DNA of 64,000 bases from Phycisphaerae bacterium (GTDB lineage Bacteria; Planctomycetota; Phycisphaerae; UBA1845; JANYLN01). This document shows positions 1 to 64,000 of the stretch, one piece after another (the stretch's first letter is position 1; every line of letters begins with the position of its first letter). Both the position numbers and the translations under genes were made by a program. The DNA lies in NCBI GenBank assembly GCA_041687575.1, contig JAWLBS010000001.1, positions 2,700-66,699 on the forward strand, read 5' to 3'. Below the pieces are notes generated by a model. The model searched no databases. It was given only the letters and a program-made list of their open reading frames with translations, and was not told the DNA's origin.

Positions 1-2
1 GG

Positions 3-977
3 TTCGCCGAGGCCCCTCGCCGGATGCATCCGGCGTCGATCTTCCCCGAGGCCCGTTCGGTGATCGTGGTCGCGCGGCGGATCCTTCGCGGCAACTGGCG
101 CGGCATCGAGGAGGGCACCTACTGGCCGACGTACACCTACTTCGGCTATCACGGGCTGCTCAACAGCCAGTTCATCCCCCGGCCGCTGTACGAGACCTCG
201 TGCCTGATCGAGGACCACGGCTACGAGGCGGTGCCCTACTACCCGGGCGTGCCGGAGCGGCAGCCGCCGGAAAGCCCCGTCCGCCCCGGCGCGGTCGGCC
301 CCGACGTGCACCTGGCGATCCGCATCGCCGGCATCGCGGCCGGCCTGGGCGAGTGCGGCTGGGCGAAGGTCTTCTTGACGGAAAAGTTCGGCCCGCGGGT
401 TCGGCTGCACGCGATCATCACCGACGCGCCGCTCGAGCCCGATCCCCTCGTCGAGCCCGGCAGCCTGTGCGACAGGTGCATGGCGTGCGTGACCGGCTGT
501 CCGTGCAACGCGATCCCGCACGCGAAGGAAGGCAAGACCGTCCGCATTCGCATCGAGGACAAGATCTACGAGTGGGGCGACGTGCACATGGGCCGCTGCA
601 CGCTGAGTTATCACGGCGGCGACGCGGCGGTCTCGCCGTTTCTGCACAAGTCGCTGCCCGGCTACAATCTGGAGGTGGCCGAGCAGGACCTCGGCGAAAA
701 CGACGCCTACAAGATCTGCTGGCCGCTTTCGCTGGACAAGTGGACGCCGACCGATGCCGACCCGTCGGGCTATCGCGTGGAGGGCCACGCGATGCTGCGC
801 GACTGGGGGCAGGACGGCAGCTACGGCGTGGGCGGCTCGCGCGGGTGCATGCGGAGCTGCTTCGACCGGCTCGAACGCCAGGGCAAAATCGAGCAGACCT
901 TCGAAAGCGGCCCGTTTATCAAGCGGCCGCGGTGGCTGCTGCCGGCCAAAGTCGACAGGAAAGGAGCAAACCCGTGA
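3..977 (+). CDS. QueG/RdhA-like 4Fe-4S iron-sulfur protein, 5' end probably outside the window
   Basis: The frame is open from the window edge (first in-frame ATG at 24). AGLGECGWAKVFLTEKFGPRVRLHAIITDAPLEPDP followed by CDRCMACVTGCPCNAIP (CxxCxxCxxxCP) resembles epoxyqueuosine-reductase / reductive-dehalogenase-like proteins. The stop overlaps the next start (GTGA, 974-977). Confidence 0.6.
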   Translation, partial: FAEAPRRMHPASIFPEARSVIVVARRILRGNWRGIEEGTYWPTYTYFGYHGLLNSQFIPRPLYETSCLIEDHGYEAVPYYPGVPERQPPESPVRPGAVGPDVHLAIRIAGIAAGLGECGWAKVFLTEKFGPRVRLHAIITDAPLEPDPLVEPGSLCDRCMACVTGCPCNAIPHAKEGKTVRIRIEDKIYEWGDVHMGRCTLSYHGGDAAVSPFLHKSLPGYNLEVAEQDLGENDAYKICWPLSLDKWTPTDADPSGYRVEGHAMLRDWGQDGSYGVGGSRGCMRSCFDRLERQGKIEQTFESGPFIKRPRWLLPAKVDRKGANP

Positions 978-1885
978 GACTGCACGGTCTGATTGCCGCC
1001 CCCTACACCCCGATGAACGAGGACGGATCGATCAACCTTGACGCGGTCGAGCCTTACGCCGACCTGCTCGCCCGCAACGGCGTGGCGGGCGTGTTCGTCA
1101 GCGGCACGACGGGCGAGAGCCTCTCGCTGAGCATGCGCGAGCGGATGGATCTTGCAACCGCGTGGGCCCGGGCGTCGGGGGGCCGGCTGAAGGTGGTCGT
1201 GCACGTCGGAGGCGAGAACCTGCAGGAGTGCCAACAGATGGCCCGGCACGCGCAGGAGGCGGGGGCCGATGCGGTCGCGGCGATGCCGCCTGTGTTCTTC
1301 AAGCCGGCTGGACTGTCGGGGCTGGCCCACTGGATTGCCGAGGTGGCCGGCGCGGTGCCCGACCTTCCGTTCTACTATTATCACATTCCTTCCCGGACCG
1401 GGGTGAACGTCGAGGTCCGCGACCTGCTGGCCGCGGCCGGCGAGACGATCCCCAACCTGGCGGGGGCGAAGTTCACGTTCGAAAACCTGATGGACTTTCA
1501 CCTGTGCGTGCGGGCGGACGGGGGGCGGTACGACATGCTGTTCGGCCGGGACGAGATCCTGCTGGCGGGTCTGGCGCTGGGCGCCCGCGGGGCGGTGGGC
1601 ACGACGTACAATTTCGCCGCGCCGCTGTACCGGCAAATCATCGAGGCGTTCGAGGCGGGGGACATGGCCACGGCGCAAGCGGCGCAGTACAGGGCGATGG
1701 ACCTGGTCGAGCTGCTCGTCCGCGGCGGCGGGCCGATGCTGTCGGTCTCCAAGGCGATCATGGGGATGATCGGGGTCGACTGCGGCCCGGCCCGGCTGCC
1801 GGCGACCCCGGCCAGCGCCAAACACATTCGCGCCCTGCACGAGGGGCTGGAACGGATCGGGTTCGAGGAGTTTGCGTGCCGGTGA
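974..1885 (+). CDS. DapA/NanA-family class I aldolase (dihydrodipicolinate synthase / N-acetylneuraminate lyase-like)
   Basis: GTG start at 974 overlaps the upstream stop. Family motifs present: SGTTGESLSL, YYYHIPSRTG and LAGAKFT (Schiff-base Lys context). The 561-aa ORF starting at 200 is an in-frame upstream artefact that overlaps the previous gene. Confidence 0.8.
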   Translation: MRLHGLIAAPYTPMNEDGSINLDAVEPYADLLARNGVAGVFVSGTTGESLSLSMRERMDLATAWARASGGRLKVVVHVGGENLQECQQMARHAQEAGADAVAAMPPVFFKPAGLSGLAHWIAEVAGAVPDLPFYYYHIPSRTGVNVEVRDLLAAAGETIPNLAGAKFTFENLMDFHLCVRADGGRYDMLFGRDEILLAGLALGARGAVGTTYNFAAPLYRQIIEAFEAGDMATAQAAQYRAMDLVELLVRGGGPMLSVSKAIMGMIGVDCGPARLPATPASAKHIRALHEGLERIGFEEFACR

Positions 1886-1913
1886 GGGAGCACGTGTGTG
1901 AGGAGTTTCGACT

Positions 1914-2876
1914 TTGTCCGCAACGCCGCTGGAAACGTTCATCCTGCCCGCCCTGGCCGGCGGGGGGTTCAGCCTTGTCGCCATCGCCTATCGCCTGGGC
2001 CAGCCGCGCAACATCATCCCCCTCGACATGCTCGGCATCTGCGGGGCGATCGGGGCGGTCCTGTTCGCCGGGCTGGGGATGCGAATCGGGTCGATCGCCG
2101 ATGTCCCCGCGCAGGTGTGGTTGTGGGGACTGGTCGGTGGGCTCGGCCAATATGTGGCGATCAAAATGCTCGGCTGCGCCCTGCGGATCGGGCCGCTCTC
2201 GCCGCTGTGGTGCGTGTTGAGCCTGGCCTTCGTGCCGACGCTGGTCTATGCACGGGTCTTTCTGACCGAAGACCTGCTGCCGCTGCAGTACCTGGCGATT
2301 GCCGCGAGCATCCTGTGCGTGCTGGTCGCCTCGATCCGACCGGCCGAGGACGCGGCGGCGGATGAGGGGGCCGCCTCGACAATCACCGCAGCCGCCGTTC
2401 GTGCGGCCCGGCTGCGCACCGGGCTGATCTACCTGGCGCTGCTGCTGGCGATCTTCATGATCAACAGCCTGCTGCCGATCGGCCAGCGGGTGCTGGGCGA
2501 GCTCAAGGCCGCCGACGGCCGGGGGTTCAACCTGCTGTACGGCCACTGGTTCCTGGCGACGGTCTATGCGATGCTCGCGGTGTGCGCGCTGCTGGATGCG
2601 GTCGCGACCGGCCGAACGCAGGCGTCCCGGCGGGCGCTGCTGGCGCTGGGCGTACTGGCCGGGGCGGGCTCGATGAGCGGGCTGGGCCTGCTGAACCTCT
2701 GTTCGTCATCGGCGATCGTCTACGCGGTAGCCGGCATCACACAGATCCTGATCGTCGCGGTGATCTCGGTGATCGCCTTCGGCGAGCGGACCTCGGCGAC
2801 CTGGTACGCCGCGCTGGCCCTGGGGGTGCTGGCGGTGGCACTGGCGAACTGGAACCAGGTCGTGGCTGGGCTCTGA
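1914..2876 (+). CDS. polytopic membrane protein, DMT/EamA-like (putative transporter)
   Basis: 320 aa, about 10 hydrophobic segments arranged as two halves. Lies 29 nt downstream of the aldolase gene. No diagnostic motif recognised. Confidence 0.5.
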   Translation: MSATPLETFILPALAGGGFSLVAIAYRLGQPRNIIPLDMLGICGAIGAVLFAGLGMRIGSIADVPAQVWLWGLVGGLGQYVAIKMLGCALRIGPLSPLWCVLSLAFVPTLVYARVFLTEDLLPLQYLAIAASILCVLVASIRPAEDAAADEGAASTITAAAVRAARLRTGLIYLALLLAIFMINSLLPIGQRVLGELKAADGRGFNLLYGHWFLATVYAMLAVCALLDAVATGRTQASRRALLALGVLAGAGSMSGLGLLNLCSSSAIVYAVAGITQILIVAVISVIAFGERTSATWYAALALGVLAVALANWNQVVAGL

Positions 2877-2893
2877 CAGGCATCCAAATCCGT

Positions 2894-3901
2894 CTACACA
2901 TACGGCAACGCCCCATCCTGCAAGAGCAGGCTCGTGCCCATCCCCTTCGCCCTCGCCCGGCGGAGGACCTCGGTGGCCATCGCCACATCGTGGATCGCCA
3001 TGCCGAAGTTGAGAGTGACGATCCGTTCGCGCGGGCACTGCCGCCCAGGGCGGGCGCCGCAGACGACCTCGCCCAGCTGCGCGTGCAGCGTCGGGGCAGG
3101 CTGATTCTCATAGAAGCCGCCCGGCCCGAACAGCACCGCGTGGAACTGCTGCCAGTCGTCGACGACGAACTTGTCCGCCTCGCGCAGGGCCTTGAGCTCC
3201 CACCCGCGGCTGTGGATCGGCAGCACCAGCACCCCCTCGCGGCGGACCCACTCATCGACAAAGAGCACCTCGTCGAGCACGCCCGTGGCCGTCACCGCCA
3301 CATCCGCGCCGCGGAGGACGGCCTCGGCCGAGACGCCCGCCTCGACCCGAAACCCGACCCGCCGCCCCATCGACTCCACGTACCGCTCCAGCGCCGCGGC
3401 GTCCGGGTCGTACACCCGTGCGACCTGCAGGTCCGGCAGCACCTGCGCCAACATCAGCAGGTTGTACCGCCCCTGCACCCCCGCCCCGGCGATGCCGAGC
3501 ACGCGGGCGTCGCGGTTGGCCAGGTATTTCGCCGCCACCGCCGAGACCGCCGCCGTCCGCAGCGCGGTAATGTAGGCGCAGTCCATCACCGCCGTCGGCA
3601 GGCCCGTGGCCACGTCGTTCAGCACGATCAGCCCGGTAATCGTCGGCAGGCCCCTGGCCGGGTTGCTGGAAAAGCCGCCGACCCACTTGAGCCCGGCCGC
3701 CCTCATCCGCGGCAGGTAGCCGGGCATCGCGTGCAGGAAGGCGTCGTGCAGCGGGTGCACGCCGGGCTTGGGCGGGTTCTCGTAGCGGCCTTCGCCGTGC
3801 TCGCGGAGGACGGCCTCGACGATGTCGATCGCGTCGGTGAGCTCCAGGCCGGCGTCGATCACCTCCTGCTGGGAGAGGTAGAGCATCTCTATTCGGTTCA
3901 T
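2894..3901 (-). CDS. ornithine cyclodeaminase / mu-crystallin family NAD(P)-dependent enzyme
   Basis: Start chosen at MNRIEMLYLSQQEV (ATG 3901). Family-typical TALRTAAVSAVAAKYLA and Rossmann LGIAGAGVQG. Convergent with the 3..2876 gene set. Confidence 0.8.
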   Translation of the reverse strand: MNRIEMLYLSQQEVIDAGLELTDAIDIVEAVLREHGEGRYENPPKPGVHPLHDAFLHAMPGYLPRMRAAGLKWVGGFSSNPARGLPTITGLIVLNDVATGLPTAVMDCAYITALRTAAVSAVAAKYLANRDARVLGIAGAGVQGRYNLLMLAQVLPDLQVARVYDPDAAALERYVESMGRRVGFRVEAGVSAEAVLRGADVAVTATGVLDEVLFVDEWVRREGVLVLPIHSRGWELKALREADKFVVDDWQQFHAVLFGPGGFYENQPAPTLHAQLGEVVCGARPGRQCPRERIVTLNFGMAIHDVAMATEVLRRARAKGMGTSLLLQDGALPYV

Positions 3902-4147
3902 GTGTGAGCCGTCTCCTTTCGGGCCAGCCGATGATCCTGAGGCAGCCTCGTGCGTATCCGATCCACCTGAAACAAGCACGGCCCTGCGAACGACCGCAGG
4001 CCAGTGGCACCCGACAACACCTTGATGCCGGATCGGGCAGCGACATCCGGAGCCTGAACGAGCACGGCCGCATTATCCACCATGCCGGGCTTTTGCATCA
4101 ATGCCGCACGCCTTACAATCTCAGTGATGGCACAAGGTGAGGAACCC

Positions 4148-4612
4148 ATGACAAGCGCCCTGCGCATCCTGATCATCCTGCTCGTCAGCGTCGGCTCGGC
4201 CGCGGCGGTCAACGCCATCCGCGCCGACGGCATCGACTGGTTCGTCGCGCGCGAGGTGATCTATCCGCCGCCCACGCCGGACCAGGCCGAGGCGGACATC
4301 GAGCGCGACGAGGTCCTCGCGGCCATCGAGCGGGGGGCGGTCGCCGTCGATGCCCGGCCGGCGCACCTGTTCGAACAGGGGCGCATCCCCGGGGCGGTGA
4401 ACATCCCGGCTGAGGAGCCGTTCGCCCACCTCGACGCTCTGTTCATGCGGGCGCTGCCGGAAACACTGGTCATCATTTACTGCGGCGGCGAACCGTGCGA
4501 CGACAGCCAGATCATCTTCGACCTGCTGCGGGACAACGGGTTTGAGAACGCACGGATCTACTTCGGCGGCTGGCGAGACTGGACCGAGGCCGGCTTGCCG
4601 GTGGAGCAATAG
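4148..4612 (+). CDS. membrane-anchored rhodanese-domain protein
   Basis: N-terminal TM (ILIILLVSVGSAAAV), then a rhodanese-like core (VDARPAHLFEQGRIPGAVNIP ... IIYCGGEPCDDS ... GGWRDW). AGGTGAGGA lies upstream of ATG 4148. ATGs at 4082 and 4127 are alternatives. Confidence 0.75.
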   Translation: MTSALRILIILLVSVGSAAAVNAIRADGIDWFVAREVIYPPPTPDQAEADIERDEVLAAIERGAVAVDARPAHLFEQGRIPGAVNIPAEEPFAHLDALFMRALPETLVIIYCGGEPCDDSQIIFDLLRDNGFENARIYFGGWRDWTEAGLPVEQ

Positions 4613-4709
4613 ATGTGCGGACCGAACAAGTTTTGCACGTGTGCCCGAAATGTGAGTCGCACGGCCCTGCAACGACGCAGGACCGCGGCAGCCGGCCAGA
4701 CACCGGAAG

Positions 4710-5261
4710 GTGAACACAGCTGACATGAAGCCCGACCAGCAGACACAGACATCTGAACCGCAAGCCGACCCGATCCCGCCGCCGCGGTGGCAGGCGTGGC
4801 TGATCGGTGAGCCGCACCCCGTCTGGACCTGGCTGTCGCGACTGAGTGGCTGGCTGCTGGCGGGGGTGTTCCTCTACGCGGGCGTCATCAAGATGCTCGA
4901 CCCGGCCGAGTTCGCCGTGCAGATCCGCAACTACCAGCTCGCCCCGTGGTGGGCGATCCACCCGGCGGCGATCTCGCTGCCGCTGGTGGAGATCGTCGCA
5001 GCTGTATTGCTGCTGCTGGGGATCTGGGCATTCGAGGCGACGGTCGTCCTGGGCGGGCTGCTGGTGCTGTTCATGGTCGGGATCGGCTGGGCGATGCACC
5101 TGGGGCTGGACGTCGAGTGTGGCTGTTTCGGCGGGGACAGCCGGGTGGGCTGGGGCCTGCTGCTCCAGGACGCCGCCCTGCTGGCCGCGGCGGGCATCAG
5201 CCTGCTGGCCCGTCGCCGCGGATCGTCCAGGTTCAATAAGAATGGCAACAACAACGAGTAA
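4710..5261 (+). CDS. MauE/DoxX-family membrane protein
   Basis: Four TM segments, AGVIKMLDP motif and CGCFG motif typical of the MauE (methylamine utilisation) / DoxX family. Follows the rhodanese gene. Confidence 0.7.
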   Translation: MNTADMKPDQQTQTSEPQADPIPPPRWQAWLIGEPHPVWTWLSRLSGWLLAGVFLYAGVIKMLDPAEFAVQIRNYQLAPWWAIHPAAISLPLVEIVAAVLLLLGIWAFEATVVLGGLLVLFMVGIGWAMHLGLDVECGCFGGDSRVGWGLLLQDAALLAAAGISLLARRRGSSRFNKNGNNNE

Positions 5262-5778
5262 TTTGCGGATTTCGCAAGATTGTGCAGCGCGGAGGGAAAC
5301 AGCCTTCCGCAGATTTCGCAGATTGACACAGATCAGAAACAACAACGGCAGGGGTCAGAGGTCAGGGATCAGGGGTCAGTGAGCAACAGCCACGGCAACA
5401 ACAAAGAATATATCAGCCACGGATGAACGCGGATGAAACGCGGATGAACGACAACGGCAGTTGTAGGGCGGGCTGCGCCCGCCAAAGCCGTTGCAGGGTG
5501 GGCGACTCTGCCCACCAAGGCACTGTGCCGGGTGGTCGCGCTGTCTGCGACCATGGATCCGCGGATTGGCGAGACTCCCGCAGACGGACGGGAAGGAGCC
5601 CGAAAGCGTCAGCGAGGGTGACTTTGTCCTTCCGCAAGGGCGAGACCTCCGCACCCCGCGCCAACGAGCCGCGACCGTGAGGGAGCGGTAATCTGTCGCA
5701 CCTACCCCACCCGCCGCCCTTGTCACCCTGCCACGCCGGCACGTTGTCATATTGTCATATTGTCACGTTGTCAGCCCC
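5262..5778. repeat. intergenic repeat mosaic (BIME-like) with REP-type palindromes
   Basis: Contains CGCAGATTTCGCAGATTGACACAGAT, (GGGGTCAG-like)n at 5351-5379, GCGGATGAA x3 and GTAGGGCGGGCTGCGCCCGCC at 5463-5483. Also contains GAGCCGCGACCGTGAGGGAGCGG and a TTGTCAYR tandem at 5741-5774. All modules recur elsewhere in the window. Confidence 0.75.
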
Positions 5779-6468
5779 TCACCCTGTCGCGCACATCAGG
5801 ATGTAGACCCACAGCGCCACCACCATCAGCGCCGTGCCGACGGCGACGTAGCCTAGCAGCTGCTTGATGAATTCCGGCACCCACCGAAACGGCATGTCCG
5901 CCACGATCGCGATCAGCGTCAGGGGGGTGAGCGCAAGGCCCACGACTCTGCCCAGTGGCCCGAGCAGCCGCCTGAGCGCCGACCGGACCGGCGTGCCCCC
6001 CGGTTTCGGCTCGCCCTTTGCCTCAGGGGCCGCGGGCTTGCCGGCCTGCAGCTGCTTGATCGCCTGCTTGATCTCCTGTTCCACCTCGTCGTCGGCGACG
6101 GGCTCTGTCTCGGCCGAGACGGGAGTATCGGCGCCGCCATCAGTCGCCCGACCGCCGGCGCGGCGATCGGCGAGCCTGACGGGCGCCGCGTCCGTGGGGG
6201 CGGATTCGGCGGCGTCGTCCATCAGCGGTTCGGGCCCGGTTGCGTCTAGGGACTCCTCCTCACCAGCGGCGTCGGCGGGATCGGCCCTGCCGACCTCCTC
6301 GACCAGCGTCGAGGCGGCTGATTCGAGATGATCGAGTTTCTTTTCGACCTCGGCCTCGTCCACCGGCTGCGTCAGGTCGTCCTGTCCGCGCGGCTGACTC
6401 GAACCGGGTTTTTCTGCGGGATCCACCTGGCACCTCCCTGCCGCACGCCCCGGGGGCACATGCGGCAC
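5779..6468 (-). CDS. hypothetical acidic protein with C-terminal membrane anchor
   Basis: ORF only. Asp/Glu/Ala/Pro-rich N-terminal ~160 aa, then two hydrophobic helices (VVGLALTPLTLIAIV, LLGYVAVGTALMVVALWVYILM). True start uncertain. Confidence 0.4.
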   Translation of the reverse strand: MPHVPPGRAAGRCQVDPAEKPGSSQPRGQDDLTQPVDEAEVEKKLDHLESAASTLVEEVGRADPADAAGEEESLDATGPEPLMDDAAESAPTDAAPVRLADRRAGGRATDGGADTPVSAETEPVADDEVEQEIKQAIKQLQAGKPAAPEAKGEPKPGGTPVRSALRRLLGPLGRVVGLALTPLTLIAIVADMPFRWVPEFIKQLLGYVAVGTALMVVALWVYILMCATG

Positions 6469-6592
6469 TCAACGATGTTTCATCGGCCCGAACCGGCTGC
6501 GGCCCAAGCGGCAAGCCGCACAAGGATCCGGGGCAGCCGCGTTGGCAACGACACCGGGACAAGCCGCCCCGTTTACCCTAAAATACGCCGGC

Positions 6593-7450
6593 ATGACCGA
6601 CCACTGGCTTTACAGCGAAAATCTGCCCGCCGCCCCGGCCGACTGGACGCTGGAGGGGTCCGAGGCCCAGCACGCCCGGGCCCGGCGCCTCACCGCCGAC
6701 GAACCGGTCCACCTGTTCGACGGCCGGGGCCGCGTCTGCGCCGCCCGTGTCCGTGCGGCCGATAAGCGGGTCCTGCGTTTGCGGATCGAGACGAGCGCGA
6801 CGCTGCCTCCCCGGCTGCCGCGCCTGACCGTCGCGGTCAGCCCCCCCAAGGGCGACCGGCTGGACTGGATGCTCGAGAAGCTGACCGAACTGGGCGTGGC
6901 CGCCATCCTGCCGATCCGCTGCAAGCGGTCGGTCGTCCAGGCGAAGGATGACCGGCTGGAACGGTGGCACCGGCGGTGCGTCGAAGCCGCCAAGCAGGCC
7001 CACGTGGCCCACGTGCCCGCGGTCGCCGAGCCGCTGGACTTGGCGCAGCTGCTCGGTGGCGCCGGGGAGTTCACCCACACGTTTGTGCCCGACACGGTCG
7101 GGTCGGTCCTGTCGATCCTGTCGGTGGAGCCCCTGTCGCTGAATGCCAGGCCGGTCGTCATTATCGGCCCGGAGGGGGGCTTTGCCGACCACGAGCGCGA
7201 CCTGATGACCCGCAGCGGCGCCCGGACGGTCGGCCTGGGGCCGACGGTCCTTCGCACGGAAACCGCCGCAATCGTCGCCGCCGCCTGTCTGCTGATTGCC
7301 GCCGACGCGCGGGCCGACCGGACAGCCGGCACGGTCGAACCGGCGAGCGAGGGCGACGGTCCCGCCGCCCCCTTGCTTCCGCCGGCCGGATCCGAGGGTC
7401 CCGCCAATCCCTCCAGCCCGCCGGCCGGACCGGGGGAGGCCGCGCCGTGA
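6593..7450 (+). CDS. rsmE: 16S rRNA (uracil1498-N3)-methyltransferase RsmE, with Pro/Ala-rich C-terminal extension
   Basis: HARARRL, PPKGDRLDWMLEKLTELGV, IGPEGGF and LGPTVLRTETA motifs. Start taken at MTDHW (ATG 6593). Confidence 0.85.
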   Translation: MTDHWLYSENLPAAPADWTLEGSEAQHARARRLTADEPVHLFDGRGRVCAARVRAADKRVLRLRIETSATLPPRLPRLTVAVSPPKGDRLDWMLEKLTELGVAAILPIRCKRSVVQAKDDRLERWHRRCVEAAKQAHVAHVPAVAEPLDLAQLLGGAGEFTHTFVPDTVGSVLSILSVEPLSLNARPVVIIGPEGGFADHERDLMTRSGARTVGLGPTVLRTETAAIVAAACLLIAADARADRTAGTVEPASEGDGPAAPLLPPAGSEGPANPSSPPAGPGEAAP

Positions 7451-8274
7451 CCTTCGAACCGACCCTGTCCGCCCAGCGGCTGCAGGCCGCCTTGCGGACC
7501 CGCCGGATCGGCCGCCGCCTGCACAGCCTTGCCGAAGCCGACAGCACCAACAGCATCTGCTGGCAGCACCTGGAGGCGGAAGAGGCCGGGGCCGACGGCA
7601 CCGTCGTGCTGGCCGATTACCAGACCGCGGGCCGCGGCCGGTTCCACCGCGTCTGGCTGGCGCCGCGGGCGTCGAGCGTGCTTCTGAGCGTCCTGATCGT
7701 CCAACCGGCCGAACCGCTGTTGGCCGAGCGGCTGAGCCTGATCGCCGGGATTGCCGGCTGCTTGGCGTGCCGTAGGGCCAGCGACGCCGAGATCCAGCTT
7801 CGCTGGCCCAACGATCTGGTCTGCCGACGGCGGAAGGTCGGGGGCATCCTCGTCGAGTCCCGCGCGATGCCGGACGCCCGGGTCGCCGCGGTGATCGGGG
7901 TCGGCATCAACTGCCTGCAGCACGCCGGCCACTTCCCGCCGGACCTGCGCGACCGGGCGGCGTCGCTGGACATGGTCAGCCCCAACCCCATCTCAAGATT
8001 TGACCTGGCTGTCGACCTGCTGGGCCGCCTGGACGCATGGTTCGCCAGCCGGCCGCTGCCCGGCGCCGAGGTCGTGCGGGCGAAATGGCAGGACCTGGCC
8101 GAACCGCCGGGCATGCGGGTCTGCCTGATCCACGCCGGCCGGCGTTACTATGGCACGACCATAGAGCTGGACCCGGCCGGCGGCCTGCTGGTGCAGCTGG
8201 ATTCGGGGGGGCGACGCATTTTCCCGGCGTCAACGACGACGCTGGAAGCGACCGATCCGCCGCCGGCAGCTTGA
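7447..8274 (+). CDS. birA: biotin--[acetyl-CoA-carboxylase] ligase
   Basis: GTG 7447 overlaps the rsmE stop (GTGA). QTAGRGRFHRVW (GRGRxGRxW-type biotin-binding loop), GIGINC. No N-terminal HTH domain visible. Confidence 0.85.
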   Translation: MTFEPTLSAQRLQAALRTRRIGRRLHSLAEADSTNSICWQHLEAEEAGADGTVVLADYQTAGRGRFHRVWLAPRASSVLLSVLIVQPAEPLLAERLSLIAGIAGCLACRRASDAEIQLRWPNDLVCRRRKVGGILVESRAMPDARVAAVIGVGINCLQHAGHFPPDLRDRAASLDMVSPNPISRFDLAVDLLGRLDAWFASRPLPGAEVVRAKWQDLAEPPGMRVCLIHAGRRYYGTTIELDPAGGLLVQLDSGGRRIFPASTTTLEATDPPPAA

Positions 8275-8760
8275 TTATAAGCGGCGTCTGCGCCGCGCTG
8301 CATAGTCGGGCAGCGGCATTCAACGTGAGATTCGAGAGTCGCGCAGCTGGGAGGCTTGGGTGAAAGCGGCGTCACGGCCGCCGCAGTCCACAGTCGTCGC
8401 TGATCGTCCCGTTAAGTTTGAGAGCGGGGAACCGAGGGCGGCTTGATTGAAAGCGGCGTCTTTGGCGTCGCACTTCAAGGGCTGTCGCCGTCTTTCACGG
8501 CCCTGCGCCCGGCTTCGTTGGACGCCGGCTGAGCAGGGCGGGTCGCGGGAACGTGGCGCCCCCTGACTCTCCTTTCGCCCCTGACGGGGGCTTTGGCGGG
8601 CACAGCCCGCCCTACAACTGCCGTTGTTATTTCTAATCTGTGTCAATCTGCGAAATCTGCGGAAGGTCGTTTCGCTCCGTCCTGTACACGTTATCAGAAT
8701 CTGCGGACGGCTGCTGTTGTCGTTCACTGGCAACTGTCCGTTGGCCACTGCCTGTCCCCT
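8269..8760. repeat. intergenic repeat mosaic
   Basis: Three direct copies of GCTTG(A/G)TTGAAAGCGGCGTC..GCCGC at 8269-8296, 8354-8384 and 8441-8473. REP GGCGGGCACAGCCCGCCCTAC at 8595-8615. Inverted copy of the CGCAGATTTCGCAGATTGACACAGAT module at about 8635-8665. Confidence 0.7.
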
Positions 8761-9088
8761 GCAACCTGCCACCAGCGTTTGCCCGAGACGCAGCTGTATC
8801 CGATATCTACGCATGGCGGCGGGCCGACCGTAGGGTCCCCGCCTGATCGTATCAGCCGGAACGTTTGCGGCGACCGTCGCTCGGCCGACTCGCCATGTCG
8901 ATGAACCTTAATCACTTAACAGCCTGTTGGCCGTCCCGTCGTCCGGATAAAAACCGCCGCGGCGACCCTGGCCGATCGGTCAGGCGCCGGCGGGGTCAGT
9001 CCGGTAGCGCCCGCCGTCGATACCACGTTGAGGCGGGACGACTGGCGCTGGACTCGCCGGTACGGGCTGGAAAAGGGGATAGCGACGG

Positions 9089-9520
9089 ATGCAACGCGAA
9101 AAGGACAAAAAGACCAAGGTGAGCTGGATCGAAGTCGCGATGGTCACCGTTGTGCTGGCGGTGCTGGCGGCCCTGGTCACGCCGGAGCTTAGCCAGGCCG
9201 GGCGCGATCCGCGACAACTCGACTTGAGCCTCGAGGTCCAGGTCGTCCGCGGGCAGATCGAAATGTACCGCCTCCAGCACGACAAGCAGTACCCCGCGCT
9301 GGAGACCTTCGCCAGCCAGATGACCGGCGTGACCGACAGCCAGGGCCGCATCGGCGAGCCGGGCGACGCCGGCTGTCAACTCGGGCCGTACCTGCGGGAA
9401 GTCCCGATCAACCCCTACTGCGGAACCAACACCGTCGGCGACGGACCGGGCGGCACGAGCGCCTGGTATTACAACCACAAGACCGGTGAATTCCGGCCGA
9501 ACCATCTGAACCTTCACTGA
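9089..9520 (+). CDS. GspG/pseudopilin-like protein with non-canonical N-terminus
   Basis: Hydrophobic N-terminal helix VSWIEVAMVTVVLAVLAALV keeps the Glu at the pilin +5-like position but lacks the usual Gly before it. VRGQIEMYRLQHDKQYPAL resembles the GspG core helix motif. Confidence 0.55.
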   Translation: MQREKDKKTKVSWIEVAMVTVVLAVLAALVTPELSQAGRDPRQLDLSLEVQVVRGQIEMYRLQHDKQYPALETFASQMTGVTDSQGRIGEPGDAGCQLGPYLREVPINPYCGTNTVGDGPGGTSAWYYNHKTGEFRPNHLNLH

Positions 9521-9638
9521 CCCCATCGCCACCTGACGACCTCATCGGATCGAACACCTCCGTCGAAGCGTGCCATCGCTCGCATCGGGATGGCGGGGCC
9601 ATGATCGCCACGACCTTTCAAGGTCTGGAGTGGCAAAC

Positions 9639-11270
9639 GTGAGTAGCGTCGGCTGCCTGATTCAACATGAAAAACCGCGCCTGCACCAGTCGTTCCCGCT
9701 GCTGTGCTCGCACTGGCACGGGCTGGGCGTCTGGCTGAGCCTGTGGGATGCCCGCGGCCGGTGCCTCCAGCGCGATACCGAGATCGCCGGGCCGTTCCAC
9801 CTGCTGTGGGACCAGTGCCCACCGTTTCGGCAGTGGCTGGCTGATCTCAGCCGCACCGCCCCGTCGGCGTCGCAGTTCGCGGGCCTGCAGGGGTTGTGTG
9901 TGCCGGTCCGGTCCGGCCGCGACACCGCCCGGTCCATCGTCGCGGTGCTTGTCCCGCAGGACTGCCGACCCGAACCGCTGGCGGACGTCTGTCGCAAGGC
10001 GGGCATCGACGCTGCACTGATCGCGAGGCTGGCCACGGATGTCGCCTGGCACGACCCGCGGGCGGTCGCGGGCCTGCACGAGCTGCTCGCCCTGCTGATC
10101 GACCAGTTCAGCCGGGATGACGCCGACCCCGGCGCCGTGGCGACCCTGGCAGCCAACCTCTCGCAGACCTATGAAGTGCTCAACCTGATCCACCACGTCA
10201 GCGACAAGTTCGACAGCCGGCAGCGCCCCGACGAGTTCTTCGAACGGACCTTTGCCGAGGTGATCGCCGTGCTGCAGGTCGAGAGCCTCGCCGCGGTCAC
10301 GCACATCTCGCCCCGGGCCGGCGAGCCGACGGTGATCGTCGTCGGCAAGGACCAGGCCCACCGCCAGCGGATCCACACCACCGCCGAGGCCCTCTCCAGC
10401 CTGATGCTTGACCGCAAGATGCTGCTGCTGGACCAGGCGCACGTCGAGCGGTTCCTCCCGCAGGACCGGTGGCTGCGCAACATGGTCGCCGTCTGGCTGC
10501 TCCGCCAGGACGAGCCGGTCGGGGCGCTGCTGGCGATCAACAAGGCCGGCGGCAAGGATTTCGACGACATCGACCTGCAGATGCTCCAGGTCCTCGGCGA
10601 CCGCTGCAGCATCTATCTCGAAGACCTCAACATCCTGGCCGACCTGCAGGAACTGCTGATCGCCCTGCTGCGATCCCTGGTCAACAGCATCGACGCGATG
10701 GACCCGTACACCTCCGGCCACAGCGAGCGGGTCGCGCTGATCTCGCGGCGCCTGGCCGAGACCCTGCACTGCGACCCGGCGTTCTGCCAGCGGGCCTACT
10801 TCGGCGGGCTGCTGCACGACATCGGCAAGATCGCCGTGCCTTCCGGCGTGCTGCGCAAGCCCGGCAAACTGACCGACGAGGAGTTCGCCCTGATCCGCCG
10901 GCACCCGGCCAGCGGGGCGCGGCTGATCGAGCGGATCCACGCGATGCATGACATCGTCCCGGCCGTGATCGGCCACCACGAGCGGATCGACGGGGCCGGC
11001 TATCCCCACGGCATTCCCGGCGCGGAGCTCTCGCCGCTGGCGCGGATTGTCGCGGTGGCGGACTGCTTCGACGCGATGACCAGCCAGCGCTCCTACCGCC
11101 CCGCCAAGCCGATGGAGCATGTCCGCGAGGAGCTCGCGCGGATCGCCGGCCGGCAGCTCGACGCCGAGATGGTCGACGCGCTGCTGGCGATGGACCTCGA
11201 GGCCTTCCACCGGGAGCTGGGCACCTACCGCAGCGGCCTGCGCAGCGAACCCGCCGCCCCGCCCGAATGA
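9639..11270 (+). CDS. HD-GYP domain phosphodiesterase with GAF-like central region
   Basis: HDIGKIAVP ... HHERIDGAGYP (HD-GYP signature). The N-terminal ~250 aa are unassigned. Start ambiguous: GTG 9639 has GGAG 9 nt upstream, and GTG 9570 is the longest ORF. Confidence 0.8.
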   Translation: MSSVGCLIQHEKPRLHQSFPLLCSHWHGLGVWLSLWDARGRCLQRDTEIAGPFHLLWDQCPPFRQWLADLSRTAPSASQFAGLQGLCVPVRSGRDTARSIVAVLVPQDCRPEPLADVCRKAGIDAALIARLATDVAWHDPRAVAGLHELLALLIDQFSRDDADPGAVATLAANLSQTYEVLNLIHHVSDKFDSRQRPDEFFERTFAEVIAVLQVESLAAVTHISPRAGEPTVIVVGKDQAHRQRIHTTAEALSSLMLDRKMLLLDQAHVERFLPQDRWLRNMVAVWLLRQDEPVGALLAINKAGGKDFDDIDLQMLQVLGDRCSIYLEDLNILADLQELLIALLRSLVNSIDAMDPYTSGHSERVALISRRLAETLHCDPAFCQRAYFGGLLHDIGKIAVPSGVLRKPGKLTDEEFALIRRHPASGARLIERIHAMHDIVPAVIGHHERIDGAGYPHGIPGAELSPLARIVAVADCFDAMTSQRSYRPAKPMEHVREELARIAGRQLDAEMVDALLAMDLEAFHRELGTYRSGLRSEPAAPPE

Positions 11271-11405
11271 TCCGCCGCTGCGCCTGTACAAAAACAACAA
11301 CAACGTCTATCCGCGGATTTCGCAGATGATCGCGCCAGTCGCGCAGGCGAAGCCCGGTTCTGAGAAACCGTATGCGCCAATGCGCGCACGTACGGGACGG
11401 GCTGC

Positions 11406-12665
11406 CTACTCCCGGACGGTGGCGACCTGGTCGGTGCGTTCGTAGCCGGCGGCCTCGTCGGCCAGGCGGCAGTAGAGGGTTTGCTGGGCAGCGGTCATTT
11501 CGATCTTGCGGCGGGCCATGACCCGGCGGGCGACGTCGAGGCCGCGCTGCACGTCGTAGCGGTCGCGGCAGGTGTCGGTGTACCAGGCGAACGACGGCAC
11601 GAACTTGGGGATGTGGGCGGACATGAACAGGTTGGCCGAAAAGCCGACGACCGAGCCGGTGGCAAACGAGGAGTTGATCCCGCACTTGGAGTGATCGCCG
11701 ACGGTCAGTCCGACGAACATCCGGCCGGAGTCGACCTCGACGCCGTTGATCGGCACGCGGACGTTGCCGTAGGTGTTCTTCAGGTCGCTGTTGATCGCGT
11801 CGGCGGCGATGTTGATCCACTGGCCGAGGTACGAGTGGCCCAGGAATCCGTCGTGCTGCTTGTTGGAGTAGGAGTGGATGATCGAGGCCTCGATCTCGCC
11901 GCCGACCTTGCAGGTCGGGCCGATGGTGGTGTCTTCGCGGATGACGGCGTTGGGCTGGATGAGGGTGTTGTCGCCGATGCAGCAGGGGCCCTGAACGCTG
12001 GCGTGGGGGCTGATCTTGACGTTGCGGCCGATGTAGATGGGGCCGTCCTCGGCGTCGAGCACGACGCAGGGCATGATCTTGCTGCCGGTGCCGACGTGGA
12101 TGGCCTCGCGATTGAGCAGGTAGGCCCCCTGGTAGATGTGGCCTTCGATGACGCCCTTGCCGAAGCGGGTCTGCCACTGGCGGATCAGTTCGGTGCCGTT
12201 GGCGTGGACGAGGTCCCAGGGGTAGTTCATCATCTTCATGTCGGGCTGATCGAGGCTCGTGCGGGGCAGGTCCTGCAGGGCGGCCTCCAGCCGCGGCGGG
12301 TCGAGGAAGGTCCGGGCGTCGACGCCAGCCGCCCGCGCGGCGTCGAGATGAACCGCGGCGATCTGGCCGTCGACTTCGAGCACCGTGTTGATCGGCAGGT
12401 CGAAGGGCCGGCCCGCCAGCAGCCGGCCATTGATGAACAGGGTGTCGCCGGCTGGGGGGGCATTAACGGGCAGGTCGAATGCCTCGGCGGTCACGTCGGC
12501 GAGGTAGTCGCGGACGAACAGGTGCACAGTGGCCTGTGGCCAGTCCCAGCGGATTTTGTCCAGAAGGGTATCGAACCCGACGCGCAGGTCGAAGACCGGC
12601 CGCCAGTAGACCAGCGGCAGCAGGTTCACGTACCCGGCATCTTCGTAGACGACAACGATCGGCAT
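11406..12665 (-). CDS. sugar-nucleotidyltransferase-like protein with left-handed beta-helix (hexapeptide repeat) domain
   Basis: Start at MPIVVVYEDAGY (ATG 12665). Long run of hexapeptide-type repeats (IGDNTLIQPNAVIREDTTIGPTCKVGGEIEASII...). GlmU/RfbA-like architecture. Confidence 0.65.
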   Translation of the reverse strand: MPIVVVYEDAGYVNLLPLVYWRPVFDLRVGFDTLLDKIRWDWPQATVHLFVRDYLADVTAEAFDLPVNAPPAGDTLFINGRLLAGRPFDLPINTVLEVDGQIAAVHLDAARAAGVDARTFLDPPRLEAALQDLPRTSLDQPDMKMMNYPWDLVHANGTELIRQWQTRFGKGVIEGHIYQGAYLLNREAIHVGTGSKIMPCVVLDAEDGPIYIGRNVKISPHASVQGPCCIGDNTLIQPNAVIREDTTIGPTCKVGGEIEASIIHSYSNKQHDGFLGHSYLGQWINIAADAINSDLKNTYGNVRVPINGVEVDSGRMFVGLTVGDHSKCGINSSFATGSVVGFSANLFMSAHIPKFVPSFAWYTDTCRDRYDVQRGLDVARRVMARRKIEMTAAQQTLYCRLADEAAGYERTDQVATVRE

Positions 12666-12820
12666 AAGGTCCCCTCGCAAACAGGTGGTCCGGCGTATGG
12701 CGGAAAGGCTCCACCACATCCATACAACCATCGGCCGGCATCGGTCCCGGCCCAGGCAACGGCATTATGATACGTGATGTCAGGCAATGTGGCCAGAGCC
12801 GGCCGAACATGGTGTGTCGC

Positions 12821-13052
12821 AAAAAGAAACAGGGTCTCTGAGTCGGGAAGTACCGCAGGCACGGTCATTGATGTAACCCGCAAGCATCAAGGTGGGTGGC
12901 TCCCGAAGGTGCGGACCGGCAGCCGTCGGCACAAGGCCCGGCGCTACGCCCACATTCTTCAAGGCGGAGCCTCCCGCGGGTCGTGATTTAGCGGTTCATC
13001 AATGTAAGTCCGACCTGCGAGTACTTCTCGCTCAGAGACCCTTTTGTTTCCA
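12821..13052 (-). ncRNA. ssrS: 6S RNA
   Basis: Minus-strand transcript with an 11-bp closing helix GGGUCUCUGAG/CUCAGAGACCC (13041-13031 / 12842-12832) and an extended rod-like fold. It shares ordered blocks with my memory of E. coli ssrS: UCUCUGAG, AGAAUGUGG, CACCUUGA, GGGUUACA, GCCUGCGG. A promoter lies upstream and a U-rich tail (UGUUUCUUUUU) downstream. Confidence 0.7.
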
Positions 13053-13058
13053 CCGTTA

Positions 13059-13087
13059 TCTATAGCAGCTTTCGGCAGACAAGACAA
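13059..13087 (-). promoter_or_regulatory. sigma70-type promoter of the 6S RNA gene
   Basis: On the minus strand: TTGTCT (13087-13082), 17-nt spacer, TATAGA (13064-13059). This is about 10-20 nt upstream of the closing helix. Confidence 0.45.
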
Positions 13088-13364
13088 GTAAATTCAGTCG
13101 AGTTTTCGGTTAGGCCGGTGTGGCCGCAAATGGGCGATTCGTGCGAAAATTCGGCAAATGGCTTGACTTTTTGGTCGGCACTGGTCAACCGCGGGGCGGG
13201 GGCGGGCGGGGCGTAGTGGCAGTGTTATATTATCGGATAGTGACCGGGAGTGTCGCCAGCGCAGGCGGGCGACGGGGCTCGGTGCGCTGCGCGTGCCGTC
13301 GCCCTGCACAAAGTGGAGGGTCTCGACCTCCCAAGGCGCTACACCATGGGCACGCTGTCCAGTA

Positions 13365-13442
13365 GAGATTCTTCGCTGCGCTCACAATGACAGCTTCTGA
13401 CGCTTCCCCGAGGTCGTCATTCTGAGCAACGCGAAGGATCTC
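13365..13442. repeat. long inverted-repeat module (GATCCTTCGCGTTGCTCAGAATGAC family)
   Basis: Arms GAGATTCTTCGCTGCGCTCACAATGAC (13365-13391) and GTCATTCTGAGCAACGCGAAGGATCTC (13416-13442). Single arms recur at about 19555-19590, 40130-40160, 40182-40210 and 57501-57530. Confidence 0.7.
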
Positions 13443-13550
13443 TACCTCTCGGCGTGAGCTTCGCTTGCGTTTTGTGCCCTCCCCCTCGTCACCCTGAACA
13501 GGGACTCCTAGCTACACCTCGGGCACGGGCGCGACTATGATGGGTCGCTT

Positions 13551-16199
13551 ATGACTACGCCGCCGAACCGACAGACGACTTCCCTGACCGACGAGCAGCT
13601 CGATGGGCTGACGCCGGCCATGCGCCAGTACGTGCAGCAGAAGGCCCAGGTGCCCGATGCGCTGCTGCTGTTTCGCATGGGGGACTTTTATGAGACGTTC
13701 TACGAGGACGCCAAGACCATCGCCAAGGTCCTGGGCCTGACGTTGACCGCGCGGAACAAGGGGGAAAACCCGATCCCCTTGGCGGGCATCCCCTATCACG
13801 CCCTGGAGACCTACCTCGGCCGGCTCGTGCAGGCAGGGCTCAAGGTGGCCATCAGCGAGCAGATCGAGGACCCCCGCCAGGCCAAGGGGATCGTCCGGCG
13901 ACAGATCACCCGCGTGATTACCCCGGGTACGTTGACCGACGAATCGCTGCTGAAAGGCAGCGAGGACAACTGGCTGGCGGCGGTCTGTCCGGCCGGGGGT
14001 GGGCAGATCGGCCTGGCGTGGGTGGAGCTGGCATCGGGGCGGTTTCTCACGCAGGTGCTGGACGAGCAGTCGGCCATCGACGAGCTGGTGCGGTTGCGGC
14101 CGGCCGAGCTGCTGATCGGCGAGGAGGTGCTCACCGGGCGGTGCAAGTCGTTCGCCCGGCAGGTGAAGGAGTTGATCGACTGTGCGGTGACGCGGCTGGC
14201 GGAGTGGCAGTTCGAGCCGTTCCAGGCCGAGCGGCGGCTGCACGAGCAGTTTGGGGTGACCACGCTGGAGGGGTTCGGCTACGAGCGGTTCGACGCGTCG
14301 CTGCAGGCGGCCGGGGCGATCCTGGACTACCTCCAGCAGACGCAGCGGACGCAGCTGGGGCACGTCCGGTCGATCCGGCGGCGGACGAGCGGGCAGTACG
14401 TGCAGATCGACCGGGCGACGCTGCGGTCGCTGGAGATCGAGCGGCCGCTTCGCGGCGAGGGGCGGGGTGGCACGCTGCTGGCGGCGGTCGACCGGACAGT
14501 CAACCCGATGGGGCTGCGGCTGTTGCGGATGTGGCTGTGCTACCCGCTGCAGGAGGCCGAACAGATCCTCGACCGCCAGCGGGCGGTGCAGTGGCTGCTG
14601 GATCGGGCGACCGCGACCAAGCATGTGCGGCAGGTGCTGGCCGATGTCGGCGATGTCGAGCGGATCGCCGCGCGGCTGGGCATCGAGCGGGCGACCCCGC
14701 GGGACCTGGCGAACCTTTCGAGCGCGCTGAACCAGCTGCCGGACCTGCGGCGCCACCTGGCTGGGGTCGATGCGCCCCTGGTCGTCAGCCAGACCGCCAA
14801 ACTCGACGGGCTCGATCCGCTGGCGGCGCTGCTGAGGCAGGCGATCAAACCGGACGCCTCGACGATCGCCCGCGAGGGAACGATCATCGCCGACGGCTTC
14901 GACGCCGAGCTCGACCGGCTGCGGACCCTCTCGCGGGACGCGCACTCGTGGCTGGCCGAGTACCAGGCGCGGCAGATCCAGGAGACGGGCATCTCCTCGC
15001 TGCGGGTGGGCTTCAACAAGGTGTTCGGCTACTACATCGAGGTGACCAACACGCACGCGGACCGCGTGCCGGACCACTACATCCGCAAGCAGACCCTGAA
15101 GAACGCCGAGCGGTACATCACCGAGCCGCTGAAGGAATATGAGAACGAGATCCTGACCGCCCAGGAGCGGGCGAAGGACCTGGAGCTGAGCCTGTTTGCC
15201 AAGGTCCGCCAGCAGGCGCGGGAGTTCGTGCCGCCGCTGCAGGAGGCGGCCAGCGGCCTGGCGATCCTGGACGTGCTGGCGGGGCTGGCGCAGCTGGCGG
15301 GCGAGCGGCGGTACTGCCGGCCGGAGATCGTCGAGGGGATCGGCCTGGACATCCGCGAGGGGCGGCACCCGGTGCTCGATCAGACGCTGGCCGAGCAGTT
15401 CGTCCCCAACGACGCGGTCTTCGACGAGACGACGCAGCGGCTGATGATTTTGACGGGCCCGAACATGGCGGGCAAGAGCACCTACATCCGGCAGGTGGCG
15501 CTGCTGACGCTGCTGGCGCAGGTGGGGTCGTTCGTGCCGGCCGGTTCGATGCGGCTGGGGCTGGTGGACCGGATCTTTGCGCGGGTGGGGGCGTCGGACG
15601 AGATTTCGCGCGGGCAGTCGACGTTCATGGTGGAGATGGTCGAGACGGCCAACATCCTTCACAACGCGACGCGGCGGAGCCTGGTAATCCTCGATGAGAT
15701 CGGGCGGGGCACCAGCACTTTCGACGGGTTGTCGCTGGCGTGGGCGATCACCGAGTACCTCGCCAAGCGGACGGGCTGCCGGACGCTGTTTGCGACGCAC
15801 TACCACGAGCTGACGGAGCTGGCGGAGCTGCTGGAGGGGGTCCGCAACTGCAACGTGGCGGTCCGTGAGTACCGCGAGGAGGTGATCTTCCTGCACCGGA
15901 TTGTCGCGGGCGGGGCGGACAAGAGCTACGGCGTGCAGGTGGCGCGGCTGGCGGGGATCCCCGCCGAGGTGATCGCGCGGGCGGGCGAGGTGCTGGCGGA
16001 GCTGGAGCAGAACTTCGTGCGCGAAAGTCACGGGCCGAGCCTCTCGCGGGAGCGGACGCGGGACGAGGGGCAGATGCTGCTGTTCGACATGCCGCACCCG
16101 TGCGTGGAGCGGCTGCGGGGGATGGATGTGGCGAAGATGGGGGCGGACGAGGCGCTGGCGTTGTTGAAGGAGTTGCAGAGGCAGGCGAAGCGCTCCTGA
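13551..16199 (+). CDS. mutS: DNA mismatch repair protein MutS
   Basis: 882 aa. TPAMRQY, GDFYE, Walker A GPNMAGKST, DEIGRGTSTFDG, FATHYHEL. Confidence 0.95.
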   Translation: MTTPPNRQTTSLTDEQLDGLTPAMRQYVQQKAQVPDALLLFRMGDFYETFYEDAKTIAKVLGLTLTARNKGENPIPLAGIPYHALETYLGRLVQAGLKVAISEQIEDPRQAKGIVRRQITRVITPGTLTDESLLKGSEDNWLAAVCPAGGGQIGLAWVELASGRFLTQVLDEQSAIDELVRLRPAELLIGEEVLTGRCKSFARQVKELIDCAVTRLAEWQFEPFQAERRLHEQFGVTTLEGFGYERFDASLQAAGAILDYLQQTQRTQLGHVRSIRRRTSGQYVQIDRATLRSLEIERPLRGEGRGGTLLAAVDRTVNPMGLRLLRMWLCYPLQEAEQILDRQRAVQWLLDRATATKHVRQVLADVGDVERIAARLGIERATPRDLANLSSALNQLPDLRRHLAGVDAPLVVSQTAKLDGLDPLAALLRQAIKPDASTIAREGTIIADGFDAELDRLRTLSRDAHSWLAEYQARQIQETGISSLRVGFNKVFGYYIEVTNTHADRVPDHYIRKQTLKNAERYITEPLKEYENEILTAQERAKDLELSLFAKVRQQAREFVPPLQEAASGLAILDVLAGLAQLAGERRYCRPEIVEGIGLDIREGRHPVLDQTLAEQFVPNDAVFDETTQRLMILTGPNMAGKSTYIRQVALLTLLAQVGSFVPAGSMRLGLVDRIFARVGASDEISRGQSTFMVEMVETANILHNATRRSLVILDEIGRGTSTFDGLSLAWAITEYLAKRTGCRTLFATHYHELTELAELLEGVRNCNVAVREYREEVIFLHRIVAGGADKSYGVQVARLAGIPAEVIARAGEVLAELEQNFVRESHGPSLSRERTRDEGQMLLFDMPHPCVERLRGMDVAKMGADEALALLKELQRQAKRS

Positions 16200-16242
16200 A
16201 TTATCCTGCACTTGCAGTGCATTGTTGCCAACGGCACTGGTT

Positions 16243-16295
16243 GGCGGGCACCGTTCGACTCGCTTTGCTCGCTCACGGCAAGCAGCCCGCCCTAC
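16243..16295 (-). repeat. REP-type palindrome with expanded loop
   Basis: GGCGGGCACCGTTCGACTCGCTTTGCTCGCTCACGGCAAGCAGCCCGCCCTAC. Near-identical units at 40213-40265 (same orientation) and 53560-53612 (inverted). Confidence 0.75.
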
Positions 16296-16306
16296 GTGGC
16301 AGGGCG

Positions 16307-17419
16307 CTACTCGTAGTTGTCGAACTTCAGCGGCCGGGCGTTCAGGTCGAGAAGCTGCTGGATATCGGCCTTGTCGGTGCCGGCGGCGATCTCGTAGGAG
16401 AAGGTCTTCTGCTGGCCGGGCCTCAGCGTGATCAGCCAGCCGTGGCGACGGTCGATGTCGCGGCCTTCCACGCCGGCGGTCATCGGTTCGAGGGCGCCGA
16501 CGTACGCGCCGCGCGGGCCCCAGTGCTGCCAGTTGCCCAGGCGCGGGAACTCGTTGCGGTTGAACCGGATCGACAGGGCGATCTTGCGCCGGCGATTGAC
16601 CACCCCGCACAGGACCTGTCCGCTACGTGATGCGGCCGGCTCGATGTAGGCGAAGACCTCGCCGCGGCCTTTGTGGGCGGGCAAGGGGGGCGAGACCTTC
16701 CGGAACGGCCGGCCCTCGGCGAACCACTCGACGCTATCGCCGCGGGGCAGGACGGTCCCGCTGTAGCAGAACTCGCTGACTTGCGGCTCGAGCAGGGGGT
16801 ACCCGAAGTTGATGTGCAGCAGCCACGCCATCTCCACCGGCTGATCGTCCACGTTCGTGAAAATGTCTTCGATGCGGATGGCATTTTCGCCCAACCGGCT
16901 GCGGATGGTCCGCTGCAGGTCGAGGTTCGGGCCGAAAAACCGCGAGGTCCGGACGCGGCCGCGGATCTCCATGTCGCCCCGACCGGCCCGCGGGTCGGGG
17001 TTGGTTATGACCACCTCGCCAGCCGGGGTGTGCGAGTGGGTGCCGTGCAGGGGCCAGTCGCGCCCGGCGTCACGGGCGGGCGCGCCGGTGTTGAGGGGAC
17101 CGCAGCTGGTCAGCAGCCCGCCAGGAAACGCCTCCAGCCAGTCCATGTCGCGGCAATAGGCGATATCGGGGCTCTTGATGCCGTTGCCGCTGAGCCAGGT
17201 GAGCGACTGGCCGGCCAGGGTCGCGTCGACGATATCTAACCCACGGTCCAGTACGACCTTATAGCGCAGCCCGCCGCCGGTGTCGACCCAGGCGATGCGG
17301 ACGCCGCGCGCGGGCGGCTCATCGAGCACGGCGGTCTCGATTCCGCCGAGCTGCAGCGGGTTGACGATCGGGGCATTGCGAAGGTCGTGGCGGGCGGGGT
17401 TCGAGCGGCGGGCGGCCAT
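16307..17419 (-). CDS. aldose 1-epimerase-like protein (DUF4432-type)
   Basis: 370 aa with overall galactose-mutarotase-like pattern (LHGTHSHTPA, LLHINFGYPLL, LEPMT). Call is by family resemblance only. Confidence 0.6.
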   Translation of the reverse strand: MAARRSNPARHDLRNAPIVNPLQLGGIETAVLDEPPARGVRIAWVDTGGGLRYKVVLDRGLDIVDATLAGQSLTWLSGNGIKSPDIAYCRDMDWLEAFPGGLLTSCGPLNTGAPARDAGRDWPLHGTHSHTPAGEVVITNPDPRAGRGDMEIRGRVRTSRFFGPNLDLQRTIRSRLGENAIRIEDIFTNVDDQPVEMAWLLHINFGYPLLEPQVSEFCYSGTVLPRGDSVEWFAEGRPFRKVSPPLPAHKGRGEVFAYIEPAASRSGQVLCGVVNRRRKIALSIRFNRNEFPRLGNWQHWGPRGAYVGALEPMTAGVEGRDIDRRHGWLITLRPGQQKTFSYEIAAGTDKADIQQLLDLNARPLKFDNYE

Positions 17420-17769
17420 GGGCGGTTTTTCCTTTCTTGCGACCGGCTGGATCGTTATTTACGAATATGTAACACCGCAACAGCGGAAAAGATCCTATCA
17501 CATTGCAGGCTTCGGCGGAAACCTTTGCCTGTTTCGCGCATATAAATAAGATGCGGCGTCGCAGCCGGATCGGGACGGGCGGCAGTTTGCAGCCGTCCCG
17601 CTGAAATGGCAACGCCCGTGCCGCGACTGCGTTTGTGGGGGCGGATGCGGTTGCAGATGGTCTCGCCAGCCCGTGGACGTCGTCCATGGCAGCGGTGCTG
17701 CGCTCGCCGGGCTGTGATGATTGGCAGGTAGGCGCGAAACAGATATGACTGACTGACAGGAGAGCGTGT

Positions 17770-19305
17770 ATGAGAACCGGACGGACGACGAAATTTGCCG
17801 CATGTACGATCGCCATCGCATTGTTCGGCGCCTCGGCGGGCGTCTACGGGCAGCAGGATCAGCAACAGCAGCGTTCTGCCAAGGGACCGCTGACCCCGCA
17901 GCAGCGGAATCTGCTCTCCCAGCTGAGCGACGCGATCCACGCGACCGCCGAGAGCGTCGAAAACAGCGTCGTGCACATCGAAACCACCAGCGTGAGCGAA
18001 TCGCCGCTGAGGCGGCAGATGCCCGGCGGTCAGGAGTTGCCCGAGGACCTGCGGGAGCAGCTGCGGCGGTTCTTCGGCGACCAGATGCCCCAGCAGCCCC
18101 GCGAGCAGGTCCGCCGAGGGCTCGGCAGCGGCATCGTCTTTGACAGGCAGGGGCACATCCTGACGAACAACCACGTGGTTGCCGAAGCCGAGCGCATCCG
18201 GGTGCTCTCCACCGACGGTCGTCCCTACATCGCCGAGGTCGTCGGCTCCGACCCGCTGACCGACGTGGCGGTGATCAAGATCACGGGCAAGTCCGTGGAC
18301 CTGCCGCCGGCGCGGTTCGGGGATTCGAGCAAGGTCCGTGTCGGCGACCTGGTGCTGGCGGTCGGCAACCCGTTCGGGCTCGACTACTCGGTGACGATGG
18401 GCATCATCAGCGCCATGGGACGCAGCGGCCTGCAACTGGGGAGCATCTACTACCAGGACTTCCTGCAGACCGATGCGGCGATCAACCCGGGCAATTCCGG
18501 CGGGCCGCTGGTCAACATGGAGGGCGAGGTGATCGGGCTGAACACCGCAATCGCCACCCAGACCGGCCAGTACGCCGGCGTGGGCTTTGCGATCCCGTCG
18601 GACCTGGCCACGCGGATCGCCCGGGTCCTGATCGAAAAGGGCGAGGTGACCCGCGGCTGGCTGGGCGTTTCCATCGAGGAGCTCACGCCGGGGCTGGCGC
18701 AATCCTTCGATTTCCCGGCCGAGCGGACGGGCGTGCTCGTCCAGGACGTCGTGCCCAATTCGCCTGCGGCCAAGGCAGGCTTTAAGAGCGGCGACATCAT
18801 AATGGCCGTCGACGGCAGCGAAGTTCGCACCCCCTCGCAGCTGCAGACCATCGTCACGCTCACCCCGCCGGGGCAGGAGGTGACCTTCAGCGTCTGGCGG
18901 GACGGCGAAGAGATGGAACTGACGGCCACGCTCGAACAGCTCAAGAGGGAATACCTTCGTGGCATGGGCGAGAACGGTGCGCCCGGCGAGCCCGGCACGC
19001 CTTCGGAGTACCAGTCCGAGGAACTCGGCATGACGGCCGTCACGCCGACCGCGGCTGTTGCCGAGAAGTTCGGGTGGACCGAAACGCCCAAGGGTGCCCT
19101 GGTGACCGAAGTCGAAGGGGCAGGCGAAGCGGCGAGCCTGGGCATCCGGCCGGGCGACGTGATCGTGCGGGTGCAGAACCAGCCGATCGAGTCGGCCCGT
19201 GACTTGCGGCAGGCGATGGGGGAGGTCTCGCTCGCCGACGGCTTCCGGATGTACATCCGCAACCCGCGGGCGGGTGGCCGGTACGTCTACGTGCAGCGGG
19301 GCTGA
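17770..19305 (+). CDS. htrA: HtrA/DegP-family periplasmic serine protease with two PDZ domains
   Basis: Signal peptide. Catalytic triad contexts TNNHVV, DVAVIKI, GNSGGPLVN. Two PDZ-like segments follow. Confidence 0.9.
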   Translation: MRTGRTTKFAACTIAIALFGASAGVYGQQDQQQQRSAKGPLTPQQRNLLSQLSDAIHATAESVENSVVHIETTSVSESPLRRQMPGGQELPEDLREQLRRFFGDQMPQQPREQVRRGLGSGIVFDRQGHILTNNHVVAEAERIRVLSTDGRPYIAEVVGSDPLTDVAVIKITGKSVDLPPARFGDSSKVRVGDLVLAVGNPFGLDYSVTMGIISAMGRSGLQLGSIYYQDFLQTDAAINPGNSGGPLVNMEGEVIGLNTAIATQTGQYAGVGFAIPSDLATRIARVLIEKGEVTRGWLGVSIEELTPGLAQSFDFPAERTGVLVQDVVPNSPAAKAGFKSGDIIMAVDGSEVRTPSQLQTIVTLTPPGQEVTFSVWRDGEEMELTATLEQLKREYLRGMGENGAPGEPGTPSEYQSEELGMTAVTPTAAVAEKFGWTETPKGALVTEVEGAGEAASLGIRPGDVIVRVQNQPIESARDLRQAMGEVSLADGFRMYIRNPRAGGRYVYVQRG

Positions 19306-19342
19306 TCCGGCGGTCGCCCTCCAAGGCAGGCGCAAGAGAAAA

Positions 19343-19384
19343 GCGGGCCGGCATCCCTCGCGGTTGCCGGCCCGCCTTGTTTGT
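19343..19384 (+). terminator. intrinsic terminator after htrA
   Basis: GCGGGCCGGCA (19343-19353) pairs with TGCCGGCCCGC (19365-19375), followed by CTTGTTTGT. Confidence 0.6.
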
Positions 19385-19601
19385 AAAGGTTGTCCGTTGC
19401 GGTGCGATTCTAAAGGCACTTTGGTGTGTCCGTACCCTTAGCCGGTTTCGAAGCCATTCCGTCAACGGACACTACATTTGTAGCCGCCCGACGCGAAAAT
19501 GCAAGCCTTTCGGTGACTTAGGTCATCCGGGCTCGCAGCGCCGCCGGGGGCTGTCATTGTGAGCCCAGCGCCCCGCTCAGGATGACGGCCGCGTGCCCCT
19601 G

Positions 19602-19630
19602 TTGGCTGGACGGCGGCCGGCTGATATACT
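19602..19630 (+). promoter_or_regulatory. sigma70-type promoter upstream of the PIN-TRAM gene
   Basis: TTGGCT (19602-19607), 17 nt, TATACT (19625-19630), with TG at 19622-19623 (extended -10). Confidence 0.45.
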
Positions 19631-19756
19631 CACCCCTGACGGTGCCCGGTTCATCGGATGTTTCGGGCCGGCCCGGCGTGTGCCGCAGCCTGCGGTCGCG
19701 GGCTCGCATCGCATTTCGAGACGGGCCTTAAGAATGTCCGGGCACAGGAGAAGACC

Positions 19757-20899
19757 ATGCTGCTGTACGCCGTACGATTCCTGTTTACGGTGCTGGTCCT
19801 GGCGCTGACCTGGACCTACATCATCGAAGCCGGCATCACCGAGGGCATCGTGCCGCTGTGGCTGGTCAGCGGCAGCATCAGCCTGTCAGTCATCATCATC
19901 CTGATCGAGTGGCTCTTGCCCCGCAAGAGCCTGCGCGTGCTTGGGGGGCTGTTCTTCGGCCTGCTGATGGGCATGGTGATCGGCTATGCGCTCAGCCTGG
20001 TGGTCGACCTGATCGACGAGACGATGGTCCCGCAGGAGTGGCGGCTGGGCCGGCCATCGGCCCTGTTCCTGACGATCAAGATGCTCCTGGGCCTGATCAG
20101 CGTCTACTTCTGCATCAGCTTCGTCCTGCAGACCAAGGACGATATCCGGTTCATCATCCCCTACGTCGAGTTCAGCCGGCAGACCAAGGGCACCCGCCCG
20201 GTCCTGCTGGATACCTCGACGATCATCGACGGCCGGATCGCCGACGTGTGCGGCACGGGGGTGCTGGATGCCCCGCTGATCGTGCCGCGGTTCGTGCTGC
20301 ACGAGTTGCAGGCCGTCGCCGACAGCGGGGATCGCCTGAAGCGCAATCGCGGCCGCCGCGGCCTGGACATCCTCAACCAGATGCAGCGCGACAGCAAAAT
20401 CGACATCGACATCATGGAGCCCCGCTGGCGAAGCGGTCAGCAGAACGAGGACGTCGACCAGAAGCTGATCTCGATGGCCCTGGAGCTCGAGGGGCGGATC
20501 ATGACCAGCGACTTCAATCTGGCCAAGGTCGCGCAGCTGCGCGGCGTGCAGGTCATCAACCTCAACGACGTCGGCAACGCCCTGCGCCCGGTGGTCCTGC
20601 CCGGCGAGACCCTCGCCGTCAGGGTCATCCGCCACGGAGAGGAGCCGACCCAGGGCGTGGGCTACCTCGACGACGGCACGATGGTTGTAATCGAGGGCGG
20701 GCGCGACAAGATCGGCCAGGAAGTCAACATCGTCATCACCAGCGGACTGCAGACCTCGGCCGGCCGAATGCTCTTCGGGCGGGTCGGCGGGCCGCAGCCG
20801 GCGCGGGGGCAGCGGAACCGGGGGCCGACGCCGGCCGCGGCCGTGCAGACCCTGGACGGCACCGACGAGTCGAGCGAAGGCTCGTCGGCTCGGGGATGA
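19757..20899 (+). CDS. membrane-anchored PIN and TRAM domain protein (YacL-like)
   Basis: AGGAGA SD before ATG 19757. Four N-terminal TM helices. PIN core LLDTSTIIDGR ... DQKLISMALEL, then a C-terminal TRAM-like beta domain (GETLAVRVIRHGEEPTQGVGYLDDGTMVVIEGG). Confidence 0.75.
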   Translation: MLLYAVRFLFTVLVLALTWTYIIEAGITEGIVPLWLVSGSISLSVIIILIEWLLPRKSLRVLGGLFFGLLMGMVIGYALSLVVDLIDETMVPQEWRLGRPSALFLTIKMLLGLISVYFCISFVLQTKDDIRFIIPYVEFSRQTKGTRPVLLDTSTIIDGRIADVCGTGVLDAPLIVPRFVLHELQAVADSGDRLKRNRGRRGLDILNQMQRDSKIDIDIMEPRWRSGQQNEDVDQKLISMALELEGRIMTSDFNLAKVAQLRGVQVINLNDVGNALRPVVLPGETLAVRVIRHGEEPTQGVGYLDDGTMVVIEGGRDKIGQEVNIVITSGLQTSAGRMLFGRVGGPQPARGQRNRGPTPAAAVQTLDGTDESSEGSSARG

Positions 20900-21035
20900 T
20901 CTGCGTGGTCAATTCGAGCAGAGGCTGCCTGTCCACGTGGGCGTTTGCCGCGTGCCGACCCGCGCGTTGCCCGCCCGGCTCGTGCTCCAGAAGCTCTCGA
21001 CATCATCGGCGGTCTGCCTGGCTGGCCTGCTCCAG

Positions 21036-21067
21036 TAAAAAGGCCGGTCATCAGACCGGCCTTTTTA
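21036..21067. terminator. bidirectional intrinsic terminator
   Basis: AAAAAGGCCGGTcatcagACCGGCCTTTTT: 7-8 bp GC stem flanked by an A-run and a T-run. Lies between the PIN-TRAM gene and the 3' end of tRNA-Pro. Confidence 0.65.
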
Positions 21068-21068
21068 C

Positions 21069-21143
21069 TCGGGGCGACTGGATTCGAACCAGCGACCTCT
21101 TGACCCCCAGTCAAGCGCGCTAACCAGGCTGCGCCACGCCCCG
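21069..21143 (-). tRNA. tRNA-Pro (anticodon GGG)
   Basis: Hand-folded cloverleaf: acceptor CGGGGCG/CGCCCCG, D stem GCGC/GCGC, anticodon stem CTTGA/TCAAG with loop CTGGGGG, T arm GCTGG-TTCGAAT-CCAGT. No encoded CCA. Confidence 0.9.
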
Positions 21144-21155
21144 GAACTTCCCGTC

Positions 21156-21185
21156 AGTCTACGGCCTTGTGCCGCTCGATGTCAA
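21156..21185 (-). promoter_or_regulatory. sigma70-type promoter of tRNA-Pro
   Basis: Minus strand: TTGACA (21185-21180), 18 nt, TAGACT (21161-21156). This is 12 nt upstream of the tRNA 5' end. Confidence 0.55.
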
Positions 21186-21659
21186 CTCTGTCGGATGAAT
21201 CGACCGCCGTTCCATCGCCGTCACCCTCGGCCCCGATACCACCTGCATCTCGGCTCCCGACGAGACCTGCCGGCGACGCACACCCCGCGCGGTCGTCAGA
21301 TCCGGCCGCAGGCATCTCATCCACGACTGTCTGAGCTGCAAGCAGATCGATCCGCTTGCCCTGTCCAGGTCATCGTCCTGCCGGTCGCGGCAGCCGGCCC
21401 TGCCGCCATCGGCCAGACCGCAGTATCAGTCCGCCCGAACTCCGCAAAGGATTGGCGTCTGGCCGCAGCGGCCAAACGGGCGTCCCGGAGCATCCCACTG
21501 CAGACAGATGGGCCGGGTTTGGGCTCGACCGTCGAAGCTGTCCGACCGATGGTTCTTCCGACCGAAAATTGGTACGATACACTATCTGAAGCGGTCCGGG
21601 CCGGTTGCGATGCCGCTGCCGGCAGGATCGGACAACAGGAATCGGCCGGCTGCCAAAGC

Positions 21660-22349
21660 ATGAAGCGCGATAAACCTGCCGTACAATCCGCCCGCCAGCC
21701 CCCCGGCAGGCTCTACCTGCCGGTCAAGCGGACCCTCGACCTGCTCGTGTCGCTGGTCCTGATGGTCCTGCTCGCGCCCCTGATGGTCCTGCTCGCCGTC
21801 GCCATCCGCCTCGAATCGTGCGGACCGGCGATCTTTCGCCAGGAGCGGGCCGGCCAGGGTCTTCAGCCGTTCATCTGCTATAAGTTCCGGACGATGCGCG
21901 TCGACGTCGACCCCTACGGCGCCAGCCCCCACAGCCGCAGCGACCCCCGCATCACCCGCGTCGGCCGGCTGCTCCGCGAGACCAGCCTCGACGAACTGCC
22001 CCAGCTGCTTAACGTGCTAAGGGGCGAGATGAGCCTCGTCGGCCCCCGGCCCCTCTACGTCCGCCAGGCCGCCGAGTGGACCCCCCGCCAGCGCCGCCGC
22101 CTCGAGGTCAAACCCGGCCTGACCGGCATGGCCCAGGTCGCCGGCCGCGGGGCCCTGACCATCGAAGACAAACTCGAACTCGACGTGCGCTACGTCGAGC
22201 AGGCATCGCTGTGGACCGATTGCCGGTTGATCTGGGCAACCGCGCGCTCCCTGCTCAGTTCCCGGGACATCTACGAAAAACAGTATTCGCGCCAGGCCGA
22301 CGTCGAGCCTGACGCCGTCCTCCGACAACAGGAGCAGCACAGGCAGTGA
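21660..22349 (+). CDS. small (PglC/WbaP C-terminal type) phosphoglycosyl / sugar transferase
   Basis: Start at MKRDKP (ATG 21660). Re-entrant helix [27 protein letters not shown] and [21 protein letters not shown] signatures of the bacterial sugar transferase family. The upstream part of ORF 21195 has no support. Confidence 0.8.
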
Positions 22350-23476
22350 AGCCGGACAGACTTGTCATCGCCTTTACATGCACCGGCCGGCGCGTTCAAC
22401 TCGTCCGGCATTTCCGGCGGGCCTGCGCCCGGCTCGGCGTCGAGCCCTTCCTGCTCGGCCTGGACTCCCAGCCGGCCCTCGCCCCGGCCACCTACTACTG
22501 CGACCAGAGCCTGACCGTCCCAGCCGGCGGCGAAAAAGGCTTCAGCGAGGCCGTACTCGATATCGTCCAGCAGCGCCGCGTCGACCTGCTCGTCCCCCTG
22601 GCCGACCCCGACCTGGTCCCGCTGGCGGCGATCCGACCCCAGCTTGTGCAGGCCGGCTGTTTGCCCGCCTTCGGCACGATGCGAACCACCGACATCTCCC
22701 GCGACAAGCTGCGGACCTGCCGCTTCTTCAGCGAGATCGGCCTGGCGACGCCCCGCACCTGCCTGCTGCCGGAGGCCATGGCCGACAGTCGCCAGCCCCT
22801 GCCTGCCTTCGTCAAGCCCCGCGGCGGCTCGGCCGGCAAGCACGCCTTCGCCGTCGAGGCGTGGGACATGCTGCCCGGCTGGATTACCGCCCGCGGCGAC
22901 GATTTCGTCGTCCAGGAGCTGCTGGACGGCCAGGAGGTCACGGTCGACGTCTTCATCGCCCCCGACGGGCGGCCCCGCTGTGCCGTGCCCCGCCTGCGCA
23001 TTGAGGTTCGCGGCGGCGAGGTCACCAAGTCGCAGGTCCGCCTGGACCCCGAGGTCATGCGGCAGGCCGAGCAGATCGCCGCGGCCCTGCCGGACGCCTT
23101 CGGCGTGATCAACATCCAGGGCTTCATCCGCTCCGACGGCACCATCGGCTGGACCGAGATCAACCCCCGCTTCGGCGGCGGCAGTCCCCTGTCGATCGAG
23201 GCCGGCGCCGACCTGCCCGCCTGGCTGGTCAGCCTTGCCCTGGGTCGCCAGCCGGATTACGACGTGCCGATCCGCGACGGCATGACCATGCTGCGCTTCG
23301 ACGACGCCGTCTACCTCAACGGCCACGGCACCATCGACTACGGCACCGACGCGGCCACCGCCGGCAGCCTTCGCCAGCCGACCGCCGCCGACAACGCGTC
23401 GATCCAGACCGCCGCCGACGAGCCTTCCGCTGCCGTCTGCTCGCCTGCCAGTCAGCCGCCCGAGGCGAAGTCATGA
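22346..23476 (+). CDS. ATP-grasp domain ligase
   Basis: GTG 22346 overlaps the upstream stop (GTGA). ATP-grasp pattern: FVKPRGGSAGKH, VVQELLDGQEVTVDVF, EINPRFGGG. Confidence 0.75.
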   Translation: MKPDRLVIAFTCTGRRVQLVRHFRRACARLGVEPFLLGLDSQPALAPATYYCDQSLTVPAGGEKGFSEAVLDIVQQRRVDLLVPLADPDLVPLAAIRPQLVQAGCLPAFGTMRTTDISRDKLRTCRFFSEIGLATPRTCLLPEAMADSRQPLPAFVKPRGGSAGKHAFAVEAWDMLPGWITARGDDFVVQELLDGQEVTVDVFIAPDGRPRCAVPRLRIEVRGGEVTKSQVRLDPEVMRQAEQIAAALPDAFGVINIQGFIRSDGTIGWTEINPRFGGGSPLSIEAGADLPAWLVSLALGRQPDYDVPIRDGMTMLRFDDAVYLNGHGTIDYGTDAATAGSLRQPTAADNASIQTAADEPSAAVCSPASQPPEAKS

Positions 23477-24198
23477 CCGGCGCCGCACCCGGAGACATCC
23501 CCGTCCTGGCTGCCAGCGGCTCCCTCGTCGCCTTCGACATGGACGACACGCTCTACGGCGAGATCGACTACGTCCGCTCCGGCTTTGCCGCCGTCGCCAG
23601 CTATTTGGCTGATCGTCTTGCCGGCCCGTCCGCCGACTCGATTCGCCAGCGGATGTGGCATCACTTTCACCATGGCGACCGCCGCAAGGTCTTCAATACC
23701 GTGTTGGCCGAACTCAGCGCCCCGGCTGGCGTGACGGTCGAATCGCTGGTCGAGTGCTACCGCCTCCACACCCCGGCGATCCGGCTGCGACCGGAGGCCG
23801 AGTCGGTCCTGAACTCGCTGCGAGTCGCCGGCGCCCGGCTGGCGGTCGTGACCGACGGCCCACTCTGCCAGCAGCAGCCAAAGGCCAACGCCCTCGACTT
23901 GGCCCGACACGTCGACGAGATCGTTTTCACCGACGCCCTGGGTCTCGGCTGCAGCAAACCCTCGCCAGCCGCTTTCGAACACCTGATGCAGCGCTTCGCT
24001 CTGTCCGGCGGCCGCTGCGCGTACGTGGCCGACAACCCCCGCAAGGATTTCGTCGCCCCGCGCCGCCTCGGCTGGCTCGCCCTGCAGTACCTGCCCGACG
24101 AGGGCATCTACTGCCGCGAGCAGCCCCCGCCCGGCGGCCAGCCCCACGCCATCATCCACGACCTGCGCGACGTCCTGCAGTACATCCGCCTGGCGTGA
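23473..24198 (+). CDS. HAD-superfamily hydrolase (phosphatase-like)
   Basis: ATG 23473 overlaps the upstream stop (ATGA). Motif I VAFDMDDTLY (DxDxT), VVTDGP, and a later YVADNPRKD-type motif. Confidence 0.75.
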   Translation: MTGAAPGDIPVLAASGSLVAFDMDDTLYGEIDYVRSGFAAVASYLADRLAGPSADSIRQRMWHHFHHGDRRKVFNTVLAELSAPAGVTVESLVECYRLHTPAIRLRPEAESVLNSLRVAGARLAVVTDGPLCQQQPKANALDLARHVDEIVFTDALGLGCSKPSPAAFEHLMQRFALSGGRCAYVADNPRKDFVAPRRLGWLALQYLPDEGIYCREQPPPGGQPHAIIHDLRDVLQYIRLA

Positions 24199-24210
24199 CA
24201 CGCAACCACC

Positions 24211-25104
24211 TCACCCCCGCCTCAACTGCCCCAGCGCAATCCCCTGCTCCCCCGCCACCGAGTACAGCAACCACGCATCATCCCCCTCCACGAACACGGA
24301 AGGGTCCCGCAGCTGACAAACCGCCCCCGAAACCGCCCCCGCCCGCGACGCCTCCACCGGCAGCAGGCCCCCTTCGTACTCCGCCTCCGGCGCCAGCACC
24401 AGCGACTCAACCCCTGGCTGCCACTGGCGCCAGTCCCCCGTCATCGCCATCCGCGCAACAAGCACGCTCTCGGGCGCATCCCCGATCCGCGTAAAGAATA
24501 CCCACAGATCATCCCCCTCCACCAGCACTGCCGCATGACGCATCCGCGGGATGATCGCCGGCCCCCGCTCAAAGGGCGTAAACCCGTCCCGGCTGCGCAG
24601 CATCACGCCGCTTTCGTTGAGGTCCTTGGCGATCGCGTAGTGCCACCCGTTGTGTTGCCATACACGAAAGTAGAACGGCCCCAGCACCGCCGGCGAGGCG
24701 ACGAAACGCAGCCCGTCCGCCGATGTCGCCACGTAACTCACCTGCGGCGGCTGGCCGTCCTGCTTGCCGTGGAAGTACATCCGGATCTGCCGGCGGTCCT
24801 CATCAATGTGCACGTCCGGCGAGGCGATGTGCCCGAGCGCCGCCGTCTGCTCCAGCCGCAGCGCGCCGGGGGCGTGGATCGTCCACGGTCCCTCGACCGC
24901 GTCGGCGTATGCCAGCCGGATATACTTGCCGCCGTGATGCGCAAAGTACAGGTAGTACCGCCCCAGCGGCTCGGCGATCCACGCCGGCACCCGGATCAGC
25001 GACGGCCCGTTGATGTTGGCCGCCTCCTCGCCCGAAAGCCCCGGCATGTCTGGCCGGATGATCGGGTTGGCGGGGTGACGACTGACCTGCCAGACAGTGT
25101 CCAT
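24211..25104 (-). CDS. beta-propeller glycoside-hydrolase-like protein (GH43-clan-like)
   Basis: 297 aa. Repeated blade-like segments (GRYYLYFAHHGG, IRMYFHG, DLWVFFTR, RDPSVFVEGDDAWLLYS). Weak family-level call. Start is 10 nt downstream of the esterase stop. Confidence 0.45.
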   Translation of the reverse strand: MDTVWQVSRHPANPIIRPDMPGLSGEEAANINGPSLIRVPAWIAEPLGRYYLYFAHHGGKYIRLAYADAVEGPWTIHAPGALRLEQTAALGHIASPDVHIDEDRRQIRMYFHGKQDGQPPQVSYVATSADGLRFVASPAVLGPFYFRVWQHNGWHYAIAKDLNESGVMLRSRDGFTPFERGPAIIPRMRHAAVLVEGDDLWVFFTRIGDAPESVLVARMAMTGDWRQWQPGVESLVLAPEAEYEGGLLPVEASRAGAVSGAVCQLRDPSVFVEGDDAWLLYSVAGEQGIALGQLRRG

Positions 25105-25114
25105 GCACTCACCG

Positions 25115-26623
25115 TTATCGCATCGCCGGCTGCGGACTGAGCACCTTGACCGTCGTCCAGGCCCGGTACTCGCGGCGGTCCTTCGTCTGCAGGATCACCC
25201 CGATCAGGTGGTCGCCCGGCGTGGTGATGATCCGCTGTCCCGTCGGGCCATTGTAGATCGGCTCGTCATTGTCGGTCCACAAGCAACTGGCGCCCTGCAG
25301 GATTTCCCGCGGGGCCTCCACGTCGAATGAGATGTACAGCGGGGCCAGGCCGATCCGCGGGTTGACCACCACCCGCACCGTGCCCGGTGCCTCGGGCGCT
25401 GCCGCCGTCGGTGTCGCTTGTGCCGCGCGCGGCGGTGTCTGGGCCCGCGCCTGCGTCGCGTCCCGGCTGGGCGGGTTGTTCGGGCTGACCACGCCCTGAC
25501 GCGGCTGATTGCCAGCCAGCAGCCGACCCGGGCGGGCGGAAGCGCCGCTGTCGGGGGCGGCACGACCCGCGTCGGCGACGGTCTGGCTGCCGGTTCCGGT
25601 CGGCACGGAACGGCCCGAGGTCATCCGCAGCAGCTCGTCAGCCGGGCTCCGCTGGGTGATAACCGGCTCGGTCGCGGGCAGGTCCTGGATGCCGGCGAAC
25701 TCGGCCGGCACCAGGCGGAGCTTCGCCAGGGTCTCTTGCGCCTTGGCCGGCCGGACCGGCAGGATCGGCGGCTTGCTGACCCGCGCGAAGAACGCCGCGG
25801 CCGTCTGCGGCGTCCGCTCGTGCCCCAGGCCGATCACGACCCGCCCGTCGACGAACCTGAAGCCCTGTTTCTTGTACCAGTTGATTGCTTCGGTCGATTC
25901 CCTGCGGCAGACGGCGAAGTCGTTCTCGCCGAAGAAGACTCCAATCGGCATGTCCCGGTAGTGCGGGATGTTGGCCGCATCCATGATCGGCGCCGAGAAG
26001 TTCGACTGCCGCGGGGCGAGGCAGGTGAACAGATGCGGATGGCGGTTGACCATGTAATGGGCCATGTACCCGCCGCTGCTCCAGCTGGTCGCCAGCACGC
26101 GGGTGCTGTCGGCCTGGGTGGTCCGGAAGACCTGCTCCATGATGTTCAGGACCGACTCTTCGTCCTTCTTGACGTAGCTGCGGACGTGCCGCAGCGGAAA
26201 TTCCATGAACAGATCGGACGTGCGCAGCTCCGGCGAGATTACGATCAGGCCGTAGTTATCGGCCTCATATTGCCACTCCTTGGCCTGGGCCGGCGCCGAG
26301 TCGAACGGCTTCATGCCGTGGAAGTTGACGACCACCGGCCAGCGGCGGTTGGGGTTGGCCTTGATGCCCTGGGCGTAGTCTTCCGGCAGGTACAGGTAGT
26401 ACCCACGGTTGGTCTGGGGGTCCCTCTTGTGGAAGAGCTCGCCGTTGCCCCGCGGCTGCGGGACCGCACAACCAGCCAGCAGGGCGGTCGCCATCACGAT
26501 ACCCAGCCGGCCCCATCCCGCTAACCGCGGTCCGCGGCGCGGGTTGCGACTCACGGCCGCATAGGCCGGGGCCACTCTGCGATCTTCTTTCATCCGATTC
26601 GTGTCTCGTTCTGTTTCGTGCAT
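25115..26623 (-). CDS. lipoprotein alpha/beta-hydrolase (PHB-depolymerase/esterase-like) with Pro-rich linker and C-terminal Ig-like domain
   Basis: Lipobox LLAGC after a basic N-terminus. YYLYLPEDY ... VVVNFHG ... ATSWSSGGYMAHY nucleophile-elbow-like motif. An alternative start at 26593 is possible. Confidence 0.6.
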   Translation of the reverse strand: MHETERDTNRMKEDRRVAPAYAAVSRNPRRGPRLAGWGRLGIVMATALLAGCAVPQPRGNGELFHKRDPQTNRGYYLYLPEDYAQGIKANPNRRWPVVVNFHGMKPFDSAPAQAKEWQYEADNYGLIVISPELRTSDLFMEFPLRHVRSYVKKDEESVLNIMEQVFRTTQADSTRVLATSWSSGGYMAHYMVNRHPHLFTCLAPRQSNFSAPIMDAANIPHYRDMPIGVFFGENDFAVCRRESTEAINWYKKQGFRFVDGRVVIGLGHERTPQTAAAFFARVSKPPILPVRPAKAQETLAKLRLVPAEFAGIQDLPATEPVITQRSPADELLRMTSGRSVPTGTGSQTVADAGRAAPDSGASARPGRLLAGNQPRQGVVSPNNPPSRDATQARAQTPPRAAQATPTAAAPEAPGTVRVVVNPRIGLAPLYISFDVEAPREILQGASCLWTDNDEPIYNGPTGQRIITTPGDHLIGVILQTKDRREYRAWTTVKVLSPQPAMR

Positions 26624-26944
26624 AGTGCGTCCATGGTCTGTGGTTGAATCCGGAGTCCAGCTATTGTACGGGATTCCGATAAAAAAGCAGCCGGGGCGGC
26701 GACATATTTGTTATCAGCATCCGGCGGGGCGAATCTATAGGGCCGCTAGTGCCAGGTCCGTATCGTACGACCGATCGGTGGCCACGGATCAGGCCCTCTC
26801 CGCCGAAGCGGGCGAATCCGGCGCGGTCGCGGGGCGCGAGGATGAAAATCCGGCGGGTCTTCGCAATCGCTGCAAATCCCGCCGGCGCGGCCGCCGGCGC
26901 GGCGCGGGTGGCAGCCACTCACAGGCAGCGGCCCGTCAGCCGCT

Positions 26945-26973
26945 TTGCCCGTTGCCGCACCGGCCGCTATCAT
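26945..26973 (+). promoter_or_regulatory. candidate sigma70-type promoter upstream of dnaE
   Basis: TTGCCC (26945-26950), 17 nt, TATCAT (26968-26973). This is 32 nt upstream of ATG 27005. Confidence 0.35.
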
Positions 26974-27004
26974 CGCAGGGAGTTCAGAAGAGGGATTCGC
27001 GACC

Positions 27005-30000
27005 ATGTCAAACGGATTCGTACATCTTCATAACCACAGTCATTTCAGCCTCTTGGATGGCGCCACCCGCATCGATCAGCTGGTCGGTACGGCCAGGGAC
27101 ATGGGCATGCCCGCCGTGGCCCTGACCGACCACGGCAACATGTTCGGCGTGATCGAGTTCTACGAGACGGCCGTCAAGGCCGGCATCAAGCCGATCCTGG
27201 GCTTCGAGGCCTATATCGCCCCGACCCACCGGACCGACCGCTCGACAAAGAGGAGTGGCGAGGCCGCATACCACATCCTGCTGCTCGCCCAGAACCTCCA
27301 GGGTTATCGGAACCTGCTGCGGCTTTCCAGCATTGCCTACCTCGAAGGCTTTTACTACAAGCCGCGTATCGATAAACAGATCCTCGCCGAGCTCAACGAG
27401 GGAATCATCTGTGCCACCGCCTGCCTGGCTGGCGAGGTGCCGCAGATGCTCCTGCAGGGTGACGAGGCCGGGGCCATGCGGGCCGTCGACGACCTGGCAA
27501 AGATTTTCGGACCCGAGCGGCTCTTTCTCGAGCTGCAGGACCATGGCCTCACCGAGCAGAAGCAGACCAACCCGATCCTGGCCGACATCGCCGCCCGCAA
27601 GGGGCTCGGCCTGATCGCGACCAACGATATCCACTATCTCCGCCACGACGACGCCGAGGCGCAGGACATCCTGCTGTGCATCTCGACCGGCAAGCAGTTC
27701 GACGATCCGCAGCGGATGCGGTTCGGCTCGGACCAGTTCTATCTGAAAACCCCGCAGGAGATGCGGGACCTGTTCGCCGAGTATCCCGAGGCGTGCGACA
27801 ACACGCTGCGGGTCGCCGAGATGTGCAACTGCGAGCTGGAGTTCAAGCGCGAGACCCCCGTCTTCAAGTGCCCCGACAACAAGACCGACAAGGACTATCT
27901 TCGCGAGTTGGTCTACGACGGGGCGAAGATGCGCTACGGCGATCTCACCGATGAGATCCGCGAGCGGATCGACTACGAGCTCCAGGTCATCCAGAGCAAG
28001 GGCTTTTCCAGCTACTTCCTGATCGTCCACGACTTCATGAACTGGTGCCGCGAGCGGGACATTCCCTGCGGGGCGAGAGGCTCCGGCTGCTCGTCGGTCG
28101 TGGGCTACTGCCTGCGGATCGGCGAGGCCGACCCGCTGCGGTACGGGCTCTACTTCGAACGGTTCATGGACCCCGACCGCGACGAGATGCCCGATATCGA
28201 CGTGGACATCTGCCAGGACGGCCGGCAGGCAGTGATCGACTTCGTGCGCCAGAAGTACGGCCACGTCGCCCAGATCATCACCTTCGGGACGCTCAAGGCC
28301 CGTGCCGCCATCCGCGACATCTGCCGGGTGCTCGGCGTATCGCTGCTGGATGCCGACCGGATCGCCAAGCTCGTGCCCGAAGTGCTCAAGATGACGATCG
28401 ACAAGGCCCTGGCGAGCGAGCCGGACTTAAAGGCCGAGTACGATTCGAACCCGCAGGTCCGCAAGGTCCTCGACGTCGCTCGCAAGCTCGAGGGCCTGTC
28501 GCGGCACGCGTCGGTGCACGCAGCCGGTGTGGTCATCGCCGACAAGCCGCTGGACAACTTCCTGCCGCTGTACAAGGCCAGCGACAGCGACCACATCATC
28601 ACGCAGCTGCAGGGTCCGGAAGTCGAGAAGATCGGCCTTTTGAAGATGGATTTTCTCGGGCTGCGGACGCTGACGGTCCTGGAGCGGGCCCGCCAGTGGG
28701 TCAAGCAGCTTCACGGGGTCGACATCGACCTGGAGGCGCTCGACCTGGACGACCAGAAGGTCTACCAGATCTTCGGCCAGGGGCTGACCAAGGGTGTGTT
28801 CCAGTTCGAGTCCGGCGGCATGAAGGACGTGCTGGCCAAGATGAAGCCCAGCCGGATCGAGGACCTGATCGCCGCCAACGCCCTCTACCGCCCGGGCCCG
28901 ATGGTCAACATCGACGCCTACTGCGCCCGCAAGCACGGCGAGAAGTGGACCACCCCCCATCCGATCATGACGCAGGTGCTGGAAGAGACCTATGGCATCA
29001 TGGTCTACCAGGAGCAGGTCTCGCGGCTGGTGAACCTGCTTGGCGGGGTCGAGCTCAAGCGGGCCTTCCGCCTGGCCAAGGCGATCAGCAAGAAGAAGAC
29101 CGCGATGATCGAGGCCGAGAAGGAGCCCTTCGTCGCCGGCGCGATGGAGCGGGGCCTTCAGCGCAAGGTCGTCGAGGAGATCTTCGACGAGATCCTCCGC
29201 TTCGGCGGCTACGCCTTCAACAAGAGCCACTCGGCCCGCTATGCGGTGGTCGCCTTCCAGACGGCCTACATGAAGGCCTACTACCCGACGGAGTTCATGG
29301 CGGCCCTGCTGACCTATGAGAGCGGGCAGCTCGCCAAGGTCGGCGAGTACGTCGAGGAGTGCCGGCGGATGGGCATCGCCGTCAATCCCCCGGACGTCAA
29401 CAAGTCGGCCATCGACTTTACGCCCGTGCCCGCCAAGAAGGGGCCCGGGCAGATCCTCTTCGGCCTGTCGGCGATCAAGGGTGTCGGCGAAAAGGCCGTG
29501 CTCGACATCCTGCGGGCGCGCAACGAGGGCGGGCCGTTCACCAGCATTTTTGATTTCTGCGAACGGGTCGATTTCAGCCAGGTCAACCGCGGTGTGATCG
29601 AGGCCCTGATCAAGGCCGGCGCCTTTGACGACACCGGCGCGATGCGCCGCGCCCTGTGCGAGGTGCTCGACAAGGCGATCGAGATCGGCCAGGGCGCCCA
29701 GCGCGACCGCAGCTCCGGCCAGCTCTCGCTGCTGGACGGGTTCGACTCGGGCGAGCCGGAAAAGCGGGTCGAGCCGGCGATCCCGGCCAGCGAGTGGTCC
29801 GAGTCCGAGATGCTCAAGCACGAGAAGGACGTGCTGGGCATCTACGTGACCAAGCATCCGCTCGCCCAGTGCAACGACGAGATGGAGCGCTACAGCACCG
29901 CCTTCACCACCGATCTTATAAATTATCAGGACGGGGCGGAGGTCGTCCTCGGCGTGATCATCACCGGCATGCGGACCGTGATCACCAAGCAGGGGCGCAA

Positions 30001-30553
30001 CGCCGGCAGCAAGATGGGCATCCTCAAGATCGAGGACCTCGAAGGGCAGATCGAGGCGATCGTCTTTCCCGACCAGCTCCGCGAGCACGCCACCGACCTG
30101 GCGCAGGACAGCATCGTCTTTTTGAAAGGCAAGGTCGACCGCAAGCGCGAAGAGCCCAGCCTGCGGGTGCACGAGGTGATCCCCTTCAAGGACCGCTTCA
30201 GCCAGCTGGCGCCCGACGTGCGGATCCGCGTCAACTGCGTCGCCCTGGGCGACGGGATCATGGACGAGCTGCAGAAGATGCTCGCCAACAGCTATGGCGA
30301 CAAGCCGCTGCTGATGGACATCGTCACCTCCGACGGGCTGGTCGCCACGGTTCGCTCGGGCAACCGCTGCGGCATCTCGCCGACCGACGAGCTGATGAGC
30401 CGCCTCAAGACCCTCTTCGGCGACGAGGCGGTCACGACCTCGCCCTTGCGCCGCAACCGCCGCCGGGGCGGCAACGGCTACGCCAACGGCACCAACGGTT
30501 ACGCCGCCTCCGACGACGGCGGTGTCGCGGTCCTGGATGACGACGAGGACTAA
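27005..30553 (+). CDS. dnaE: DNA polymerase III alpha subunit
   Basis: PHP domain FVHLHNHSHFSLLDG. About 1180 aa with typical DnaE palm/fingers blocks (DFLGLRTLT, ALYRPGP, FNKSHSARYA) and an OB-fold tail. Confidence 0.95.
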   Translation: MSNGFVHLHNHSHFSLLDGATRIDQLVGTARDMGMPAVALTDHGNMFGVIEFYETAVKAGIKPILGFEAYIAPTHRTDRSTKRSGEAAYHILLLAQNLQGYRNLLRLSSIAYLEGFYYKPRIDKQILAELNEGIICATACLAGEVPQMLLQGDEAGAMRAVDDLAKIFGPERLFLELQDHGLTEQKQTNPILADIAARKGLGLIATNDIHYLRHDDAEAQDILLCISTGKQFDDPQRMRFGSDQFYLKTPQEMRDLFAEYPEACDNTLRVAEMCNCELEFKRETPVFKCPDNKTDKDYLRELVYDGAKMRYGDLTDEIRERIDYELQVIQSKGFSSYFLIVHDFMNWCRERDIPCGARGSGCSSVVGYCLRIGEADPLRYGLYFERFMDPDRDEMPDIDVDICQDGRQAVIDFVRQKYGHVAQIITFGTLKARAAIRDICRVLGVSLLDADRIAKLVPEVLKMTIDKALASEPDLKAEYDSNPQVRKVLDVARKLEGLSRHASVHAAGVVIADKPLDNFLPLYKASDSDHIITQLQGPEVEKIGLLKMDFLGLRTLTVLERARQWVKQLHGVDIDLEALDLDDQKVYQIFGQGLTKGVFQFESGGMKDVLAKMKPSRIEDLIAANALYRPGPMVNIDAYCARKHGEKWTTPHPIMTQVLEETYGIMVYQEQVSRLVNLLGGVELKRAFRLAKAISKKKTAMIEAEKEPFVAGAMERGLQRKVVEEIFDEILRFGGYAFNKSHSARYAVVAFQTAYMKAYYPTEFMAALLTYESGQLAKVGEYVEECRRMGIAVNPPDVNKSAIDFTPVPAKKGPGQILFGLSAIKGVGEKAVLDILRARNEGGPFTSIFDFCERVDFSQVNRGVIEALIKAGAFDDTGAMRRALCEVLDKAIEIGQGAQRDRSSGQLSLLDGFDSGEPEKRVEPAIPASEWSESEMLKHEKDVLGIYVTKHPLAQCNDEMERYSTAFTTDLINYQDGAEVVLGVIITGMRTVITKQGRNAGSKMGILKIEDLEGQIEAIVFPDQLREHATDLAQDSIVFLKGKVDRKREEPSLRVHEVIPFKDRFSQLAPDVRIRVNCVALGDGIMDELQKMLANSYGDKPLLMDIVTSDGLVATVRSGNRCGISPTDELMSRLKTLFGDEAVTTSPLRRNRRRGGNGYANGTNGYAASDDGGVAVLDDDED

Positions 30554-31246
30554 CAGAAGTCTGCCATGTCATCGCCGTGTAGGGCGGGCTGCGCCCGCCA
30601 GCCAATGCCGTTGGCAACAAGGCCCTGCAAGGGCCGGATAAGTAAGCCCAGGGGCAAGGCGGCGAAGCCGCCGCGAACCTGGGTGAGCGAGCCGAGTCTT
30701 TGGGAGCCCTGTAAGGGCGACATAACCGCGGGGCCACGTGTGAGATCGTATCGGCCGTGGTCGCGGCGGGGCCGGCTGCCCCCGGATCGATTATCGGGTC
30801 CCTTACAGGTCCCCGGAAAGACAAAGAGGATGGGTGATCGTGCCGCCCGCCGACCCAGGTTCGCGGCCAGTCCCGGCCGCGGGCCGGGACTGGCCTTGCC
30901 CCTGGGCTTACGTGTTTTGGCCCTTGCAGGGCCGGGGATGGCGACGACGGGATCGTCGGCAGCGACCTCGGGTGTGCGATCTGGGCTATTGCCGTAGGCA
31001 TTGTCGTTGTCGTTGTCACAGACCCTGCAGGGCCGAGGAGCCGGTTGACATCGATCGGTCGCTCCGGAAGATGGCGGACAGTCCTGTTCCGGACAGGGAG
31101 AGCGGCCGTTGCCTTTCGACGGTTGCTTTCGTTGGCCCTGCAAGGGCCGGATAGGTAAGCGCAGCCGCCGCGAACCCGGGTCAAAAGGTCTTTTGCCGCG
31201 CCGGCCCTGAAGGGGCCGCAGAACCGCGAAAGCCGGCGAGAGCATG
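30554..31246. repeat. intergenic repeat mosaic, first part of a 1.44-kb non-coding gap
   Basis: REP GTAGGGCGGGCTGCGCCCGCC at 30579-30599. A GGCCCTGCAAGGGCCGGATAAGTAAGC...GCCGCCGCGAACC unit at 30621-30683 and 31134-31180 (direct) and at 30892-30933 (inverted). Further GGxCCCTxxAGGGxCC palindromes. Confidence 0.7.
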
Positions 31247-31435
31247 TCACCGGGTACGGATCTCACGTGGACCCTGCATGATTTCATGCAGGGCGATCCC
31301 CACGGCCACCCCGAGGTTGAGCGAATCCACGCTCTGCCGATGCCGAATGCTTACGGTCGAGCACCCGCCATCCGCGCGGATCACCCGTGGCGGACAGTTG
31401 GATCCACCGGGCCATGCCCCAATCGTGGTGAAGAG
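31247..31435 (-). pseudogene. possible remnant of a SpoU/TrmH-family RNA methyltransferase C-terminus
   Basis: The minus-strand frame reads ...ADGGCSTVSIRHRQSVDSLNLGVAVGIALHEIMQG*, resembling SPOUT motif 3 (IPMxGxxxSLNVSVAxGIxLYE). An adjacent frame reads LGHGPVDPTVRHG*, which would suit the preceding LGxExxG block, implying a frameshift. No intact N-terminal part is present. Confidence 0.35.
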
Positions 31436-31499
31436 TTACATCATCATGTCGGCAAAGCCTCCTCGAACGAGGCGGCAAAGGTCAGTACATCCCTGTGTA

Positions 31500-31998
31500 A
31501 CACGCATGATAGATGTTGCCTGGGTGTCGTGTCAATGGGACGGGGGTGAAAGCCTTTGGATCGTGGCGCCGAACACACCGCTTTCAATCAAGCTGCCATC
31601 GGTGTCCCGCTCACGAATCGATAGGGATCGCTGGTGGCGACTATGGAGTGCGGCGCCGAAGACGCCGCTTTGCCTTCCGCACGGGCTCCAAAGGCGCGCA
31701 ATGTCAACAAGCGGCGTGCGGCACCGAACACACCGCTTTGAATCACGCGTGACGCAGGAGCGAGGTTCAGGAAGCCGGCGCCATGCTCAGCCGAGGGACT
31801 ACCGCGACCTCGCGGTCGCGGCTCTTTCCCTTGCTTACGCCCTGTCCGCAGGATGTGGACATCTCTCGCATCCGGACGACTCCCTCGCTTACGCTTCGGG
31901 CTCCTTCCCGCTCGTCTGTGGGTGCGCTGCTCATGGTGTGGATTCCGTGGCCGCCGGCGCGGCCCGCCCTGCATGGTGGCGTCTGCACCGGCACGCCG
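31500..31998. repeat. intergenic repeat mosaic, second part of the 1.44-kb gap
   Basis: Three inverted copies of the GCGGCG-hairpin unit (31563-31593, 31648-31674, 31716-31748). A composite of about 150 nt at 31803-31952 recurs at 35455-35596. Confidence 0.7.
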
Positions 31999-33489
31999 CT
32001 ACTTCGGTCGCGTCGCCTGCTCCATGTCCAGCCCGGTGTTGTAGTCGAGCTGCCGCGGCTCGTACTCCTCGTTCTCACGCTGGCGGGTCATGCCGGTGTA
32101 GTCCCAGGTCGCCGGCCGCGCGTCGCGCCGCCAGGGGCGCCGCTCCCAGTAGTAGCCGCGGAACGGGTCACGCGTCCGGTTCATCCACTCCAGTATTTTG
32201 TCATGCAGGCCGTCGCGTACCGACCGGCACTCGGGGGCGTCGATCCGGTTGGTCATCTCGGCCGGGTCGCTCGCCAGGTCGTACAGCTCGTCGCCGGCCA
32301 GCAGGTTGATCGAGAGCTTGTACCGCCCGTCCATCGCGCAGCGCAGCGGCTGGAAACCCCCGAACCCGTCGTGGTCGATCTCGTAGCGGTTGAATTCCAT
32401 GAAAATGGTATCGTTCACCCTGGCGTCCGGGTCGGCGAAGGCGGGCAGCATGCTCCGCCCCTCGAGGATCTTCGGGATTGCCAGCCCGAACGACTCCAGG
32501 ATCGACGGCACCACGTCGATGTGCGAGGCGACATGCGGGTTAACCGTCCCGGCCGGCGTGCGCCCGGGCCAGCGGACGATCAGCGGGATCCGCGCGATCT
32601 CGTCGAAGACCGCCGGCCCCTTGCCCCCGATCCGGTGCGAGCCCAGGGCATCGCCGTGGTCGGAGGTGTACAGCACCATCGCATCGGGGCAGTGCTTGTC
32701 GATCGCGTCGAGCACCCGGCCGATCTGGTGGTCGACGAAGGTGTTGCAGCCGAAGAATTCCGGCCGGCGGATCCGCGTGCCCTGCGTGTCCCTCTGCAGG
32801 TTGCCGCCCGCCCAGGCCCGCAGGTGTTCGGGCTTGTCCTCCAGCGAGTCGTGCACGTTCGGCGAGACGGGGAACTCGTAGTCGGCGTACATGTCGTAGT
32901 ACTGCTTCGGGCACAAAAACGGCCCGTGCGGCTCGTCGTAGGAGAGCACCAGCAGGAAGTCTTCGTGCCGGTAACGGTTCAAAAAGTCGATCGCCCGGTC
33001 GCTGCAGCGATGCCCGTATGTGAACGCCTCGGGCACGTCCTCCTGAATCGTCGAAACCTTGCGGCTGCGGACCCGCTCGGCCGGCGAGAGCTCCTCGAGG
33101 TAGCGCCGCATGTCGTACCAGTACGCGTCGTCCCAGCCGTCGGGGCACCGCCCCAGCCCGAAGTAGTCCCCGCCGTCGAGGTGCCACTTGCCGATGTATC
33201 CAGTCCGCACGCCGCTGTCGCGCAGCCGCTGCCCGACCGTCTTGACGTTCTCGCCCAGGGGCATGCTGTTGCCCCACGAACCGTTGGAATGCGGCCACGT
33301 CCCTGTAAACAGCGCCGCCCGCGCCGGCCCGCACACCGGCTGGCATGTGTAGGCCCGCTCGAACCGCATCCCCTCGCCCGCCAGGCGGTCGAGGTTCGGC
33401 GTTTGCAGCCCCGTCCGGCGATAGCAGTTGATCATGTCCCAGCGCTGCGTATCCGTCATGACCAATACGACTTGCCTGCGGTCCGGCAC
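31999..33489 (-). CDS. sulfatase (formylglycine-dependent arylsulfatase family)
   Basis: VLVMTDTQRWD and the active-site context CQPVCGPARAALFTG (C-x-P-x-R). 496 aa. Confidence 0.85.
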   Translation of the reverse strand: MPDRRQVVLVMTDTQRWDMINCYRRTGLQTPNLDRLAGEGMRFERAYTCQPVCGPARAALFTGTWPHSNGSWGNSMPLGENVKTVGQRLRDSGVRTGYIGKWHLDGGDYFGLGRCPDGWDDAYWYDMRRYLEELSPAERVRSRKVSTIQEDVPEAFTYGHRCSDRAIDFLNRYRHEDFLLVLSYDEPHGPFLCPKQYYDMYADYEFPVSPNVHDSLEDKPEHLRAWAGGNLQRDTQGTRIRRPEFFGCNTFVDHQIGRVLDAIDKHCPDAMVLYTSDHGDALGSHRIGGKGPAVFDEIARIPLIVRWPGRTPAGTVNPHVASHIDVVPSILESFGLAIPKILEGRSMLPAFADPDARVNDTIFMEFNRYEIDHDGFGGFQPLRCAMDGRYKLSINLLAGDELYDLASDPAEMTNRIDAPECRSVRDGLHDKILEWMNRTRDPFRGYYWERRPWRRDARPATWDYTGMTRQRENEEYEPRQLDYNTGLDMEQATRPK

Positions 33490-33661
33490 GGTAATGCTCC
33501 TGTCGGTTGCACGCTGACGCGCTTGCGGTCCCTGATGTACGTGTCAGGCTTGCGGCGGCGCGACATCCTCTGACAGGCTGGATTCTACCACATTCCGCGC
33601 GCGGGGCACCACCGGCCGGCGCGACGGGTGGACGGGTCGCGCAGCTGACGGCAACATCAGG

Positions 33662-33773
33662 TTTGTACGATGGTTACGGGAGAGAGGGCGGCTCGGCCGA
33701 GGGCGTGCAGGAATGCAGAACGGGTGGAAAAGAACGACTGATGACTGATGAAGATCTGACCCCCCGTCTTTGC
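33662..33773 (+). repeat. direct repeat, copy 1 (about 94% identical to 35143-35253)
   Basis: TTTGTACGATGGTTACGGGAGAGAGGGCGGCTCGGCCGAGGGCGTGCAGGAATGCAGAACGGGTGGAAAAGAACGACTGATGACTGATGAAGATCTGACCCCCCGTCTTTGC. Confidence 0.85.
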
Positions 33774-33817
33774 GGTGACTCCCCATCTTTTTTTTGGATT
33801 TCATATCCTTTTTGCGC

Positions 33818-33849
33818 TTGTACCCCCCCCCCCCCCCACTTGGTATAAT
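33818..33849 (+). promoter_or_regulatory. extended -10 promoter with a C15 homopolymer in the spacer
   Basis: TTGTAC (33818-33823), C15 (33823-37), ACT, TGgTATAAT (33841-33849). T8 run and AT-rich stretch upstream (33788-33817). Confidence 0.55.
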
Positions 33850-34035
33850 TACCGTGTCTCATCGCGATCTTGTCGTATACCGCCTCATATTTGCGCGGCC
33901 GCTCCGCCGGTGAGCGGTCGCTTGTGCGCGTGATCCAGGGTTCGGGCTCTGCGCGGGTTGGCCGACGCGAACCCGGACCAGCAGTTCTTCGGCAATGGCA
34001 CGGGGATCCCTCCCCGGGCCGCAAGGAGGTGCATC

Positions 34036-35100
34036 ATGAGATGGAGCAGGACACGGGCAGTCAGATGGATGGCAGCGGTGCTGGGGATCTGGCTGGCGAC
34101 CCCGGCTGTGGCGGTAACGCAGTACACGTACGTGGAATTGCCCTCTCTGGGCGGGGGCAGCCGCGGGCTGGGCCTCAACGATGCCGGCCAGGTTGTGGGG
34201 GAGTCGTGGGCACAGGGGCAGAGCGATTCGCCGGTGCCGGTGATCTGGGACGGCGGGGTGCTCGCCGCGCTGCCGACGGGCAGCCATGCCGGCGGATCAG
34301 CCACCGCGATCAACGGCAACGGGACGATTGCCGGCTACCTGCGGACGGGGGACCAGGCCCCGGTGCCGGTCGTCTGGCGCAACGGGCAGATCGATACGTA
34401 TCTCGGTGCGGTCGGGGGTGTCGACACGGTGCCTGAAGCGATCAACGATAGCGGAGTGGTCGTGGGCACTGCGCAATCGAGCGATCCATACGGGCCCTCA
34501 AATGCCCTGCGCTGGTCGCAAGGGGTGGCCCAAGATCTGGGGAACCTCGACTGGCCTTGGAGCGAGGCTCACGACGTCAACAGCGCCGGACAGATTGTCG
34601 GCTGGGCCAGATACTGGCCCTGGAATCCGGATGCGATGTATCTGCCGTGCCTGTGGGAGAACGGGACGATCCGGCAGCTCGATGTAAGTCCAGCTGTAGA
34701 TGGGTATGGTGGTGGGCAGGCCTGGGCAATCAACGAAGCAGGCCAGATCGTGGGCACCCTCAATGGCGCTGCGGTCTTTTGGGAGAACGGGCAGGCAACG
34801 CTCTTGACGGAGACAGGATTTGGGGCGGTCGCGCGGGACATCAATGACCTGGGGCAGATCGTGGGGGGGATTGGTTCAACAGCCGTCCTTTGGGAAGACG
34901 GCCAGGCCTACGATCTCCACGACCTTCTGGACCCCGCTCAGCCGCTTGCCAGGCAATTCATTGGCGCTATCGCTGTCAATAATGCCGGACAGATCCTCGT
35001 AAATGGCGTCAGTCGCAGCTACCTGCTGACTCCCGTCCCTGAGCCGGGCAGCCTAGCCTTGCTGGGCGCAGCCTGCGTTCTGTGGCGGCGCCGGCAGTGA
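34036..35100 (+). CDS. PEP-CTERM-anchored surface protein with HAF-type repeats
   Basis: AAGGAGG before ATG 34036. Signal peptide. Seven or more repeats of the (I/V)N(D/N/E)xGQ(I/V)VG type (LNDAGQVVGE, INDSGVVVGT, VNSAGQIVGW, INEAGQIVGT, INDLGQIVGG, VNNAGQILV). C-terminal PVPEPGSLALLGAACVLWRRRQ. Confidence 0.8.
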   Translation: MRWSRTRAVRWMAAVLGIWLATPAVAVTQYTYVELPSLGGGSRGLGLNDAGQVVGESWAQGQSDSPVPVIWDGGVLAALPTGSHAGGSATAINGNGTIAGYLRTGDQAPVPVVWRNGQIDTYLGAVGGVDTVPEAINDSGVVVGTAQSSDPYGPSNALRWSQGVAQDLGNLDWPWSEAHDVNSAGQIVGWARYWPWNPDAMYLPCLWENGTIRQLDVSPAVDGYGGGQAWAINEAGQIVGTLNGAAVFWENGQATLLTETGFGAVARDINDLGQIVGGIGSTAVLWEDGQAYDLHDLLDPAQPLARQFIGAIAVNNAGQILVNGVSRSYLLTPVPEPGSLALLGAACVLWRRRQ

Positions 35101-35142
35101 TAGACACGCCCGTCGTGCGCAATCCGCGAGGATATAGTCTGC

Positions 35143-35253
35143 TTTGTGTGATGGTTATGGGCGAGAGGGCGGCTCCGCCGAGGGTGTGCAGGGATGCAGA
35201 ACGGGTGGGAAAGAACGACTGATGACTGATGAAGATCTGACCCCCGTCTTTGC
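35143..35253 (+). repeat. direct repeat, copy 2
   Basis: Six substitutions and one C indel relative to 33662-33773. Begins 43 nt after the PEP-CTERM gene stop. Confidence 0.85.
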
Positions 35254-35740
35254 CGAACATCCTGAGTATGCGTTCTGAGGCACAGGCTCTGGCGGACCTG
35301 AGGGATCCGTGTGCCCTTCCCTCGGTCTGCATCCGAGATTGGACAGGCCCGCGGCAGGCATGACGCCCTGCCGCGGGCCTGCCACCTTCAGAGTCCCAAA
35401 CGGGGCCGCCGGTATGATGCAGGAGGCGGGGCGTGTACTCGTCCGAAGATCTGGTGCGACCTCACGGTCGCGGCTCCTTCCCACAGGATGTGGACGCCAT
35501 ACACCCTCAAAACGACAACGGCACCCTCGCTCACGCTTCGGGCTCCTTCCCGCTTGTCTTTGATCGCAACGCTTATCCGAGGGATTCCATGGTCACAAAC
35601 AGCGTGACCATGGTACCCGGCACCCGCCCACTGACCCCTGACCCCTGCCGTTACGACACCCGACACCCGAAACCCGACACCCGGAAACAGTTGCACACAA
35701 CCTCTGTTATCTGGTACTGTTAAGGCAATCGAAGGACCGA
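35254..35740. repeat. intergenic repeat mosaic
   Basis: Composite at 35455-35596 is homologous to 31803-31952. CTGACCCCTGACCCCTGCC at 35631-35649. (CGACACC)n-like tandem at 35655-35685. Confidence 0.65.
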
Positions 35741-35811
35741 ATCAGTGACGGGGCCGTCGCACGTCCGGGATGTTCACCTTACGCGGCCCCGGGTTTGGCG
35801 AGGCCCTTGCC

Positions 35812-38118
35812 ATGGAACATGTCTGGACGGCACGCTGGATACAGGACCCGCGCTTCAGCGGGCTGGCGCCGCGGGACCTGCTGCACCCCGAGCACCAGCC
35901 GCGCGACCTGCCCGCCCACGAGCCCGGCCTGCGGAACGTGCACATGCTCGTCCGCAAGGAGTTCGACCTGCCCGAGCCGCCGGGACGGGCCGAACTGCTG
36001 ATTACGGCCGATGACTACTATTTGCTCTACATCAACGGCGAATTCGTCGGCCAGGGGCCGGCGCCCGCGTACCACTTCCGGTACAACGTCAACGCCTGGG
36101 ACGTTTCGGATCGGCTGACGGCCGGGCGCAACGTCATCGCGGTGCACGTGTACTACCAGGGCCTGCGCAACCGGGTGTGGAACAGCGCGGACTATCGGCA
36201 GGGAATGCTGGCGGAGCTGGTCGTCCGCACCGCCGCCGGCGGGCACGTGCTGGTCGCCTCGGACGCGACCTGGCGGATGCGGATCAGCGAGGCGTACCGG
36301 GCCGGGCCGATCATCGCTTACGACACGCAGTTCGCGGAGGACATCGACGGCCGGCTGCTGGAGCGCGGCTGGCAGCAGGCGGGGTTCGACGACGCGGCCT
36401 GGACCGCCCCGGCTGAGCGGGCGGTCGAGCAGACGGATTACACATTCGTGATGCAATCGACGCCGCCGCCAGCCGTGTACGACGTCGAGCCGGTGGAGGT
36501 CCGCCGCCTGGGGCAGGGGCGCTACCGGCTGGACTTCGGGCGGGAGATCACCGGGCGGCTGAAGGTGCGGGTGGCCGGGCCGGCGGGGCACCGCATCGAG
36601 GTGCGGTGCGGGGAGGAGCTCGAGCCGGACGGGTCGGTGCGGTACCGGATGCGGTGCAACTGCGATTACCAGGATTTCTACACCCTGGCGGGGGTGGACG
36701 GCGAGCAGGTCGAGTTCTTCGACTACAAGGCGTTTCGCTACGCCGAGGTGCTGGGCGCAGCCGGCGAGGTGGGGGCGGGCGATGTGCGGGCGATCGTGCG
36801 TCACTACCCGTGGCCGGACAGTGCCGCGACGCTGCGGACGAGCAACCCGGTGCTGGATGAGATCTGGGCGATCTGCGCCAATGGCGTGCGGTGCTGCTGC
36901 CAGGAGACGATCGTCGACTGCCCCAGCCGGGAAAAGGGGCAATACCTCAACGATGCGGCCGTCAGCGCGCACGCGCACATGCTGCTGACGGGCGACACCC
37001 GGCTGACGCGCAAGGCCCTGGCCGACGCCGCCGCCAGCGGGCGGTTCTGTCCGGGGCTGGCGGCGGTCGCGCCGGGCAGTTTCATGCAGGAGATCGCCGA
37101 GGCGAGCCTGCTGTGGCCGGTGCTGTTGCGGGAGTATTACCTGCACAGCGGGGACGAGGCGTTTCTGCGGGAGATGCTGCCGGTGCTGGACGGGCTGGTG
37201 CACTACTTCCAGCGGCATGAGAACGAGGGGGGGCTGCTGGCGGACCTGCAGGAAAAGTGGAACCTTGTGGACTGGCCCGCCAATGCCCGGGACGGCTACG
37301 ACTTCGACCTGAGCCCGCGGACCGGCGGGCAGGGGTGCCAGTGCGTGCTCAACGGGCACTATTACAGGTTCCTGGAGGCGGTGGCGGACTGCCGGCTGGC
37401 GGCGGGGCTGGACGTGGCCCGCGCGTGGCAGCGCCGCCGGGCGGCGTTCACCGAGGCGTTCACGCGGACGTTTCAGGACTCCCGGACGGGCCTGTTCGTC
37501 GATGCGGTCGGCAGCAACCACTCGTCGCTGCACGCCAATGCGATGGCGCTGTGCGCGGGGCTGGTCTCGCCGGCGGCGCTGCCGGCCGTATTGTCACTGC
37601 TGCAGGCGAAGGGGATGGCGTGCGGCGTGTGGTTTGCGAGCTTCCTGCTGCAGGGGCTGATCCAGGCGGGTCAGTCGGAGCTGGCGATCTACCTGATGAC
37701 GCGGGACGACCCGCGGTCGTGGCAGAACATGCTCGGCGAGGACGCGACGGCGTGTTTCGAGGCGTGGGGCGTCGATCAGAAGTGGAACACGAGCCTGTGC
37801 CACGCGTGGGCGGCTGGTCCGGTGGCGCTGCTGGTGGAGGGGATGCTGGGGGTGCAGCATGTGGAGGCGGGCTGGCGGGCGGTGCGGATCGAGCCGCGGA
37901 TGCCGCGGATGTTGCAGTCGGTGGCGCTGCAGTTGCCGCTGCCAGCCGGGACGCTGAACGTATCGTATTCGCGATCCGGGCGGCTGGAGATCTGCTCGGT
38001 GCACCTGCCGCGCGAGGTGCGGCTGGTCGAGCCGTCGCGGGGTCCGGGCTGCTGGCAGGTCCGCACGGCCGACGCGGCGCGGGGGGCCTGGCTGTTGGAG
38101 CGGACGCGGGTGCGGTGA
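35812..38118 (+). CDS. alpha-L-rhamnosidase-like glycoside hydrolase (GH78-like)
   Basis: Start at MEHVWTARWI. ITADDYYLLYINGEFVGQGP (rhamnosidase N-terminal domain pattern) and DCPSREKGQYLNDA (compare DCPxRE+xGWxGD of the six-hairpin catalytic domain). Confidence 0.7.
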   Translation: MEHVWTARWIQDPRFSGLAPRDLLHPEHQPRDLPAHEPGLRNVHMLVRKEFDLPEPPGRAELLITADDYYLLYINGEFVGQGPAPAYHFRYNVNAWDVSDRLTAGRNVIAVHVYYQGLRNRVWNSADYRQGMLAELVVRTAAGGHVLVASDATWRMRISEAYRAGPIIAYDTQFAEDIDGRLLERGWQQAGFDDAAWTAPAERAVEQTDYTFVMQSTPPPAVYDVEPVEVRRLGQGRYRLDFGREITGRLKVRVAGPAGHRIEVRCGEELEPDGSVRYRMRCNCDYQDFYTLAGVDGEQVEFFDYKAFRYAEVLGAAGEVGAGDVRAIVRHYPWPDSAATLRTSNPVLDEIWAICANGVRCCCQETIVDCPSREKGQYLNDAAVSAHAHMLLTGDTRLTRKALADAAASGRFCPGLAAVAPGSFMQEIAEASLLWPVLLREYYLHSGDEAFLREMLPVLDGLVHYFQRHENEGGLLADLQEKWNLVDWPANARDGYDFDLSPRTGGQGCQCVLNGHYYRFLEAVADCRLAAGLDVARAWQRRRAAFTEAFTRTFQDSRTGLFVDAVGSNHSSLHANAMALCAGLVSPAALPAVLSLLQAKGMACGVWFASFLLQGLIQAGQSELAIYLMTRDDPRSWQNMLGEDATACFEAWGVDQKWNTSLCHAWAAGPVALLVEGMLGVQHVEAGWRAVRIEPRMPRMLQSVALQLPLPAGTLNVSYSRSGRLEICSVHLPREVRLVEPSRGPGCWQVRTADAARGAWLLERTRVR

Positions 38119-38242
38119 AGGGGCGGGCGGCAATAGCGTGCATCCGCAGTCGCCCATGAACCTTCCGCTCGCCCGAAGGCATGAAGAGCAGGGACTCTTC
38201 GGAGCAGAAAGCAAGGGTGTCTGCTGACCAATGGTGTGAAAC

Positions 38243-38316
38243 TGGGCGATACTGGACTCGAACCAGTGACCTCACGGGTGTGATCCGTGCGCTCTAACCA
38301 ACTGAGCTAATCGCCC
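38243..38316 (-). tRNA. tRNA-Val (anticodon CAC)
   Basis: Hand-folded: acceptor GGGCGAT/ATCGCCC, D stem GCTC/GAGC, anticodon stem CACGG/CCGTG with loop ATCACAC, T arm ACTGG-TTCGAGT-CCAGT. Confidence 0.9.
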
Positions 38317-38331
38317 TTCGTTCGGGCAGCT

Positions 38332-38360
38332 ACTATAAGCGCACCCGGCACGCTTTTCAA
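38332..38360 (-). promoter_or_regulatory. sigma70-type promoter of tRNA-Val
   Basis: Minus strand: TTGAAA (38360-38355), 17 nt, TATAGT (38337-38332). This is 15 nt upstream of the tRNA 5' end. Confidence 0.6.
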
Positions 38361-38506
38361 CCTCCCTTGCGGCGCGACGTTGAATCCTTCAGCGCCACCG
38401 GCTACAACGGGTCGCCGGACCGAGCGACGGGGCGGGCCGCTGGCGGTGATGGTCGGGCGGCAACCCGGTTCGGCAGGCAAGGCCGCCATCCGGCGGGAAG
38501 GTCACA

Positions 38507-40120
38507 ATGCTCCAGTCCTGGATCCAGACATTTCGACGCAGCCGGCGGATCGCCGTGCCGGTCCACGTGCCGGCCCGCAAGTCCGGCATCGTCTCTCGGA
38601 CGATCGAGCTCCTGCCGGCCACGCTCGACCACGTGACTGAACTGCTTGTACCCCTGAGCATTGGGCCTGATCTGCCGGTTGAGGTGCTCGTTCGGGTCGG
38701 TGATCGGGTGGAGGCGGCCGCGGTCATCGGCCGGGCGGGCGCGAGTGCAGCGGCGGACTCCGATGGATCGGGGCGAGACGTTTCGCCCGATGGAACTGGT
38801 GCCGAGCGGGATTTCGAGGTCGGCCAGATAGCCGGTCAGCCCCCCGGGGATCGGGTCGGGATCCCCGTTTTCAGCCCTGCGGCGGGGGTTGTGGTGGGGA
38901 CCGCTCTTGTCGATTCGGAATTCGGCTGCGACATCCCGGCCGTGCGGTTGCGGGTGGAGGGGGCCGGCCTGCTGGTGGTCCCCTCGGCGGTGCCAGGCCA
39001 GAAGGGGGCGGCGGTCGAATCCGGCGGCGCAGCCGAGGATACGCCCGGTGGTCCGCCCGGCGATCCGGCGGGTGGGTCGAAGGCTGCCCCGGGCGGCAAC
39101 GGGACGCAAGGCGAGTTATCGGACGACGGGCCAGGCCTGCGCGATGTTCTGGCCGAGATGGCCCGGCTGGAGGACCTGCCGGCTGCGCTGGACGAGCTGG
39201 GGGTGATCGCGGCGATCGGGGGGCGGTACGAGCCGCTGGGGCAGGTGCTGCGGCGGGTGGCGGGGCGGGTGAACCTCCTGCTGATCAACGCCTTGCAGAG
39301 CGAGCCGCGGCTGGGGTCCCACTCGCGGCTGACGATGGAGGCGACCGGGGCGATTGCCGCGGGGGCGCGGGCGATCCTGGCGTACCTGGGGCTGGCCAGG
39401 GCCACGCTGCTGGTCAGCGGCCCCCACGTGCAGGAGGACCTGCTGCGGCGCCGGCTGCGGCGGTCGCGGCTGCGGGTCGTGCCGGTGCGGACGACCTGGC
39501 CGGGCGGCGAGGACGCACTGGTCCTGCGGCGGCTGTACGGGCGGGGCTCGGGCGACGGGTCGCACGAGTGCGGGCATGGCGGATGCCTGGTCCTGCCGGC
39601 TGACGCGGTGTGGCGGGCGGGCCTGTCGCTGGTGCACCGCCGGCCGGTGACCTGCCAGGCGATCACCCTCGCCGGCGACTGTATGAAGCCCGGCAGCCAG
39701 CGGGTCTACATGGCGCCGGTAGGGCTGACGATCCGGGACCTGGTCGGTTGCCTGCAGCGTAGCGGCATGCTGCGGCGCGAGCCGCGGGTGATCCTGCTGG
39801 GCGGGCCGATGACCGGCACGAGCGTCGTCGACGCCAGCCGGGCCGTGGTCACCCGCGCGACGCAGGCGGTGCTGCTGATGGATCACAAGCCGCAGCGCCG
39901 CACGACGGGGTGTGTGCGGTGCGGCTGGTGCATCTCCGGCTGCCCCGTGGGGATCGATCCGGTGGCGATCCTGGATGCGATCGAGGCCGGCCAGCGTGCG
40001 GCGGGGCGACTGGCGGCCCGCCGTTGCATCGAGTGCGGGGTGTGCAGCTACGTATGCCCGTCGCATCTGCCACTGGCGCAGGCGGCGCGGACGGCGCGGC
40101 GGCTCGGGGCGGGAAGATAG
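38507..40120 (+). CDS. orphan RnfC-like iron-sulfur protein with degenerate nucleotide-binding motifs
   Basis: RnfC_N-like barrel (VRVGDRVEAAAVIGRA ... GIPVFSPAAGVVVG). SLBB-like LLGGPMTGTSV. Two intact ferredoxin motifs, CVRCGWCISGCP and CIECGVCSYVCP. The expected GGAGFPT reads GGRYEP, and NGAECEP reads NALQSEP. A Gly/Pro/Ala-rich insert of about 60-110 aa is present. Confidence 0.6.
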   Translation: MLQSWIQTFRRSRRIAVPVHVPARKSGIVSRTIELLPATLDHVTELLVPLSIGPDLPVEVLVRVGDRVEAAAVIGRAGASAAADSDGSGRDVSPDGTGAERDFEVGQIAGQPPGDRVGIPVFSPAAGVVVGTALVDSEFGCDIPAVRLRVEGAGLLVVPSAVPGQKGAAVESGGAAEDTPGGPPGDPAGGSKAAPGGNGTQGELSDDGPGLRDVLAEMARLEDLPAALDELGVIAAIGGRYEPLGQVLRRVAGRVNLLLINALQSEPRLGSHSRLTMEATGAIAAGARAILAYLGLARATLLVSGPHVQEDLLRRRLRRSRLRVVPVRTTWPGGEDALVLRRLYGRGSGDGSHECGHGGCLVLPADAVWRAGLSLVHRRPVTCQAITLAGDCMKPGSQRVYMAPVGLTIRDLVGCLQRSGMLRREPRVILLGGPMTGTSVVDASRAVVTRATQAVLLMDHKPQRRTTGCVRCGWCISGCPVGIDPVAILDAIEAGQRAAGRLAARRCIECGVCSYVCPSHLPLAQAARTARRLGAGR

Positions 40121-40499
40121 TTGCCAGTGGATCCTTCGCGTTGCTCAGGATGACAGCAGAGGATCGCTCCAAGAGGCAGAGATCCTTCACTGCGTTCAGG
40201 ATGACAGCGTGTGGCGGGCGCCGTTCGACTCGCTTGGCTCGCTCACGGCCGGCAGCCCGCCCTACACGGTGGCATCGTCGCCAGCGGCATGGATTTGGTG
40301 GGCAGATAGCCCACCCTACAGCCCTGCCTCCTGCCGTTGTTGTCGTTCATCCGCGTTCAATCCGCGTTCATCCGTGGCTGAAATCGTCGTTGCTGTTGCC
40401 GTGGTTGTTGTCCCTGATCCCGCCCCCCCCCCAACCCGCTCATCCATCCACGGCCGATGCCGCCGTTTCATGTTGTCATGTTGTCACGGTGTCATATCC
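40121..40499. repeat. intergenic repeat mosaic
   Basis: Two GATCCTTC..CTCAGGATGAC arms. REP long form at 40213-40265. GGTGGGCAGATAGCCCACCCTAC at 40297-40319. About 130 nt (40295-40420) is the inverted homologue of 5355-5485. C10 at 40423-40432. TTGTCAYG tandem at 40469-40499. Confidence 0.75.
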
Positions 40500-41441
40500 T
40501 CATCCACCTGCGGCACCCCGGTTCGCCTTGTCCAAATACTTCGCCAGCCAGTAGTGGGCCTTCATGAACGGCACGGCGGCCCCGCCGGCCTCGGCGCGGC
40601 GGATCGGCACGGCCAGGATGTACTCCAGTTCCAGCTCCGCGCGGTTCTCGTAGTCGATCAGCATGCTGGTCTTGTACGGCTTCATCCGCCGCGTGTTGGC
40701 CAGCATGCGTTCGGGGAAGTCCGGCGGCAGAGTGGCGCCGTCGGCGGCGGCGCCAGCCATCACCTCGTCCATCAGCTGCCGGGCTGTTAGCAGCAGGTCG
40801 GGGTCCTGCATGATGATGTCGGTGGTCACGCCGCCGGCGGTGATGCTCAGCGTGTTGTAGGGGATGTTCCAGCAGAGCTTCTGCCAGCGGGCCTGCTTGA
40901 GCGAGTCGGCGGTGGTCGTCTCGATGCCGCCGTCGCGGAGCACCTCGGCGACCTCGCCGGCGGCCGCCACGTCTCCCTGCATGTGGCAGACGAGCACGTG
41001 GCCGTAGTCCAGGTGGTGGATGTGCCCCGGCGCGACGCGGTTGATGCAGGTGAAGGCCAAACCGCCGAAGATGCGGTCGGGGTCGAACCACTCGGCGAGT
41101 TTCTCTTCGACCCCCAGCCCGTTCATCAGGGCGAGGATCCGTGTGGCCGGCCCGACGACCGGCGCCAGCAGCGGCTGGGCCTGGTCCAGCACCGTGGTCT
41201 TCAGGGCGCAGATGACCAGGTCGACCGGCCCGATCTCCTCAGCTCGGTTGTAGACCTCGGCCTGCAGGTGAAAGTCGCCCCAGATGCTGCGAACGGTCAA
41301 CCCCTCGCGCCGAACGGTCTCGTAGTCGCTGCGCATCAGGAAGCTTACGCGATGGCCGGCGCGGGCGAGGCGGGCCCCGTAGAAGCACCCGACGGCCCCG
41401 GCCCCGATGACGGCGATGGTCTTCACGGATCTCGCCTCCAT
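40500..41441 (-). CDS. panE: 2-dehydropantoate 2-reductase (ketopantoate reductase family)
   Basis: IAVIGAGAVGCFYGARLARAGH Rossmann N-terminus and ApbA/PanE-like length and C-terminal domain. Confidence 0.75.
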   Translation of the reverse strand: MEARSVKTIAVIGAGAVGCFYGARLARAGHRVSFLMRSDYETVRREGLTVRSIWGDFHLQAEVYNRAEEIGPVDLVICALKTTVLDQAQPLLAPVVGPATRILALMNGLGVEEKLAEWFDPDRIFGGLAFTCINRVAPGHIHHLDYGHVLVCHMQGDVAAAGEVAEVLRDGGIETTTADSLKQARWQKLCWNIPYNTLSITAGGVTTDIIMQDPDLLLTARQLMDEVMAGAAADGATLPPDFPERMLANTRRMKPYKTSMLIDYENRAELELEYILAVPIRRAEAGGAAVPFMKAHYWLAKYLDKANRGAAGG

Positions 41442-41452
41442 GCCATGGGCGG

Positions 41453-42232
41453 CTAGAGGGTCTTGATGTGGAACCCGCCGTCGACGTTGATGACCTCGCC
41501 GGTGCTGAAGGGCAGGTCGCCCCGGGCGATGGCGGCGACGGCCTTGCCGACGTCCTCGGGCTGGCCCCAGCGGCGGATCGGCGTGAGGCCGCCGGCGATC
41601 AGCTTGTCGTACTTGTCCTTGACGGCGCTGGTCATGTCGGTCTGGATGATGCCCGGGCGGATCTCGTAGACGTTGATATTCTGCTCGGCCAGCCGGGCGG
41701 CGTACAGCTGCGTCATCATGCCGATACCGGCCTTGCTGATGCAGTATTCGGCGCGGTTGACGCTGGCGGCGTAGGCGCTGATGCTCGAGACGTTGACGAT
41801 CGCGCCCCGCTCGATGGTGCGGCTGCCGATCAGGGTGAGCATGACGTTGGCCACGCGCTGGGTCAGGAAGAACGGCCCTTTCAGGTTGACCTGGATGAGA
41901 TCGTCGAAGGATTTTTCGGTGGTCTCGAGGATGTCGGCGCGGACTTTCGGGGCGATCCCGGCGTTGTTGACCAGCACGTCGATCCGGCCGTATGTGTCCA
42001 GCACGAATGAGACGATCAGTTCCCGGTGGGCGGCCTCGCCGATGTTGCCCTGGACGATATCGGCCTGGCCACCGCCGGCTTCGATCAGTTCCTTGGTCTG
42101 CTGGGCGGCGTCGAGGTTGCTCTGGTAGTTGATCACGACGAAGTACCCGCTACGGGCGAGCTCGAGGCAGATGCCCCGTCCGATGCCCCGGCTGCCGCCG
42201 GTGACCAGCGCCACGGGTGTCTTGATCGCCAT
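41453..42232 (-). CDS. short-chain dehydrogenase/reductase (FabG-like)
   Basis: Start at [18 protein letters not shown] (ATG 42232). NNAG. Catalytic Y-x3-K in YCISKAG. The 501-aa ORF extension to 42958 runs through the RRM gene region and is an artefact. Confidence 0.85.
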
Positions 42233-42441
42233 ATCCGAATTCTCTCCTCGTTCGACTGCACGTGGACTTGCGGTAAGCTCAGGGCCGAAGTGCCCGGCCG
42301 CGCAAACAAGCAGTGCCGGAGGGCACCCCTGCGGTGCCCTCCGGCCAATAGCGGTGCCCGGTCGTTTGGTAGCCGCCCGGCCCGGGCTGTTACGGAAGGC
42401 CCGTCCAGTCCGTTGGCAAGGCGTTGGCTGGCCGACCGACT

Positions 42442-42741
42442 CTAGTAGCGACTGCCGCCGCCGCCGTATCCGCCCCGGCTGCCGCCGCGGTCTTCCCGGG
42501 GCCGCGCTTCGTTGACGGTGAGGCTCCGGCCTTCGTGTTGCTGGCCGTTCAGGGCGTTGATGGCAGCCTGTGCCTCTTGATCGGAACCCATCTCGACAAA
42601 GCCGAAGCCTTTGCTCTGGCCACTGAACTTGTCGGAAATAACCTGGGCGCTCTGGATGGTGCCGTACGCGGCGAAGAGGTTTTGCAGATCTTCGCTGGTG
42701 ACATCGTAACTCAGATTCCCTACATACAACTTCGTACCCAT
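42442..42741 (-). CDS. RNA-binding protein with RRM domain and Gly/Arg-rich tail
   Basis: RNP-2 LYVGNL and RNP-1 KGFGFVEM. C-terminal [15 protein letters not shown]. Start at MGTKLYV (ATG 42741). Confidence 0.85.
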
Positions 42742-42913
42742 CTTTCGATTCCTCATCTAGCAGGTTTGCGACCCGATCATCTTGCTTTCCGGGTCCGGGA
42801 AAGGGGCCCCTACGTGCGGCCCGTCTGGCGGGAGCGTCGACAGACACGATTCGGTGCGGACTTGAAATCTCGCTAACCCGGACATGCTCTTGTTTTCGCA
42901 GCCAGCCGTCTGA

Positions 42914-42942
42914 AGTATATCCGCCCATCGTTGGCGACACAA
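42914..42942 (-). promoter_or_regulatory. candidate sigma70-type promoter of the RRM gene
   Basis: Minus strand: TTGTGT (42942-42937), 17 nt, TATACT (42919-42914). The -35 lies inside a tandem TTGTCGCCAACA / TTGTGTCGCCAACG duplication. Confidence 0.4.
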
Positions 42943-43055
42943 TGGGTGTTGGCGACAAAGGAAGTCGGCGTGGCGGGCGAGAGCGAAGGGGGCTGGGAAG
43001 GGGGGCAGGTGAATAGCGTTGTCCGACACGTATGTTCGCGGGAGGCGGTGCGCAA

Positions 43056-43101
43056 TGAAAAGGGCCGCGACCCGTAGTCCGGATCGCGGCCCTGTTTCTT
43101 T
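43056..43101. terminator. intrinsic terminator (usable on both strands) downstream of the PEP-CTERM gene
   Basis: GGGCCGCGA (43062-43070) pairs with TCGCGGCCC (43084-43092). It is flanked by GAAAA on one side and TGTTTCTTT on the other. Confidence 0.5.
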
Positions 43102-43154
43102 ACATCCTTTGCGGCCAAGGCCTTTGGAATGTCAGGCCATGACCACGTCCGGTC

Positions 43155-43727
43155 TTACTTGCGGCGACGGATGATCGCCAGACCGCCCAGCGCCAGCAGC
43201 GCCATCGTGGCCGGCTCGGGAACCACGTTGATCGTGGCGCCAGTGACCGTGCCCAGACCGCCGTAGCTGCTGTCCAGCGGCATCCAGCCGGCGAACGAGC
43301 CTTCGACGAAGCTCAGCCCAACCACGCCCTCAGCAAGCCCCGCGACGGTGTACGTGGCGAACGGCTTCCACTGCAGGTCGGCCCAGTTGTCGGCATTCGT
43401 CACGCCCGTGCGGACCGAACCGAAACCAGCGACGCCACCGTTGGCGGCGCTGCCGATCGCATACGGGAAGCTGCTCGAGGCCAGGTAGGCCCCGTCGAAC
43501 GCCAGAGTGCCGACGTTGCCGAGCACGCCGGCCTGACTCGGGACCACGCTGCCGGCCAGGGCGTACACGCCCACGCCCGCTGTGCCCGTGGTCACTTCGA
43601 CCGTCACAACCGTCTCCTGGCCGATAAGAATCTCCGTGTCAGTCGGCACGATCCGGACATTGACCACACCCAGACTCGGGGCCGCCAGAAGACCAACCAC
43701 CACCAATGCCATCACAAAGTTCCGCAT
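43155..43727 (-). CDS. PEP-CTERM-anchored secreted protein
   Basis: Signal peptide MRNFVMALVVVGLLAAPSLG. C-terminal VPEPATMALLALGGLAIIRRRK. Confidence 0.8.
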   Translation of the reverse strand: MRNFVMALVVVGLLAAPSLGVVNVRIVPTDTEILIGQETVVTVEVTTGTAGVGVYALAGSVVPSQAGVLGNVGTLAFDGAYLASSSFPYAIGSAANGGVAGFGSVRTGVTNADNWADLQWKPFATYTVAGLAEGVVGLSFVEGSFAGWMPLDSSYGGLGTVTGATINVVPEPATMALLALGGLAIIRRRK

Positions 43728-43814
43728 GCTCCATCCTCCTTAAGGATTCGTTGCAGATTTTTCTGCTGTGCGTGGACCCACGTCCACGCACTCTCGAACA
43801 CAATACATCGAACA

Positions 43815-45089
43815 TTACTGCGCCGGGATCGTCTTGAGCCAGTCGCTCGCCAAGGCCAGCAGATCCAGCACGTTGATCATGCCGTCCTGCTTGAGGTCCG
43901 CGTCCGGGTCCCAGTTCGGCGAGTTCGTGTTCGACAGCCACGCGTTGGCAAGCCGCAGCAGGTCGAGCACGTTGACGGTGCCGTCATTGTTGATGTCGCC
44001 GGCCAGCGTGGCGGTCACGGTGATGTACGGCCCGTACAGCCCGCCGCTCTGGTCGCGGGTCCAGTACGAGTTGTTCCACATCTGCTCGCCGGGGTAGATA
44101 ATCGGGGCATTGGAGGCATCCAGCACCAGGCCCTTGACCTCGCCATTCGGATTACCTATGGCTTCGACGATGGCCCGGTCGACCGGCGTGCCGTACCAGC
44201 CTTCGGCGCCGGTGCCGTCGTTGCCGAAGTCACGCGGCTCCAGTTCGCCATAGGCGCCCGTGCAGTCGAACCAGTCGATCGGCTTGCTGTTGATCATCTG
44301 GCCGGTGGTGGCCGCATTCAACATGATCCAGCCGAACGCGAACCGGGTGGCCGAGGCGCTCCAGCCGCCGTAGCCATTGCCCGCATCGAAAAAGGCCTGG
44401 CCGGCATGTACTTCCTGGCCGGCGTTTTCGGCCGCGGCGTTGGACAGCTTGTAGTACTCGCCGCCCGGGCCGATGTCACCCAGCTGGGCGTAGCCCAAGG
44501 TGCCGTCGCGATCGACCGTCGGCGGCCCCACCCGCCATGCGACCGGGGCGTTCTCGCCACCTTCGAGCCGGGGCGCGGTGTAGGTGCCGCCGGCGCCGGT
44601 GAAGCCGTTGCCCAGGTCGCCGCGGTCGACGAAGTTGCCGGCGTTGCCGACGCGGAAGCCGATGATCTGGATCGGGTCATTGAGCCAATAGCCCTGGCCG
44701 GTGTGGTCGCAGGTGTTCCACGAGTTGTCGCGGAAGTATGCCGCGGCCCTGACGACCTTCTTTCCGACGAGCCAGTCGGCCAGGTACTCCCCGTCATCGC
44801 TGTCGTTGACGCCGCCTTTGTTCCGGCCGTCCGGGATGCCGTCGGGGCCGTCGCTGCGGCCATCGAAGGCCCAGTACCCGAACTGCTGTGCACCCTTGGC
44901 CAGGCGGCAGGCGCCGTCACCGCCGATGCCATAGCCTTCGGGAGAATACAGACCAGCAATCCCGTAAAAGGCAGACATCGAGCCGTCGGCCGTGGTCGGC
45001 CATATGTCGACATACAATGCCGCCTGGGAAACACCGGCAAATGCCAGACACGACAACAGCGCCAGTCCCACAATCAAACTTCTCTGCAT
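43815..45089 (-). CDS. secreted protein with C-terminal dockerin module
   Basis: Signal peptide. Two dockerin-type Ca-binding segments, GDINNDGTVNVLDLLRLA and DLKQDGMINVLDLLALA. The N-terminal ~340 aa are unassigned. Confidence 0.7.
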   Translation of the reverse strand: MQRSLIVGLALLSCLAFAGVSQAALYVDIWPTTADGSMSAFYGIAGLYSPEGYGIGGDGACRLAKGAQQFGYWAFDGRSDGPDGIPDGRNKGGVNDSDDGEYLADWLVGKKVVRAAAYFRDNSWNTCDHTGQGYWLNDPIQIIGFRVGNAGNFVDRGDLGNGFTGAGGTYTAPRLEGGENAPVAWRVGPPTVDRDGTLGYAQLGDIGPGGEYYKLSNAAAENAGQEVHAGQAFFDAGNGYGGWSASATRFAFGWIMLNAATTGQMINSKPIDWFDCTGAYGELEPRDFGNDGTGAEGWYGTPVDRAIVEAIGNPNGEVKGLVLDASNAPIIYPGEQMWNNSYWTRDQSGGLYGPYITVTATLAGDINNDGTVNVLDLLRLANAWLSNTNSPNWDPDADLKQDGMINVLDLLALASDWLKTIPAQ

Positions 45090-45470
45090 ACACCTCTCCT
45101 TTCACAGATACCTCGCCTCCCCAAGTCCGCTTGGGGCGGCATTATCCCTCCAAGAAGGGCAAATCTCGTGCCGGAGGCAGATTGCCGTCCGGCACCTATA
45201 GGCAATGATTTGTAAGCCCTTGTGCAGTAGTGTCTTACGGATGCACGTTTGGATTGATTCGTCTTGCGGGAAATGGTCGGGTTGTTCGGAATGTTTCCCG
45301 GATGCAACACATCGTGCCGAAGGTGCGAACGCGTACTGGAAGCGGGGGAAATACGCGGCGACAAAGGCAGCAAAGACGGAACAGACAAAAAACGCATAAC
45401 ACCGCCTGAACTCATCACTAATGCGATGTTCTGAACATGATCCAGTCGGAGAGCACCTCCAACACAAGGC

Positions 45471-45499
45471 ATTGTACTAACCCGGTGTCTGCGTGCCAA
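45471..45499 (-). promoter_or_regulatory. sigma70-type promoter giving a ~375-nt leader for the dockerin gene
   Basis: Minus strand: TTGGCA (45499-45494), 17 nt, TACAAT (45476-45471). Embedded in a visibly AT-richer 610-bp spacer. Confidence 0.45.
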
Positions 45500-45700
45500 G
45501 TCCTTATTTATCAAAAAGATATATGTGTTGGCGACTCTCGATCGCATCTATGTATCCATTCAGTGGCACACTGCCGCAAAGTCGGGACGAACGCATCATC
45601 GCGGGATCTGTTTTGAGTATTATTGAAGAATTGCGACGGGGATAATCGGGATCGGATTTGTTGCGCCCCCTGGACGGCGAGTCCAGGCCTGCCAGCCGGA

Positions 45701-46417
45701 TTATTCTTGGTCGGTGGCGACCGTTGGATCGGGCGGAGGCGCCTGCATCCTTGCCATTTCCCGTTCCACGAGGGCCTCCTGGCTGGCCTGGCGCTTGCCC
45801 AGAGTCTCCTCCAGGTCATGCAGCCGCTGCTTGAGCATCTGCACGCGAAGCCGGTCCTGCTGCAGCCGCAGGTCCACACGCTGCCGCGCCAGCCGCCGGG
45901 CCTCATCCAGCATCGCCGGCCGATCGGCATGTTCGGATGCCTGGTACTGCTGCTGCCACTCGCGAATCGCCATTTCGTTGCGATGCAGGGCGACCATCAG
46001 GTCGGCCAGCTCCGGGCTTTGGCGGCGGGCTTCCTGGAGGCGGTGCAGCCAGGGACGCATCTGTTTCTCAAGGCGGGCGTATTTTCGCGCGTCGCGCCCT
46101 CGGAGGCTGCGAAGATGGCGAGACTGTTCCGGATAGAACCGTCTGAGGGCTTCCCACAACGGCCGATCGTCGTCGTGTGGCGTCCGGGCATCATCCTCGG
46201 CCGGCCGGGAAGCCGGGGCCTGCACCTGCGCACCGGTGGCTGGCTGGCTTGCGGTGGCCCGATCCGGCCTTCGGGCGCCCTGCTGGCCGCTGGCCACGCC
46301 TGCCATCAACATGCAGCCAAGTCCGATGGTCACTATGGTCCACAATGCCCGGTGCGTCTTGCACATGTCGTCGCCCTTGTCCTTCATTGATATCTGCATC
46401 CGTTGCTTCACCACCAC
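45701..46417 (-). CDS. periplasmic coiled-coil protein (Spy/CpxP/LTXXQ-like by composition)
   Basis: Signal-peptide-like CKTHRALWTIVTIGLGCMLMAGVASG, then Arg/Gln/Glu-rich helical repeats. Lies immediately downstream of the anti-sigma gene. Start uncertain (46417, 46387 or 46366). Confidence 0.5.
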   Translation of the reverse strand: MVVKQRMQISMKDKGDDMCKTHRALWTIVTIGLGCMLMAGVASGQQGARRPDRATASQPATGAQVQAPASRPAEDDARTPHDDDRPLWEALRRFYPEQSRHLRSLRGRDARKYARLEKQMRPWLHRLQEARRQSPELADLMVALHRNEMAIREWQQQYQASEHADRPAMLDEARRLARQRVDLRLQQDRLRVQMLKQRLHDLEETLGKRQASQEALVEREMARMQAPPPDPTVATDQE

Positions 46418-46442
46418 GACTTCTCACCATGTCTTGCGGACC

Positions 46443-46988
46443 TCAGGCCAGCGCACCGTTCGGTCCGGCGGGGGCATCCTGCTGGTCCGCGGAGGGCTGC
46501 GGCAGCGCCGGTTCGCGATCCCACGACTGCGTCGCCTGCTCCAATTCCCTCAGTTCGGTGCCGATCGCGTAGATCTCTTCGTCCGCCGGTTCGGCCGGGA
46601 GCATGGCAGGCAGGGTCGCGGCGAACAGGTCGAGACTGACCGCCTCATCGGCCGTGTCGCGATCCATGGTCCGGTCCGCGATGCGCCGTGCCTGGTCCGC
46701 TGTCTGAAGCTGGATCAGGCGGCCGCGCACGAACAGGCCGGCCCCGACCGTCAGGATCACTACCGCGGCGGTTGCAGCCAGCCATCCGGCGCTGCGCCGC
46801 CAGGCAGGCATGTGCGATGGCGAGTGTAGCATTTCCTGCCGCAGCCTCGCTTTGACGCGACGCAGCGTCTCATCGGAGGGGGCGGCGGCGGCCTCGACGC
46901 GGTGGCGCAGTGCCGCCTCTGCCTGGAGGATCTGCTGTTCTATCTGCTCGTACTGCTTTTCCATATCCGTATCTGTTCGTTTCGACAT
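46443..46988 (-). CDS. putative anti-sigma factor (single-pass membrane protein)
   Basis: Position directly after the ECF sigma gene. N-terminal helical cytoplasmic part, one TM (WLAATAAVVILTVGAGLFV), short periplasmic tail. No zinc (HxxxCxxC) motif. Confidence 0.55.
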   Translation of the reverse strand: MSKRTDTDMEKQYEQIEQQILQAEAALRHRVEAAAAPSDETLRRVKARLRQEMLHSPSHMPAWRRSAGWLAATAAVVILTVGAGLFVRGRLIQLQTADQARRIADRTMDRDTADEAVSLDLFAATLPAMLPAEPADEEIYAIGTELRELEQATQSWDREPALPQPSADQQDAPAGPNGALA

Positions 46989-47019
46989 CGTGCAACTCCC
47001 GTGCAATCGCTTTTCGCGC

Positions 47020-47616
47020 TCAATCGGGGGCGTCGCCCAACCTCTCCCGCAGGTGCTTCAGGCCCCGGTGTGCCCTGGCCAGGGCGGTGCCCAGCGGTAT
47101 CTGCAGCATCTCGGCGATCTGCTTGAAGGGCAGATCGGAGAAGAACCGCAGGAGGATCACTTCCCGCTGGGTCTCGCTGAGTGTCGCGAGTGCCTGCTCC
47201 AGCGTCTGGGCCTGTTCCACCTGCAGGAGTCGGCTGTCCGGGCCGGGCCCCTCCCCCGCCAGCCGGGCGATGCAGTCCTGACCGTCCTGGCCCGTGGCGA
47301 CCGGGACCGCCCGGCCGCGACGGCGGATCGCGTCGCGGGCGAGATTGGCGGCGATGCTGAACAGCCACGGCTCGAACCGGCCGTCCTCGCGGTACCGCCC
47401 GAGCCCCCGCAACATTTTGACGAAGGTCTCCTGGAGCAGGTCCTCGGCCTGTGCCGCTGAGCCCACCATTCGATACAGCAAGCCGTAAAGCCTTGGGGCG
47501 TAAGCGTCGACCAGCCGATCGACGGCGTCGGTCTGGCCTGATTTCGCCCGGCTTACCAGCTCGGTCAAGTCGGTTGTCTGTTCTATCCGTTCCAAGGTTC
47601 TACCTGTATAACGCAT
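47020..47616 (-). CDS. ECF (group 4) RNA polymerase sigma factor
   Basis: Region 2 DLLQETFVKMLRGL..PWLFSIAANLARD. Region 4 LSETQREVILLRFFSDLPFKQIAEMLQIPLGTALARAHRGLKHLR. Start at MRYTGR (ATG 47616). Confidence 0.85.
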   Translation of the reverse strand: MRYTGRTLERIEQTTDLTELVSRAKSGQTDAVDRLVDAYAPRLYGLLYRMVGSAAQAEDLLQETFVKMLRGLGRYREDGRFEPWLFSIAANLARDAIRRRGRAVPVATGQDGQDCIARLAGEGPGPDSRLLQVEQAQTLEQALATLSETQREVILLRFFSDLPFKQIAEMLQIPLGTALARAHRGLKHLRERLGDAPD

Positions 47617-47675
47617 CGTCCGGCGGGCGATTGCATCCCGCCGAGCCTGCTGCGCAGCATCCTGTTCGGTAGCAC

Positions 47676-47703
47676 TTGAATTCCTTCTGGCCAACGGTAC
47701 AAT
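47676..47703 (+). promoter_or_regulatory. sigma70-type promoter of rpmB
   Basis: TTGAAT (47676-47681), 16 nt, TACAAT (47698-47703). Confidence 0.5.
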
Positions 47704-47755
47704 GTTGGTTTTCGGCGCAGGAAGCTTTGATAACGGTCCCTTGGGAGTCCTGGCT

Positions 47756-48013
47756 ATGCCTCGAGTTTGCCAATTTACCGGTAAGAAAACAATACACGGA
47801 CGCAGCATCACCCGCCGCGGCAAGGCCAAGTACCTCGGCGGCGTCGGCGTCAAGACCACCGGCATCACCAACCGGAAGTTCAAGGCGAACATCCAGAAGG
47901 TCAGGGCGGTTGTCAATGGCGTGGTGGTCCGCGTCAAGGCCTCGGCCAAGGCGATGCGCCTGGGCCTGATCGAAAAGCCGGTCAAGCGGAATTACAAGCC
48001 CGAGCAGTCGTAG
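47756..48013 (+). CDS. rpmB: 50S ribosomal protein L28
   Basis: MPRVCQFTGKKTIHGRSITRRGKAK... matches the L28 N-terminal signature (M-x-R-x-C-x-x-TGK). Confidence 0.9.
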   Translation: MPRVCQFTGKKTIHGRSITRRGKAKYLGGVGVKTTGITNRKFKANIQKVRAVVNGVVVRVKASAKAMRLGLIEKPVKRNYKPEQS

Positions 48014-48053
48014 ACGGCCCGGCTTCTTTACGAACACGGTTTCGATCGTTAGA

Positions 48054-48084
48054 AAACGAGGCTGTCACCGGCCTCGTTTTTTCT
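48054..48084 (+). terminator. intrinsic terminator after rpmB
   Basis: ACGAGGC (48056-48062) pairs with GCCTCGT (48071-48077), followed by TTTTTT. Confidence 0.6.
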
Positions 48085-48120
48085 TGCGCGGTACGAACGA
48101 ACAGGATGTGGGGTGTCCGC

Positions 48121-48441
48121 ATGTCGGAAAGCAGGAAGGTCAGCGAGCAGCAGGTCCGCCACATCGGGCTGCTGAGCCGCCTGAACTTATCGGACGAAGA
48201 GGTGGGGCTGTTCAGCGGGCAGCTCTCCTCGATCGTCGAGTACATCGAGCAGCTGAGCGAGGTGGACACGGCTGGCGTCGAGCCGACCGCCCACGCCCTG
48301 CCGCTGCGCAACGTGACGCGGCCGGACGAGGTCGGGCTGACCACGCAGCCCTTAGGGCCCGACGGCGTGCTGGCCAATGCCCCGGACCGGGACGGGAGTT
48401 TCTTCCGCGTGCCCAAGGTGCTGGAGCAGGACAGCGCGTAG
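48121..48441 (+). CDS. gatC: Asp/Glu-tRNA amidotransferase subunit C
   Basis: VRHIGLLSRLNLSDEEV...IVEYIEQLSEVDT...EPT pattern typical of GatC. 106 aa. Confidence 0.9.
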   Translation: MSESRKVSEQQVRHIGLLSRLNLSDEEVGLFSGQLSSIVEYIEQLSEVDTAGVEPTAHALPLRNVTRPDEVGLTTQPLGPDGVLANAPDRDGSFFRVPKVLEQDSA

Positions 48442-48498
48442 GGGACAGGGGGCAGGTGACGGGTTACAGGGGACACAGCCGATCGAAAGCCGGGGCCG

Positions 48499-49275
48499 GT
48501 GATGAAACTGAAGACCCGTATCCGCTTGATCCTGAAGGACCAGATGCCTCGCGCGTACCTGGTCCTGGCCGGGTTGTTCGTCGTCATCGGGCTGGTGCAG
48601 TGCGTCCGGTGGCAGGTTTCGGGCCTGACCGCGCTGTCCGTGCTGGTGAGCTTCGCTCCGGCGGCTGCATTTGCCGCGGCGTATGCCGCGACCCGCAGAA
48701 AGTGGATCTCTGCGATGCCCGGCATCGCGACGGCCTTTTGCCTGCTGGTGCTGGGGCATTGGGGGGCCGTTACCCTTGCCATCGAAGCCCTTAACTCGGC
48801 CACAGCAGAAGTGACCGATGCGGGTGAGTACGCGTCGGTGCTTGATGAGTACTGGAGCTCGAACAGTGACCTCGTCAGCCATTTCCCCCGGCCGATCCCT
48901 TCCGAGGCGCGAGATGTGCGGTTTTCGTTTCAGCCGGGATTTCTGCAGGGTGGGACCCATGTGCAGCTGCGATTCTCGGTGCCCGAGCAGGAGATTTCGG
49001 ACCTGTACGAACATTTTGCCGCCATCAGGACGAAGTCGTTCCATGGTGGTGACTGGGGCGAGCACGCGAATGCGAAAGATGGCATGCCGACGACCTGGTT
49101 TCACACGGGCGACTCGCAGGACAGATCGTTTCCAGCTGATTATGAGGTCATGATCCTGGACCCTCTCCTGACCGAACAGGAGCGGGCGACGGGAAGCTGG
49201 AACCACGGCCGGAGTCATGGCGTGGCTATCAGCCGGGAGCGGGGCGAGATCGTTTACTGGGCGGAGGACTGGTGA
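48499..49275 (+). CDS. hypothetical membrane protein inserted between gatC and gatA
   Basis: ORF only. Three or four N-terminal TM helices, then a ~150-aa soluble domain with no motif I recognise. Confidence 0.5.
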   Translation: MMKLKTRIRLILKDQMPRAYLVLAGLFVVIGLVQCVRWQVSGLTALSVLVSFAPAAAFAAAYAATRRKWISAMPGIATAFCLLVLGHWGAVTLAIEALNSATAEVTDAGEYASVLDEYWSSNSDLVSHFPRPIPSEARDVRFSFQPGFLQGGTHVQLRFSVPEQEISDLYEHFAAIRTKSFHGGDWGEHANAKDGMPTTWFHTGDSQDRSFPADYEVMILDPLLTEQERATGSWNHGRSHGVAISRERGEIVYWAEDW

Positions 49276-49352
49276 CCGCCCGCCTACGGTCGAGCAGGCC
49301 CTTGTCTCGTGCTGTACAATGGCCGGACATTTGAACAAGAGGAAACGCCGAG

Positions 49353-50813
49353 ATGCAGACTGCGTATCAGATAAGTCAGGCAATCCGAAGTGGCAAGTTG
49401 ACCGCTGAGCAGGCCGTGACGGCTTCGCTCGAGGCGATCGGCAAGCTCGACCCGCAGGTCCGGTCGTTTCTGTGGGTCAACCAGCAGGGGGCACTCGAGG
49501 CCGCGCGGCAGATCGACAGGCGAATCGCCGCGGGCGAGGCGGTCGGGCCGCTGGCGGGGGTGCCGGTGGCGGTCAAGGACAACATCTGCACCATGGTCGG
49601 CCGGACGACCTGCGCGTCAAAGATCCTGGAAAACTTCCAGAGCCCCTATAACGCCCACGTGATCGACCTGCTGGAAAAGGCCGGGGCGGTCGTCGTCGGC
49701 AAGACCAATCTCGACGAGTTCGCCATGGGCTCATCGACGGAGAATTCCGCCCTGGCGGCCACCCGCAACCCGTGGGACATGGAGAAGGTCCCCGGCGGCT
49801 CGTCGGGCGGTTCGGCGGCGGCGGTGGCCGGTCGGATGGTGCCGGTGGCGCTGGGGTCGGACACGGGCGGGTCGATCCGCCAGCCGGCCAGCTTCTGCGG
49901 CGTGACGGGTCTCAAGCCGACGTACGGGCGGGTCAGCCGGTTCGGGCTGGTCGCCTTCGGCAGCAGTCTCGACCAGATCGGGCCGTTTGCCACCGACGCC
50001 CGCGATGCGGCGCTGCTGCTGCAGGCGGTGGCCGGCCACGACCTGCGGGATTCGACCTCGGCTGACGAGCTAGTGCCGGACTATCTGCAGCAGATCGAGT
50101 CGCTGGAGCTGCCGCTGAAGGTGGGGATCGCCGCGGAATACTTCGGCGAGGGGCTCGACCCGCAGGTGAGGGTCGCGGTCGAGGCGGCGATCGAGCTGCT
50201 CAAGGGCAAAGGGGCCCAGATCGTCGAGGTGCACCTGCCGCATCTGAAGTACGCGGTGGCGACCTACTACATCGTCGCGACGGCCGAGGCATCCAGCAAC
50301 CTCGCCCGCTACGACGGCGTGCACTACGGCCACCGCACCGCCCAGCCGCGGGATTACATTGATATGTACTGCACCAGCCGGGCCGAGGGTTTCGGCCAGG
50401 AGGTCAAGCGGCGGATCATGCTGGGGACGTTCACGCTGTCCAGCGGCTACTACGACGCGTACTACAACAAGGCGTTGAAGGTCCGCACGCTGATCAAGCG
50501 GGACTTCGAGCGTGCGTTCGAGCAGTGCGACGTGATCGTCTCGCCGACGGCCCCCGCGCCGGCCTGGACGCTCGGGCAGATGGCGGACGACCCGCTGGCG
50601 ATGTACCTGGCGGACATCTACACGATCTCGGCGAACCTGGCGGGCATCCCGGGCATCAGCGTGCCGTGCGGGCTGAGCAATGCCGGCCTGCCGATCGGGA
50701 TGCAGCTGATGGGCAGGCACTTCGCCGAAGGGCGGCTGCTGCAGGCGGCGTGGGCGTATCAGCAGGAGACCGACTGGCACAAGAAGCAGCCGGAGCTGGC
50801 GGTGGGCAGTTAG
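49353..50813 (+). CDS. gatA: Asp/Glu-tRNA amidotransferase subunit A
   Basis: Amidase signature GGSSGGSAAAVA, GSDTGGSIRQPA, KDN. Confidence 0.95.
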   Translation: MQTAYQISQAIRSGKLTAEQAVTASLEAIGKLDPQVRSFLWVNQQGALEAARQIDRRIAAGEAVGPLAGVPVAVKDNICTMVGRTTCASKILENFQSPYNAHVIDLLEKAGAVVVGKTNLDEFAMGSSTENSALAATRNPWDMEKVPGGSSGGSAAAVAGRMVPVALGSDTGGSIRQPASFCGVTGLKPTYGRVSRFGLVAFGSSLDQIGPFATDARDAALLLQAVAGHDLRDSTSADELVPDYLQQIESLELPLKVGIAAEYFGEGLDPQVRVAVEAAIELLKGKGAQIVEVHLPHLKYAVATYYIVATAEASSNLARYDGVHYGHRTAQPRDYIDMYCTSRAEGFGQEVKRRIMLGTFTLSSGYYDAYYNKALKVRTLIKRDFERAFEQCDVIVSPTAPAPAWTLGQMADDPLAMYLADIYTISANLAGIPGISVPCGLSNAGLPIGMQLMGRHFAEGRLLQAAWAYQQETDWHKKQPELAVGS

Positions 50814-50886
50814 CTATGGCAACAAGCGACGCAAGCATCTCTTCGTGCCACTGGGAAACGCACCAAGGTGGCGATTGGAATCGGGC

Positions 50887-51771
50887 ATGAGTTGGCTACT
50901 GTTTCTTGACGAAAGCGGACATGACCATCTGAACGCACCGTATGAGGTTCACGGTGGCATTGCGATTCATGCATCGAAGCTTTGGGCCTTCATCCAGGCC
51001 GTGAAGACGCTGGAACAGTCGGTCTTCGGTGCGGATCTGCGTGAATACGATGTCGAAATCAAAGGAGCGAAGCTGCTTCGCCGTCGGTGTTTCGATTGGC
51101 AGGGCCAAGGCGTTGTACTCGACAACGCCGCACGGAGGAAGCATGCGCTCAACTTCCTTAATTGTGGCAAGCAGGATCGACGGCCTCGGCGGGAAGAATT
51201 CACTGCTTACGGACAGGCATGCATCGCCATGGCAGAGGGAGTGATCCAGCTCCTCAAGAGTCATGATGCAATGCTTTTCGCGGCTGTGGTTCCTCGTCAT
51301 GTGAGGCCGTCAGCGACACCGACAGACTACCTGCGCAAGGATCTGGTCTTCCTGCTGGAACGTTACTTCTACTTCCTCGAGCTCCGGCAGGAAAACGGGT
51401 TGCTTGTCATGGACGGGTCCGACAAGGCCGCGGATAGGCATGTCGTTCGCTGTATGGAGCGATACTTCACGCTAACGCAGGTTGGACGTCAGCGAACACA
51501 GTGGATCGTGCCGGTTCCACTGTTTGTGGAATCTGATATGGCTTACGGCGTCCAAGCGGCCGATCTGTGCATCTACTGCCTTAACTGGGGTTGGCGTTCG
51601 CGCGAGATGACAGAGGCAACCCGGGCGGAGATAGAGCCGTTCGTGTGGTTGCTTGGGAAATTCATGTGGCACGGGGATGGCGAACGAGGAGGCAAAGTGT
51701 TCAAGACGCACGGCGTGTTCTATCTGCCGAACCTGTACGAGGTGGGGCAGGCGCAAGAAAAAAGCAGGTAA
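50887..51771 (+). CDS. DUF3800-like protein, low-GC insertion between gatA and gatB
   Basis: Starts MSWLLFLDESGH (the xxxDESG opening typical of DUF3800). 294 aa. Visibly lower GC (mid-50s % by eye) than flanking genes. Confidence 0.6.
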   Translation: MSWLLFLDESGHDHLNAPYEVHGGIAIHASKLWAFIQAVKTLEQSVFGADLREYDVEIKGAKLLRRRCFDWQGQGVVLDNAARRKHALNFLNCGKQDRRPRREEFTAYGQACIAMAEGVIQLLKSHDAMLFAAVVPRHVRPSATPTDYLRKDLVFLLERYFYFLELRQENGLLVMDGSDKAADRHVVRCMERYFTLTQVGRQRTQWIVPVPLFVESDMAYGVQAADLCIYCLNWGWRSREMTEATRAEIEPFVWLLGKFMWHGDGERGGKVFKTHGVFYLPNLYEVGQAQEKSR

Positions 51772-51917
51772 TGCCCTCGGAGCCACCGTAGCAGCTCCTC
51801 GGCCGAACCTGCACTATAAGTATCGACGCGATGCGCACCTTTGTCAAGAAGGAACAGTGCGAGGAGCTCCGGGCCCGGGAAACTCTCGTAAGGGAAGCCC
51901 TTGAAGGATAAGAAGAT

Positions 51918-53408
51918 ATGACCACAACAACCGACCTCAAGACCCGGCCGATCATCGGCCTGGAAATCCACGTGCAGCTGGCGACGAAGACCAAGATGTT
52001 CTGCTCGTGCCCGATCGAGTTCGCCGGCGAGCCGAACAGCCGGGTCTGCCCCGTCTGCATGGGCATGCCCGGCGTGCTGCCGGTGATCAACAGGCAGGCC
52101 GTCGAATACTCGATCCGGCTGGGCATGGCGGTGGACTGCCAGATCTCGGAGTTCACCAAGTGGGACCGCAAGAGCTACTACTACCCGGACCTGCCCAAGA
52201 ACTACCAGATCAGCCAGTACGACCTGCCGCTGTGCCATGATGGCCACTTCGACATCCGGACCGACGCCGGCACCAAGCGGATCCGCATCCGCCGGGCCCA
52301 CCTCGAGGAGGACGCCGGCAAGAACCTGCACGAGGGGCTCGACCACACGCGGGTGGATCTGAACCGCGCGGGCACGGCCCTGCTGGAGATCGTTACCGAG
52401 CCGGACATCGCCAACGCCGACGAGGCGTACACCTTCTGCACCGAGCTGCAGCGGCTGGTCCGCTGGCTGGGCATCAGCGAGGCCGACATGCAGAAGGGGC
52501 ACATGCGGTTCGAGCCGAACGTCAACGTCGCGATCACCGTTCCGGACGGCAGGGAATACCGCACGCCGATCATCGAGATCAAGAACCTCAACAGCTTCCG
52601 CTCCGTCCGCAACGCGATCGCCTACGAGATCCAGCGGCAGGTCGGCGAGTGGGAGGCCGACCACGATTACACGATCGAGAAATTCGGCAAGGAGAACCGC
52701 GGCTGGGACGACGACCGCGGCGTCAGCGAGTTCCAGCGGGGCAAGGAAGAGGCCCACGACTATCGCTACTTCCCCGACCCGGACCTGGTGCCGATCGTCC
52801 CCGAGCAGGCCTGGCTCGATGAGATCCGCAGCCAGATGCCCGAGCTGCCGATCGCCCGCCAGCGCCGGCTGATCGACACGCACGGGTTGACCGAGGCCGA
52901 GGCGGTGCAGATCGTCACCGACCGGGCGACCGCCGACCTGTACGAGGCCGCCATCGCGGCTGGCGGGGACGCCAACGTGCTGGCGCGGGAATTCGTCTCG
53001 TTCTGGGCGATGCACGCCAACGCCCGCCAGTGCACGATCGCCGAGCTCGGCATCGACGCGGCGCGGATCGGCCAGCTCTCGCGGCTGGTGGCCGACAGCA
53101 CGATCAACGCCACCGCGGCTGCGACGATCGCCGAAAAGATGCTCACCAGCCCCGACGGACCCGAGCAGATCGCCAAAGCGGAAAACCTCATCCAGACCTC
53201 CGACGCCGGCGCCCTGGAGACGCTGGTGGACGAGGCGTTGGCCGCCAACCCCAAGGCGGTCGAATCGGCTGCGCCGGGCCACAAGAAGCAGAAGGCCTCG
53301 TTCGGCTTCTTGACTGGCCAGGTGATGAAGGCCTCCGGCGGCCAGGCGAACCCGAAGGTGGTGCAGGAGATTTTGACGAGGAAGCTGGCGGAGATTTATC
53401 CGGAGTAG
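51918..53408 (+). CDS. gatB: Asp/Glu-tRNA amidotransferase subunit B
   Basis: IGLEIHVQLATKTKMFCSC, VCPVCMGMPGVLPV, DLNRAGTALLEIVTEPD, C-terminal YqeY-like tail. Confidence 0.95.
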   Translation: MTTTTDLKTRPIIGLEIHVQLATKTKMFCSCPIEFAGEPNSRVCPVCMGMPGVLPVINRQAVEYSIRLGMAVDCQISEFTKWDRKSYYYPDLPKNYQISQYDLPLCHDGHFDIRTDAGTKRIRIRRAHLEEDAGKNLHEGLDHTRVDLNRAGTALLEIVTEPDIANADEAYTFCTELQRLVRWLGISEADMQKGHMRFEPNVNVAITVPDGREYRTPIIEIKNLNSFRSVRNAIAYEIQRQVGEWEADHDYTIEKFGKENRGWDDDRGVSEFQRGKEEAHDYRYFPDPDLVPIVPEQAWLDEIRSQMPELPIARQRRLIDTHGLTEAEAVQIVTDRATADLYEAAIAAGGDANVLAREFVSFWAMHANARQCTIAELGIDAARIGQLSRLVADSTINATAAATIAEKMLTSPDGPEQIAKAENLIQTSDAGALETLVDEALAANPKAVESAAPGHKKQKASFGFLTGQVMKASGGQANPKVVQEILTRKLAEIYPE

Positions 53409-53880
53409 TAGGGCGGGTTGTGCCCGCCAAAGTTGCCAGTTGCCAGTGAACGGCAGGGATCAGGGGTCAGGGGGCAGGGGATCGGGTGGCAAAGGTCAGT
53501 GGATCGGGTGCCGCGGTCCTGCACAAACGAGCCGCGACCGTGAGGGAGCGGTAGATCACGTAGGGCGGGTTGCCTGCGGTGAGCGAGCACAGCGAGTCGA
53601 ACCGTGTCCGCCAAGTTCGGAGTCCCGGCTTCAGCCGGCGCTTGGAGTACCTGCTTCAGCAGGCGTTCGGAGTACCGCCTTCAGGCGGTCCGCCCGAGCA
53701 AGCGCAGCGACGCGAGTGGCCGAGCTGCGTAGTTCGGGGTGCCGAACGCCAAGCAGGGCCTTGCGTCGTGGCGGATTGCAGCATCGCGTGGCATCGTGGC
53801 ATCCGGCAGCTTCAGGCGGACCTTGAATCAGGCCCCTGATGCCAGAGGCAGGTAGTCGCCGTACGGCTGTATCGGACGTC
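53408..53880. repeat. intergenic repeat mosaic
   Basis: REP GTAGGGCGGGTTGTGCCCGCC at 53408-53428, starting on the last base of the gatB stop. GGGGTCAG-type tandem at 53451-53512. GAGCCGCGACCGTGAGGGAGCGG. REP long form at 53560-53612. Repeated GTTCGGAGT(A/C)CC..CTTCAG units at 53620-53700. Confidence 0.75.
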
Positions 53881-53910
53881 CACTGACAGCGCAGCATCCT
53901 GGGGAAGACT

Positions 53911-55590
53911 ATGAGCGAGTCGTTGACGGATGGGTCGACTGAGGTGCAGGCGCGGCCGCGCAAGCGCCGCTGGCGGCGGAAAATTCTCCTGACGCTCGGG
54001 CTGCTGAAGGTTTTCGTCGTTCTCTGGATCTTCTGGCCGCTGTCATGGCCTGCCCTGAGGATCTCCCCGCAGACGACGGTAGTGACGGGACCGCTGAATC
54101 CCGACGGTACGGTCAACTACGTGGCAGCGCTCAATGCCGGACATTCCGCCGGTGTCACGGCTGGCAACAACGCGGCCACCCCCCTCTTGCGTGCATTGGG
54201 CCCTGAGGCGCTGCCGGAGGAGGTTCGCCGGACGACCCTTCAGATGCTCGGCATTGACGAATTGTCCGGGGAGGGGCAGTATTTCGTTTCTCTGGATGCG
54301 TTTCTGGCGGGCCAGGACCTGCATATGCTGCAGACTGAGGCCGAGGAGCAGGGGTGGGCATCGACCGCCATATACGCGTCTGATCGAATATTCACCGAAG
54401 CGAAAACCGGATACAGTCCGGAGATCCGTGTGCTGATCAGCCGCTGGTTGGAGGGCAATTCCACCTCACTGGAACAGGTGTCCCACGCGACCCGGCGGCC
54501 CCGTTTTTACCTGCCGTTGGTCAGTACATCAAGCCCTCCCCGTGTCATCGATGTCCTGGTTACCGGTCTTCCCGCCTTGAGAGATGTCTCCAAAGCAGTG
54601 TTTCTCCGCGGAGTCCTGCGGGTGGAGGAGGGGCAACTGGAAGAGGCTTGGGTCGATGCTGTAACGTTACATCGACTTGCTGCCCTCCCCGCACAGCAGG
54701 ACATGCTCGTTGCGCGCTTGGTCGGCATTGCAATCGATAGACTGGGCAGCGAACTGGGGCGGCGCATCGCAAACAGTCCCCGTATGTCGGCCCCTCAGGC
54801 CCGACGCATCCTGGCGCAACTTCAAGTCACTCCTGAACCTCCGATCTTTCGTGATGCGGTTGACCGGGGAGAGCGGTATATGGCGTTGGATACAGTCATG
54901 ACGTCAATGCGAACAGGCCCTGCGGGTCCGGGAGGCCCTCCGCTGCTTCTTCGGATTCCCGGGCTCGCATTGGATGTCAACGGGGTGCTGCGACGCGTCA
55001 ATCTGTGGTACGACCGCAATGCCAAGGCGTTTGAAGCCAGTAACCACATGGAGAGACAGCGATTGCTGGAGGATTCAGAGGCCGAACTGGACAAGTCTTC
55101 CAGCGATGGGTATTCCCGCATCGAATCGGTCCGCGGGTGGGCAGGGATCTTTGCAACACCGCCGTGGGCGCGCCGGCAGGAGCTGAGTACCCTTGGTGCT
55201 GATCTTGTCCTTTCCTTGGTAGCTCCCCGGCTCGCGAAAGGGGAAGACCTGTGGACGCAGGCGGTGATGGAGCGCCGTCTGGCGGTCCTCGCCTTGGCCC
55301 TGGCGGCATATCACTGCGAAAAGGGCGCCTATCCGCAATCCCTCGACGCCCTCGCACCGGACTACCTCGACGACGTGCCGCTCGACGAATTCACCGGCCA
55401 GCCTCTTCGCTACGTCTCGAACGAGCATGGCTATCTCCTCTACAGCCTCGGCCCGAACGGCAAGGACGACGGCGGCACGCCGGATGGCGACGAAATCCGC
55501 GGTGACGCAGACGACATCGTCGTCCGCGCCGGGACCGCACCCGGCTGCTCGCCCGCCGAGCCCGCCCCGAAATCGCCGGCCGGGCCCTGA
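53911..55590 (+). CDS. membrane-anchored hypothetical protein with C-terminal GspG-like (pseudopilin) domain
   Basis: Basic N-terminus plus TM (ILLTLGLLKVFVVLWIFWPL). The C-terminal AAYHCEKGAYPQSLDALAPDYLDDVPLDEFTGQPLRYVSNEHGYLLYSLGPNGKDDGG matches the globular GspG-type motif. Confidence 0.55.
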   Translation: MSESLTDGSTEVQARPRKRRWRRKILLTLGLLKVFVVLWIFWPLSWPALRISPQTTVVTGPLNPDGTVNYVAALNAGHSAGVTAGNNAATPLLRALGPEALPEEVRRTTLQMLGIDELSGEGQYFVSLDAFLAGQDLHMLQTEAEEQGWASTAIYASDRIFTEAKTGYSPEIRVLISRWLEGNSTSLEQVSHATRRPRFYLPLVSTSSPPRVIDVLVTGLPALRDVSKAVFLRGVLRVEEGQLEEAWVDAVTLHRLAALPAQQDMLVARLVGIAIDRLGSELGRRIANSPRMSAPQARRILAQLQVTPEPPIFRDAVDRGERYMALDTVMTSMRTGPAGPGGPPLLLRIPGLALDVNGVLRRVNLWYDRNAKAFEASNHMERQRLLEDSEAELDKSSSDGYSRIESVRGWAGIFATPPWARRQELSTLGADLVLSLVAPRLAKGEDLWTQAVMERRLAVLALALAAYHCEKGAYPQSLDALAPDYLDDVPLDEFTGQPLRYVSNEHGYLLYSLGPNGKDDGGTPDGDEIRGDADDIVVRAGTAPGCSPAEPAPKSPAGP

Positions 55591-55665
55591 AACATTCCAC
55601 GAGGAAACACGACTGCATCCCTGCAACAATATGATGAAGACTTACTTTGTCAGGAGGTGCTTGCG

Positions 55666-56019
55666 ATGTCGGATATACCGCCGCCGGATCGGGACGCGCG
55701 GACGTGGGCGACCCTTGCCCACCTTGGAGGGTTCGGGTTTGTCGCCTTCGGGCTTGGCCAGATCATCATTCCGCTGATCATCTGGTTGCTGAAGCGAGAC
55801 GACCACCCGTTCGTCGACGACCAGGCAAGCGAGGCGCTGAACTTCCAGCTGTCGATCACGCTGTACATGGTGATCGCCGGTGCGTTTTTCTGCCTGGGAC
55901 TCGGCCCTGTCGTCTGGATCATCCTGGGCGTGATCGACGTGGTCCTGATCATCGTCGCCGCCACACAGGCCAATGCCGGCCGGCGGTATCGGTATCCGAT
56001 GACGTTGCGGTTCATATAG
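55666..56019 (+). CDS. DUF4870-family small membrane protein
   Basis: AGGAGG before ATG 55666. TWATLAHLGG...IIPLIIWLLKRDDHPFVDDQASEALNFQLS pattern typical of DUF4870. Confidence 0.7.
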   Translation: MSDIPPPDRDARTWATLAHLGGFGFVAFGLGQIIIPLIIWLLKRDDHPFVDDQASEALNFQLSITLYMVIAGAFFCLGLGPVVWIILGVIDVVLIIVAATQANAGRRYRYPMTLRFI

Positions 56020-56450
56020 GCGCTGGGTTCTGGGGGAGCCTCAACCTGCGGTTGGAGCCAGCGCAGGGCGTTCATCAGGGGTCTGACCCCGAGTCGCACG
56101 TTTCCCAGCGGAATCAACGCCTGGATTTCGGGGCGGCCTGGACGGGGGTGCATGTCACCGGGGTCTGACCCCGTGGGCCTCGATGATACGGCCCTGACAC
56201 AGGACTGTGGCACTCGTCGGGGTTCACCGCTCCCTCACGGTCGCGGCTCGTTGGTACAGGACCGAGGCACCCCTTGCAGCGTCTTCCCAAGGGGGGCAGA
56301 CCCGGGTGAGTCCTTCAGGTGTCGGTGCCGCCAAGGGAATTGGGACCGTGGACTCGAATGTGGGCGTGTTGCCAGAGGTCAGACCCCCGGCAGGCGCCTT
56401 GCTCTGCTGTTGATCCCGGAATGCCTCCGGCGACTCGCATACGGCGTTTC
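56020..56450. repeat. intergenic repeat mosaic with GGGGTCWGACCCC hairpins
   Basis: Hairpins at 56078-56090, 56160-56172 and 56375-56388. Inverted CCGCTCCCTCACGGTCGCGGCTC module at about 56228-56250. Confidence 0.6.
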
Positions 56451-56583
56451 CCATGTCGCAACGGGCGGCGAGGGGGGATACAATTCTGATGTCGGAGTTC
56501 TCCGTTTCGCCGTGCGAAACCACAGGTACCGCGGGCGCGCGCCTGCCCGCGGTTTCAGCCGGCTTGTCAGCCGGGAGGACGAC

Positions 56584-57501
56584 ATGGAAACGACTTATTT
56601 CACCGAAACGGCGGAAGAAAAGTACGAGGTCGCAGTGGTCGAGGAACCTTACGTCGCCAAACCCGTTGCCAACTACCACTGCCGCACCGGGGAAAACCCC
56701 CTCTGGGACGAGGTCCGCCACGCGGTCCTCTGGACGGACATACCAGCCGGGCGGATCTTCGAATATGACGTCCTCACCGGCCAGCACCGCCAGATCTACA
56801 GCGGCGAGCCCGTCGGCGGGTTTACCCTGCAGGACGACGACTCGCTGCTGCTGCTGCAGAGCAACCGGATCAGCTGCATGCTGCCCAACGGGATGGTCCG
56901 GCCGGTCATCGAAGGCATCGACGACGACATGGTGCGGTTCAACGATGTGATCGCCGACGCCCACGGCCGGGTCTTCGCCGGGACGATCGGCCGGGACGAC
57001 CAGCGCGGCGGGCTTTACCGCATCGGCGTGGAAGGCACGGTAACGCCCCTTTTCAAGGGGACCGGCTGCGCCAACGGGATGGGCTTTTCGCCGGACGGGC
57101 AGTCCTTCTACTGGACGGACTCGACGGCGGGCAAGATCTTCCGTTTCCGGTACGAGCCGACGACCGGCGAGCTGCACGATCGCGAGGTCTTCGTCGCGGT
57201 GCCGAAAAAGCAGGGCACGCCGGACGGTCTGACTGTCGACATCGAAGGCTGCGTCTGGTCCGCCCGATGGGGCGGGGCGGCGGTGTATCGTTACTCGCCG
57301 TCGGGCGAGCAGATCATGAAGATCGACCTGCCCGTCGAGAAGGTCTCGTCGGTCGCCTTCGGTGGGCCGTACCTCGATGACCTGTACGTGACCACGGCCG
57401 GCGGCCAGGACGGCGCCGACACGGCCGACGGCACGCTCTACCGCATCAAGACCAGGGTGGCGGGCCGGCTGGAATTCCGGTCTCGGATCCTGACCGAGTA
57501 G
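56584..57501 (+). CDS. SMP-30/gluconolactonase/LRE-family beta-propeller protein
   Basis: Start at METTYF. GENPLWD, NDVIADAHGRVFAGT, NGMGFSPDG, PDGLTVDIEGCVWSA, LYVTTA blocks typical of the family. Confidence 0.8.
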   Translation: METTYFTETAEEKYEVAVVEEPYVAKPVANYHCRTGENPLWDEVRHAVLWTDIPAGRIFEYDVLTGQHRQIYSGEPVGGFTLQDDDSLLLLQSNRISCMLPNGMVRPVIEGIDDDMVRFNDVIADAHGRVFAGTIGRDDQRGGLYRIGVEGTVTPLFKGTGCANGMGFSPDGQSFYWTDSTAGKIFRFRYEPTTGELHDREVFVAVPKKQGTPDGLTVDIEGCVWSARWGGAAVYRYSPSGEQIMKIDLPVEKVSSVAFGGPYLDDLYVTTAGGQDGADTADGTLYRIKTRVAGRLEFRSRILTE

Positions 57502-57600
57502 GGATCCTTCACTTCGTTCAGGATGACGGCGTGTGGCGGGCGCAGCCCGCCCTACACTTCGTTCAGGACGACACTGGGGGCTGTCTGTACACCCCCGACA
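57501..57600. repeat. repeat modules downstream of the SMP-30 gene
   Basis: GGGATCCTTCACTTCGTTCAGGATGAC arm, REP GGCGGGCGCAGCCCGCCCTAC at 57535-57555, and a second CTTCGTTCAGGACGAC arm. Confidence 0.7.
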
Positions 57601-57668
57601 TTTCCGCTCGCCTGACCAATCTCATGGGGCCTATACTCATAGGGATGCTCATTCACTGAGGAGGAACC

Positions 57669-58850
57669 ATGCGAATCGCGGTTGCGACCGAGACATGCGC
57701 CGGCGAGCGACGGGTGGCGGTCATTCCCGCGGCAGTGCCGCCCCTGATCAAAGAGGGTCTGGAGGTGCTCATCCAGGCCGGTGCGGGCCGGGAGGCCGGA
57801 TTCCCGGACGCCGAATATGAGCGGCAGGGCGTCAGGCTGGTCCAGGATCGCGACGCGCTGTTCGCCGAGGCCGACGCCGTGCTGCAGGTCCGCACAGCCG
57901 GGGCCAACCCCGTTGCCGGGCAGGCCGATATCGACCGCCTCCGCCAGGGGCAGGTGGTGATTGGTATGGCCGATCCGCTGACCAGCCTCGATGCGGTCCG
58001 GCAGGTGGCCGCACGCGGCGCGACGCTCTTTGCCCTGGAACTGCTGCCGCGGATCACGCGAGCCCAGGCGATGGACGTGCTCTCGTCGATGGCGAACATC
58101 GCCGGCTACAAGGCGGTGGTGCTGGCGGCCGACACCCTTCCCAAAATGCTGCCCATGATGATGACCGCGGCCGGGACGGTCCGTCCGGCCCGCGTGCTGG
58201 TTATCGGCGCGGGGGTGGCGGGGTTGCAGGCCATCGCCACGGCGCAGCGGCTCGGGGCGGTGGTGCAGGGCTACGACATCCGCCCGGCCGTCAAGGAGCA
58301 GGTTGAGAGCCTCGGGGCCCGGTTCGTGGAACTGGCCTTGCAGACCGGCAAGGCCGAGGCGGCCGGCGGCTATGCACGGGCGATGGACGAAGAGTTCTAC
58401 CGCAAACAGCGCGAACTGCTCGGGCGGGTCGTGGCCGAGAGCGACGTGGTGGTCACCACCGCGGCCGTGCCGGGGGCGCCGGCGCCGAAGCTGGTGACAG
58501 CCGAGATGGTCGAGGGCATGGCCCCCGGGTCGGTGATTGTGGACGTCGCCGCCGAGCGCGGAGGCAACTGCGAGCTGACCCAGCCGGGCGAGACGGTCGA
58601 GCGACACGGGGTGACGATCATCGGGGCATCGAACCTGCCCGCGATGGTGCCGTACCACGCCAGCCAGATGTACGCCCGCAACATCACAACATTTTTGCTG
58701 AATCTGTACAAGGACGGGCAGCTGCGGGTGGATGCGGACGACGAGATCATCCGCGAGACGCTTGTCTGCCGCGGTGGCGAGGTGGTCAACCCGCGGGTGC
58801 GCGAGCGGCTGGAGCAGCCGGCGGAGCGGACGCCGGACTCCTCGGCGTGA
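57669..58850 (+). CDS. pntAA: NAD(P) transhydrogenase alpha subunit, part 1 (dI domain)
   Basis: GAGGAGG SD. AlaDH/PNT-type domains. VLVIGAGVAGLQAIATAQRLGA Rossmann motif. Confidence 0.9.
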   Translation: MRIAVATETCAGERRVAVIPAAVPPLIKEGLEVLIQAGAGREAGFPDAEYERQGVRLVQDRDALFAEADAVLQVRTAGANPVAGQADIDRLRQGQVVIGMADPLTSLDAVRQVAARGATLFALELLPRITRAQAMDVLSSMANIAGYKAVVLAADTLPKMLPMMMTAAGTVRPARVLVIGAGVAGLQAIATAQRLGAVVQGYDIRPAVKEQVESLGARFVELALQTGKAEAAGGYARAMDEEFYRKQRELLGRVVAESDVVVTTAAVPGAPAPKLVTAEMVEGMAPGSVIVDVAAERGGNCELTQPGETVERHGVTIIGASNLPAMVPYHASQMYARNITTFLLNLYKDGQLRVDADDEIIRETLVCRGGEVVNPRVRERLEQPAERTPDSSA

Positions 58851-59063
58851 GGGAGGCCGCGCATCATCCGGTTGCGTGGACAGGGGGTCAGACCCCGGCG
58901 GATTGTGCAGGGCGGGGGCGGGCCTTGAGGAGTCTGGCGCCGGGTTGGCGTTGGGGCTTGGGCGTTGGGGTCAGACCCCCAGGAGGCCCGGCAGCGCCCC
59001 GTATCCGGCTTCATCAGGACATTGTTCTGAAGGTAAAGGGTCGAGCCGTGGCAAGGTGAGGAT

Positions 59064-59345
59064 ATGGAACAGCTGATTCTGCTACTTACAATCTTCGTTC
59101 TGGCGATCTTTGTGGGCTTCGAGATCATCACCAAGGTGCCCCCGACGCTGCACACGCCGCTGATGTCCGGCTCGAACGCCATCAGCGGCATCACGGTCGT
59201 CGGGGCGATTCTCTCGGCCGGCACGCAGTACAGCTGGCTGACGACGACGCTGGGCTTTATCGCGATCGTGATGGCGACGGTCAACGTCGTGGGCGGGTAC
59301 ATGGTGACGCACCGGATGCTGTCGATGTTCCGGGGGAGGCGCTGA
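59064..59345 (+). CDS. pntAB: NAD(P) transhydrogenase alpha subunit, part 2 (membrane dII-alpha)
   Basis: 93 aa, three TM helices, SGSNAISGI motif. The stop overlaps the pntB start. Confidence 0.85.
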   Translation: MEQLILLLTIFVLAIFVGFEIITKVPPTLHTPLMSGSNAISGITVVGAILSAGTQYSWLTTTLGFIAIVMATVNVVGGYMVTHRMLSMFRGRR

Positions 59346-60784
59346 TGATGATGGCGACAGTCGCACCGGCGATCGAAGGGGCGGGCTGGCACCTGCCGCA
59401 GGTGCTGGTCAACCTGGCGTACCTGGTGGCGTCGGTGCTGTTCATCCTCGGCCTGAAGGGGCTGACGCACCCGCGGACGGCGATGCGAGGCAACGCGATG
59501 TCGGCGGCGGGCATGCTGCTGGCGATCGTGGTCACGCTGCTGCACTGGCAGATCGTCGGTTACACCGTCGTGGTCATCGGACTGGTGGTCGGGGCGGCGA
59601 TCGGGGCGTCGCTGGCGATTTTCGCAAAGATGACAGCCATGCCGCAGATGGTGGCCCTTCTCAACGGTTTCGGGGGCGGGGCGTCAGCGGTGGTGGCGGG
59701 CGCGGCGGTGATGGAGGTGCCCGAGCCGTCGGGGCAGCTGCTGGTGGCGACGGTGATTTCGGGTCTGATCGGGGCGGTGACGTTCTGGGGCAGCCTGGTG
59801 GCATTCGGCAAGCTGCAGGATCTGCAGTTTCTGCGCAAGCCGGTGGCGTTTCCCGCCCAGCAGGCGGCTAACGCGGGGCTGTTCGTCCTGACGGTCGCGG
59901 TGGCGGCGTTGGCGGTCGGCTACGAGTCGATCCCGCTGTACTGGGTGATGCTGATCCCCGCGGCGGTCCTGGGCGTGCTGCTGGTGATCCCGATCGGCGG
60001 GGCCGACATGCCGGTGGTGGTGTCGCTGCTGAACTCATATTCGGGTCTGGCGGCGGCGGCGACCGGGTTCGTGCTCAACAACAACATGCTGATCATCGCC
60101 GGTTCGCTGGTCGGGGCGTCGGGGCTGATCCTGACGCGGATCATGTGCCGGGCGATGAACCGCTCGCTGACAAACGTCCTGTTCGGCACGCTCGGACCGA
60201 CCGCCGAGACCACGCCGCAGGAAGAGGTCTACGCCGGCAAGATCAAGTCGACCTCGGCCGAGGAGGTCGCGATGCTGTTGGAGGACGCCCGGCGGGTGGT
60301 GATCGTGCCGGGCTACGGGCTGGCGGTCTCGCAGGCCCAGCACGCGGTCCGCGACCTGACAAGCCAGCTCGAGGCGATGGGCATTGACGTGGAGTTCGCG
60401 ATCCACCCGGTGGCCGGCCGGATGCCGGGGCACATGAACGTACTGCTGGCCGAGGTGAACATCCCGTACGAGAAGCTGCTGGAGCTGGAGCCGGCCAACG
60501 CCCTTCTGGAGCAGACGGACGTGGCGATCGTGATCGGGGCCAATGACGTGGTCAACCCCGAGGCCCGGACCAATCCCAACAGTCCGATCGCCGGCATGCC
60601 GATCCTGAATGTAGACAAGGCCCGCACGGTGGTGGTCATCAAGCGGAGCCTGAGCCCCGGTTTTGCGGGGATCCCCAACCCCCTGTTCGCGGCGGACAAC
60701 ACGCTGATGTACTTTGCCGATGGCAAACAGGCCCTGCTCGGGCTGATTGGGGCGGTCAAAGAGGGCAAGGCCGGCGTCGGGTAG
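59345..60784 (+). CDS. pntB: NAD(P) transhydrogenase beta subunit
   Basis: N-terminal polytopic membrane domain, then a C-terminal dIII NADP(H)-binding domain (VPGYGLAVSQAQH, HPVAGRMPGHMNVLLAE, GANDVVNP). Confidence 0.9.
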   Translation: MMMATVAPAIEGAGWHLPQVLVNLAYLVASVLFILGLKGLTHPRTAMRGNAMSAAGMLLAIVVTLLHWQIVGYTVVVIGLVVGAAIGASLAIFAKMTAMPQMVALLNGFGGGASAVVAGAAVMEVPEPSGQLLVATVISGLIGAVTFWGSLVAFGKLQDLQFLRKPVAFPAQQAANAGLFVLTVAVAALAVGYESIPLYWVMLIPAAVLGVLLVIPIGGADMPVVVSLLNSYSGLAAAATGFVLNNNMLIIAGSLVGASGLILTRIMCRAMNRSLTNVLFGTLGPTAETTPQEEVYAGKIKSTSAEEVAMLLEDARRVVIVPGYGLAVSQAQHAVRDLTSQLEAMGIDVEFAIHPVAGRMPGHMNVLLAEVNIPYEKLLELEPANALLEQTDVAIVIGANDVVNPEARTNPNSPIAGMPILNVDKARTVVVIKRSLSPGFAGIPNPLFAADNTLMYFADGKQALLGLIGAVKEGKAGVG

Positions 60785-60962
60785 GCGGGACAGGCGAAAG
60801 GCGCGGGCCTGCATCCTCGCCGGGCGGCGCAGCCCGGCTTGCCCCAATAATTTGCGCCCGTGGTTCTGGCTTTGGCGCCGCCTCACGGGTAACATTCGTA
60901 GGCCATTCTCGACAACAATACAGGCTTTGGCGGCGCAAAAGGTGAAATGTAAGGAGCGGACA

Positions 60963-62882
60963 ATGACATTCAGAGGGAAGGTTCTTGCAGTCGTTGCACT
61001 CAGCGGTCTTTTGATCGCCCCGCAGGTCGGGCTCGCACAGCCGGCCCCGCAGGCGGCGGCCCCGGCGACCAGGCCGGCATCATCGATCCTCGACGCCGCC
61101 CCGGCCGATGCCTGGGCCGTTATAGGGGCGAACGACCTCGGGAAATTGGACACCCAGGTTATGAGCCTCGGGCAGAAACTGGGCCTGCCGATCTTTTTCG
61201 CCCCGTCGGGGCTGGTCCAGATGGGCCTGGGCATCACCCAGGGTTTCGCCCCGTCCAAGGGCATTGCCGTGATCGTGCTGAACCCCACCAAGTACGCCGG
61301 CGCGGCCAACCTGGGCATGTTCGCCAATGTGCCCATGCCGGTCGTGCTGGCCCTGGGCACGAACAACGCCGAAGCCCTGGTCGAATCGCTGGGCGGCCGG
61401 CAGACCGAAACGCCGGGTGTCTGGTCGGTCATGCTCCAGCAGGAGCCGGCCTACGCCGCGCTCAAGAGCGGTTACCTTCTGCTTAGCGGCAGTACGGATA
61501 TTGTGGCGGCCCTGGCCGCCTCGGGCGCCGCGGCGACCCAGCCCGTCGCCCAGGCCCTCAAGCCCGGCATGATCGATTACGTCAAGGGCTCCGACATCTT
61601 CATCTACGTCAACACAAAGGCCGCGATGGCCACCTACGGGCCCGTGCTCAAGGGCCTGCTGGCGTTCGCGGCCGCCGCCGCGCAGGGTGCCCAGGGGCAG
61701 GCCGGAACCGATACGGCCGGTCCGAACATGGCCATGGCCGGGGCGGCTTACGTCGACGTGGTCACCGAGCAGGTGGATCAGTTGCTCGTCTGGCTGGACC
61801 TCGATGCAACCGGGCTCGACCTTTCGGCCCTGGTGACCTTCCAGCCCGACACGGTCCTGCAGAAGGCGTTCGCCGCCGCCAAGCCGAGCGGCAAGCCATT
61901 GCTGGCCGCCTTGCCGGGCGGATCGTATGTCATCGTGGGCGGCCAGGAGCGGACGGGCAAGCAGTACACCCGCGAGGTGACCGACCTGTTCACCAGGCCG
62001 TACCTCCAGGCCATGAAAACCTCGGGCGAGCCCGCGATGGTCGCCGCTGCCAAACACCAGGAGAAGGTCCAGGACCTGCAGATCCAGATCAACGAGCTGC
62101 AGCAGAGCGGCCACTTCGGCCTCTACCAGCTGCCCAAGGCGGATGAGGCGGCCGTCGGCGCCGTGCTCGTCGGCCAATTCACCGACGCAGCCAAGGCCTA
62201 CGACCTGATCAAGACCCTGGTCAAGTCGCAGGTCGACTTCGCCGCTGAGCAGGACCCCAAGGCCAAGGAATTCTCCGAGGCCGCGACCTACACCGAAGGG
62301 GTCGAGACGGTCGACGGCGCGAAGGTCAACACGCTGCTGGTCGACCTGTCGCAGCTGCCCAAGGTCGCCCAGATGCCCGAGCAGCAGGCCCAGCAGCTCG
62401 TCGAAGTGCTCAAGGCCCTGCTGGGCACCGAGGCCCTGAAAGCCCGCATCGTTGTTCGCGAAAAGGACATTGTCGTGACAGTCGGCGGCGGCGAGCCCTT
62501 CCTCAAGAACGCTCTTGCCGCGGCCAAGGCAACCAAGGCCCCGCTGACGACACAGCCGGCCCTGGACAAGGTCATGAGCCACCTGCCGAAAGACCGCATC
62601 GTGGCGTTCTACCTTTCGGCTGAAAACGGGCTTCAGGTCGCCGATGTGATTGCCAAGGCGATGGGCCAGCCCGGCGTGCCCGTTCAGCCCGGCCAGACCA
62701 GCGCGCCCCTTGCCGCTGCCATGGTTTACGATCCGCTGGGCATGCACGTGACTCTCTACGTGCCGATCGACCTGATGGTCAACATCAAGGGCATGGTCAA
62801 CCAGGGGATGATGCAGCAGCAACAGAGTCCCCGGCCCGGCCAGCCCGGCCAGCCGGCCCCGATGCCCCAGCCGGAATTCTAG
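60963..62882 (+). CDS. hypothetical secreted protein (about 640 aa, Ala/Gln-rich, Pro/Gln-rich tail)
   Basis: AAGGAG SD before ATG 60963. Signal peptide MTFRGKVLAVVALSGLLIAPQVGLAQ. No motif recognised. Confidence 0.55.
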   Translation: MTFRGKVLAVVALSGLLIAPQVGLAQPAPQAAAPATRPASSILDAAPADAWAVIGANDLGKLDTQVMSLGQKLGLPIFFAPSGLVQMGLGITQGFAPSKGIAVIVLNPTKYAGAANLGMFANVPMPVVLALGTNNAEALVESLGGRQTETPGVWSVMLQQEPAYAALKSGYLLLSGSTDIVAALAASGAAATQPVAQALKPGMIDYVKGSDIFIYVNTKAAMATYGPVLKGLLAFAAAAAQGAQGQAGTDTAGPNMAMAGAAYVDVVTEQVDQLLVWLDLDATGLDLSALVTFQPDTVLQKAFAAAKPSGKPLLAALPGGSYVIVGGQERTGKQYTREVTDLFTRPYLQAMKTSGEPAMVAAAKHQEKVQDLQIQINELQQSGHFGLYQLPKADEAAVGAVLVGQFTDAAKAYDLIKTLVKSQVDFAAEQDPKAKEFSEAATYTEGVETVDGAKVNTLLVDLSQLPKVAQMPEQQAQQLVEVLKALLGTEALKARIVVREKDIVVTVGGGEPFLKNALAAAKATKAPLTTQPALDKVMSHLPKDRIVAFYLSAENGLQVADVIAKAMGQPGVPVQPGQTSAPLAAAMVYDPLGMHVTLYVPIDLMVNIKGMVNQGMMQQQQSPRPGQPGQPAPMPQPEF

Positions 62883-62942
62883 GCCGGCCAGGCAAAGCGA
62901 GGCTGCAGCCCCCAGCAGTCCTCACAGGCAGCAAAAAGAGCA

Positions 62943-62978
62943 ACGGAGGGCGACGCATCGCGTCGCCCTCCGTTTTTT
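62943..62978. terminator. bidirectional intrinsic terminator between convergent genes
   Basis: AACGGAGGGCGACGC / GCGTCGCCCTCCGTT perfect stem with TTTTTT on the plus side and an A-run upstream (T-run on the minus strand). Confidence 0.7.
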
Positions 62979-63010
62979 GGCTGTCTTCTCGCGGGACTTC
63001 CGTCGGGTGT

Positions 63011-63046
63011 CATATCTGTGTAATCTGCGAAATCCGCGGATAGCGG
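63011..63046. repeat. repeat module (CGCAGATTTCGCAGAT family)
   Basis: CATATCTGTGTAATCTGCGAAATCCGCGGATAGCGG. Related copies at about 5262-5335, 8628-8710 and 11295-11330. Confidence 0.6.
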
Positions 63047-63056
63047 TTTCCGGCCG

Positions 63057-63983
63057 TTACAACCCCTCCATCACCGCCGCGGCAATCCGCCGGCCGATCT
63101 CGGCGTATTCGGCCGGCGTCAGGACCTTCTGCTCGATCTGGCTGTACGGGGTCTCCACGCTCATGGCGGGCAGGCCCAACGACGCCATGTGCGAGCAGAA
63201 CGTCGGCGTCTCCCAGCGGGAGGCGTAGCCGGCGACCCGGCCGAAGGGATCGGCCGCATAATCGCTGCCCAGTGCCGCCGCAAGCCGGTCCCCCCATCGC
63301 CGCGATGCTTCGTGGACGCCGGTGTACGTCCCCGGCTTGGGCAGAAACGCATAGCAGCCGGTCGCCTCGTGAAGCGACGGACCGTGAAAGTCGATGCCCC
63401 CGACCGGCCGGCAGCGCCGCCGCCATCGCGTGATGTCGCGCTGAAAGATCAGCACCTCGTGGCGCATCGCGGGCACGCCCCAGGCGCGGTTCAGGTCGTA
63501 AGGGAAGTTGTCCTTGCCGTAGTCGCCCTGCTCGACGCCATCGATATTGGTCAGCGGAACCGCCCAGATCAGCGGGGCCTTTTCGCCATGCGTCGCGATT
63601 TGACGCAAAAGGCCGTCCAGCACCCACGAACCGGGCGTCTCGGCGGCGTGCTGCCGGGCGGTGAGATACAGCCCGGGGCGATCGCTGCCCTCGGCTCCTG
63701 GAGCGTTGCTGAGTCGAACCAGCGGGCGCCCCGCCTGGCTGACGCCGATCGTATCGGCCTGCCAGAATCCGCCCGTCTCGCGGACCAGGGCCTCGACCTC
63801 GCCCATGCCGTACGGATAGCATGTCGCCACATCGAGGCGGCAGGCGTGTGTGTCAATCTCCCATACCGCCCGGGTCCGTCCGTCCGGCAGGACCTCGGCC
63901 CTGCCCGCGTCCAGGCGTTGCCACGTCTCGCCGTTCGGCCGGTAGACGGGGCGGATGGTCTCGGGCTTCGGCGCGGTCAGCAT
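63057..63983 (-). CDS. M14-like (zinc carboxypeptidase family) protein, possibly 5'-truncated by the window end
   Basis: LTARQHAAETPGSW (HxxE zinc-ligand context), DLNRAW, IDFHG. The frame stays open upstream of ATG 63983 to the window edge. Confidence 0.6.
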   Translation of the reverse strand: MLTAPKPETIRPVYRPNGETWQRLDAGRAEVLPDGRTRAVWEIDTHACRLDVATCYPYGMGEVEALVRETGGFWQADTIGVSQAGRPLVRLSNAPGAEGSDRPGLYLTARQHAAETPGSWVLDGLLRQIATHGEKAPLIWAVPLTNIDGVEQGDYGKDNFPYDLNRAWGVPAMRHEVLIFQRDITRWRRRCRPVGGIDFHGPSLHEATGCYAFLPKPGTYTGVHEASRRWGDRLAAALGSDYAADPFGRVAGYASRWETPTFCSHMASLGLPAMSVETPYSQIEQKVLTPAEYAEIGRRIAAAVMEGL

Positions 63984-64000
63984 GTTGTCCAGGTGTTTCA

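Follow-up and report, generated by a model that had tools for sequence, protein, structure and literature searches.

The window, a 64,000-nt stretch of a Phycisphaerae-like (Planctomycetota) MAG chromosome, covers a housekeeping region with mutS, dnaE and gatCAB. Ten REP copies were identified in it when variants are included, three of them with a 32-nt expanded loop:

5463-5483 (+): canonical REP, GTAG + GGCGGGC-TGC-GCCCGCC; exact pattern, DNA hairpin of -9.5 kcal/mol with GTAG unpaired
5493-5516 (+): subfamily REP' with a GCAG head; its GGTGGGC/GCCCACC stem has a compensatory C-G to T-A pair; forms a head-to-tail doublet with the REP at 5463
8595-8615 (-): canonical REP; exact pattern, supported by folding
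16243-16295 (-): REP with 32-nt expanded loop, 12 nt past the stop of a minus-strand DUF4432 gene
30579-30599 (+): canonical REP, exact pattern, 26 nt past the dnaE stop
40213-40265 (-): REP with expanded loop, its 3' side fused to an M2 arm
40297-40319 (-): second REP' copy, GTAGGGTGGGC...GCCCACC; paired head-to-tail with 40265
53408-53428 (+): REP variant with one G.T pair; its first base is also the final base of the gatB stop codon
53560-53612 (+): degenerate REP with expanded loop, recognized by alignment; poor fold
57535-57555 (-): canonical REP, between two copies of ACTTCGTTCAGGA(T/C)GAC of module M2

The pattern GTAGGGCGGGC-N3-4-GCCCGCC had four exact matches in the window (5463-5483, 8595-8615, 30579-30599 and 57535-57555) against 0.00 expected from 100 shuffles. 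A first-pass annotation of the same DNA had listed 53408-53428 as a fifth match; a copy is present there, but with one mismatch (GGGT), which makes it a variant. The three expanded-loop forms that it named were recovered and are mutually 85-93% identical over 54-58 nt. Its two stem variants fared differently, as the GGTGGGC form is found at 40297-40319, whereas the head at 5493-5516 is GCAG and not GTAG. Three of the canonical copies are identical over 23 nt (5462-5484, 30578-30600 and 57534-57556), and the fourth (8594-8616) is one base off.

In the REPs, a 7-bp GC stem with a loop of 3-5 nt follows an unpaired 5' GTAG. Their DNA folds ranged from -8 to -11.6 kcal/mol with the GTAG unpaired, and all stem cells were paired (49/49), including one compensatory pair and one G.T pair. 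The GTAG foot is present in nine of the ten copies, with 5493 (GCAG) as the exception, and the compensatory C-G to T-A stem change defines the REP' subfamily. All ten copies are intergenic, with six in convergent spacers, four in co-directional spacers and none in the nine divergent ones. This placement agrees with the distribution in a published survey, where REPs occupy sites downstream of coding regions, between ORFs that converge or run in the same direction (PMC3733652).

The REPs are accompanied in the window by about ten other short repeat families:

5306-5333 (+): M1 heptad iterons, CCGCAGAT-TT-CGCAGAT-TGA-CACAGAT; further copies at 8636-8663 (-), 11307-11327 (+) and 63014-63051 (-)
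13362-13445 (no strand): M2 inverted pair, arms GATYCTTCRC..CAGRATGAC, 84-nt palindrome; fold -21.1 kcal/mol, z = -4.7
40130-40154, 40181-40205 and 57503-57527: M2 single arms
5577-5692 (+): M3-long, ~115-130 nt, ending in GAGCCGCGACCGTGAGGGAGCGG; other full copies, by alignment, at 31798-31925 (-) and 35452-35562 (-)
53506-53553 (+) and 56226-56272 (-): M3-long, 3' parts only
5349-5379 (+): tandem heptads (CAGGGGT)n after AACGGCAG; other arrays at 53454-53480 (+) and 35626-35652 (-)
5384-5455 (+): M7 composite with (CGGATGAACG)3 decamers as tandem repeats; second copy at 40339-40410 (-), 72 nt, 89% identity
5744-5773 (+): M8 octamers (TTGTCATA)n, directly adjoining a minus-strand gene at its stop codon
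40468-40495: second M8 copy, likewise abutting the stop codon of a panE-like gene
8279-8474 (+): three spaced units, ~85 nt apart, of the hairpin GCGGCGTC-TTYG-GCGCCGC, sense with the upstream gene
31567-31745 (-): second cluster of three such hairpins, sense with the upstream gene
30621-30684 (+), 30893-30933 (-) and 31134-31181 (+): GGCCCTGCAAGGGCC-GGATAAGTAAGC... units inside a 1445-nt non-coding spacer
53617-53688 (+): tandem array of three 25-nt hairpins, GGAGTMC-CNNNC-TTCA-GNNNG; supported by folding and by a tandem repeat finder score of 95
56078, 56160 and 56375 (56078-56387), also 58884 and 58967 (no strand): M4 13-nt palindromes, GGGGTCWGACCCC
5533-5557 (+): TGGTCRCGCTGT-TGYGACCA hairpin module; second copy at 35586-35613 (-)

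The modules named in the first-pass annotation were all present, in 2-5 copies each and far above the Markov-1 expectation. The M4 palindrome occurred five times against 0.15 expected, and the weakest case was the bare 9-mer GCGGATGAA, with 5 observed against 1.05 expected. This 9-mer also occurs twice inside genes, while nearly every other module copy is intergenic. The 25-nt TTCA hairpins have different stems, each of which is self-complementary. A search of Rfam 15 that accepted hits passing the gathering score or with E ≤ 1 matched none of the repeats and returned two tRNAs and two chance-level hits away from them; M1, M2 and M3 loci of other genomes likewise had no match. No REP or module was among the terminator-like sites of a terminator scan, the only strong site being at 62942-62974, and an assignment as intrinsic terminators was rejected because the hairpins have no T run.

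Across the 64-kb window, 98% of the repeat-covered bases are intergenic. Repeats recognizable from inside the window cover at least ~1.5 kb of ~10 kb of intergenic DNA; this is a minimum, since repeats whose other copies lie outside the window escape notice. It had been claimed that almost every long intergenic spacer is filled; the repeats are widespread, but they are present in 9 of the 13 spacers of ≥300 nt. Ten REPs in 64 kb correspond to ~156 per Mb. This is about the level of E. coli or P. putida and below that of S. maltophilia. The density is therefore high and not exceptional, and the claim that it is unusual for a bacterial chromosome is not supported. The repeats also generate many spurious ORFs over spacers, e.g. 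at 30550-31287 and 5376-5750, and the ORFs across the 1445-nt spacer had no Pfam match. Annotators of PVC MAGs should mask these repeats for that reason.

Alignments between the mosaics indicate nested insertions and deletions among the repeats. A ~230-nt composite is intact at 35435-35670, split by a 143-nt REP-carrying block at 5335-5700 and has a central deletion at 53430-53560. The ~130-nt inverted composite reported earlier (5355-5485 and 40295-40420) was reduced to a 72-nt match with 89% identity (5384-5455 vs 40410-40339); its flanks are only loosely similar and carry different REP subtypes. Two junctions recur, as AACGGCAGTT precedes a REP twice and a REP is twice followed by ACACGCY and an M2 arm. 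REP-free occurrences of the modules exist too, as do copies in other genomes.

The description of these mosaics as BIME-like holds loosely. BIMEs consist of regularly spaced REPs in alternating orientation (PMC2817692), whereas all three doublets in the window (5463+/5493+, 40319-/40265- and 53408+/53560+) are head-to-tail, their heads lying 30, 54 and 152 nt apart. A BIME in the strict sense is not supported. As in E. coli, extragenic GTAG-footed palindromes are clustered with other short conserved motifs; the E. coli BIMEs, however, have a fixed linker set and regular, alternating REPs, while spacing in the window is irregular and the companions are independent families. REPINs, described in Pseudomonas fluorescens as inverted REP doublets (Bertels and Rainey 2011, cited in PMC6006769), are likewise short, REP-derived and non-autonomous, and presumed there to be mobilized by a single-copy RAYT. 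They require an inverted doublet that forms one long hairpin; no inverted REP pair was found in the window.

Among the closest published likenesses are the GTAG REPs surveyed in the PVC superphylum and other phyla, including Opitutus terrae and Rhodopirellula baltica (Di Nocera, De Gregorio and Rocco 2013, PMC3733652). Those families share a terminal GTAG, a 6-9-bp GC stem and a short loop with the REPs of the window, as well as subfamilies with complementary stem changes, loop-expanded variants and several families per genome. The Phycisphaerae-like host is not listed in the survey, which describes head-to-tail doublets, the only kind in the window, as rare or absent. With GTAG REPs reported in Planctomycetes and Verrucomicrobia since 2013, and with location, subfamilies and loop variants following the known pattern, the REP system itself adds little.

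No RAYT gene was detected in the window by tblastn, motif search or HMM, in line with the first-pass annotation, and no RAYT from elsewhere was linked to this MAG. The window's REP sequence, as GTAGGGCGGGC-N-GCCCGCC, was found beside RAYT genes in two other genomes. In a Rhodanobacter locus (L108) a RAYT at 6390-6917 is flanked by REPs at 6192 (+) and 6940 (-), and in a Verrucomicrobia locus (L050) a RAYT at 2922-3410 follows a REP at 2899-2919. Both proteins are ~50% identical to what we take to be the sequence of E. coli YafM; the L050 protein passes Pfam Y1_Tnp, and the L108 protein had no Pfam match. Together with the GTAG foot, the perfect 7-bp GC stem with compensatory variation and the sites downstream of genes, the identical REP beside RAYT genes upholds the assignment to REP elements.

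The E. coli enzyme is placed in group 2 of TnpA-REP (PMC8266576), and the RAYTs beside the window's REP sequence resemble it, unlike the group 3 enzyme of S. maltophilia. The S. maltophilia REP (SMAG) is a 23-nt element in which GTAG directly precedes a small perfect palindrome, as in the window, with an 8-bp stem and a 3-nt loop against 7 bp and 3 nt here and with a different stem sequence (PMC8266576). GTAG and the hairpin are the determinants of recognition and cleavage by TnpA-REP, and a GCAG-type change of the head nearly abolishes cleavage in the S. maltophilia system (PMC8266576). The mode described there, in which a single-stranded hairpin is recognized and a nearby dinucleotide is cleaved, is presumably common to both.

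Neither a GTAG REP nor any of the modules was present at the five syntenic loci of relatives whose GatB is 81-85% identical. The spacer after gatB is 114 nt long in L120 and L121 vs 502 nt in the window, and the orthologous spacers did not align with that of the window. The comparison with related genomes proposed earlier was made at one syntenic locus, where the repeats are absent. Because these relatives have no repeats there, the expansion appears to be lineage-specific, as judged from this single locus. A similar mosaic of REPs and iteron arrays was present in another planctomycete MAG (L116). Given complete genomes, the contrast with repeat-free close relatives would be a good case for dating a REP expansion.

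We consider it likely that the gene-distal spacers of this chromosome have been colonized by GTAG-tagged REPs and other short repeats, and that the mosaics are the nested residue of insertion. This reading draws on the observed REP anatomy with its compensatory stem change, the restriction to intergenic 3' ends, the lack of repeats in relatives at the one syntenic locus compared, the nesting, and the same REP beside RAYT genes elsewhere. By analogy with known systems, a RAYT (an HUH-Y1 enzyme), encoded now or formerly elsewhere in the genome, may have driven the spread. It would bind the folded, single-stranded REP GTAGGGCGGGCTGCGCCCGCC with GTAG as recognition or guide motif, and cleave and rejoin nearby, so that REPs with adjacent DNA could move into other single-stranded, non-essential sites. 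Copies would survive only downstream of genes, and repeated nested insertion, local tandem duplication and deletion would leave a mosaic of REPs and about ten families (iteron blocks of heptads or decamers, hairpins with tetraloops, and longer composites) that is not a designed BIME. We infer that maintenance is selfish rather than host-selected.

It is rather unlikely that the hairpins and iterons are mainly host-selected, serving as mRNA 3'-end protectors, read-through attenuators between convergent genes or protein-binding sites. In this reading, which is compatible with colonization, function and not selfish transposition would account for how they spread and persist. The confinement of the repeats to downstream of genes would fit it, as would the position of 3/4 M1, both M8 and both GCGGCG-hairpin clusters, which run in the sense of the upstream gene and closely follow its stop codon (~6-40 nt for M1 and M8). 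UUCG- and GNRA-type loops, G.T pairs tolerated on the sense strand only and compensatory changes in the REP stem and TTCA hairpins point the same way, and in the view of PMC3733652 many REPs act as RNA elements. However, the orthologous spacer of relatives with the same genes is free of repeats, the REPs do not share one orientation with respect to the upstream gene (those at 8615 and 57555 are antisense), the hairpins without T tails are not intrinsic terminators, and Rfam gave no match. That the cognate RAYT has been lost and the REPs are relics, no more than old insertions rearranged through recombination, slippage and segmental duplication, seems improbable. The window has no RAYT, some copies are degenerate (the poor fold at 53560-53612, the GCAG head at 5493), local duplications surround the REP at 57535, and both tnpA-REP loss and REP-bearing genomes without tnpA-REP are documented (PMC6006769). 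Against this, three copies are identical and a fourth nearly so, and the family is missing from the relatives at the one syntenic locus; near-identical copies and absence from relatives therefore argue for fairly recent amplification.

An origin of the repeats as assembly or binning artefacts, or as a degenerate CRISPR-like array, is extremely improbable, even though the source is a MAG contig and two clusters of three hairpin units have a spacing of roughly 75-85 nt. The units are 13-130 nt long, under read length, lie amid intact syntenic housekeeping genes, and the same motifs recur in hundreds of independent assemblies. A CRISPR array, which requires near-identical direct repeats, a constant period and unique spacers, was rejected: the spaced GCGGCG-hairpin units are 84-92% alike with three per site, and no cas gene was among 30 ORFs scanned against Pfam.

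Some companion families are conserved far outside the lineage. M1 (CCGCAGATTTCGCAGATTA), the arm of a heptad-iteron palindrome, was found across phyla on at least 120 metagenome contigs with a GC content of 37-69%. Its consensus, atCCGCAGAT-TT-CGCAGAT-TA-CGCAGATt, comprises three heptad iterons that repeat every 9-10 nt. In about half of cases this arm has an inverted partner, with a median of ~22 nt between them. Arms within one element are more alike than arms between loci, and no recurrent gene family was found among the neighbors of M1. Six 16-17-nt M1- and M7-type strings, on both strands, were not found in the searchable literature. M1 is thus conserved across very different bacteria, and no description was found in the literature searched or in Rfam. 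Its sequence is kept regardless of genome composition, which would imply recognition by a conserved protein or mobile enzyme. An M2-like pair also occurs in a Verrucomicrobiota locus (L057), and M3 palindromes adjoin the window's REP sequence in two further loci (L113 and L100); M2, M3 and M7 may be analogous to M1. Only tentatively do we propose that the companion modules are not debris but belong to undescribed families of non-coding elements whose sequences are conserved across phyla, with M1 as the clearest case. The CGCAGAT heptad palindrome and its companions point to widely distributed short elements and are the only part of the mosaics with real discovery potential.

Cyanobacterial STRR heptanucleotide tandem repeats and the small non-coding repeats of Deinococcus are intergenic, and several short families form a mosaic in one genome. 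In the window, heptamer arrays of the kind (CAGGGGT)n or (CGACACC)n resemble them; the unit sequences differ, and a common origin is without support. The (CAGGGGT)n arrays and M4 (GGGGTCAGACCCC) also contain GGGGWSAS, which has been reported as a motif of the inverted repeats on either side of TIRYT-type Y1 transposase genes.

The REP core, GTAGGGCGGGC followed by three to four nucleotides and GCCCGCC, was matched exactly four times in the window and 0.00 times in shuffled sequences, and ten copies were found once one mismatch was allowed. The GTAG-headed palindromes described in the first-pass annotation are therefore real. The ten copies comprised five canonical or near-canonical REPs, two members of a subfamily with a GGTGGGC/GCCCACC stem (REP') and three copies with a 32-nt expanded loop, which were 85–93% identical to each other. 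When folded as single-stranded DNA, the short REPs (GTAGGGCGGGCTGCGCCCGCC) formed a 7-bp GC stem with a loop of 3–5 nt, and the GTAG remained unpaired directly 5' of the stem. Across the seven copies compared, all 49 of 49 stem cells were paired; two of the seven carried a compensatory C-G to T-A change at one stem position and one carried a G.T pair. The expanded-loop form was not found in the other genomes searched by BLAST. Matches to it in two loci from other genomes or metagenome contigs (L038 and L017) were rejected as chance matches to apparently ordinary non-repeat sequence.

The window has a GC content of 66% and, in addition to the genes listed here, codes for a sulfatase, a rhamnosidase and a PEP-CTERM protein.
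13551-16199, mutS
26945-30553, dnaE
49353-50813, gatA
51918-53408, gatB
The best named relatives of its GatB were 'Phycisphaerae bacterium' MAGs, at ∼66% identity, and the source is accordingly taken to be a Phycisphaerae-like member of Planctomycetota. Six REPs occupied convergent and four co-directional spacers, while none was located in the nine divergent spacers, and the copies were divided equally between the plus and minus strands (five each), showing no strand bias. Some lay very close to stop codons: at the final base of the gatB stop codon, 12 nt past the DUF4432 stop and 26 nt past the dnaE stop. No REP was followed by a T tail, and the REPs are therefore not intrinsic terminators. 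Readings of the repeats as CRISPRs, terminators or artefacts were all rejected. The sole strong terminator in the scanned regions was the hairpin at 62942-62974, which has a 15-bp stem preceded by an A-rich run (AAAAAGAGC) and followed by a T run; judged by its sequence, it is a textbook bidirectional intrinsic terminator, located between convergent genes. An M1 copy lies immediately past it.

RAYT (TnpA-REP) enzymes bind the folded single-stranded REP, require the GTAG for binding or cleavage, and cut close by, at a CT or CA dinucleotide; in S. maltophilia, the enzyme acts on a REP of 23 nt whose 8-bp stem is perfect and whose loop measures 3 nt (PMC8266576). As had been noted from the sequence, the window contains no RAYT gene: tblastn with a query that we take to be E. 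coli YafM, a search for the HUH...Y motif and a six-frame search with a three-RAYT HMM were all negative. A protein search returned 7845 RAYT homologues, none of which was attributable to the lineage of the window. The REP core itself was present in at least 118 stretches of species-representative genomes, and the hosts among the matches listed included Lysobacterales, Gallionellaceae, Thermoanaerobaculia, Desulfobaccales, Opitutaceae, Tepidisphaeraceae, Phycisphaerae and others. In two loci among the matches listed, a RAYT gene lies next to this REP.
L108 (Rhodanobacter): RAYT gene at 6390-6917, REPs at 6192 (+ strand) and 6940 (- strand)
L050 (Verrucomicrobia): RAYT gene at 2922-3410, REP immediately upstream
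The two RAYT proteins were 53% identical to each other and each ∼50% identical to the presumed YafM sequence. The L050 protein passed Pfam Y1_Tnp; the L108 protein had no match in Pfam. The distribution of tnpA-REP genes is patchy and fits horizontal transfer and loss, and genomes that have REPs without a tnpA-REP gene are known (PMC6006769). Most likely, the REP family of the window would have spread through a RAYT that is not located here.

The companion modules listed in the first-pass annotation were likewise all present, in two to five copies each and well over expectation, and they were intergenic except for two chance in-gene copies of the 9-mer GCGGATGAA. Self-BLAST of the window yielded 36 distinct repeat pairs in ∼25 blocks, and a more sensitive spacer-versus-spacer comparison yielded 95 pairs. 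The extent of the mosaics had been overstated: repeats were present in nine of the 13 spacers measuring 300 nt or more, not in almost every one, and window-recognisable repeats covered ∼1.5 kb of ∼10 kb of spacer; 98% of the repeat bases were intergenic. Long ORFs crossing the mosaics had zero Pfam matches and poor codon scores. The 1445 nt of spacer that separate dnaE from the sulfatase gene (30554-31998) held no credible ORF or Pfam match, and repeats found within the window account for only ∼270 nt of it.

The nested organization of the mosaic is illustrated by a ∼230-nt composite, which is intact at 35435-35670 (- strand) and consists of AACGGCAG with (GGGTCAG)n, a CCATGGTCRC hairpin and the M3-long element. 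The copy at 5335-5700 is interrupted by a 143-nt block comprising the M7 decamer composite, a REP and a REP', and the copy at 53430-53560 has a central deletion. A second M7 composite, at 40339-40410, also adjoins a REP, and on both sides of the REP at 57535 the same 17-nt part of M2 is present. The 130-nt composite reported earlier was reduced to a 72-nt match of 89% identity, as the remaining flanks were only loosely similar. From its sequence, the pattern of the mosaic is what would be expected if members of several repeat families had repeatedly been inserted, duplicated and deleted. A second heptad array at 35654-35688, in which the unit of (CGACACC)n is present 4.3 times, adjoins (GGGTCAG)n a short distance upstream of the rhamnosidase gene, and the 40121-40499 mosaic contains an 11-nt C homopolymer (G on the other strand) at 40424-40434, between a heptad remnant and the M8 octamers.

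Several modules are themselves palindromic. M2 (GATYCTTCRC..CAGRATGAC arms) formed an 84-nt palindrome at 13362-13445 with a fold z of -4.7, and an M2-like inverted pair was present in a Verrucomicrobiota MAG. M3 is the 3' end of a 115–130-nt element and has five copies in the window; its palindromes adjoin the same REP in L113 and L100, two loci from outside the window. Only three copies of M3-long are full, giving too little covariation on either strand to judge an RNA structure. The GCGGCG hairpins (GCGGCGTC-TTYG-GCGCCGC) occurred as two clusters of three, each in sense behind the upstream gene, and the stems of three tandem TTCA-loop hairpins (53617-53688) differ yet stay complementary. 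The 13-nt palindrome M4 (GGGGTCWGACCCC) and the (CAGGGGT)n arrays include GGGGTCAG. The motif GGGGWSAS has been reported in the inverted repeats flanking TIRYT-type Y1 transposase genes, and the apparent fit of GGGGTCAG to it provides a lead. None of the modules matched any Rfam family.

With ten REPs per 64 kb, the window resembles known REP-rich genomes in REP density according to published counts, and the claim of an exceptional density was not upheld. The BIME label was not upheld either: in contrast to BIMEs, the mosaic has neither alternating REPs nor fixed linkers, and all three REP doublets were head-to-tail. Such dimers are reported to be rare in a survey (PMC3733652) that had already catalogued GTAG REPs of Planctomycetes (R. 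baltica) and Verrucomicrobia (O. terrae). In spacer preference, stem subfamilies and loop-expanded forms, the window REPs were like those described in that survey. The window REPs form a genuine REP family of an ordinary kind, in a host lineage that is new.

The rpmB-gatC-gatA-gatB synteny was kept in five loci from relatives with a GatB identity of 81–85%, and these five loci contained no non-coding GTAG REP and none of the modules, in a comparison that covers a single syntenic locus. The spacer from gatB to the next gene measured 502 nt in the window versus 114 nt in the syntenic relatives L120 and L121. The sequences 3' of gatB do not align between the window and the relatives, and insertion boundaries are therefore not definable. 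A like mosaic style, with REPs, a decamer array and a CGCAGAT block, was present in another planctomycete MAG (L116). The only Rfam match among the related loci was Acido-Lenti-1 RNA (RF01687, 41.3 bits) at 1624-1671 of L228. It sits within a run of GTAG-headed hairpins such as GTAGCCCCGGGCGCAAGCCCGGGG, and this curated 'sRNA' family may in fact represent a REP-type repeat.

What novelty remains is found in the companion modules that are shared across phyla. The M1 19-mer CCGCRGATTTCGCAGATKA was found in at least 120 metagenome contigs with a GC content from 37% to 69%, and it generally takes the form of three CGCAGAT heptads that recur every 9–10 nt. Among the matches listed, 63 of 118 occurrences had an inverted arm within 160 nt, versus 0 in shuffles, at a median distance of 22 nt; arms matched better within an element (19.95) than with other loci (18.11 ± 0.22), and no gene family recurred beside M1. 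In the window M1 is represented by half-sites only, three of four being in sense with the gene and 6–40 nt past its stop codon. Sequences like M2, M3 and M7 were sporadic in unrelated M1 loci, at a density much below that of the window. The two M1 copies of one such locus (L165) enclose ordinary metabolic genes and no transposase. The plasmid collection gave a single weak, unannotated M1 match (Gemmatirosa), and six 16–17-nt M1- and M7-type strings were absent on both strands from the searchable literature. The translation of an ORF at 4976-6904 of L139, an unrelated M1-bearing metagenome contig, included the peptides VILSEAKD and ILRSAQDD, an M2-type read-through, so that modules of the M1 and M2 types are also found together in other organisms. 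Such modules inflate the number of 'hypothetical proteins'.

Further observations concern the genes of the window. GC was lower (0.61–0.63) and codon scores were weak at 43000-48000 and 53911-55590; the latter is a 559-aa ORF without a Pfam family, and homologues are present in relatives. A DUF3800 gene (50845-51771, + strand) occupies the gatA-gatB gap. In relatives this gap holds an AAA_15/AAA_21 ATPase and a partner gene, one relative has mazEF between gatC and gatA, and L120 and L121 have no insert; the positions listed for the cluster in relatives are L122 2046-2629 and 4214-6108 and L123 92-1989. The gatC-gatA-gatB cluster looks like a hot spot for insertions. A 112-nt direct repeat of 92% identity (33662-33773 and 35143-35253), dissimilar to the other modules, lies on either side of the PEP-CTERM/HAF-like gene (33958-35100), 185 nt before its start and 43 nt past its stop, and possibly arose by duplication of a 5' leader or promoter region.

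Follow-up and report, generated by a model that had tools for sequence, protein, structure and literature searches.

A C15 tract in the predicted extended -10 promoter of a HAF/PEP-CTERM gene: a plausible phase-variable promoter in a Phycisphaerae bacterium

Slipped-strand mispairing causes homopolymers to gain or lose residues during replication, and G/C runs of about 8 nt or more are long enough for slippage to occur at high frequency. To our knowledge, repeat-mediated phase variation has been documented almost entirely in host-associated pathogens, and the regulation of PEP-CTERM/exosortase sorting is poorly understood. The stretch of Phycisphaerae DNA analysed here (the window; 64 kb, 66.4% GC) carries an uninterrupted run of 15 C residues at 33823-33837 of the plus strand (G15 on the minus strand), well beyond this slippage length, in front of a gene for a surface protein of the HAF/PEP-CTERM type. 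An earlier note proposed the run as a slippage-prone element of a phase-variable promoter. Does the tract adjust transcription of the HAF gene, or is it a curiosity of the sequence?

The tract fills the gap between two promoter-like elements that face the HAF gene. On its upstream side is the -35-like hexamer TTGTAC (33818-33823, plus strand), which overlaps the tract by its final C and agrees with TTGACA at three of six positions, the matching part being TTG. On its downstream side, ACT separates the tract from TGgTATAAT (33841-33849, plus strand). This element, an exact TATAAT with TG one base before it, has the form of an extended -10 of the sigma70 type. The HAF gene, whose ATG at 34036 lies 187 nt downstream, has its predicted core promoter here. 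The positions that the earlier note had assigned to T8, TTGTAC, C15, ACT, TGgTATAAT, AAGGAGG and the ATG were all read exactly in the sequence. Between TTGTAC and the -10 hexamer, the spacer (33824-33843) is 20 nt at C15, and recalculation bore out the claim that C12 would be needed to bring it to 17 nt. The description of the promoter as near-consensus is true of the -10 only, because TTGTAC has just three of the six bases of TTGACA. The hexamers located 16-18 nt from the -10 are ACCCCC, TACCCC and GTACCC, and no further TTG-type candidate was found there. The standard program scan called no promoter at the C15 site, because it accepts only spacers of 16-18 nt and hexamers with four or more of six matches.

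Immediately upstream of the tract, an AT-rich segment (33786-33822, plus strand) holds T8 (33788-33795) and the palindrome GGATttcatATCC (33796-33808). This segment could act as a UP element or an activator site, and its distance from the -10 is also set by the length of the tract. Two other readings of the region were rejected. An ORF of 35 codons running through the tract (33741-33848) has no coding signal, as judged by frame GC3. For an inverton, the best flanking inverted pair is 31 nt long with 71% complementarity, and one of its arms lies within the sulfatase coding region.

The gene downstream of the predicted promoter (34036-35100, plus strand) encodes a secreted protein of 354 aa that starts with a signal peptide, carries HAF repeats and ends in a PEP-CTERM tail. 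The HAF repeat model TIGR02913 scores 65.8 bits (cut-off 22.65), while the PEP-CTERM models PF07589 and TIGR02595 score 25.6 bits (cut-off 20.7) and 19.4 bits (cut-off 16), respectively; TIGR02913 and PF07589 thus place the gene in the class that the earlier note had given it, a PEP-CTERM protein with HAF-type repeats. The C-terminus ends with VPEPGSLALLGAACVLWRRRQ followed by the stop codon, and the PEP motif, the hydrophobic helix and the basic cluster are all there. The N-terminus is signal-peptide-like, as expected of a secreted or surface target. At the DNA level, 34-nt units recur within the gene at intervals of 135 or about 265 nt, and a G7 run is found within the coding region at 34863-34869. 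Homologues in the HAF family carry PF11949 (DUF3466), and about 350 nt upstream of one of them lies a pentanucleotide repeat, (CGTCC)8. A second PEP-CTERM gene of the window (43155-43727) suggests that an exosortase system is present in the genome; no exosortase gene was found among the 15 proteins scanned from the window, whose 64 kb is the part of that genome covered.

We infer that transcription starts at G 33856, which would give a predicted 5' leader of about 180 nt (33856-34035, plus strand) with the Shine-Dalgarno sequence AAGGAGG at 34023-34029. A riboswitch or structured leader was considered and rejected: no relevant Rfam family was found at the gathering threshold, nor with E relaxed to 5, and the fold is no better than that of shuffles (z = -1.35). 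In one HAF homologue (41% identical), a promoter-like TTGACG-16-TATATA lies about 340 nt upstream of the gene; thus, long leaders occur in the HAF family. The closest HAF homologues have no homopolymer upstream, and no homopolymer tract is found upstream of the second PEP-CTERM gene of the window. An upstream poly-C tract is not a general trait of HAF genes or of PEP-CTERM genes.

How unusual are the tract and the -10? In dinucleotide-preserving shuffles, C12 is expected 0.04 times per window. Runs in 80 related Phycisphaerae/Planctomycetota loci, which together span 1.38 Mb, stop at a single C11; C12 is not reached. The C15 run is far beyond chance. The only other homopolymers of at least 8 nt in the window are the nearby T8 described above and a C10 (40423-40432); the latter sits between convergent genes and therefore cannot be a promoter element. 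As for the -10, TGNTATAAT (the TGnTATAAT class) occurs once in the 64-kb window, where 0.08 occurrences are expected. Only two TGNTANAAT sites are present in the window, both inside the same divergent gap of 546 nt and each facing its own gene.

This gap (33490-34035) is the intergenic region shared by the HAF gene and its upstream neighbour, which is not a co-directional gene but a sulfatase gene on the opposite strand (31999-33489, minus strand; 496 aa; PF00884, E = 3.6e-52; GC3 0.92). The extended -10 facing the sulfatase, TGGTAGAAT (33582-33590, minus strand), is one of the two TGNTANAAT sites; it lies about 93 nt upstream of the GTG start and has no recognisable -35. Since both TGNTANAAT sites of the window fall in the divergent gap, they have the best sequence-level support as the two promoters. 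The C15 tract is at least 233 nt from the sulfatase -10 and therefore should not affect the sulfatase promoter directly. Elsewhere in the window, the promoters that had been cited for tRNA-Val (TTGAAA-17-TATAGT) and tRNA-Pro (TTGACA-18-TAGACT) are both present as sequences, and the one cited for rpmB (TTGAAT-16-TACAAT) is present at 47676-47703, upstream of an L28-like ORF. Their spacers are 16-18 nt, and therefore sigma70-type spacing holds in this organism.

The surroundings of the promoter bear on its origin. Two copies of a 112-nt direct repeat flank it on the plus strand: the left copy (33662-33773) ends right before the AT-rich promoter segment, and the right copy (35143-35253) begins 42 nt past the stop codon of the HAF gene. 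The two copies are 92% identical, with a local alignment score of 177 compared with 21 +/- 2.6 for shuffles, and they bracket a segment of 1369 nt comprising the promoter, the leader and the HAF gene. Without this segment and one copy of the repeat, the region would be an ordinary divergent pair made up of the sulfatase and a rhamnosidase gene (35770-38118; GC3 about 0.92). The GC3 of the HAF gene is 0.75, as opposed to about 0.92 in the sulfatase, the rhamnosidase and other neighbours. We infer that the promoter, the leader and the HAF gene arrived together as an insert of 1.37 kb; they could, for example, have come in on a circular DNA that bore a repeat copy and integrated by a single crossover. 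Part of the repeat (ACTRATGACTRATGAAGnTCTGACCCC...) recurs in a distant Phycisphaerales MAG (L015, 105-146; nhmmer E = 4e-4). In the data searched, the 112-nt repeat had no match beyond this MAG and the motif was absent from viral contigs, and blastn of the cassette against plasmids and phages returned no match. A hammerhead-like reading of the CUGAUGACUGAUGA motif in the repeat was rejected, with no match in Rfam. A structured RNA in the repeat was rejected as well: only two copies could be compared, too small a number, and they showed no convincing covariation.

A second copy of the locus was sought by several routes. The exact HAF protein is a singleton (P0001), on record from one contig of 73,417 bp, and its next homologue is 39% identical. 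Queries with the exact sequences of the HAF protein and the sulfatase returned no entry. The DnaE of the window is closest to that of a Planctomycetota MAG (L001; 84% identity), and the remaining DnaE matches, also labelled Planctomycetota or Phycisphaerae MAGs, are at most 63% identical. In a genome scan anchored on dnaE, synteny stops right after dnaE even in L001, and no locus encodes the HAF protein. The closest homologues of the sulfatase (78% identity) lie in genomic contexts unrelated to the window locus, and a metagenome scan with both tract flanks and a variable gap between them gave 0 matches.

The layout of the locus was found again in metagenomes. A scan for at least C11, followed by 2-8 nt and then TGNTATAAT, gave at least 120 loci. 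Many of the matches listed are noise, and the very long C runs are often at contig ends and look artefactual. One surface-protein family comprises at least 15 contigs of 55-63% GC, at least one of which is labelled as a human-gut metagenome assembly (members include L086, L107, L129, L132, L144, L172, L173 and L185). Its layout is CTTGCA, C11-14, GGAGAG, GAAAG or GAAG (4-6 nt) and then TGGTATAAT, with inferred -35/-10 spacers of 17-21 nt. A leader of 55-61 nt with AAGGAGG follows, and the product is a protein of 615-764 aa with a signal peptide and GAGIGGG repeats. The family is made up of multiple paralogous or strain copies, and its host is probably a Firmicute because the neighbour genes best match SpoVD/SpoVE models. 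Contigs with a common 120-nt upstream flank can be compared directly: in one such set the tract is C11 in L107, C12 in L129 and C13 in L173, and in another it is C11 in L144, L181 and L185 versus C12 in L132. Tract length is polymorphic in at least one family, the gut one.

Among the other matches listed, several also combine a Shine-Dalgarno sequence with a signal-peptide protein: an NHL-repeat lipoprotein (C13), a pilin-like protein (C21), a large lipoprotein (C14) and a case in which a perfect TTGACA abuts C11. The arrangement in the window is thus one case of a recurring placement of poly-C before surface-protein genes. TTG abuts the tract in 14 of the 82 independent metagenome matches listed, whereas displaced controls gave about 7. 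Roughly half of these 14 come from a single family, and outside the gut family the enrichment is modest.

The closest precedent for the locus is the promoter poly-C of the Bordetella fim genes. In fim2, fim3 and fimX of Bordetella pertussis and B. bronchiseptica, a C-stretch of up to C19 in the promoter sets transcription, a single-base change in the fimX tract altered the transcript level about 3.8-fold, and tract length differs from strain to strain as well as within cultures (PMC1891110). Both systems have a long poly-C, in a high-GC bacterium, directly upstream of the -10 of a surface-structure gene. The two also differ. The Bordetella tract lies between the BvgA activator region and the -10 and its variation has been demonstrated, and the genes encode fimbrial subunits of a host-restricted pathogen, whereas the window locus belongs to Planctomycetota, has PEP-CTERM/HAF cargo and no known activator, and its tract is known from one sequence.

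Repeats in the -35/-10 spacer also set transcription of Neisseria meningitidis porA (poly-G) and Haemophilus influenzae hifA/hifB (TA repeats), and Mycoplasma hyorhinis vlp has the same class of spacer-repeat promoter (PMC3899988). The window promoter would share with these systems a simple repeat in the spacer, a stepwise promoter strength and a surface-protein target, and, in the case of hifA/hifB, the location of the repeat in a divergent intergenic region. However, the porA, hif and vlp promoters are -35-dependent, whereas that of the window has a weak -35 and an extended -10, which makes a graded effect likelier. Moreover, the hif repeat acts in both directions, which C15, at its distance of at least 233 nt from the sulfatase -10, should not do. 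The gut family resembles the window in TTGCA, poly-C and TGGTATAAT, in a leader with AAGGAGG and in a signal-peptide protein, but it comes from another phylum, encodes a GAGIGGG-repeat protein with no PEP-CTERM, has the shorter leader of 55-61 nt and exists in multiple copies, while the window locus is unique. With extended -10 sigma70 promoters the likeness is exact (TGn and the consensus hexamer), although these constitute a promoter class and not a switch.

Homopolymeric tracts have been proposed as a general regulatory device of prokaryotes (PMC2831843), and in Akkermansia, a PVC relative, long runs were noted in coding regions (PMC3048395). A full-text literature search found no paper tying promoter homopolymers to PEP-CTERM cargo or Planctomycetes, in agreement with the earlier note, which was aware of no such description for exosortase/PEP-CTERM cargo or planctomycete-like bacteria. 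The C15 locus probably belongs to the known type of switch represented by Bordetella fim and Neisseria porA. If real, it is a known mechanism in a new phylum and with a new class of cargo, not a new mechanism.

On the sequence, a phase-variable promoter is a plausible reading of C15. The architecture behind it is real and non-random, sigma70 spacers of 16-18 nt occur in the organism and the layout recurs in metagenomes, so that the proposal is supported in part. The weak -35, the long predicted leader, the lack of a homopolymer before the closest HAF homologues and before the second PEP-CTERM gene, the modest TTG enrichment and the non-promoter location of the C10 weigh against it. Extended -10 promoters (TGnTATAAT) work without a -35. 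In the proposed mechanism, the HAF protein would be cargo for exosortase sorting, driven by a TTGTAC-20-TGgTATAAT promoter, and replication slippage would add or remove C residues in the tract. At C15, TTG is 20 nt from the -10 and would be out of register; transcription would then proceed on the extended -10 alone, at a low or basal level. At C13 or C12, the spacing would be 18 or 17 nt and the promoter would be much stronger. A change in tract length would also alter the distance from the AT-rich upstream segment to the -10. Overall, the outcome would be a heritable, reversible and stochastic tuning of the amount of surface protein in each lineage.

Graded tuning is more likely than a strict on/off switch, chiefly because an extended -10 can work without a -35 and the -35 here is weak (3/6). 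The sulfatase promoter also lacks a recognisable -35, and therefore graded control is again to be expected over strict on/off control. The -35/-10 spacing may matter little here. Instability of the tract and any effect on expression are predictions from its structure, and we consider the proposal that C15 modulates HAF gene transcription through slippage to be evenly poised between true and false.

The same features can be read in other ways. The tract may be hypermutable yet inconsequential, a by-product of a recent AT-rich insert whose promoter works on the extended -10 alone and in which no switch has been selected. Such an account is possible, if somewhat doubtful. It draws on the weak -35 (3/6), on the sulfatase extended -10 without a -35, which suggests that -35-independent promoters are normal here, and on the atypical GC3 of the HAF gene and its location inside the repeat-bracketed insert; in addition, the tract is not conserved among HAF homologues, and the C10 of the same window lies in a non-promoter gap. 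However, a pure C15 is an extreme outlier for the clade, and a neutral tract would be expected to shorten or to acquire interruptions. Its position exactly between TTG and the -10, and the occurrence of the same layout with length differences before surface-protein genes elsewhere, also argue against an inconsequential tract. An artefact of assembly or sequencing, in which the tract is absent or its length is wrong enough to change the argument, is very improbable. Homopolymers of this length are error-prone on all sequencing platforms, the source is a metagenome-assembled contig, the protein is on a single contig, and many of the listed metagenome matches with very long C runs at contig ends are artefact-like. 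Yet the tract lies in the interior, 33.8 kb from the start of the window, and its flanks are unique. The long genes of the window are uninterrupted, for example that for the 1202-aa DnaE, and therefore the assembly is not riddled with homopolymer indels. The exact tract length could be off by a base or two, but an error of this size would leave the feature standing.

A further account makes TTGTAC irrelevant: the tract would set the distance or the helical phase between the -10 and a regulator or UP-element site, represented by T8 and GGATttcatATCC. The AT-rich block and the small palindrome do lie directly upstream of the tract, and the inferred -35/-10 spacers in the metagenome analogues listed are mostly longer than 17 nt. 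There is also a model for such an arrangement, as the C-stretch of Bordetella fim separates an activator-binding region from the -10 (PMC1891110). Nevertheless, we regard this account as unlikely, since no regulator is known, the arms of the palindrome are only 4 bp with a fold that is not significant (z = -1.63), and no orthologous promoters were found in which conservation of the site could be compared.

Returning to slippage in C15 as a modulator of HAF gene transcription, a wider claim can be put forward only tentatively, as we rather doubt that all of it will hold. Planctomycetota would have in this locus their first contingency promoter driven by a repeat, travelling with its gene as a cassette recombined at a 112-nt element conserved in part among other Phycisphaerae, and a free-living polysaccharide degrader would vary an exosortase-sorted HAF protein stochastically. 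Should the tract prove invariant or without effect, the locus would be merely an unusual promoter in an inserted gene. If the claim is true, variation of the HAF protein could serve escape from phages or grazers, or varied attachment, and environmental bacteria, not host-adapted pathogens alone, would have phase-varied exosortase cargo and mobile cassettes made up of a switch and its gene. Tract length per read would then be a simple marker of population heterogeneity in metagenomes. The repeat-bracketed insert hints at how switchable surface genes might be acquired, and a working example would show such bet-hedging to operate in free-living environmental bacteria, and on PEP-CTERM/exosortase cargo.

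Among the matches listed from a scan of metagenome contigs for tracts of at least eleven C residues followed after 2–8 nt by a −10 element, a surface-protein family was found on at least 15 contigs (L086, L087, L093, L107, L128, L129, L132, L137, L144, L148, L172, L173, L181, L185 and L201), at least one of which is labelled as human gut. Its members share the N-terminus MISYRKLAMRVLGHSPVSA... and GAGIGGG repeats, and their promoters are laid out as TTGCA, C11–14, 4–6 nt and TGGTATAAT; in contigs with identical flanks, the C-tract lengths are unequal. The host is probably a Firmicute, since the neighbouring genes are SpoVD/SpoVE-like. Long poly-C tracts directly 5′ of TGNTATAAT were also present, among the matches listed, on further contigs: C21 ahead of a gene for a pilin-like protein (L121), C13 ahead of one for an NHL-repeat lipoprotein (L089/L171), C14 ahead of one for a 991-aa lipoprotein (L140) and TTGACA-C11 ahead of one for a signal-peptide protein (L189).

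In the related genomes, the longest run was C11 (1089–1099 of the related locus L035), which lies in a divergent intergenic gap just 5′ of the −10-like TAGTATAAC, followed by a zinc-ribbon protein gene. The locus of the closest HAF homologue (L205; 39% identity, gene at 691) carries a pentanucleotide tandem repeat, (CGTCC)8, approximately 320–370 nt upstream of that gene; this simple repeat of another kind could likewise vary in length. All eight G/C homopolymers of at least 9 nt, a small number, read C on the dnaE-coding strand (six in the related Phycisphaerae/Planctomycetota loci L001–L080 and two in the window), which could reflect strand asymmetry; no strand bias was seen among the runs of 7–8 nt in the same loci and window.

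Elsewhere in the window, the genes for a 4Fe-4S/FMN-domain protein and ketopantoate reductase converge, and the C10 tract in the gap separating them (40423–40432) is therefore not part of a promoter. A motif of approximately 28 nt, GATCCTTC..TGC.TCAGGATGACAGC, occurs twice in this gap (40131–40210). A second PEP-CTERM gene, encoding a 190-aa protein (PF07589, 29.1 bits), lies with a dockerin-repeat gene on the minus strand at 43155–45101; the dockerin-repeat gene directly precedes it, with a short hairpin between the two, and no homopolymer was found upstream of the PEP-CTERM gene. The segment of approximately 1.4 kb that separates dnaE from the 3′ end of the sulfatase gene (30554–31998) shows no clear third-position GC signal. 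Its longest ORF, which is on the minus strand and encodes 245 aa, had no Pfam or NCBIfam match; this segment may be degraded or foreign DNA.

The predicted promoter and the HAF gene are flanked by a direct repeat of 112 nt (33662–33773 and 35143–35253), the copies of which are 92% identical. This repeat contains CTGATGACTGATGA, which gives stop codons in two reading frames, and it recurs in part at 105–146 of the related locus L015; next to that stretch, the opposite strand apparently encodes the N-terminus of a Y1-transposase-like protein. A perfect inverted repeat (15 bp, 8-nt loop; 35344–35381) lies 3′ of both the HAF gene and the right-hand copy of the direct repeat; no T-run follows it, and it could be a terminator-like hairpin. 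On the minus strand, an extended −10 element, TGGTAGAAT (33582–33590), is oriented towards the divergent sulfatase gene; apart from this element and TGGTATAAT, the 64-kb window has no further TGNTANAAT site. Within the HAF coding sequence, a G7 run (34863–34869) is a potential, weaker frameshift site. The GC3 of the HAF gene (34036–35100) is 0.75, compared with approximately 0.92 in the neighbouring genes, and this difference in composition suggests that the gene was recently acquired.

Follow-up and report, generated by a model that had tools for sequence, protein, structure and literature searches.

Foreign co-oriented genes at both junctions of a planctomycete gatCAB cluster, one of them paired with a predicted convergent small RNA

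Gene content of the interrupted gatCAB cluster

The window analysed here comprises 64,000 nt of a Phycisphaerae (Planctomycetota) genome and contains an intact gatC-gatA-gatB set in which each intergenic junction carries one foreign gene. Five open reading frames, all on the + strand, follow one another in the order gatC, a gene of 258 aa (X258), gatA, a DUF3800 gene of 294 aa and gatB, separated by spacers of 57, 77, 73 and 146 nt; the initial annotation had listed the same co-oriented genes and spacers, and its coordinates match to the base. The products of gatC (48121..48441; PF02686, 85 bits; TIGR00135, 82.5 bits, cutoff 47.1), gatA (49353..50813; TIGR00132, 629 bits, cutoff 481) and gatB (51918..53408; NF004012, 554 bits, cutoff 338; PF02934 and PF02637) all score above the curated equivalog cutoffs. 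The genes retain the C-A-B order on one strand, but their junctions measure 911 and 1104 nt and are not short or overlapping.

The conserved neighbour upstream of gatC is rpmB (47756..48013, +), encoding ribosomal protein L28 (PF00830); the promoter scan returned a promoter-like TTGAAT-16-TACAAT at 47676-47703. A terminator-like hairpin of the intrinsic type with a T-run, recognised from sequence and fold, lies 3' of rpmB and about 45 nt 5' of gatC (48044..48075, +), and it is also kept in the relative L002. The gatC-X258 spacer (48442..48498) is G-rich (GGGGACAGGGGGCAGG), and this 16-mer has a single further copy in the window, 3' of gatB. Neither this spacer nor that between X258 and gatA (49276..49352) has significant structure (fold z = +0.67 and +0.79, respectively); the latter yields nothing at the threshold of the promoter scan and holds a TACAAT at 49315-49320, 33 nt 5' of gatA, with no recognisable -35. 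The gatA-DUF3800 spacer (50814..50886) is unstructured, has no promoter-like site and shows no similarity to the regions upstream of other DUF3800 loci. In the fourth spacer, the 70 nt 5' of gatB (51848..51917) include an AAGGA ribosome-binding site, and scan and folding found neither a promoter-like site nor significant structure there. The same spacer accommodates, on the - strand, a predicted small RNA (sRNA) of about 56 nt (51757..51812), overlooked in the initial annotation and consisting of a three-helix hairpin (51812 to 51764) and a U-tract. Its predicted promoter (51819..51847, -), made up of TTGACA (51847-51842), a 17-nt spacer and GATACT (51824-51819), matches at 10 of 12 positions in the promoter scan. 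The sRNA lies antisense to the final 15 nt of the DUF3800 reading frame, which ends at 51771, and to its 3' flank.

X258 (48499..49275, +) begins with GTG, followed by an ATG at 48502, and has no match in Pfam, NCBIfam, PADLOC or PHROG. None of its 108 homologues contains a Pfam domain, and the family, which is mostly found in Planctomycetota, has conserved motifs. The AlphaFold2 model (pLDDT 94.4) consists of three long hydrophobic N-terminal helices of the transmembrane type, followed by a conserved domain of about 150 aa with alpha/beta architecture, and has no significant match in the PDB. The helices support the earlier label of a membrane protein; X258 represents an uncharacterised planctomycete family and is, by its model, anchored in the membrane.

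The DUF3800 gene (50887..51771, +) matches PF12686 with 49.9 bits (cutoff 21) over profile positions 1-147 of 149, and the previous designation as DUF3800-like is confirmed by this score above the gathering threshold. The DE (D8, E9) and QxxD (Q223, D226) motifs, as defined for the family (PMC7736814), are intact and invariant across 33 sequences. An RNase H-like fold has been predicted for DUF3800 proteins (PMC7736814, PMC10910872, PMC12669027); searching the AlphaFold2 model (pLDDT 89) against the PDB with Foldseek gave nothing at E < 0.001, and TM-scores were 0.18 or lower throughout. The GC3 values of X258 (0.764) and of the DUF3800 gene (0.644, the lowest among eight genes measured in the region) deviate from those of gatC (0.935), gatA (0.914) and gatB (0.944).

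Occupation of the gat junctions in related genomes

Gap statistics were obtained from 80 species representatives, those ranking highest in GatA similarity. The median gap is 35 nt between gatC and gatA and 32 nt between gatA and gatB, and gene-sized gaps are limited to the Phycisphaerae-type genomes L001, L002, L011 and L037, with a smaller gap of 414 nt in L038. GatA identity to the protein of the window never exceeds 82% and stays at or below 69% for most Phycisphaerae. The genome L182 (GatA 75% identical) contains rpmB-gatC-gatA-gatB without interruption, gatA-gatB is uninterrupted in L181, and rpmB-gatC synteny is common to L002, L180, L181 and L182.

Between gatC and gatA and between gatA and gatB, respectively, the window has X258 and the DUF3800 gene with its sRNA, L002 has MazEF and a MAD3/MAD4-like pair, L180 has MazEF and a 101-aa gene with a DUF2283-like gene, and L011 has an esterase and genes of 189 and 188 aa; the first junction is empty in L001 and L037, and the second contains a MAD3/MAD4-like pair and a HEAT-repeat protein, respectively. 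The overlapping MazEF genes of L002 and L180 score 38.9 and 42.6 bits against PF04014 and 88 and 90 bits against PF02452. In L001 and L002, a MAD4 equivalog (NF047734, 222 bits, cutoff 160) stands beside an AAA_15/AAA_21 ATPase, and the ATPase pair matches mad3 (E = 3e-32) and HEC-01A (E = 2e-37) in PADLOC. Cargo lies on the gat strand at both junctions in all seven interrupted genomes, and toxin-antitoxin or anti-phage defence modules account for four of the seven cargo types.

Homologues of the passengers are found elsewhere. The DUF3800 homologues (n = 1645) reach 79% identity in genomes where GatA identity is no higher than 69%, and not one of 87 homologue loci has the gene between gatA and gatB; likewise, none of five X258 homologue loci contains a gat gene, their contexts being unrelated. 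Low GC3 and homologues in non-gat contexts together mark both passengers as foreign to the gat cluster. The two genes had been proposed to be insertions and not parts of an ancestral five-gene operon, and this proposal is borne out by the uninterrupted L182, the short gap medians, the deviant GC3 and the homologues elsewhere; gatCAB synteny across relatives accordingly has lineage-specific interruptions, and the five-gene order is not universal. To judge from these sequences, the uninterrupted arrangement in the clade is rpmB-gatC-gatA-gatB, both junctions of which have repeatedly been filled with differing co-oriented cargo. The gatCAB junctions are a real insertion hotspot, and the earlier remark that insertions seldom land in essential operons is contradicted in this clade.

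Between conserved core genes, the pan-genomes of, for example, E. coli and Pseudomonas contain defence islands and integration hotspots. The gat junctions resemble them in being a fixed site with conserved flanks and cargo that varies among relatives (MazEF, the MAD3/MAD4-like pair, DUF3800), and differ in that the slots lie inside a presumed-essential co-oriented cluster and hold one or two genes each, in sense orientation only. The gatA-gatB slot of L001 and L002 is similar to MAD3/MAD4 of the methylation-associated defence system (MADS) and to the PADLOC candidate HEC-01, but consists of two genes only, and the pair is absent from the window. The insertion boundaries are not resolvable to a single nucleotide, and neither an integrase nor a tRNA gene nor flanking repeats were noted at the slots. 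Integron gene cassettes were considered and rejected: no structure follows gatC, X258 or gatA (z > 0, attC being judged by folding alone), the sole hairpin has a promoter and a U-tract, and there is no integrase among the reading frames at 45-56.5 kb.

Transcription across the cluster

From gatC to gatB, the promoter scan detected no sigma-70-like promoter on the + strand, no conserved sequence was found upstream of the DUF3800 ATG across homologue loci, and the first three spacers (57, 77 and 73 nt) fold no better than shuffled sequences (z > 0). The initial annotation had seen no terminators in the spacers, which stands for these three and fails for the fourth, where the convergent sRNA has its terminator; on the + strand the hairpin there lacks a U-tract and folds more weakly. 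Co-transcription of the passengers with the gat genes is a plausible but tentative reading of this layout, and the suggestion that they would thereby be constitutively expressed and hard to lose is speculation. The convergent sRNA promoter and hairpin could also attenuate read-through into gatB. Promoters are poorly defined in Planctomycetota, and the missing + strand promoters are therefore weak evidence; moreover, the strong terminator between rpmB and gatC means that gatC would be driven by some unrecognised promoter.

It is possible, if rather doubtful, that the operon has broken up, which is a common fate in Planctomycetota, so that gat genes and passengers are transcribed separately and lie on one strand through replication or strand bias. 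In 47 of the 80 relatives no gatB was found on the gatA strand within 6 kb 3' of gatA, hence co-transcription of gatB with gatCA is not obligatory, and both the TACAAT upstream of gatA and the promoter implied by the terminator just 5' of gatC fit such a reading. DUF3800 modules elsewhere often stand behind a divergent gene and are thus possibly self-sufficient: the upstream gene is co-oriented in only 21 of 40 loci in a crude analysis of reading frames, so many copies must have their own, non-conserved promoters. The co-oriented cargo of all seven interrupted genomes and the short spacers that lack terminators argue against separate transcription. The sRNA has a recognisable canonical sigma-70 promoter, yet none is seen on the + strand, and only 16-29 nt (L001 and L002) or 41 nt (L180) separate the cargo from the gatB ATG, too little for a promoter. 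The junctions would tolerate cargo in sense orientation alone, since a gene facing the other way would disrupt expression of the presumed-essential gat genes downstream.

The DUF3800 gene and its convergent small RNA

Homologues of the DUF3800 gene reside in restriction-modification operons and defence islands, and the upstream gene abutting them is usually a restriction-modification component. In L090 and L091 the DUF3800 ATG overlaps the stop codon of hsdS in a type I restriction-modification operon, and hsdR starts 27 nt past the modelled sRNA region, the outer end of which is about 10 nt past the -35. The sRNA element is kept 3' of the DUF3800 stop codon in unrelated contexts: covariance model R1 matches 81 of 87 DUF3800 loci, with one match in the window and none in seven control loci without the gene. 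Weak copies occur at the expected position on alphaproteobacterial plasmids, where in one case the DUF3800/sRNA pair adjoins repC.

The hairpin has 17 base pairs, ten of them with compensatory changes, and 97.9% of cells are paired, a value reached by none of 500 shuffles and compared with 42-56% in slid controls. Among 51 sequences, 43-50 retain TTGAC and the A, T and A positions of the second hexamer, and 39 of the 44 that could be parsed have a promoter spacing of 17 nt. The region folds at -31.6 kcal/mol on the - strand versus -21.7 on the +, and G-U pairs make up 20% of paired cells, pairing falling to 78% when the + strand is read. The intrinsic terminator of the sRNA overlaps the DUF3800 stop codon, and conservation ends abruptly at the DUF3800 ATG and at the -35. 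Such sharp limits resemble the ends of mobile units, and the element might instead act at the DNA level, for instance as a hairpin used in recombination or transposition, or be a simple terminator working in both directions; this is improbable given a conserved -35/-10 pair at 17-nt spacing directed into the hairpin, a U-tract on the - strand alone, G-U cells that would become C-A mismatches on the other strand, and the lack of visible terminal inverted repeats, and invariant internal-loop bases would be superfluous in a simple terminator.

Searches of Rfam gave no match at E <= 5 for 9.5 kb, none at E <= 10 for 221 nt and none at the gathering score in 20 loci, and the spacer element is, on this comparative evidence, a previously unlisted DUF3800-associated RNA motif. 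RNA motifs DUF3800-I to -XI have been described, some of which are in Rfam, e.g., RF02969 and RF02968 (Weinberg et al., 2017; PMC5737381). They, too, are structured RNAs that neighbour a DUF3800 gene, have a Rho-independent terminator and show conservation of unpaired bases, whereas the motif of the window is distinguished by its lack of an Rfam match, its fixed convergent layout, its stop-codon overlap and its recognisable promoter. The second passenger appears to be a two-part module, a DUF3800 gene without conserved upstream sequence and a convergent sRNA.

The accessory DUF3800 nucleases of retron type VII and of CRISPR V-A2, V-A3 and VI-F share with this passenger their Pfam family, the DE and QxxD motifs and a link to defence systems (PMC7736814, PMC10910872, PMC12669027, PMC13594972). 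The protein of the window differs in being a stand-alone one of about 290 aa without a TPR or reverse-transcriptase fusion; its relatives are associated with restriction-modification operons, and there is no retron or CRISPR locus near it. DUF3800 proteins also accompany tRNA-cleaving Cas12a3 systems (PMC13594972), and one unrelated DUF3800 locus (L157, the sole such case in 87) has a divergent gatB about 1.3 kb away. Cooperation of X258 and/or the DUF3800 protein with GatCAB in tRNA metabolism, e.g., as a tRNA nuclease, is nevertheless very unlikely, as co-oriented gat genes flank or adjoin none of the 87 DUF3800 or five X258 loci, close relatives hold different or no cargo at both junctions, and a gene tightly linked to DUF3800 is in most cases one of restriction-modification. 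A chimera introduced by assembly or binning is scarcely credible even for this metagenome-assembled contig of 73,417 nt, since no reading frame is disrupted, the sequence runs unbroken through the junction spacers and the same junctions are interrupted in seven independent assemblies of related organisms.

In some type I toxin-antitoxin systems, such as txpA/RatA and bsrG/SR4 of Bacillus subtilis, the antitoxin RNA lies over the 3' end of the toxin mRNA. The DUF3800/sRNA pair is similar in that its convergent sRNA, equipped with a promoter and a terminator of its own, is perfectly complementary to the DUF3800 mRNA at the 3' end, and in that the two move together and are found on plasmids; unlike the small hydrophobic peptides of type I systems, the partner is a soluble predicted nuclease of 294 aa. 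The fixed convergent, stop-overlapping layout with a promoter makes a cis-antisense role possible, and the invariant loop bases suggest protein recognition over pure antisense pairing.

We consider it probable that the locus as a whole is best explained by foreign co-oriented genes at both junctions of a gat hotspot, one of them a DUF3800-sRNA module, expressed by read-through. The passengers would be transcribed from the gat transcription unit, and gatB would be reached by transcription that crosses the DUF3800-sRNA module, as would hsdR where the module splits hsdS and hsdR. The sRNA would act on DUF3800 itself, either as a cis-antisense, antitoxin-like repressor at the 3' end of the DUF3800 mRNA or as an RNA partner bound by the DUF3800 protein through the invariant internal-loop bases. 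In either role, the module would regulate itself behind any promoter it lands on.

The gatCAB cluster and its junctions in relatives

The gatCAB cluster of this Phycisphaerae contig comprises five genes on the plus strand, namely gatC (48121-48441; TIGR00135 and PF02686), a 258-aa gene without a family match (X258, 48499-49275), gatA (49353-50813; TIGR00132, 629 bits against a cutoff of 481), a DUF3800 gene (50887-51771; PF12686, 49.9 bits against a cutoff of 21) and gatB (51918-53408; NF004012, 554 bits against a cutoff of 338), separated by spacers of 57, 77, 73 and 146 nt. The ORF list and family scans bear out the coordinates and common strand given in the initial annotation, which had described the operon as interrupted twice. 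The GC3 of the two passengers, X258 (0.764) and DUF3800 (0.644), is lower than that of gatC (0.935), gatA (0.914) and gatB (0.944), which agrees with insertion.

Among the relatives of GatA, one genome per species was scanned and the gat genes were mapped in each of the resulting 80 loci. The median gap is 35 nt between gatC and gatA (n=57) and 32 nt between gatA and gatB (n=33), and gene-sized gaps are limited to a few Phycisphaerae-type genomes (loci L001, L002, L011 and L037), with a smaller gap of 414 nt in L038. GatA of L001 and L002 is 82% and 81% identical to that of the window; no GatA relative above 82% identity was found, leaving none closer for dating the insertions, and a search of 5.8 billion proteins returned no GatA closer than 81%. 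Three further relatives (L180, L181 and L182) were viewed in their gene context. L182 (GatA 75%) has a matching, uninterrupted neighbourhood consisting of a minus-strand ECF sigma factor gene, rpmB, gatC, 66 nt, gatA, 64 nt and gatB. In L181 (GatA 80%), gatA and gatB are adjacent and a 409-nt gap without a called gene follows gatC; this gap (4592-5000) contains short ORFs only and may represent what is left of lost cargo, or else be non-coding. L180 (GatA 80%) reads gatC, mazE, mazF, gatA, a 101-aa gene with a DUF2283-like gene, and gatB. The gatB of L180 (7098-8444) has its ATG at 7098, yet is called from 7440 only (334 aa, GatB_N only), which suggests a frameshift, via assembly error or in a pseudogene.

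Other cargo occupies the remaining loci. A MAD3/MAD4-like ATPase pair lies between gatA and gatB in both L001, where the first junction is empty, and L002, where the first junction holds MazEF; L011 has an esterase gene in the first junction and genes for 189 aa and 188 aa in the second, and L037 has a HEAT-repeat protein gene in the second junction only. All cargo genes share the gat strand. The ATPase pair is 70% identical between L001 and L002, whose GatA proteins are 83% identical, and this fits an inheritance of the pair from their common ancestor. The five-gene arrangement is not universal, as relatives' junctions hold different cargo or none, and together with the intact order in L182 and the short median gaps this upholds the earlier reading of X258 and the DUF3800 gene as insertions. 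The junction survey further indicates that the window's gene order is unique to its lineage and that both junctions are recurrent cargo slots. Insertion boundaries could not be placed at nucleotide resolution: similarity to L001 and L002 ends exactly at the stop and start codons of the gat genes. The proposal that the 57-nt and 77-nt spacers together correspond to the intact 144-nt spacer of L001 was rejected, its z of 1.98 falling short of significance and its local scores matching those of shuffled sequences, and a search for remnants of the MAD3/MAD4 flanks found none.

Upstream of gatC lie rpmB and, in divergent orientation, the ECF sigma factor gene (47020-47600, minus strand, with 46443-47006, minus strand, upstream); two small genes after the latter may encode an anti-sigma factor. 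This divergent arrangement is kept across the clade (window, L001 and L180-L182). The G-rich 16-mer GGGGNCAGGGGGCAGG occurs just twice in the 64 kb, at 48441-48456, overlapping the final base of the gatC stop codon, and at 53463-53478, 55 nt past the gatB stop; the intact gatC-gatA spacer of L001 has (GGGTTCA)x4 and similar G-runs (5874-5901), and sequences of this type may be G-quadruplex-forming or regulatory sequences native to gat 3' ends. A dispersed repeat of ~47 nt (core CCTCACGGTCGCGGCTCGTT) is present five times in the window, where chance would give 0.01 copies (53506-53552, 56226-56272, and others near 5663, 31808 and 35460). Two of these copies, 94% complementary, form an inverted pair flanking the P559-DUF4870 gene pair just 3' of gatB, and the repeat looks like a REP- or MITE-type element.

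The two passenger genes

Homologues of X258 (n=108) are almost all unnamed, the few with names coming from Planctomycetota; a Pfam domain was found in 0 of the 108, and X258 has no match in PADLOC or PHROGs. The family has a conserved C-terminal domain of ~150 aa, with motifs including HFP..IP, PGFLQGG.H.QLR, GMPTT and WNHG.SHGVAIS...EIVYWAE.W, preceded by one to three hydrophobic helices. The three helices and basic N-terminus of X258 suggest a membrane-anchored protein with its C-terminal domain facing outward. The AlphaFold2 model is confident (pLDDT 94.4) and has no significant structural match in the PDB. Conserved non-coding flanks were absent at five homologue loci.

The DUF3800 protein keeps the DE and QxxD motifs, with D8, E9, Q223 and D226 invariant. 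Its homologues (n=1645), many of them 60-79% identical, occur in Phycisphaerae, Sedimentisphaerales and other groups, and identities exceeding those of GatA among matching groups suggest that the gene may have spread horizontally. DUF3800 has been described as an RNase H2-like nuclease fold (PMC7736814, PMC10910872, PMC12669027) and tied to type VII retrons, Cas12a2, Cas12a3 and type VI-F loci (PMC7736814, PMC10910872, PMC12669027, PMC13594972). A Foldseek comparison of our model with the PDB gave no significant match, so the literature fold was not confirmed here; the protein has no PADLOC match and one weak PHROG of unknown function. A viral origin was rejected, as no relative was found in IMG/VR. 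In the deposited annotation of the 73,417-nt source contig the gene (P0202) is called at 180 aa, 61% of the intact 294-aa ORF. The full ORF aligns over its whole length with homologues of ~288 aa, and the shorter call is probably a wrong start.

Close homologues of DUF3800 recur near restriction and defence genes. In two Phycisphaerales MAGs (L090/L091, 106-9123; GCA_023384195 and GCA_048500435), the gene is embedded in a type I restriction-modification operon between hsdS and hsdR, its ATG overlapping the hsdS stop codon; this operon also has a TIR-domain protein gene between hsdM and hsdS, contains the antisense RNA described below with the DUF3800 gene, and is followed by genes for an HTH protein and a Peptidase_M78 protein. 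Elsewhere homologues are found beside AAA_13 and STAND ATPases (L088) or immediately follow genes for DNA methylases, for an Eco57I-type enzyme or for an SNF2-PLD protein (L096, L166, L122, L109). Distant homologues (35-39% identical) reside on alphaproteobacterial plasmids, once right after repC. A rule that DUF3800 always follows a co-oriented gene was rejected, since by a crude ORF analysis the upstream gene is co-oriented in 21 cases and opposite in 19.

A predicted antisense RNA gene convergent with DUF3800

Alignment of the 3' flanks of DUF3800 genes from unrelated contexts revealed ~95 conserved non-coding bases from the stop codon onward, whereas nothing is conserved across loci 5' of the ATG; the conserved unit spans the DUF3800 ATG to the -35 element of a small RNA (sRNA) gene. 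In the window, this minus-strand gene of ~56 nt has a conserved -35 element (TTGACA, 51847-51842), a -10 element (GATACT, 51824-51819) after a 17-nt spacer and 6 nt before the hairpin, and a three-helix hairpin (51812-51764) followed by a U-tract that is complementary to the final Lys/Glu codons of DUF3800. The initial annotation had seen no terminators between the five genes; this stands for the spacers after gatC, X258 and gatA, which are unstructured, but not for the 146-nt spacer with its minus-strand hairpin and U-tract.

In an alignment of 51 distinct sequences, built without reference to structure, the 17 base pairs are formed in 97.9% of cells, and ten of them show compensatory substitutions (among them GC to CG in 9 sequences, GC to AU in 10 and CG to UA in 17). 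Column shuffles reached the observed values in 0 of 500 cases, and with the partners shifted by 1-3 columns only 42-56% of cells pair. One fifth of the paired cells are G-U, reading the plus strand lowers pairing to 78%, and the fold in the window reaches -31.6 kcal/mol (z = -3.0) on the minus strand versus -21.7 on the plus strand. The bases of the -35 and -10 elements are conserved in 43-50 of the 51 sequences, with the 17-nt spacing in 39 of the 44 parsed. A covariance model matches once in the 64-kb window and at 81 of 87 DUF3800 loci, in each case on the antisense strand and directly adjoining the stop codon; of the six remaining loci, at least four are truncated at or near the end of the gene, and seven control loci gave no match. 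Plasmids of Phaeobacter and Sphingomonas have weak matches where the element would be expected. On plasmid pGal_E78 of Phaeobacter gallaeciensis DSM 26640 (L175, 1855-2818), a distant DUF3800 gene (GAL_RS20950) directly after repC is accompanied by a shortened antisense element at 2727-2818, which overlaps the stop codon and scores 27.4 bits (E = 8e-5); at least five Phaeobacter strains have this gene on plasmids. These comparative data make it very probable that the sRNA is a real gene, and the predicted motif is new and well supported.

The sRNA would most likely control or partner DUF3800. One possibility is a cis-antisense repressor, resembling type I toxin-antitoxin systems whose antitoxin RNA overlaps the 3' end; another is an RNA cofactor bound by the protein. 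We would put the former a little short of even odds. The near-invariance of the internal-loop bases UCGGC and GCAUU is not required by antisense pairing alone and therefore points to protein recognition. Type I systems are close analogues, with the difference that the partner here is a 294-aa predicted nuclease. So are the eleven unexplained RNA motifs that Weinberg et al. described beside DUF3800 genes (PMC5737381); the present sRNA differs in its fixed convergent geometry and has no match in Rfam.

Expression of the cargo and significance

The two passengers would be expressed by read-through from the gat unit, and we lean slightly towards the co-transcription that the initial annotation had considered probable. 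No plus-strand promoter-like sites were found in a scan between gatC and gatB, the sole such site of the neighbourhood being at 47676-47703 in the ECF-sigma/rpmB intergenic region, and structure is lacking in three of the four spacers. Cargo ends 16-41 nt before gatB in L001, L002 and L180, and hsdR starts 27 nt past the modelled sRNA region in L090. That cargo lies strictly in the sense orientation is consistent with selection against disrupting the transcription of essential genes further downstream. About 45 nt 5' of gatC, rpmB is followed by a canonical hairpin and T-run, and with this terminator directly upstream no promoter could be assigned to gatC itself.

Independent transcription of the gat genes and the passengers is less probable, yet it stays a live rival on account of this terminator, of the failure to find gatB in the 6 kb after gatA for 47 of 80 relatives, of DUF3800 having a co-oriented upstream neighbour at no more than 21 of 40 loci in the crude analysis, and of the convergent sRNA promoter, which with its hairpin may lower gatB transcription. 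A functional partnership of the passengers with GatCAB is unlikely and was rejected on synteny (87 DUF3800 and five X258 loci): DUF3800 is located between gatA and gatB in 0 of the 87 loci, and the five X258 homologue loci are unrelated neighbourhoods without gat genes. In one of the 87 (L157, an unrelated metagenomic contig), a divergent gatB (5-1111, minus strand, 43% identical) lies 1.3 kb from a DUF3800-sRNA module (2458-3354, plus strand), probably by coincidence. It is also unlikely that the hairpin acts at the DNA level and not as an RNA gene. An assembly artefact is an unlikely source of an interruption whose junctions also carry cargo in relatives, and an integron-cassette reading was rejected for want of attC-like hairpins.

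Variable-cargo hotspots are usually described between operons. Such defence hotspots between core genes are among the closest analogues of the gatCAB junctions, the difference being that the slots here lie inside a presumed essential operon and strictly constrain orientation. As a tentative and rather speculative joint reading, DUF3800 and its obligate convergent sRNA would form a new type of protein-RNA addiction or defence module, in which a predicted RNase H-like nuclease may be restrained or guided by a cis-antisense RNA and which could plug into any host operon, restriction-modification and even gatCAB, while the gatCAB junctions would be a dedicated hotspot of the clade where toxin-antitoxin and defence genes may gain read-through expression and protection from deletion.

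These findings touch on the question of why DUF3800 nucleases, known as retron and Cas12/Cas13 accessories, are shadowed by structured RNAs. The DUF3800-sRNA pair adds a case with good support, perhaps more readily interpreted than its predecessors, with its fixed convergent geometry, defined promoter and terminator, strong covariation and invariant loop bases, and the shortened version on plasmids of the cultivable P. gallaeciensis makes the protein-RNA relationship directly testable. An interrupted operon is by itself a curiosity; the recurrent toxin-antitoxin and defence cargo and the new sRNA motif merit follow-up, and the gatCAB slots offer a natural test of selfish and defence genes exploiting host transcription.
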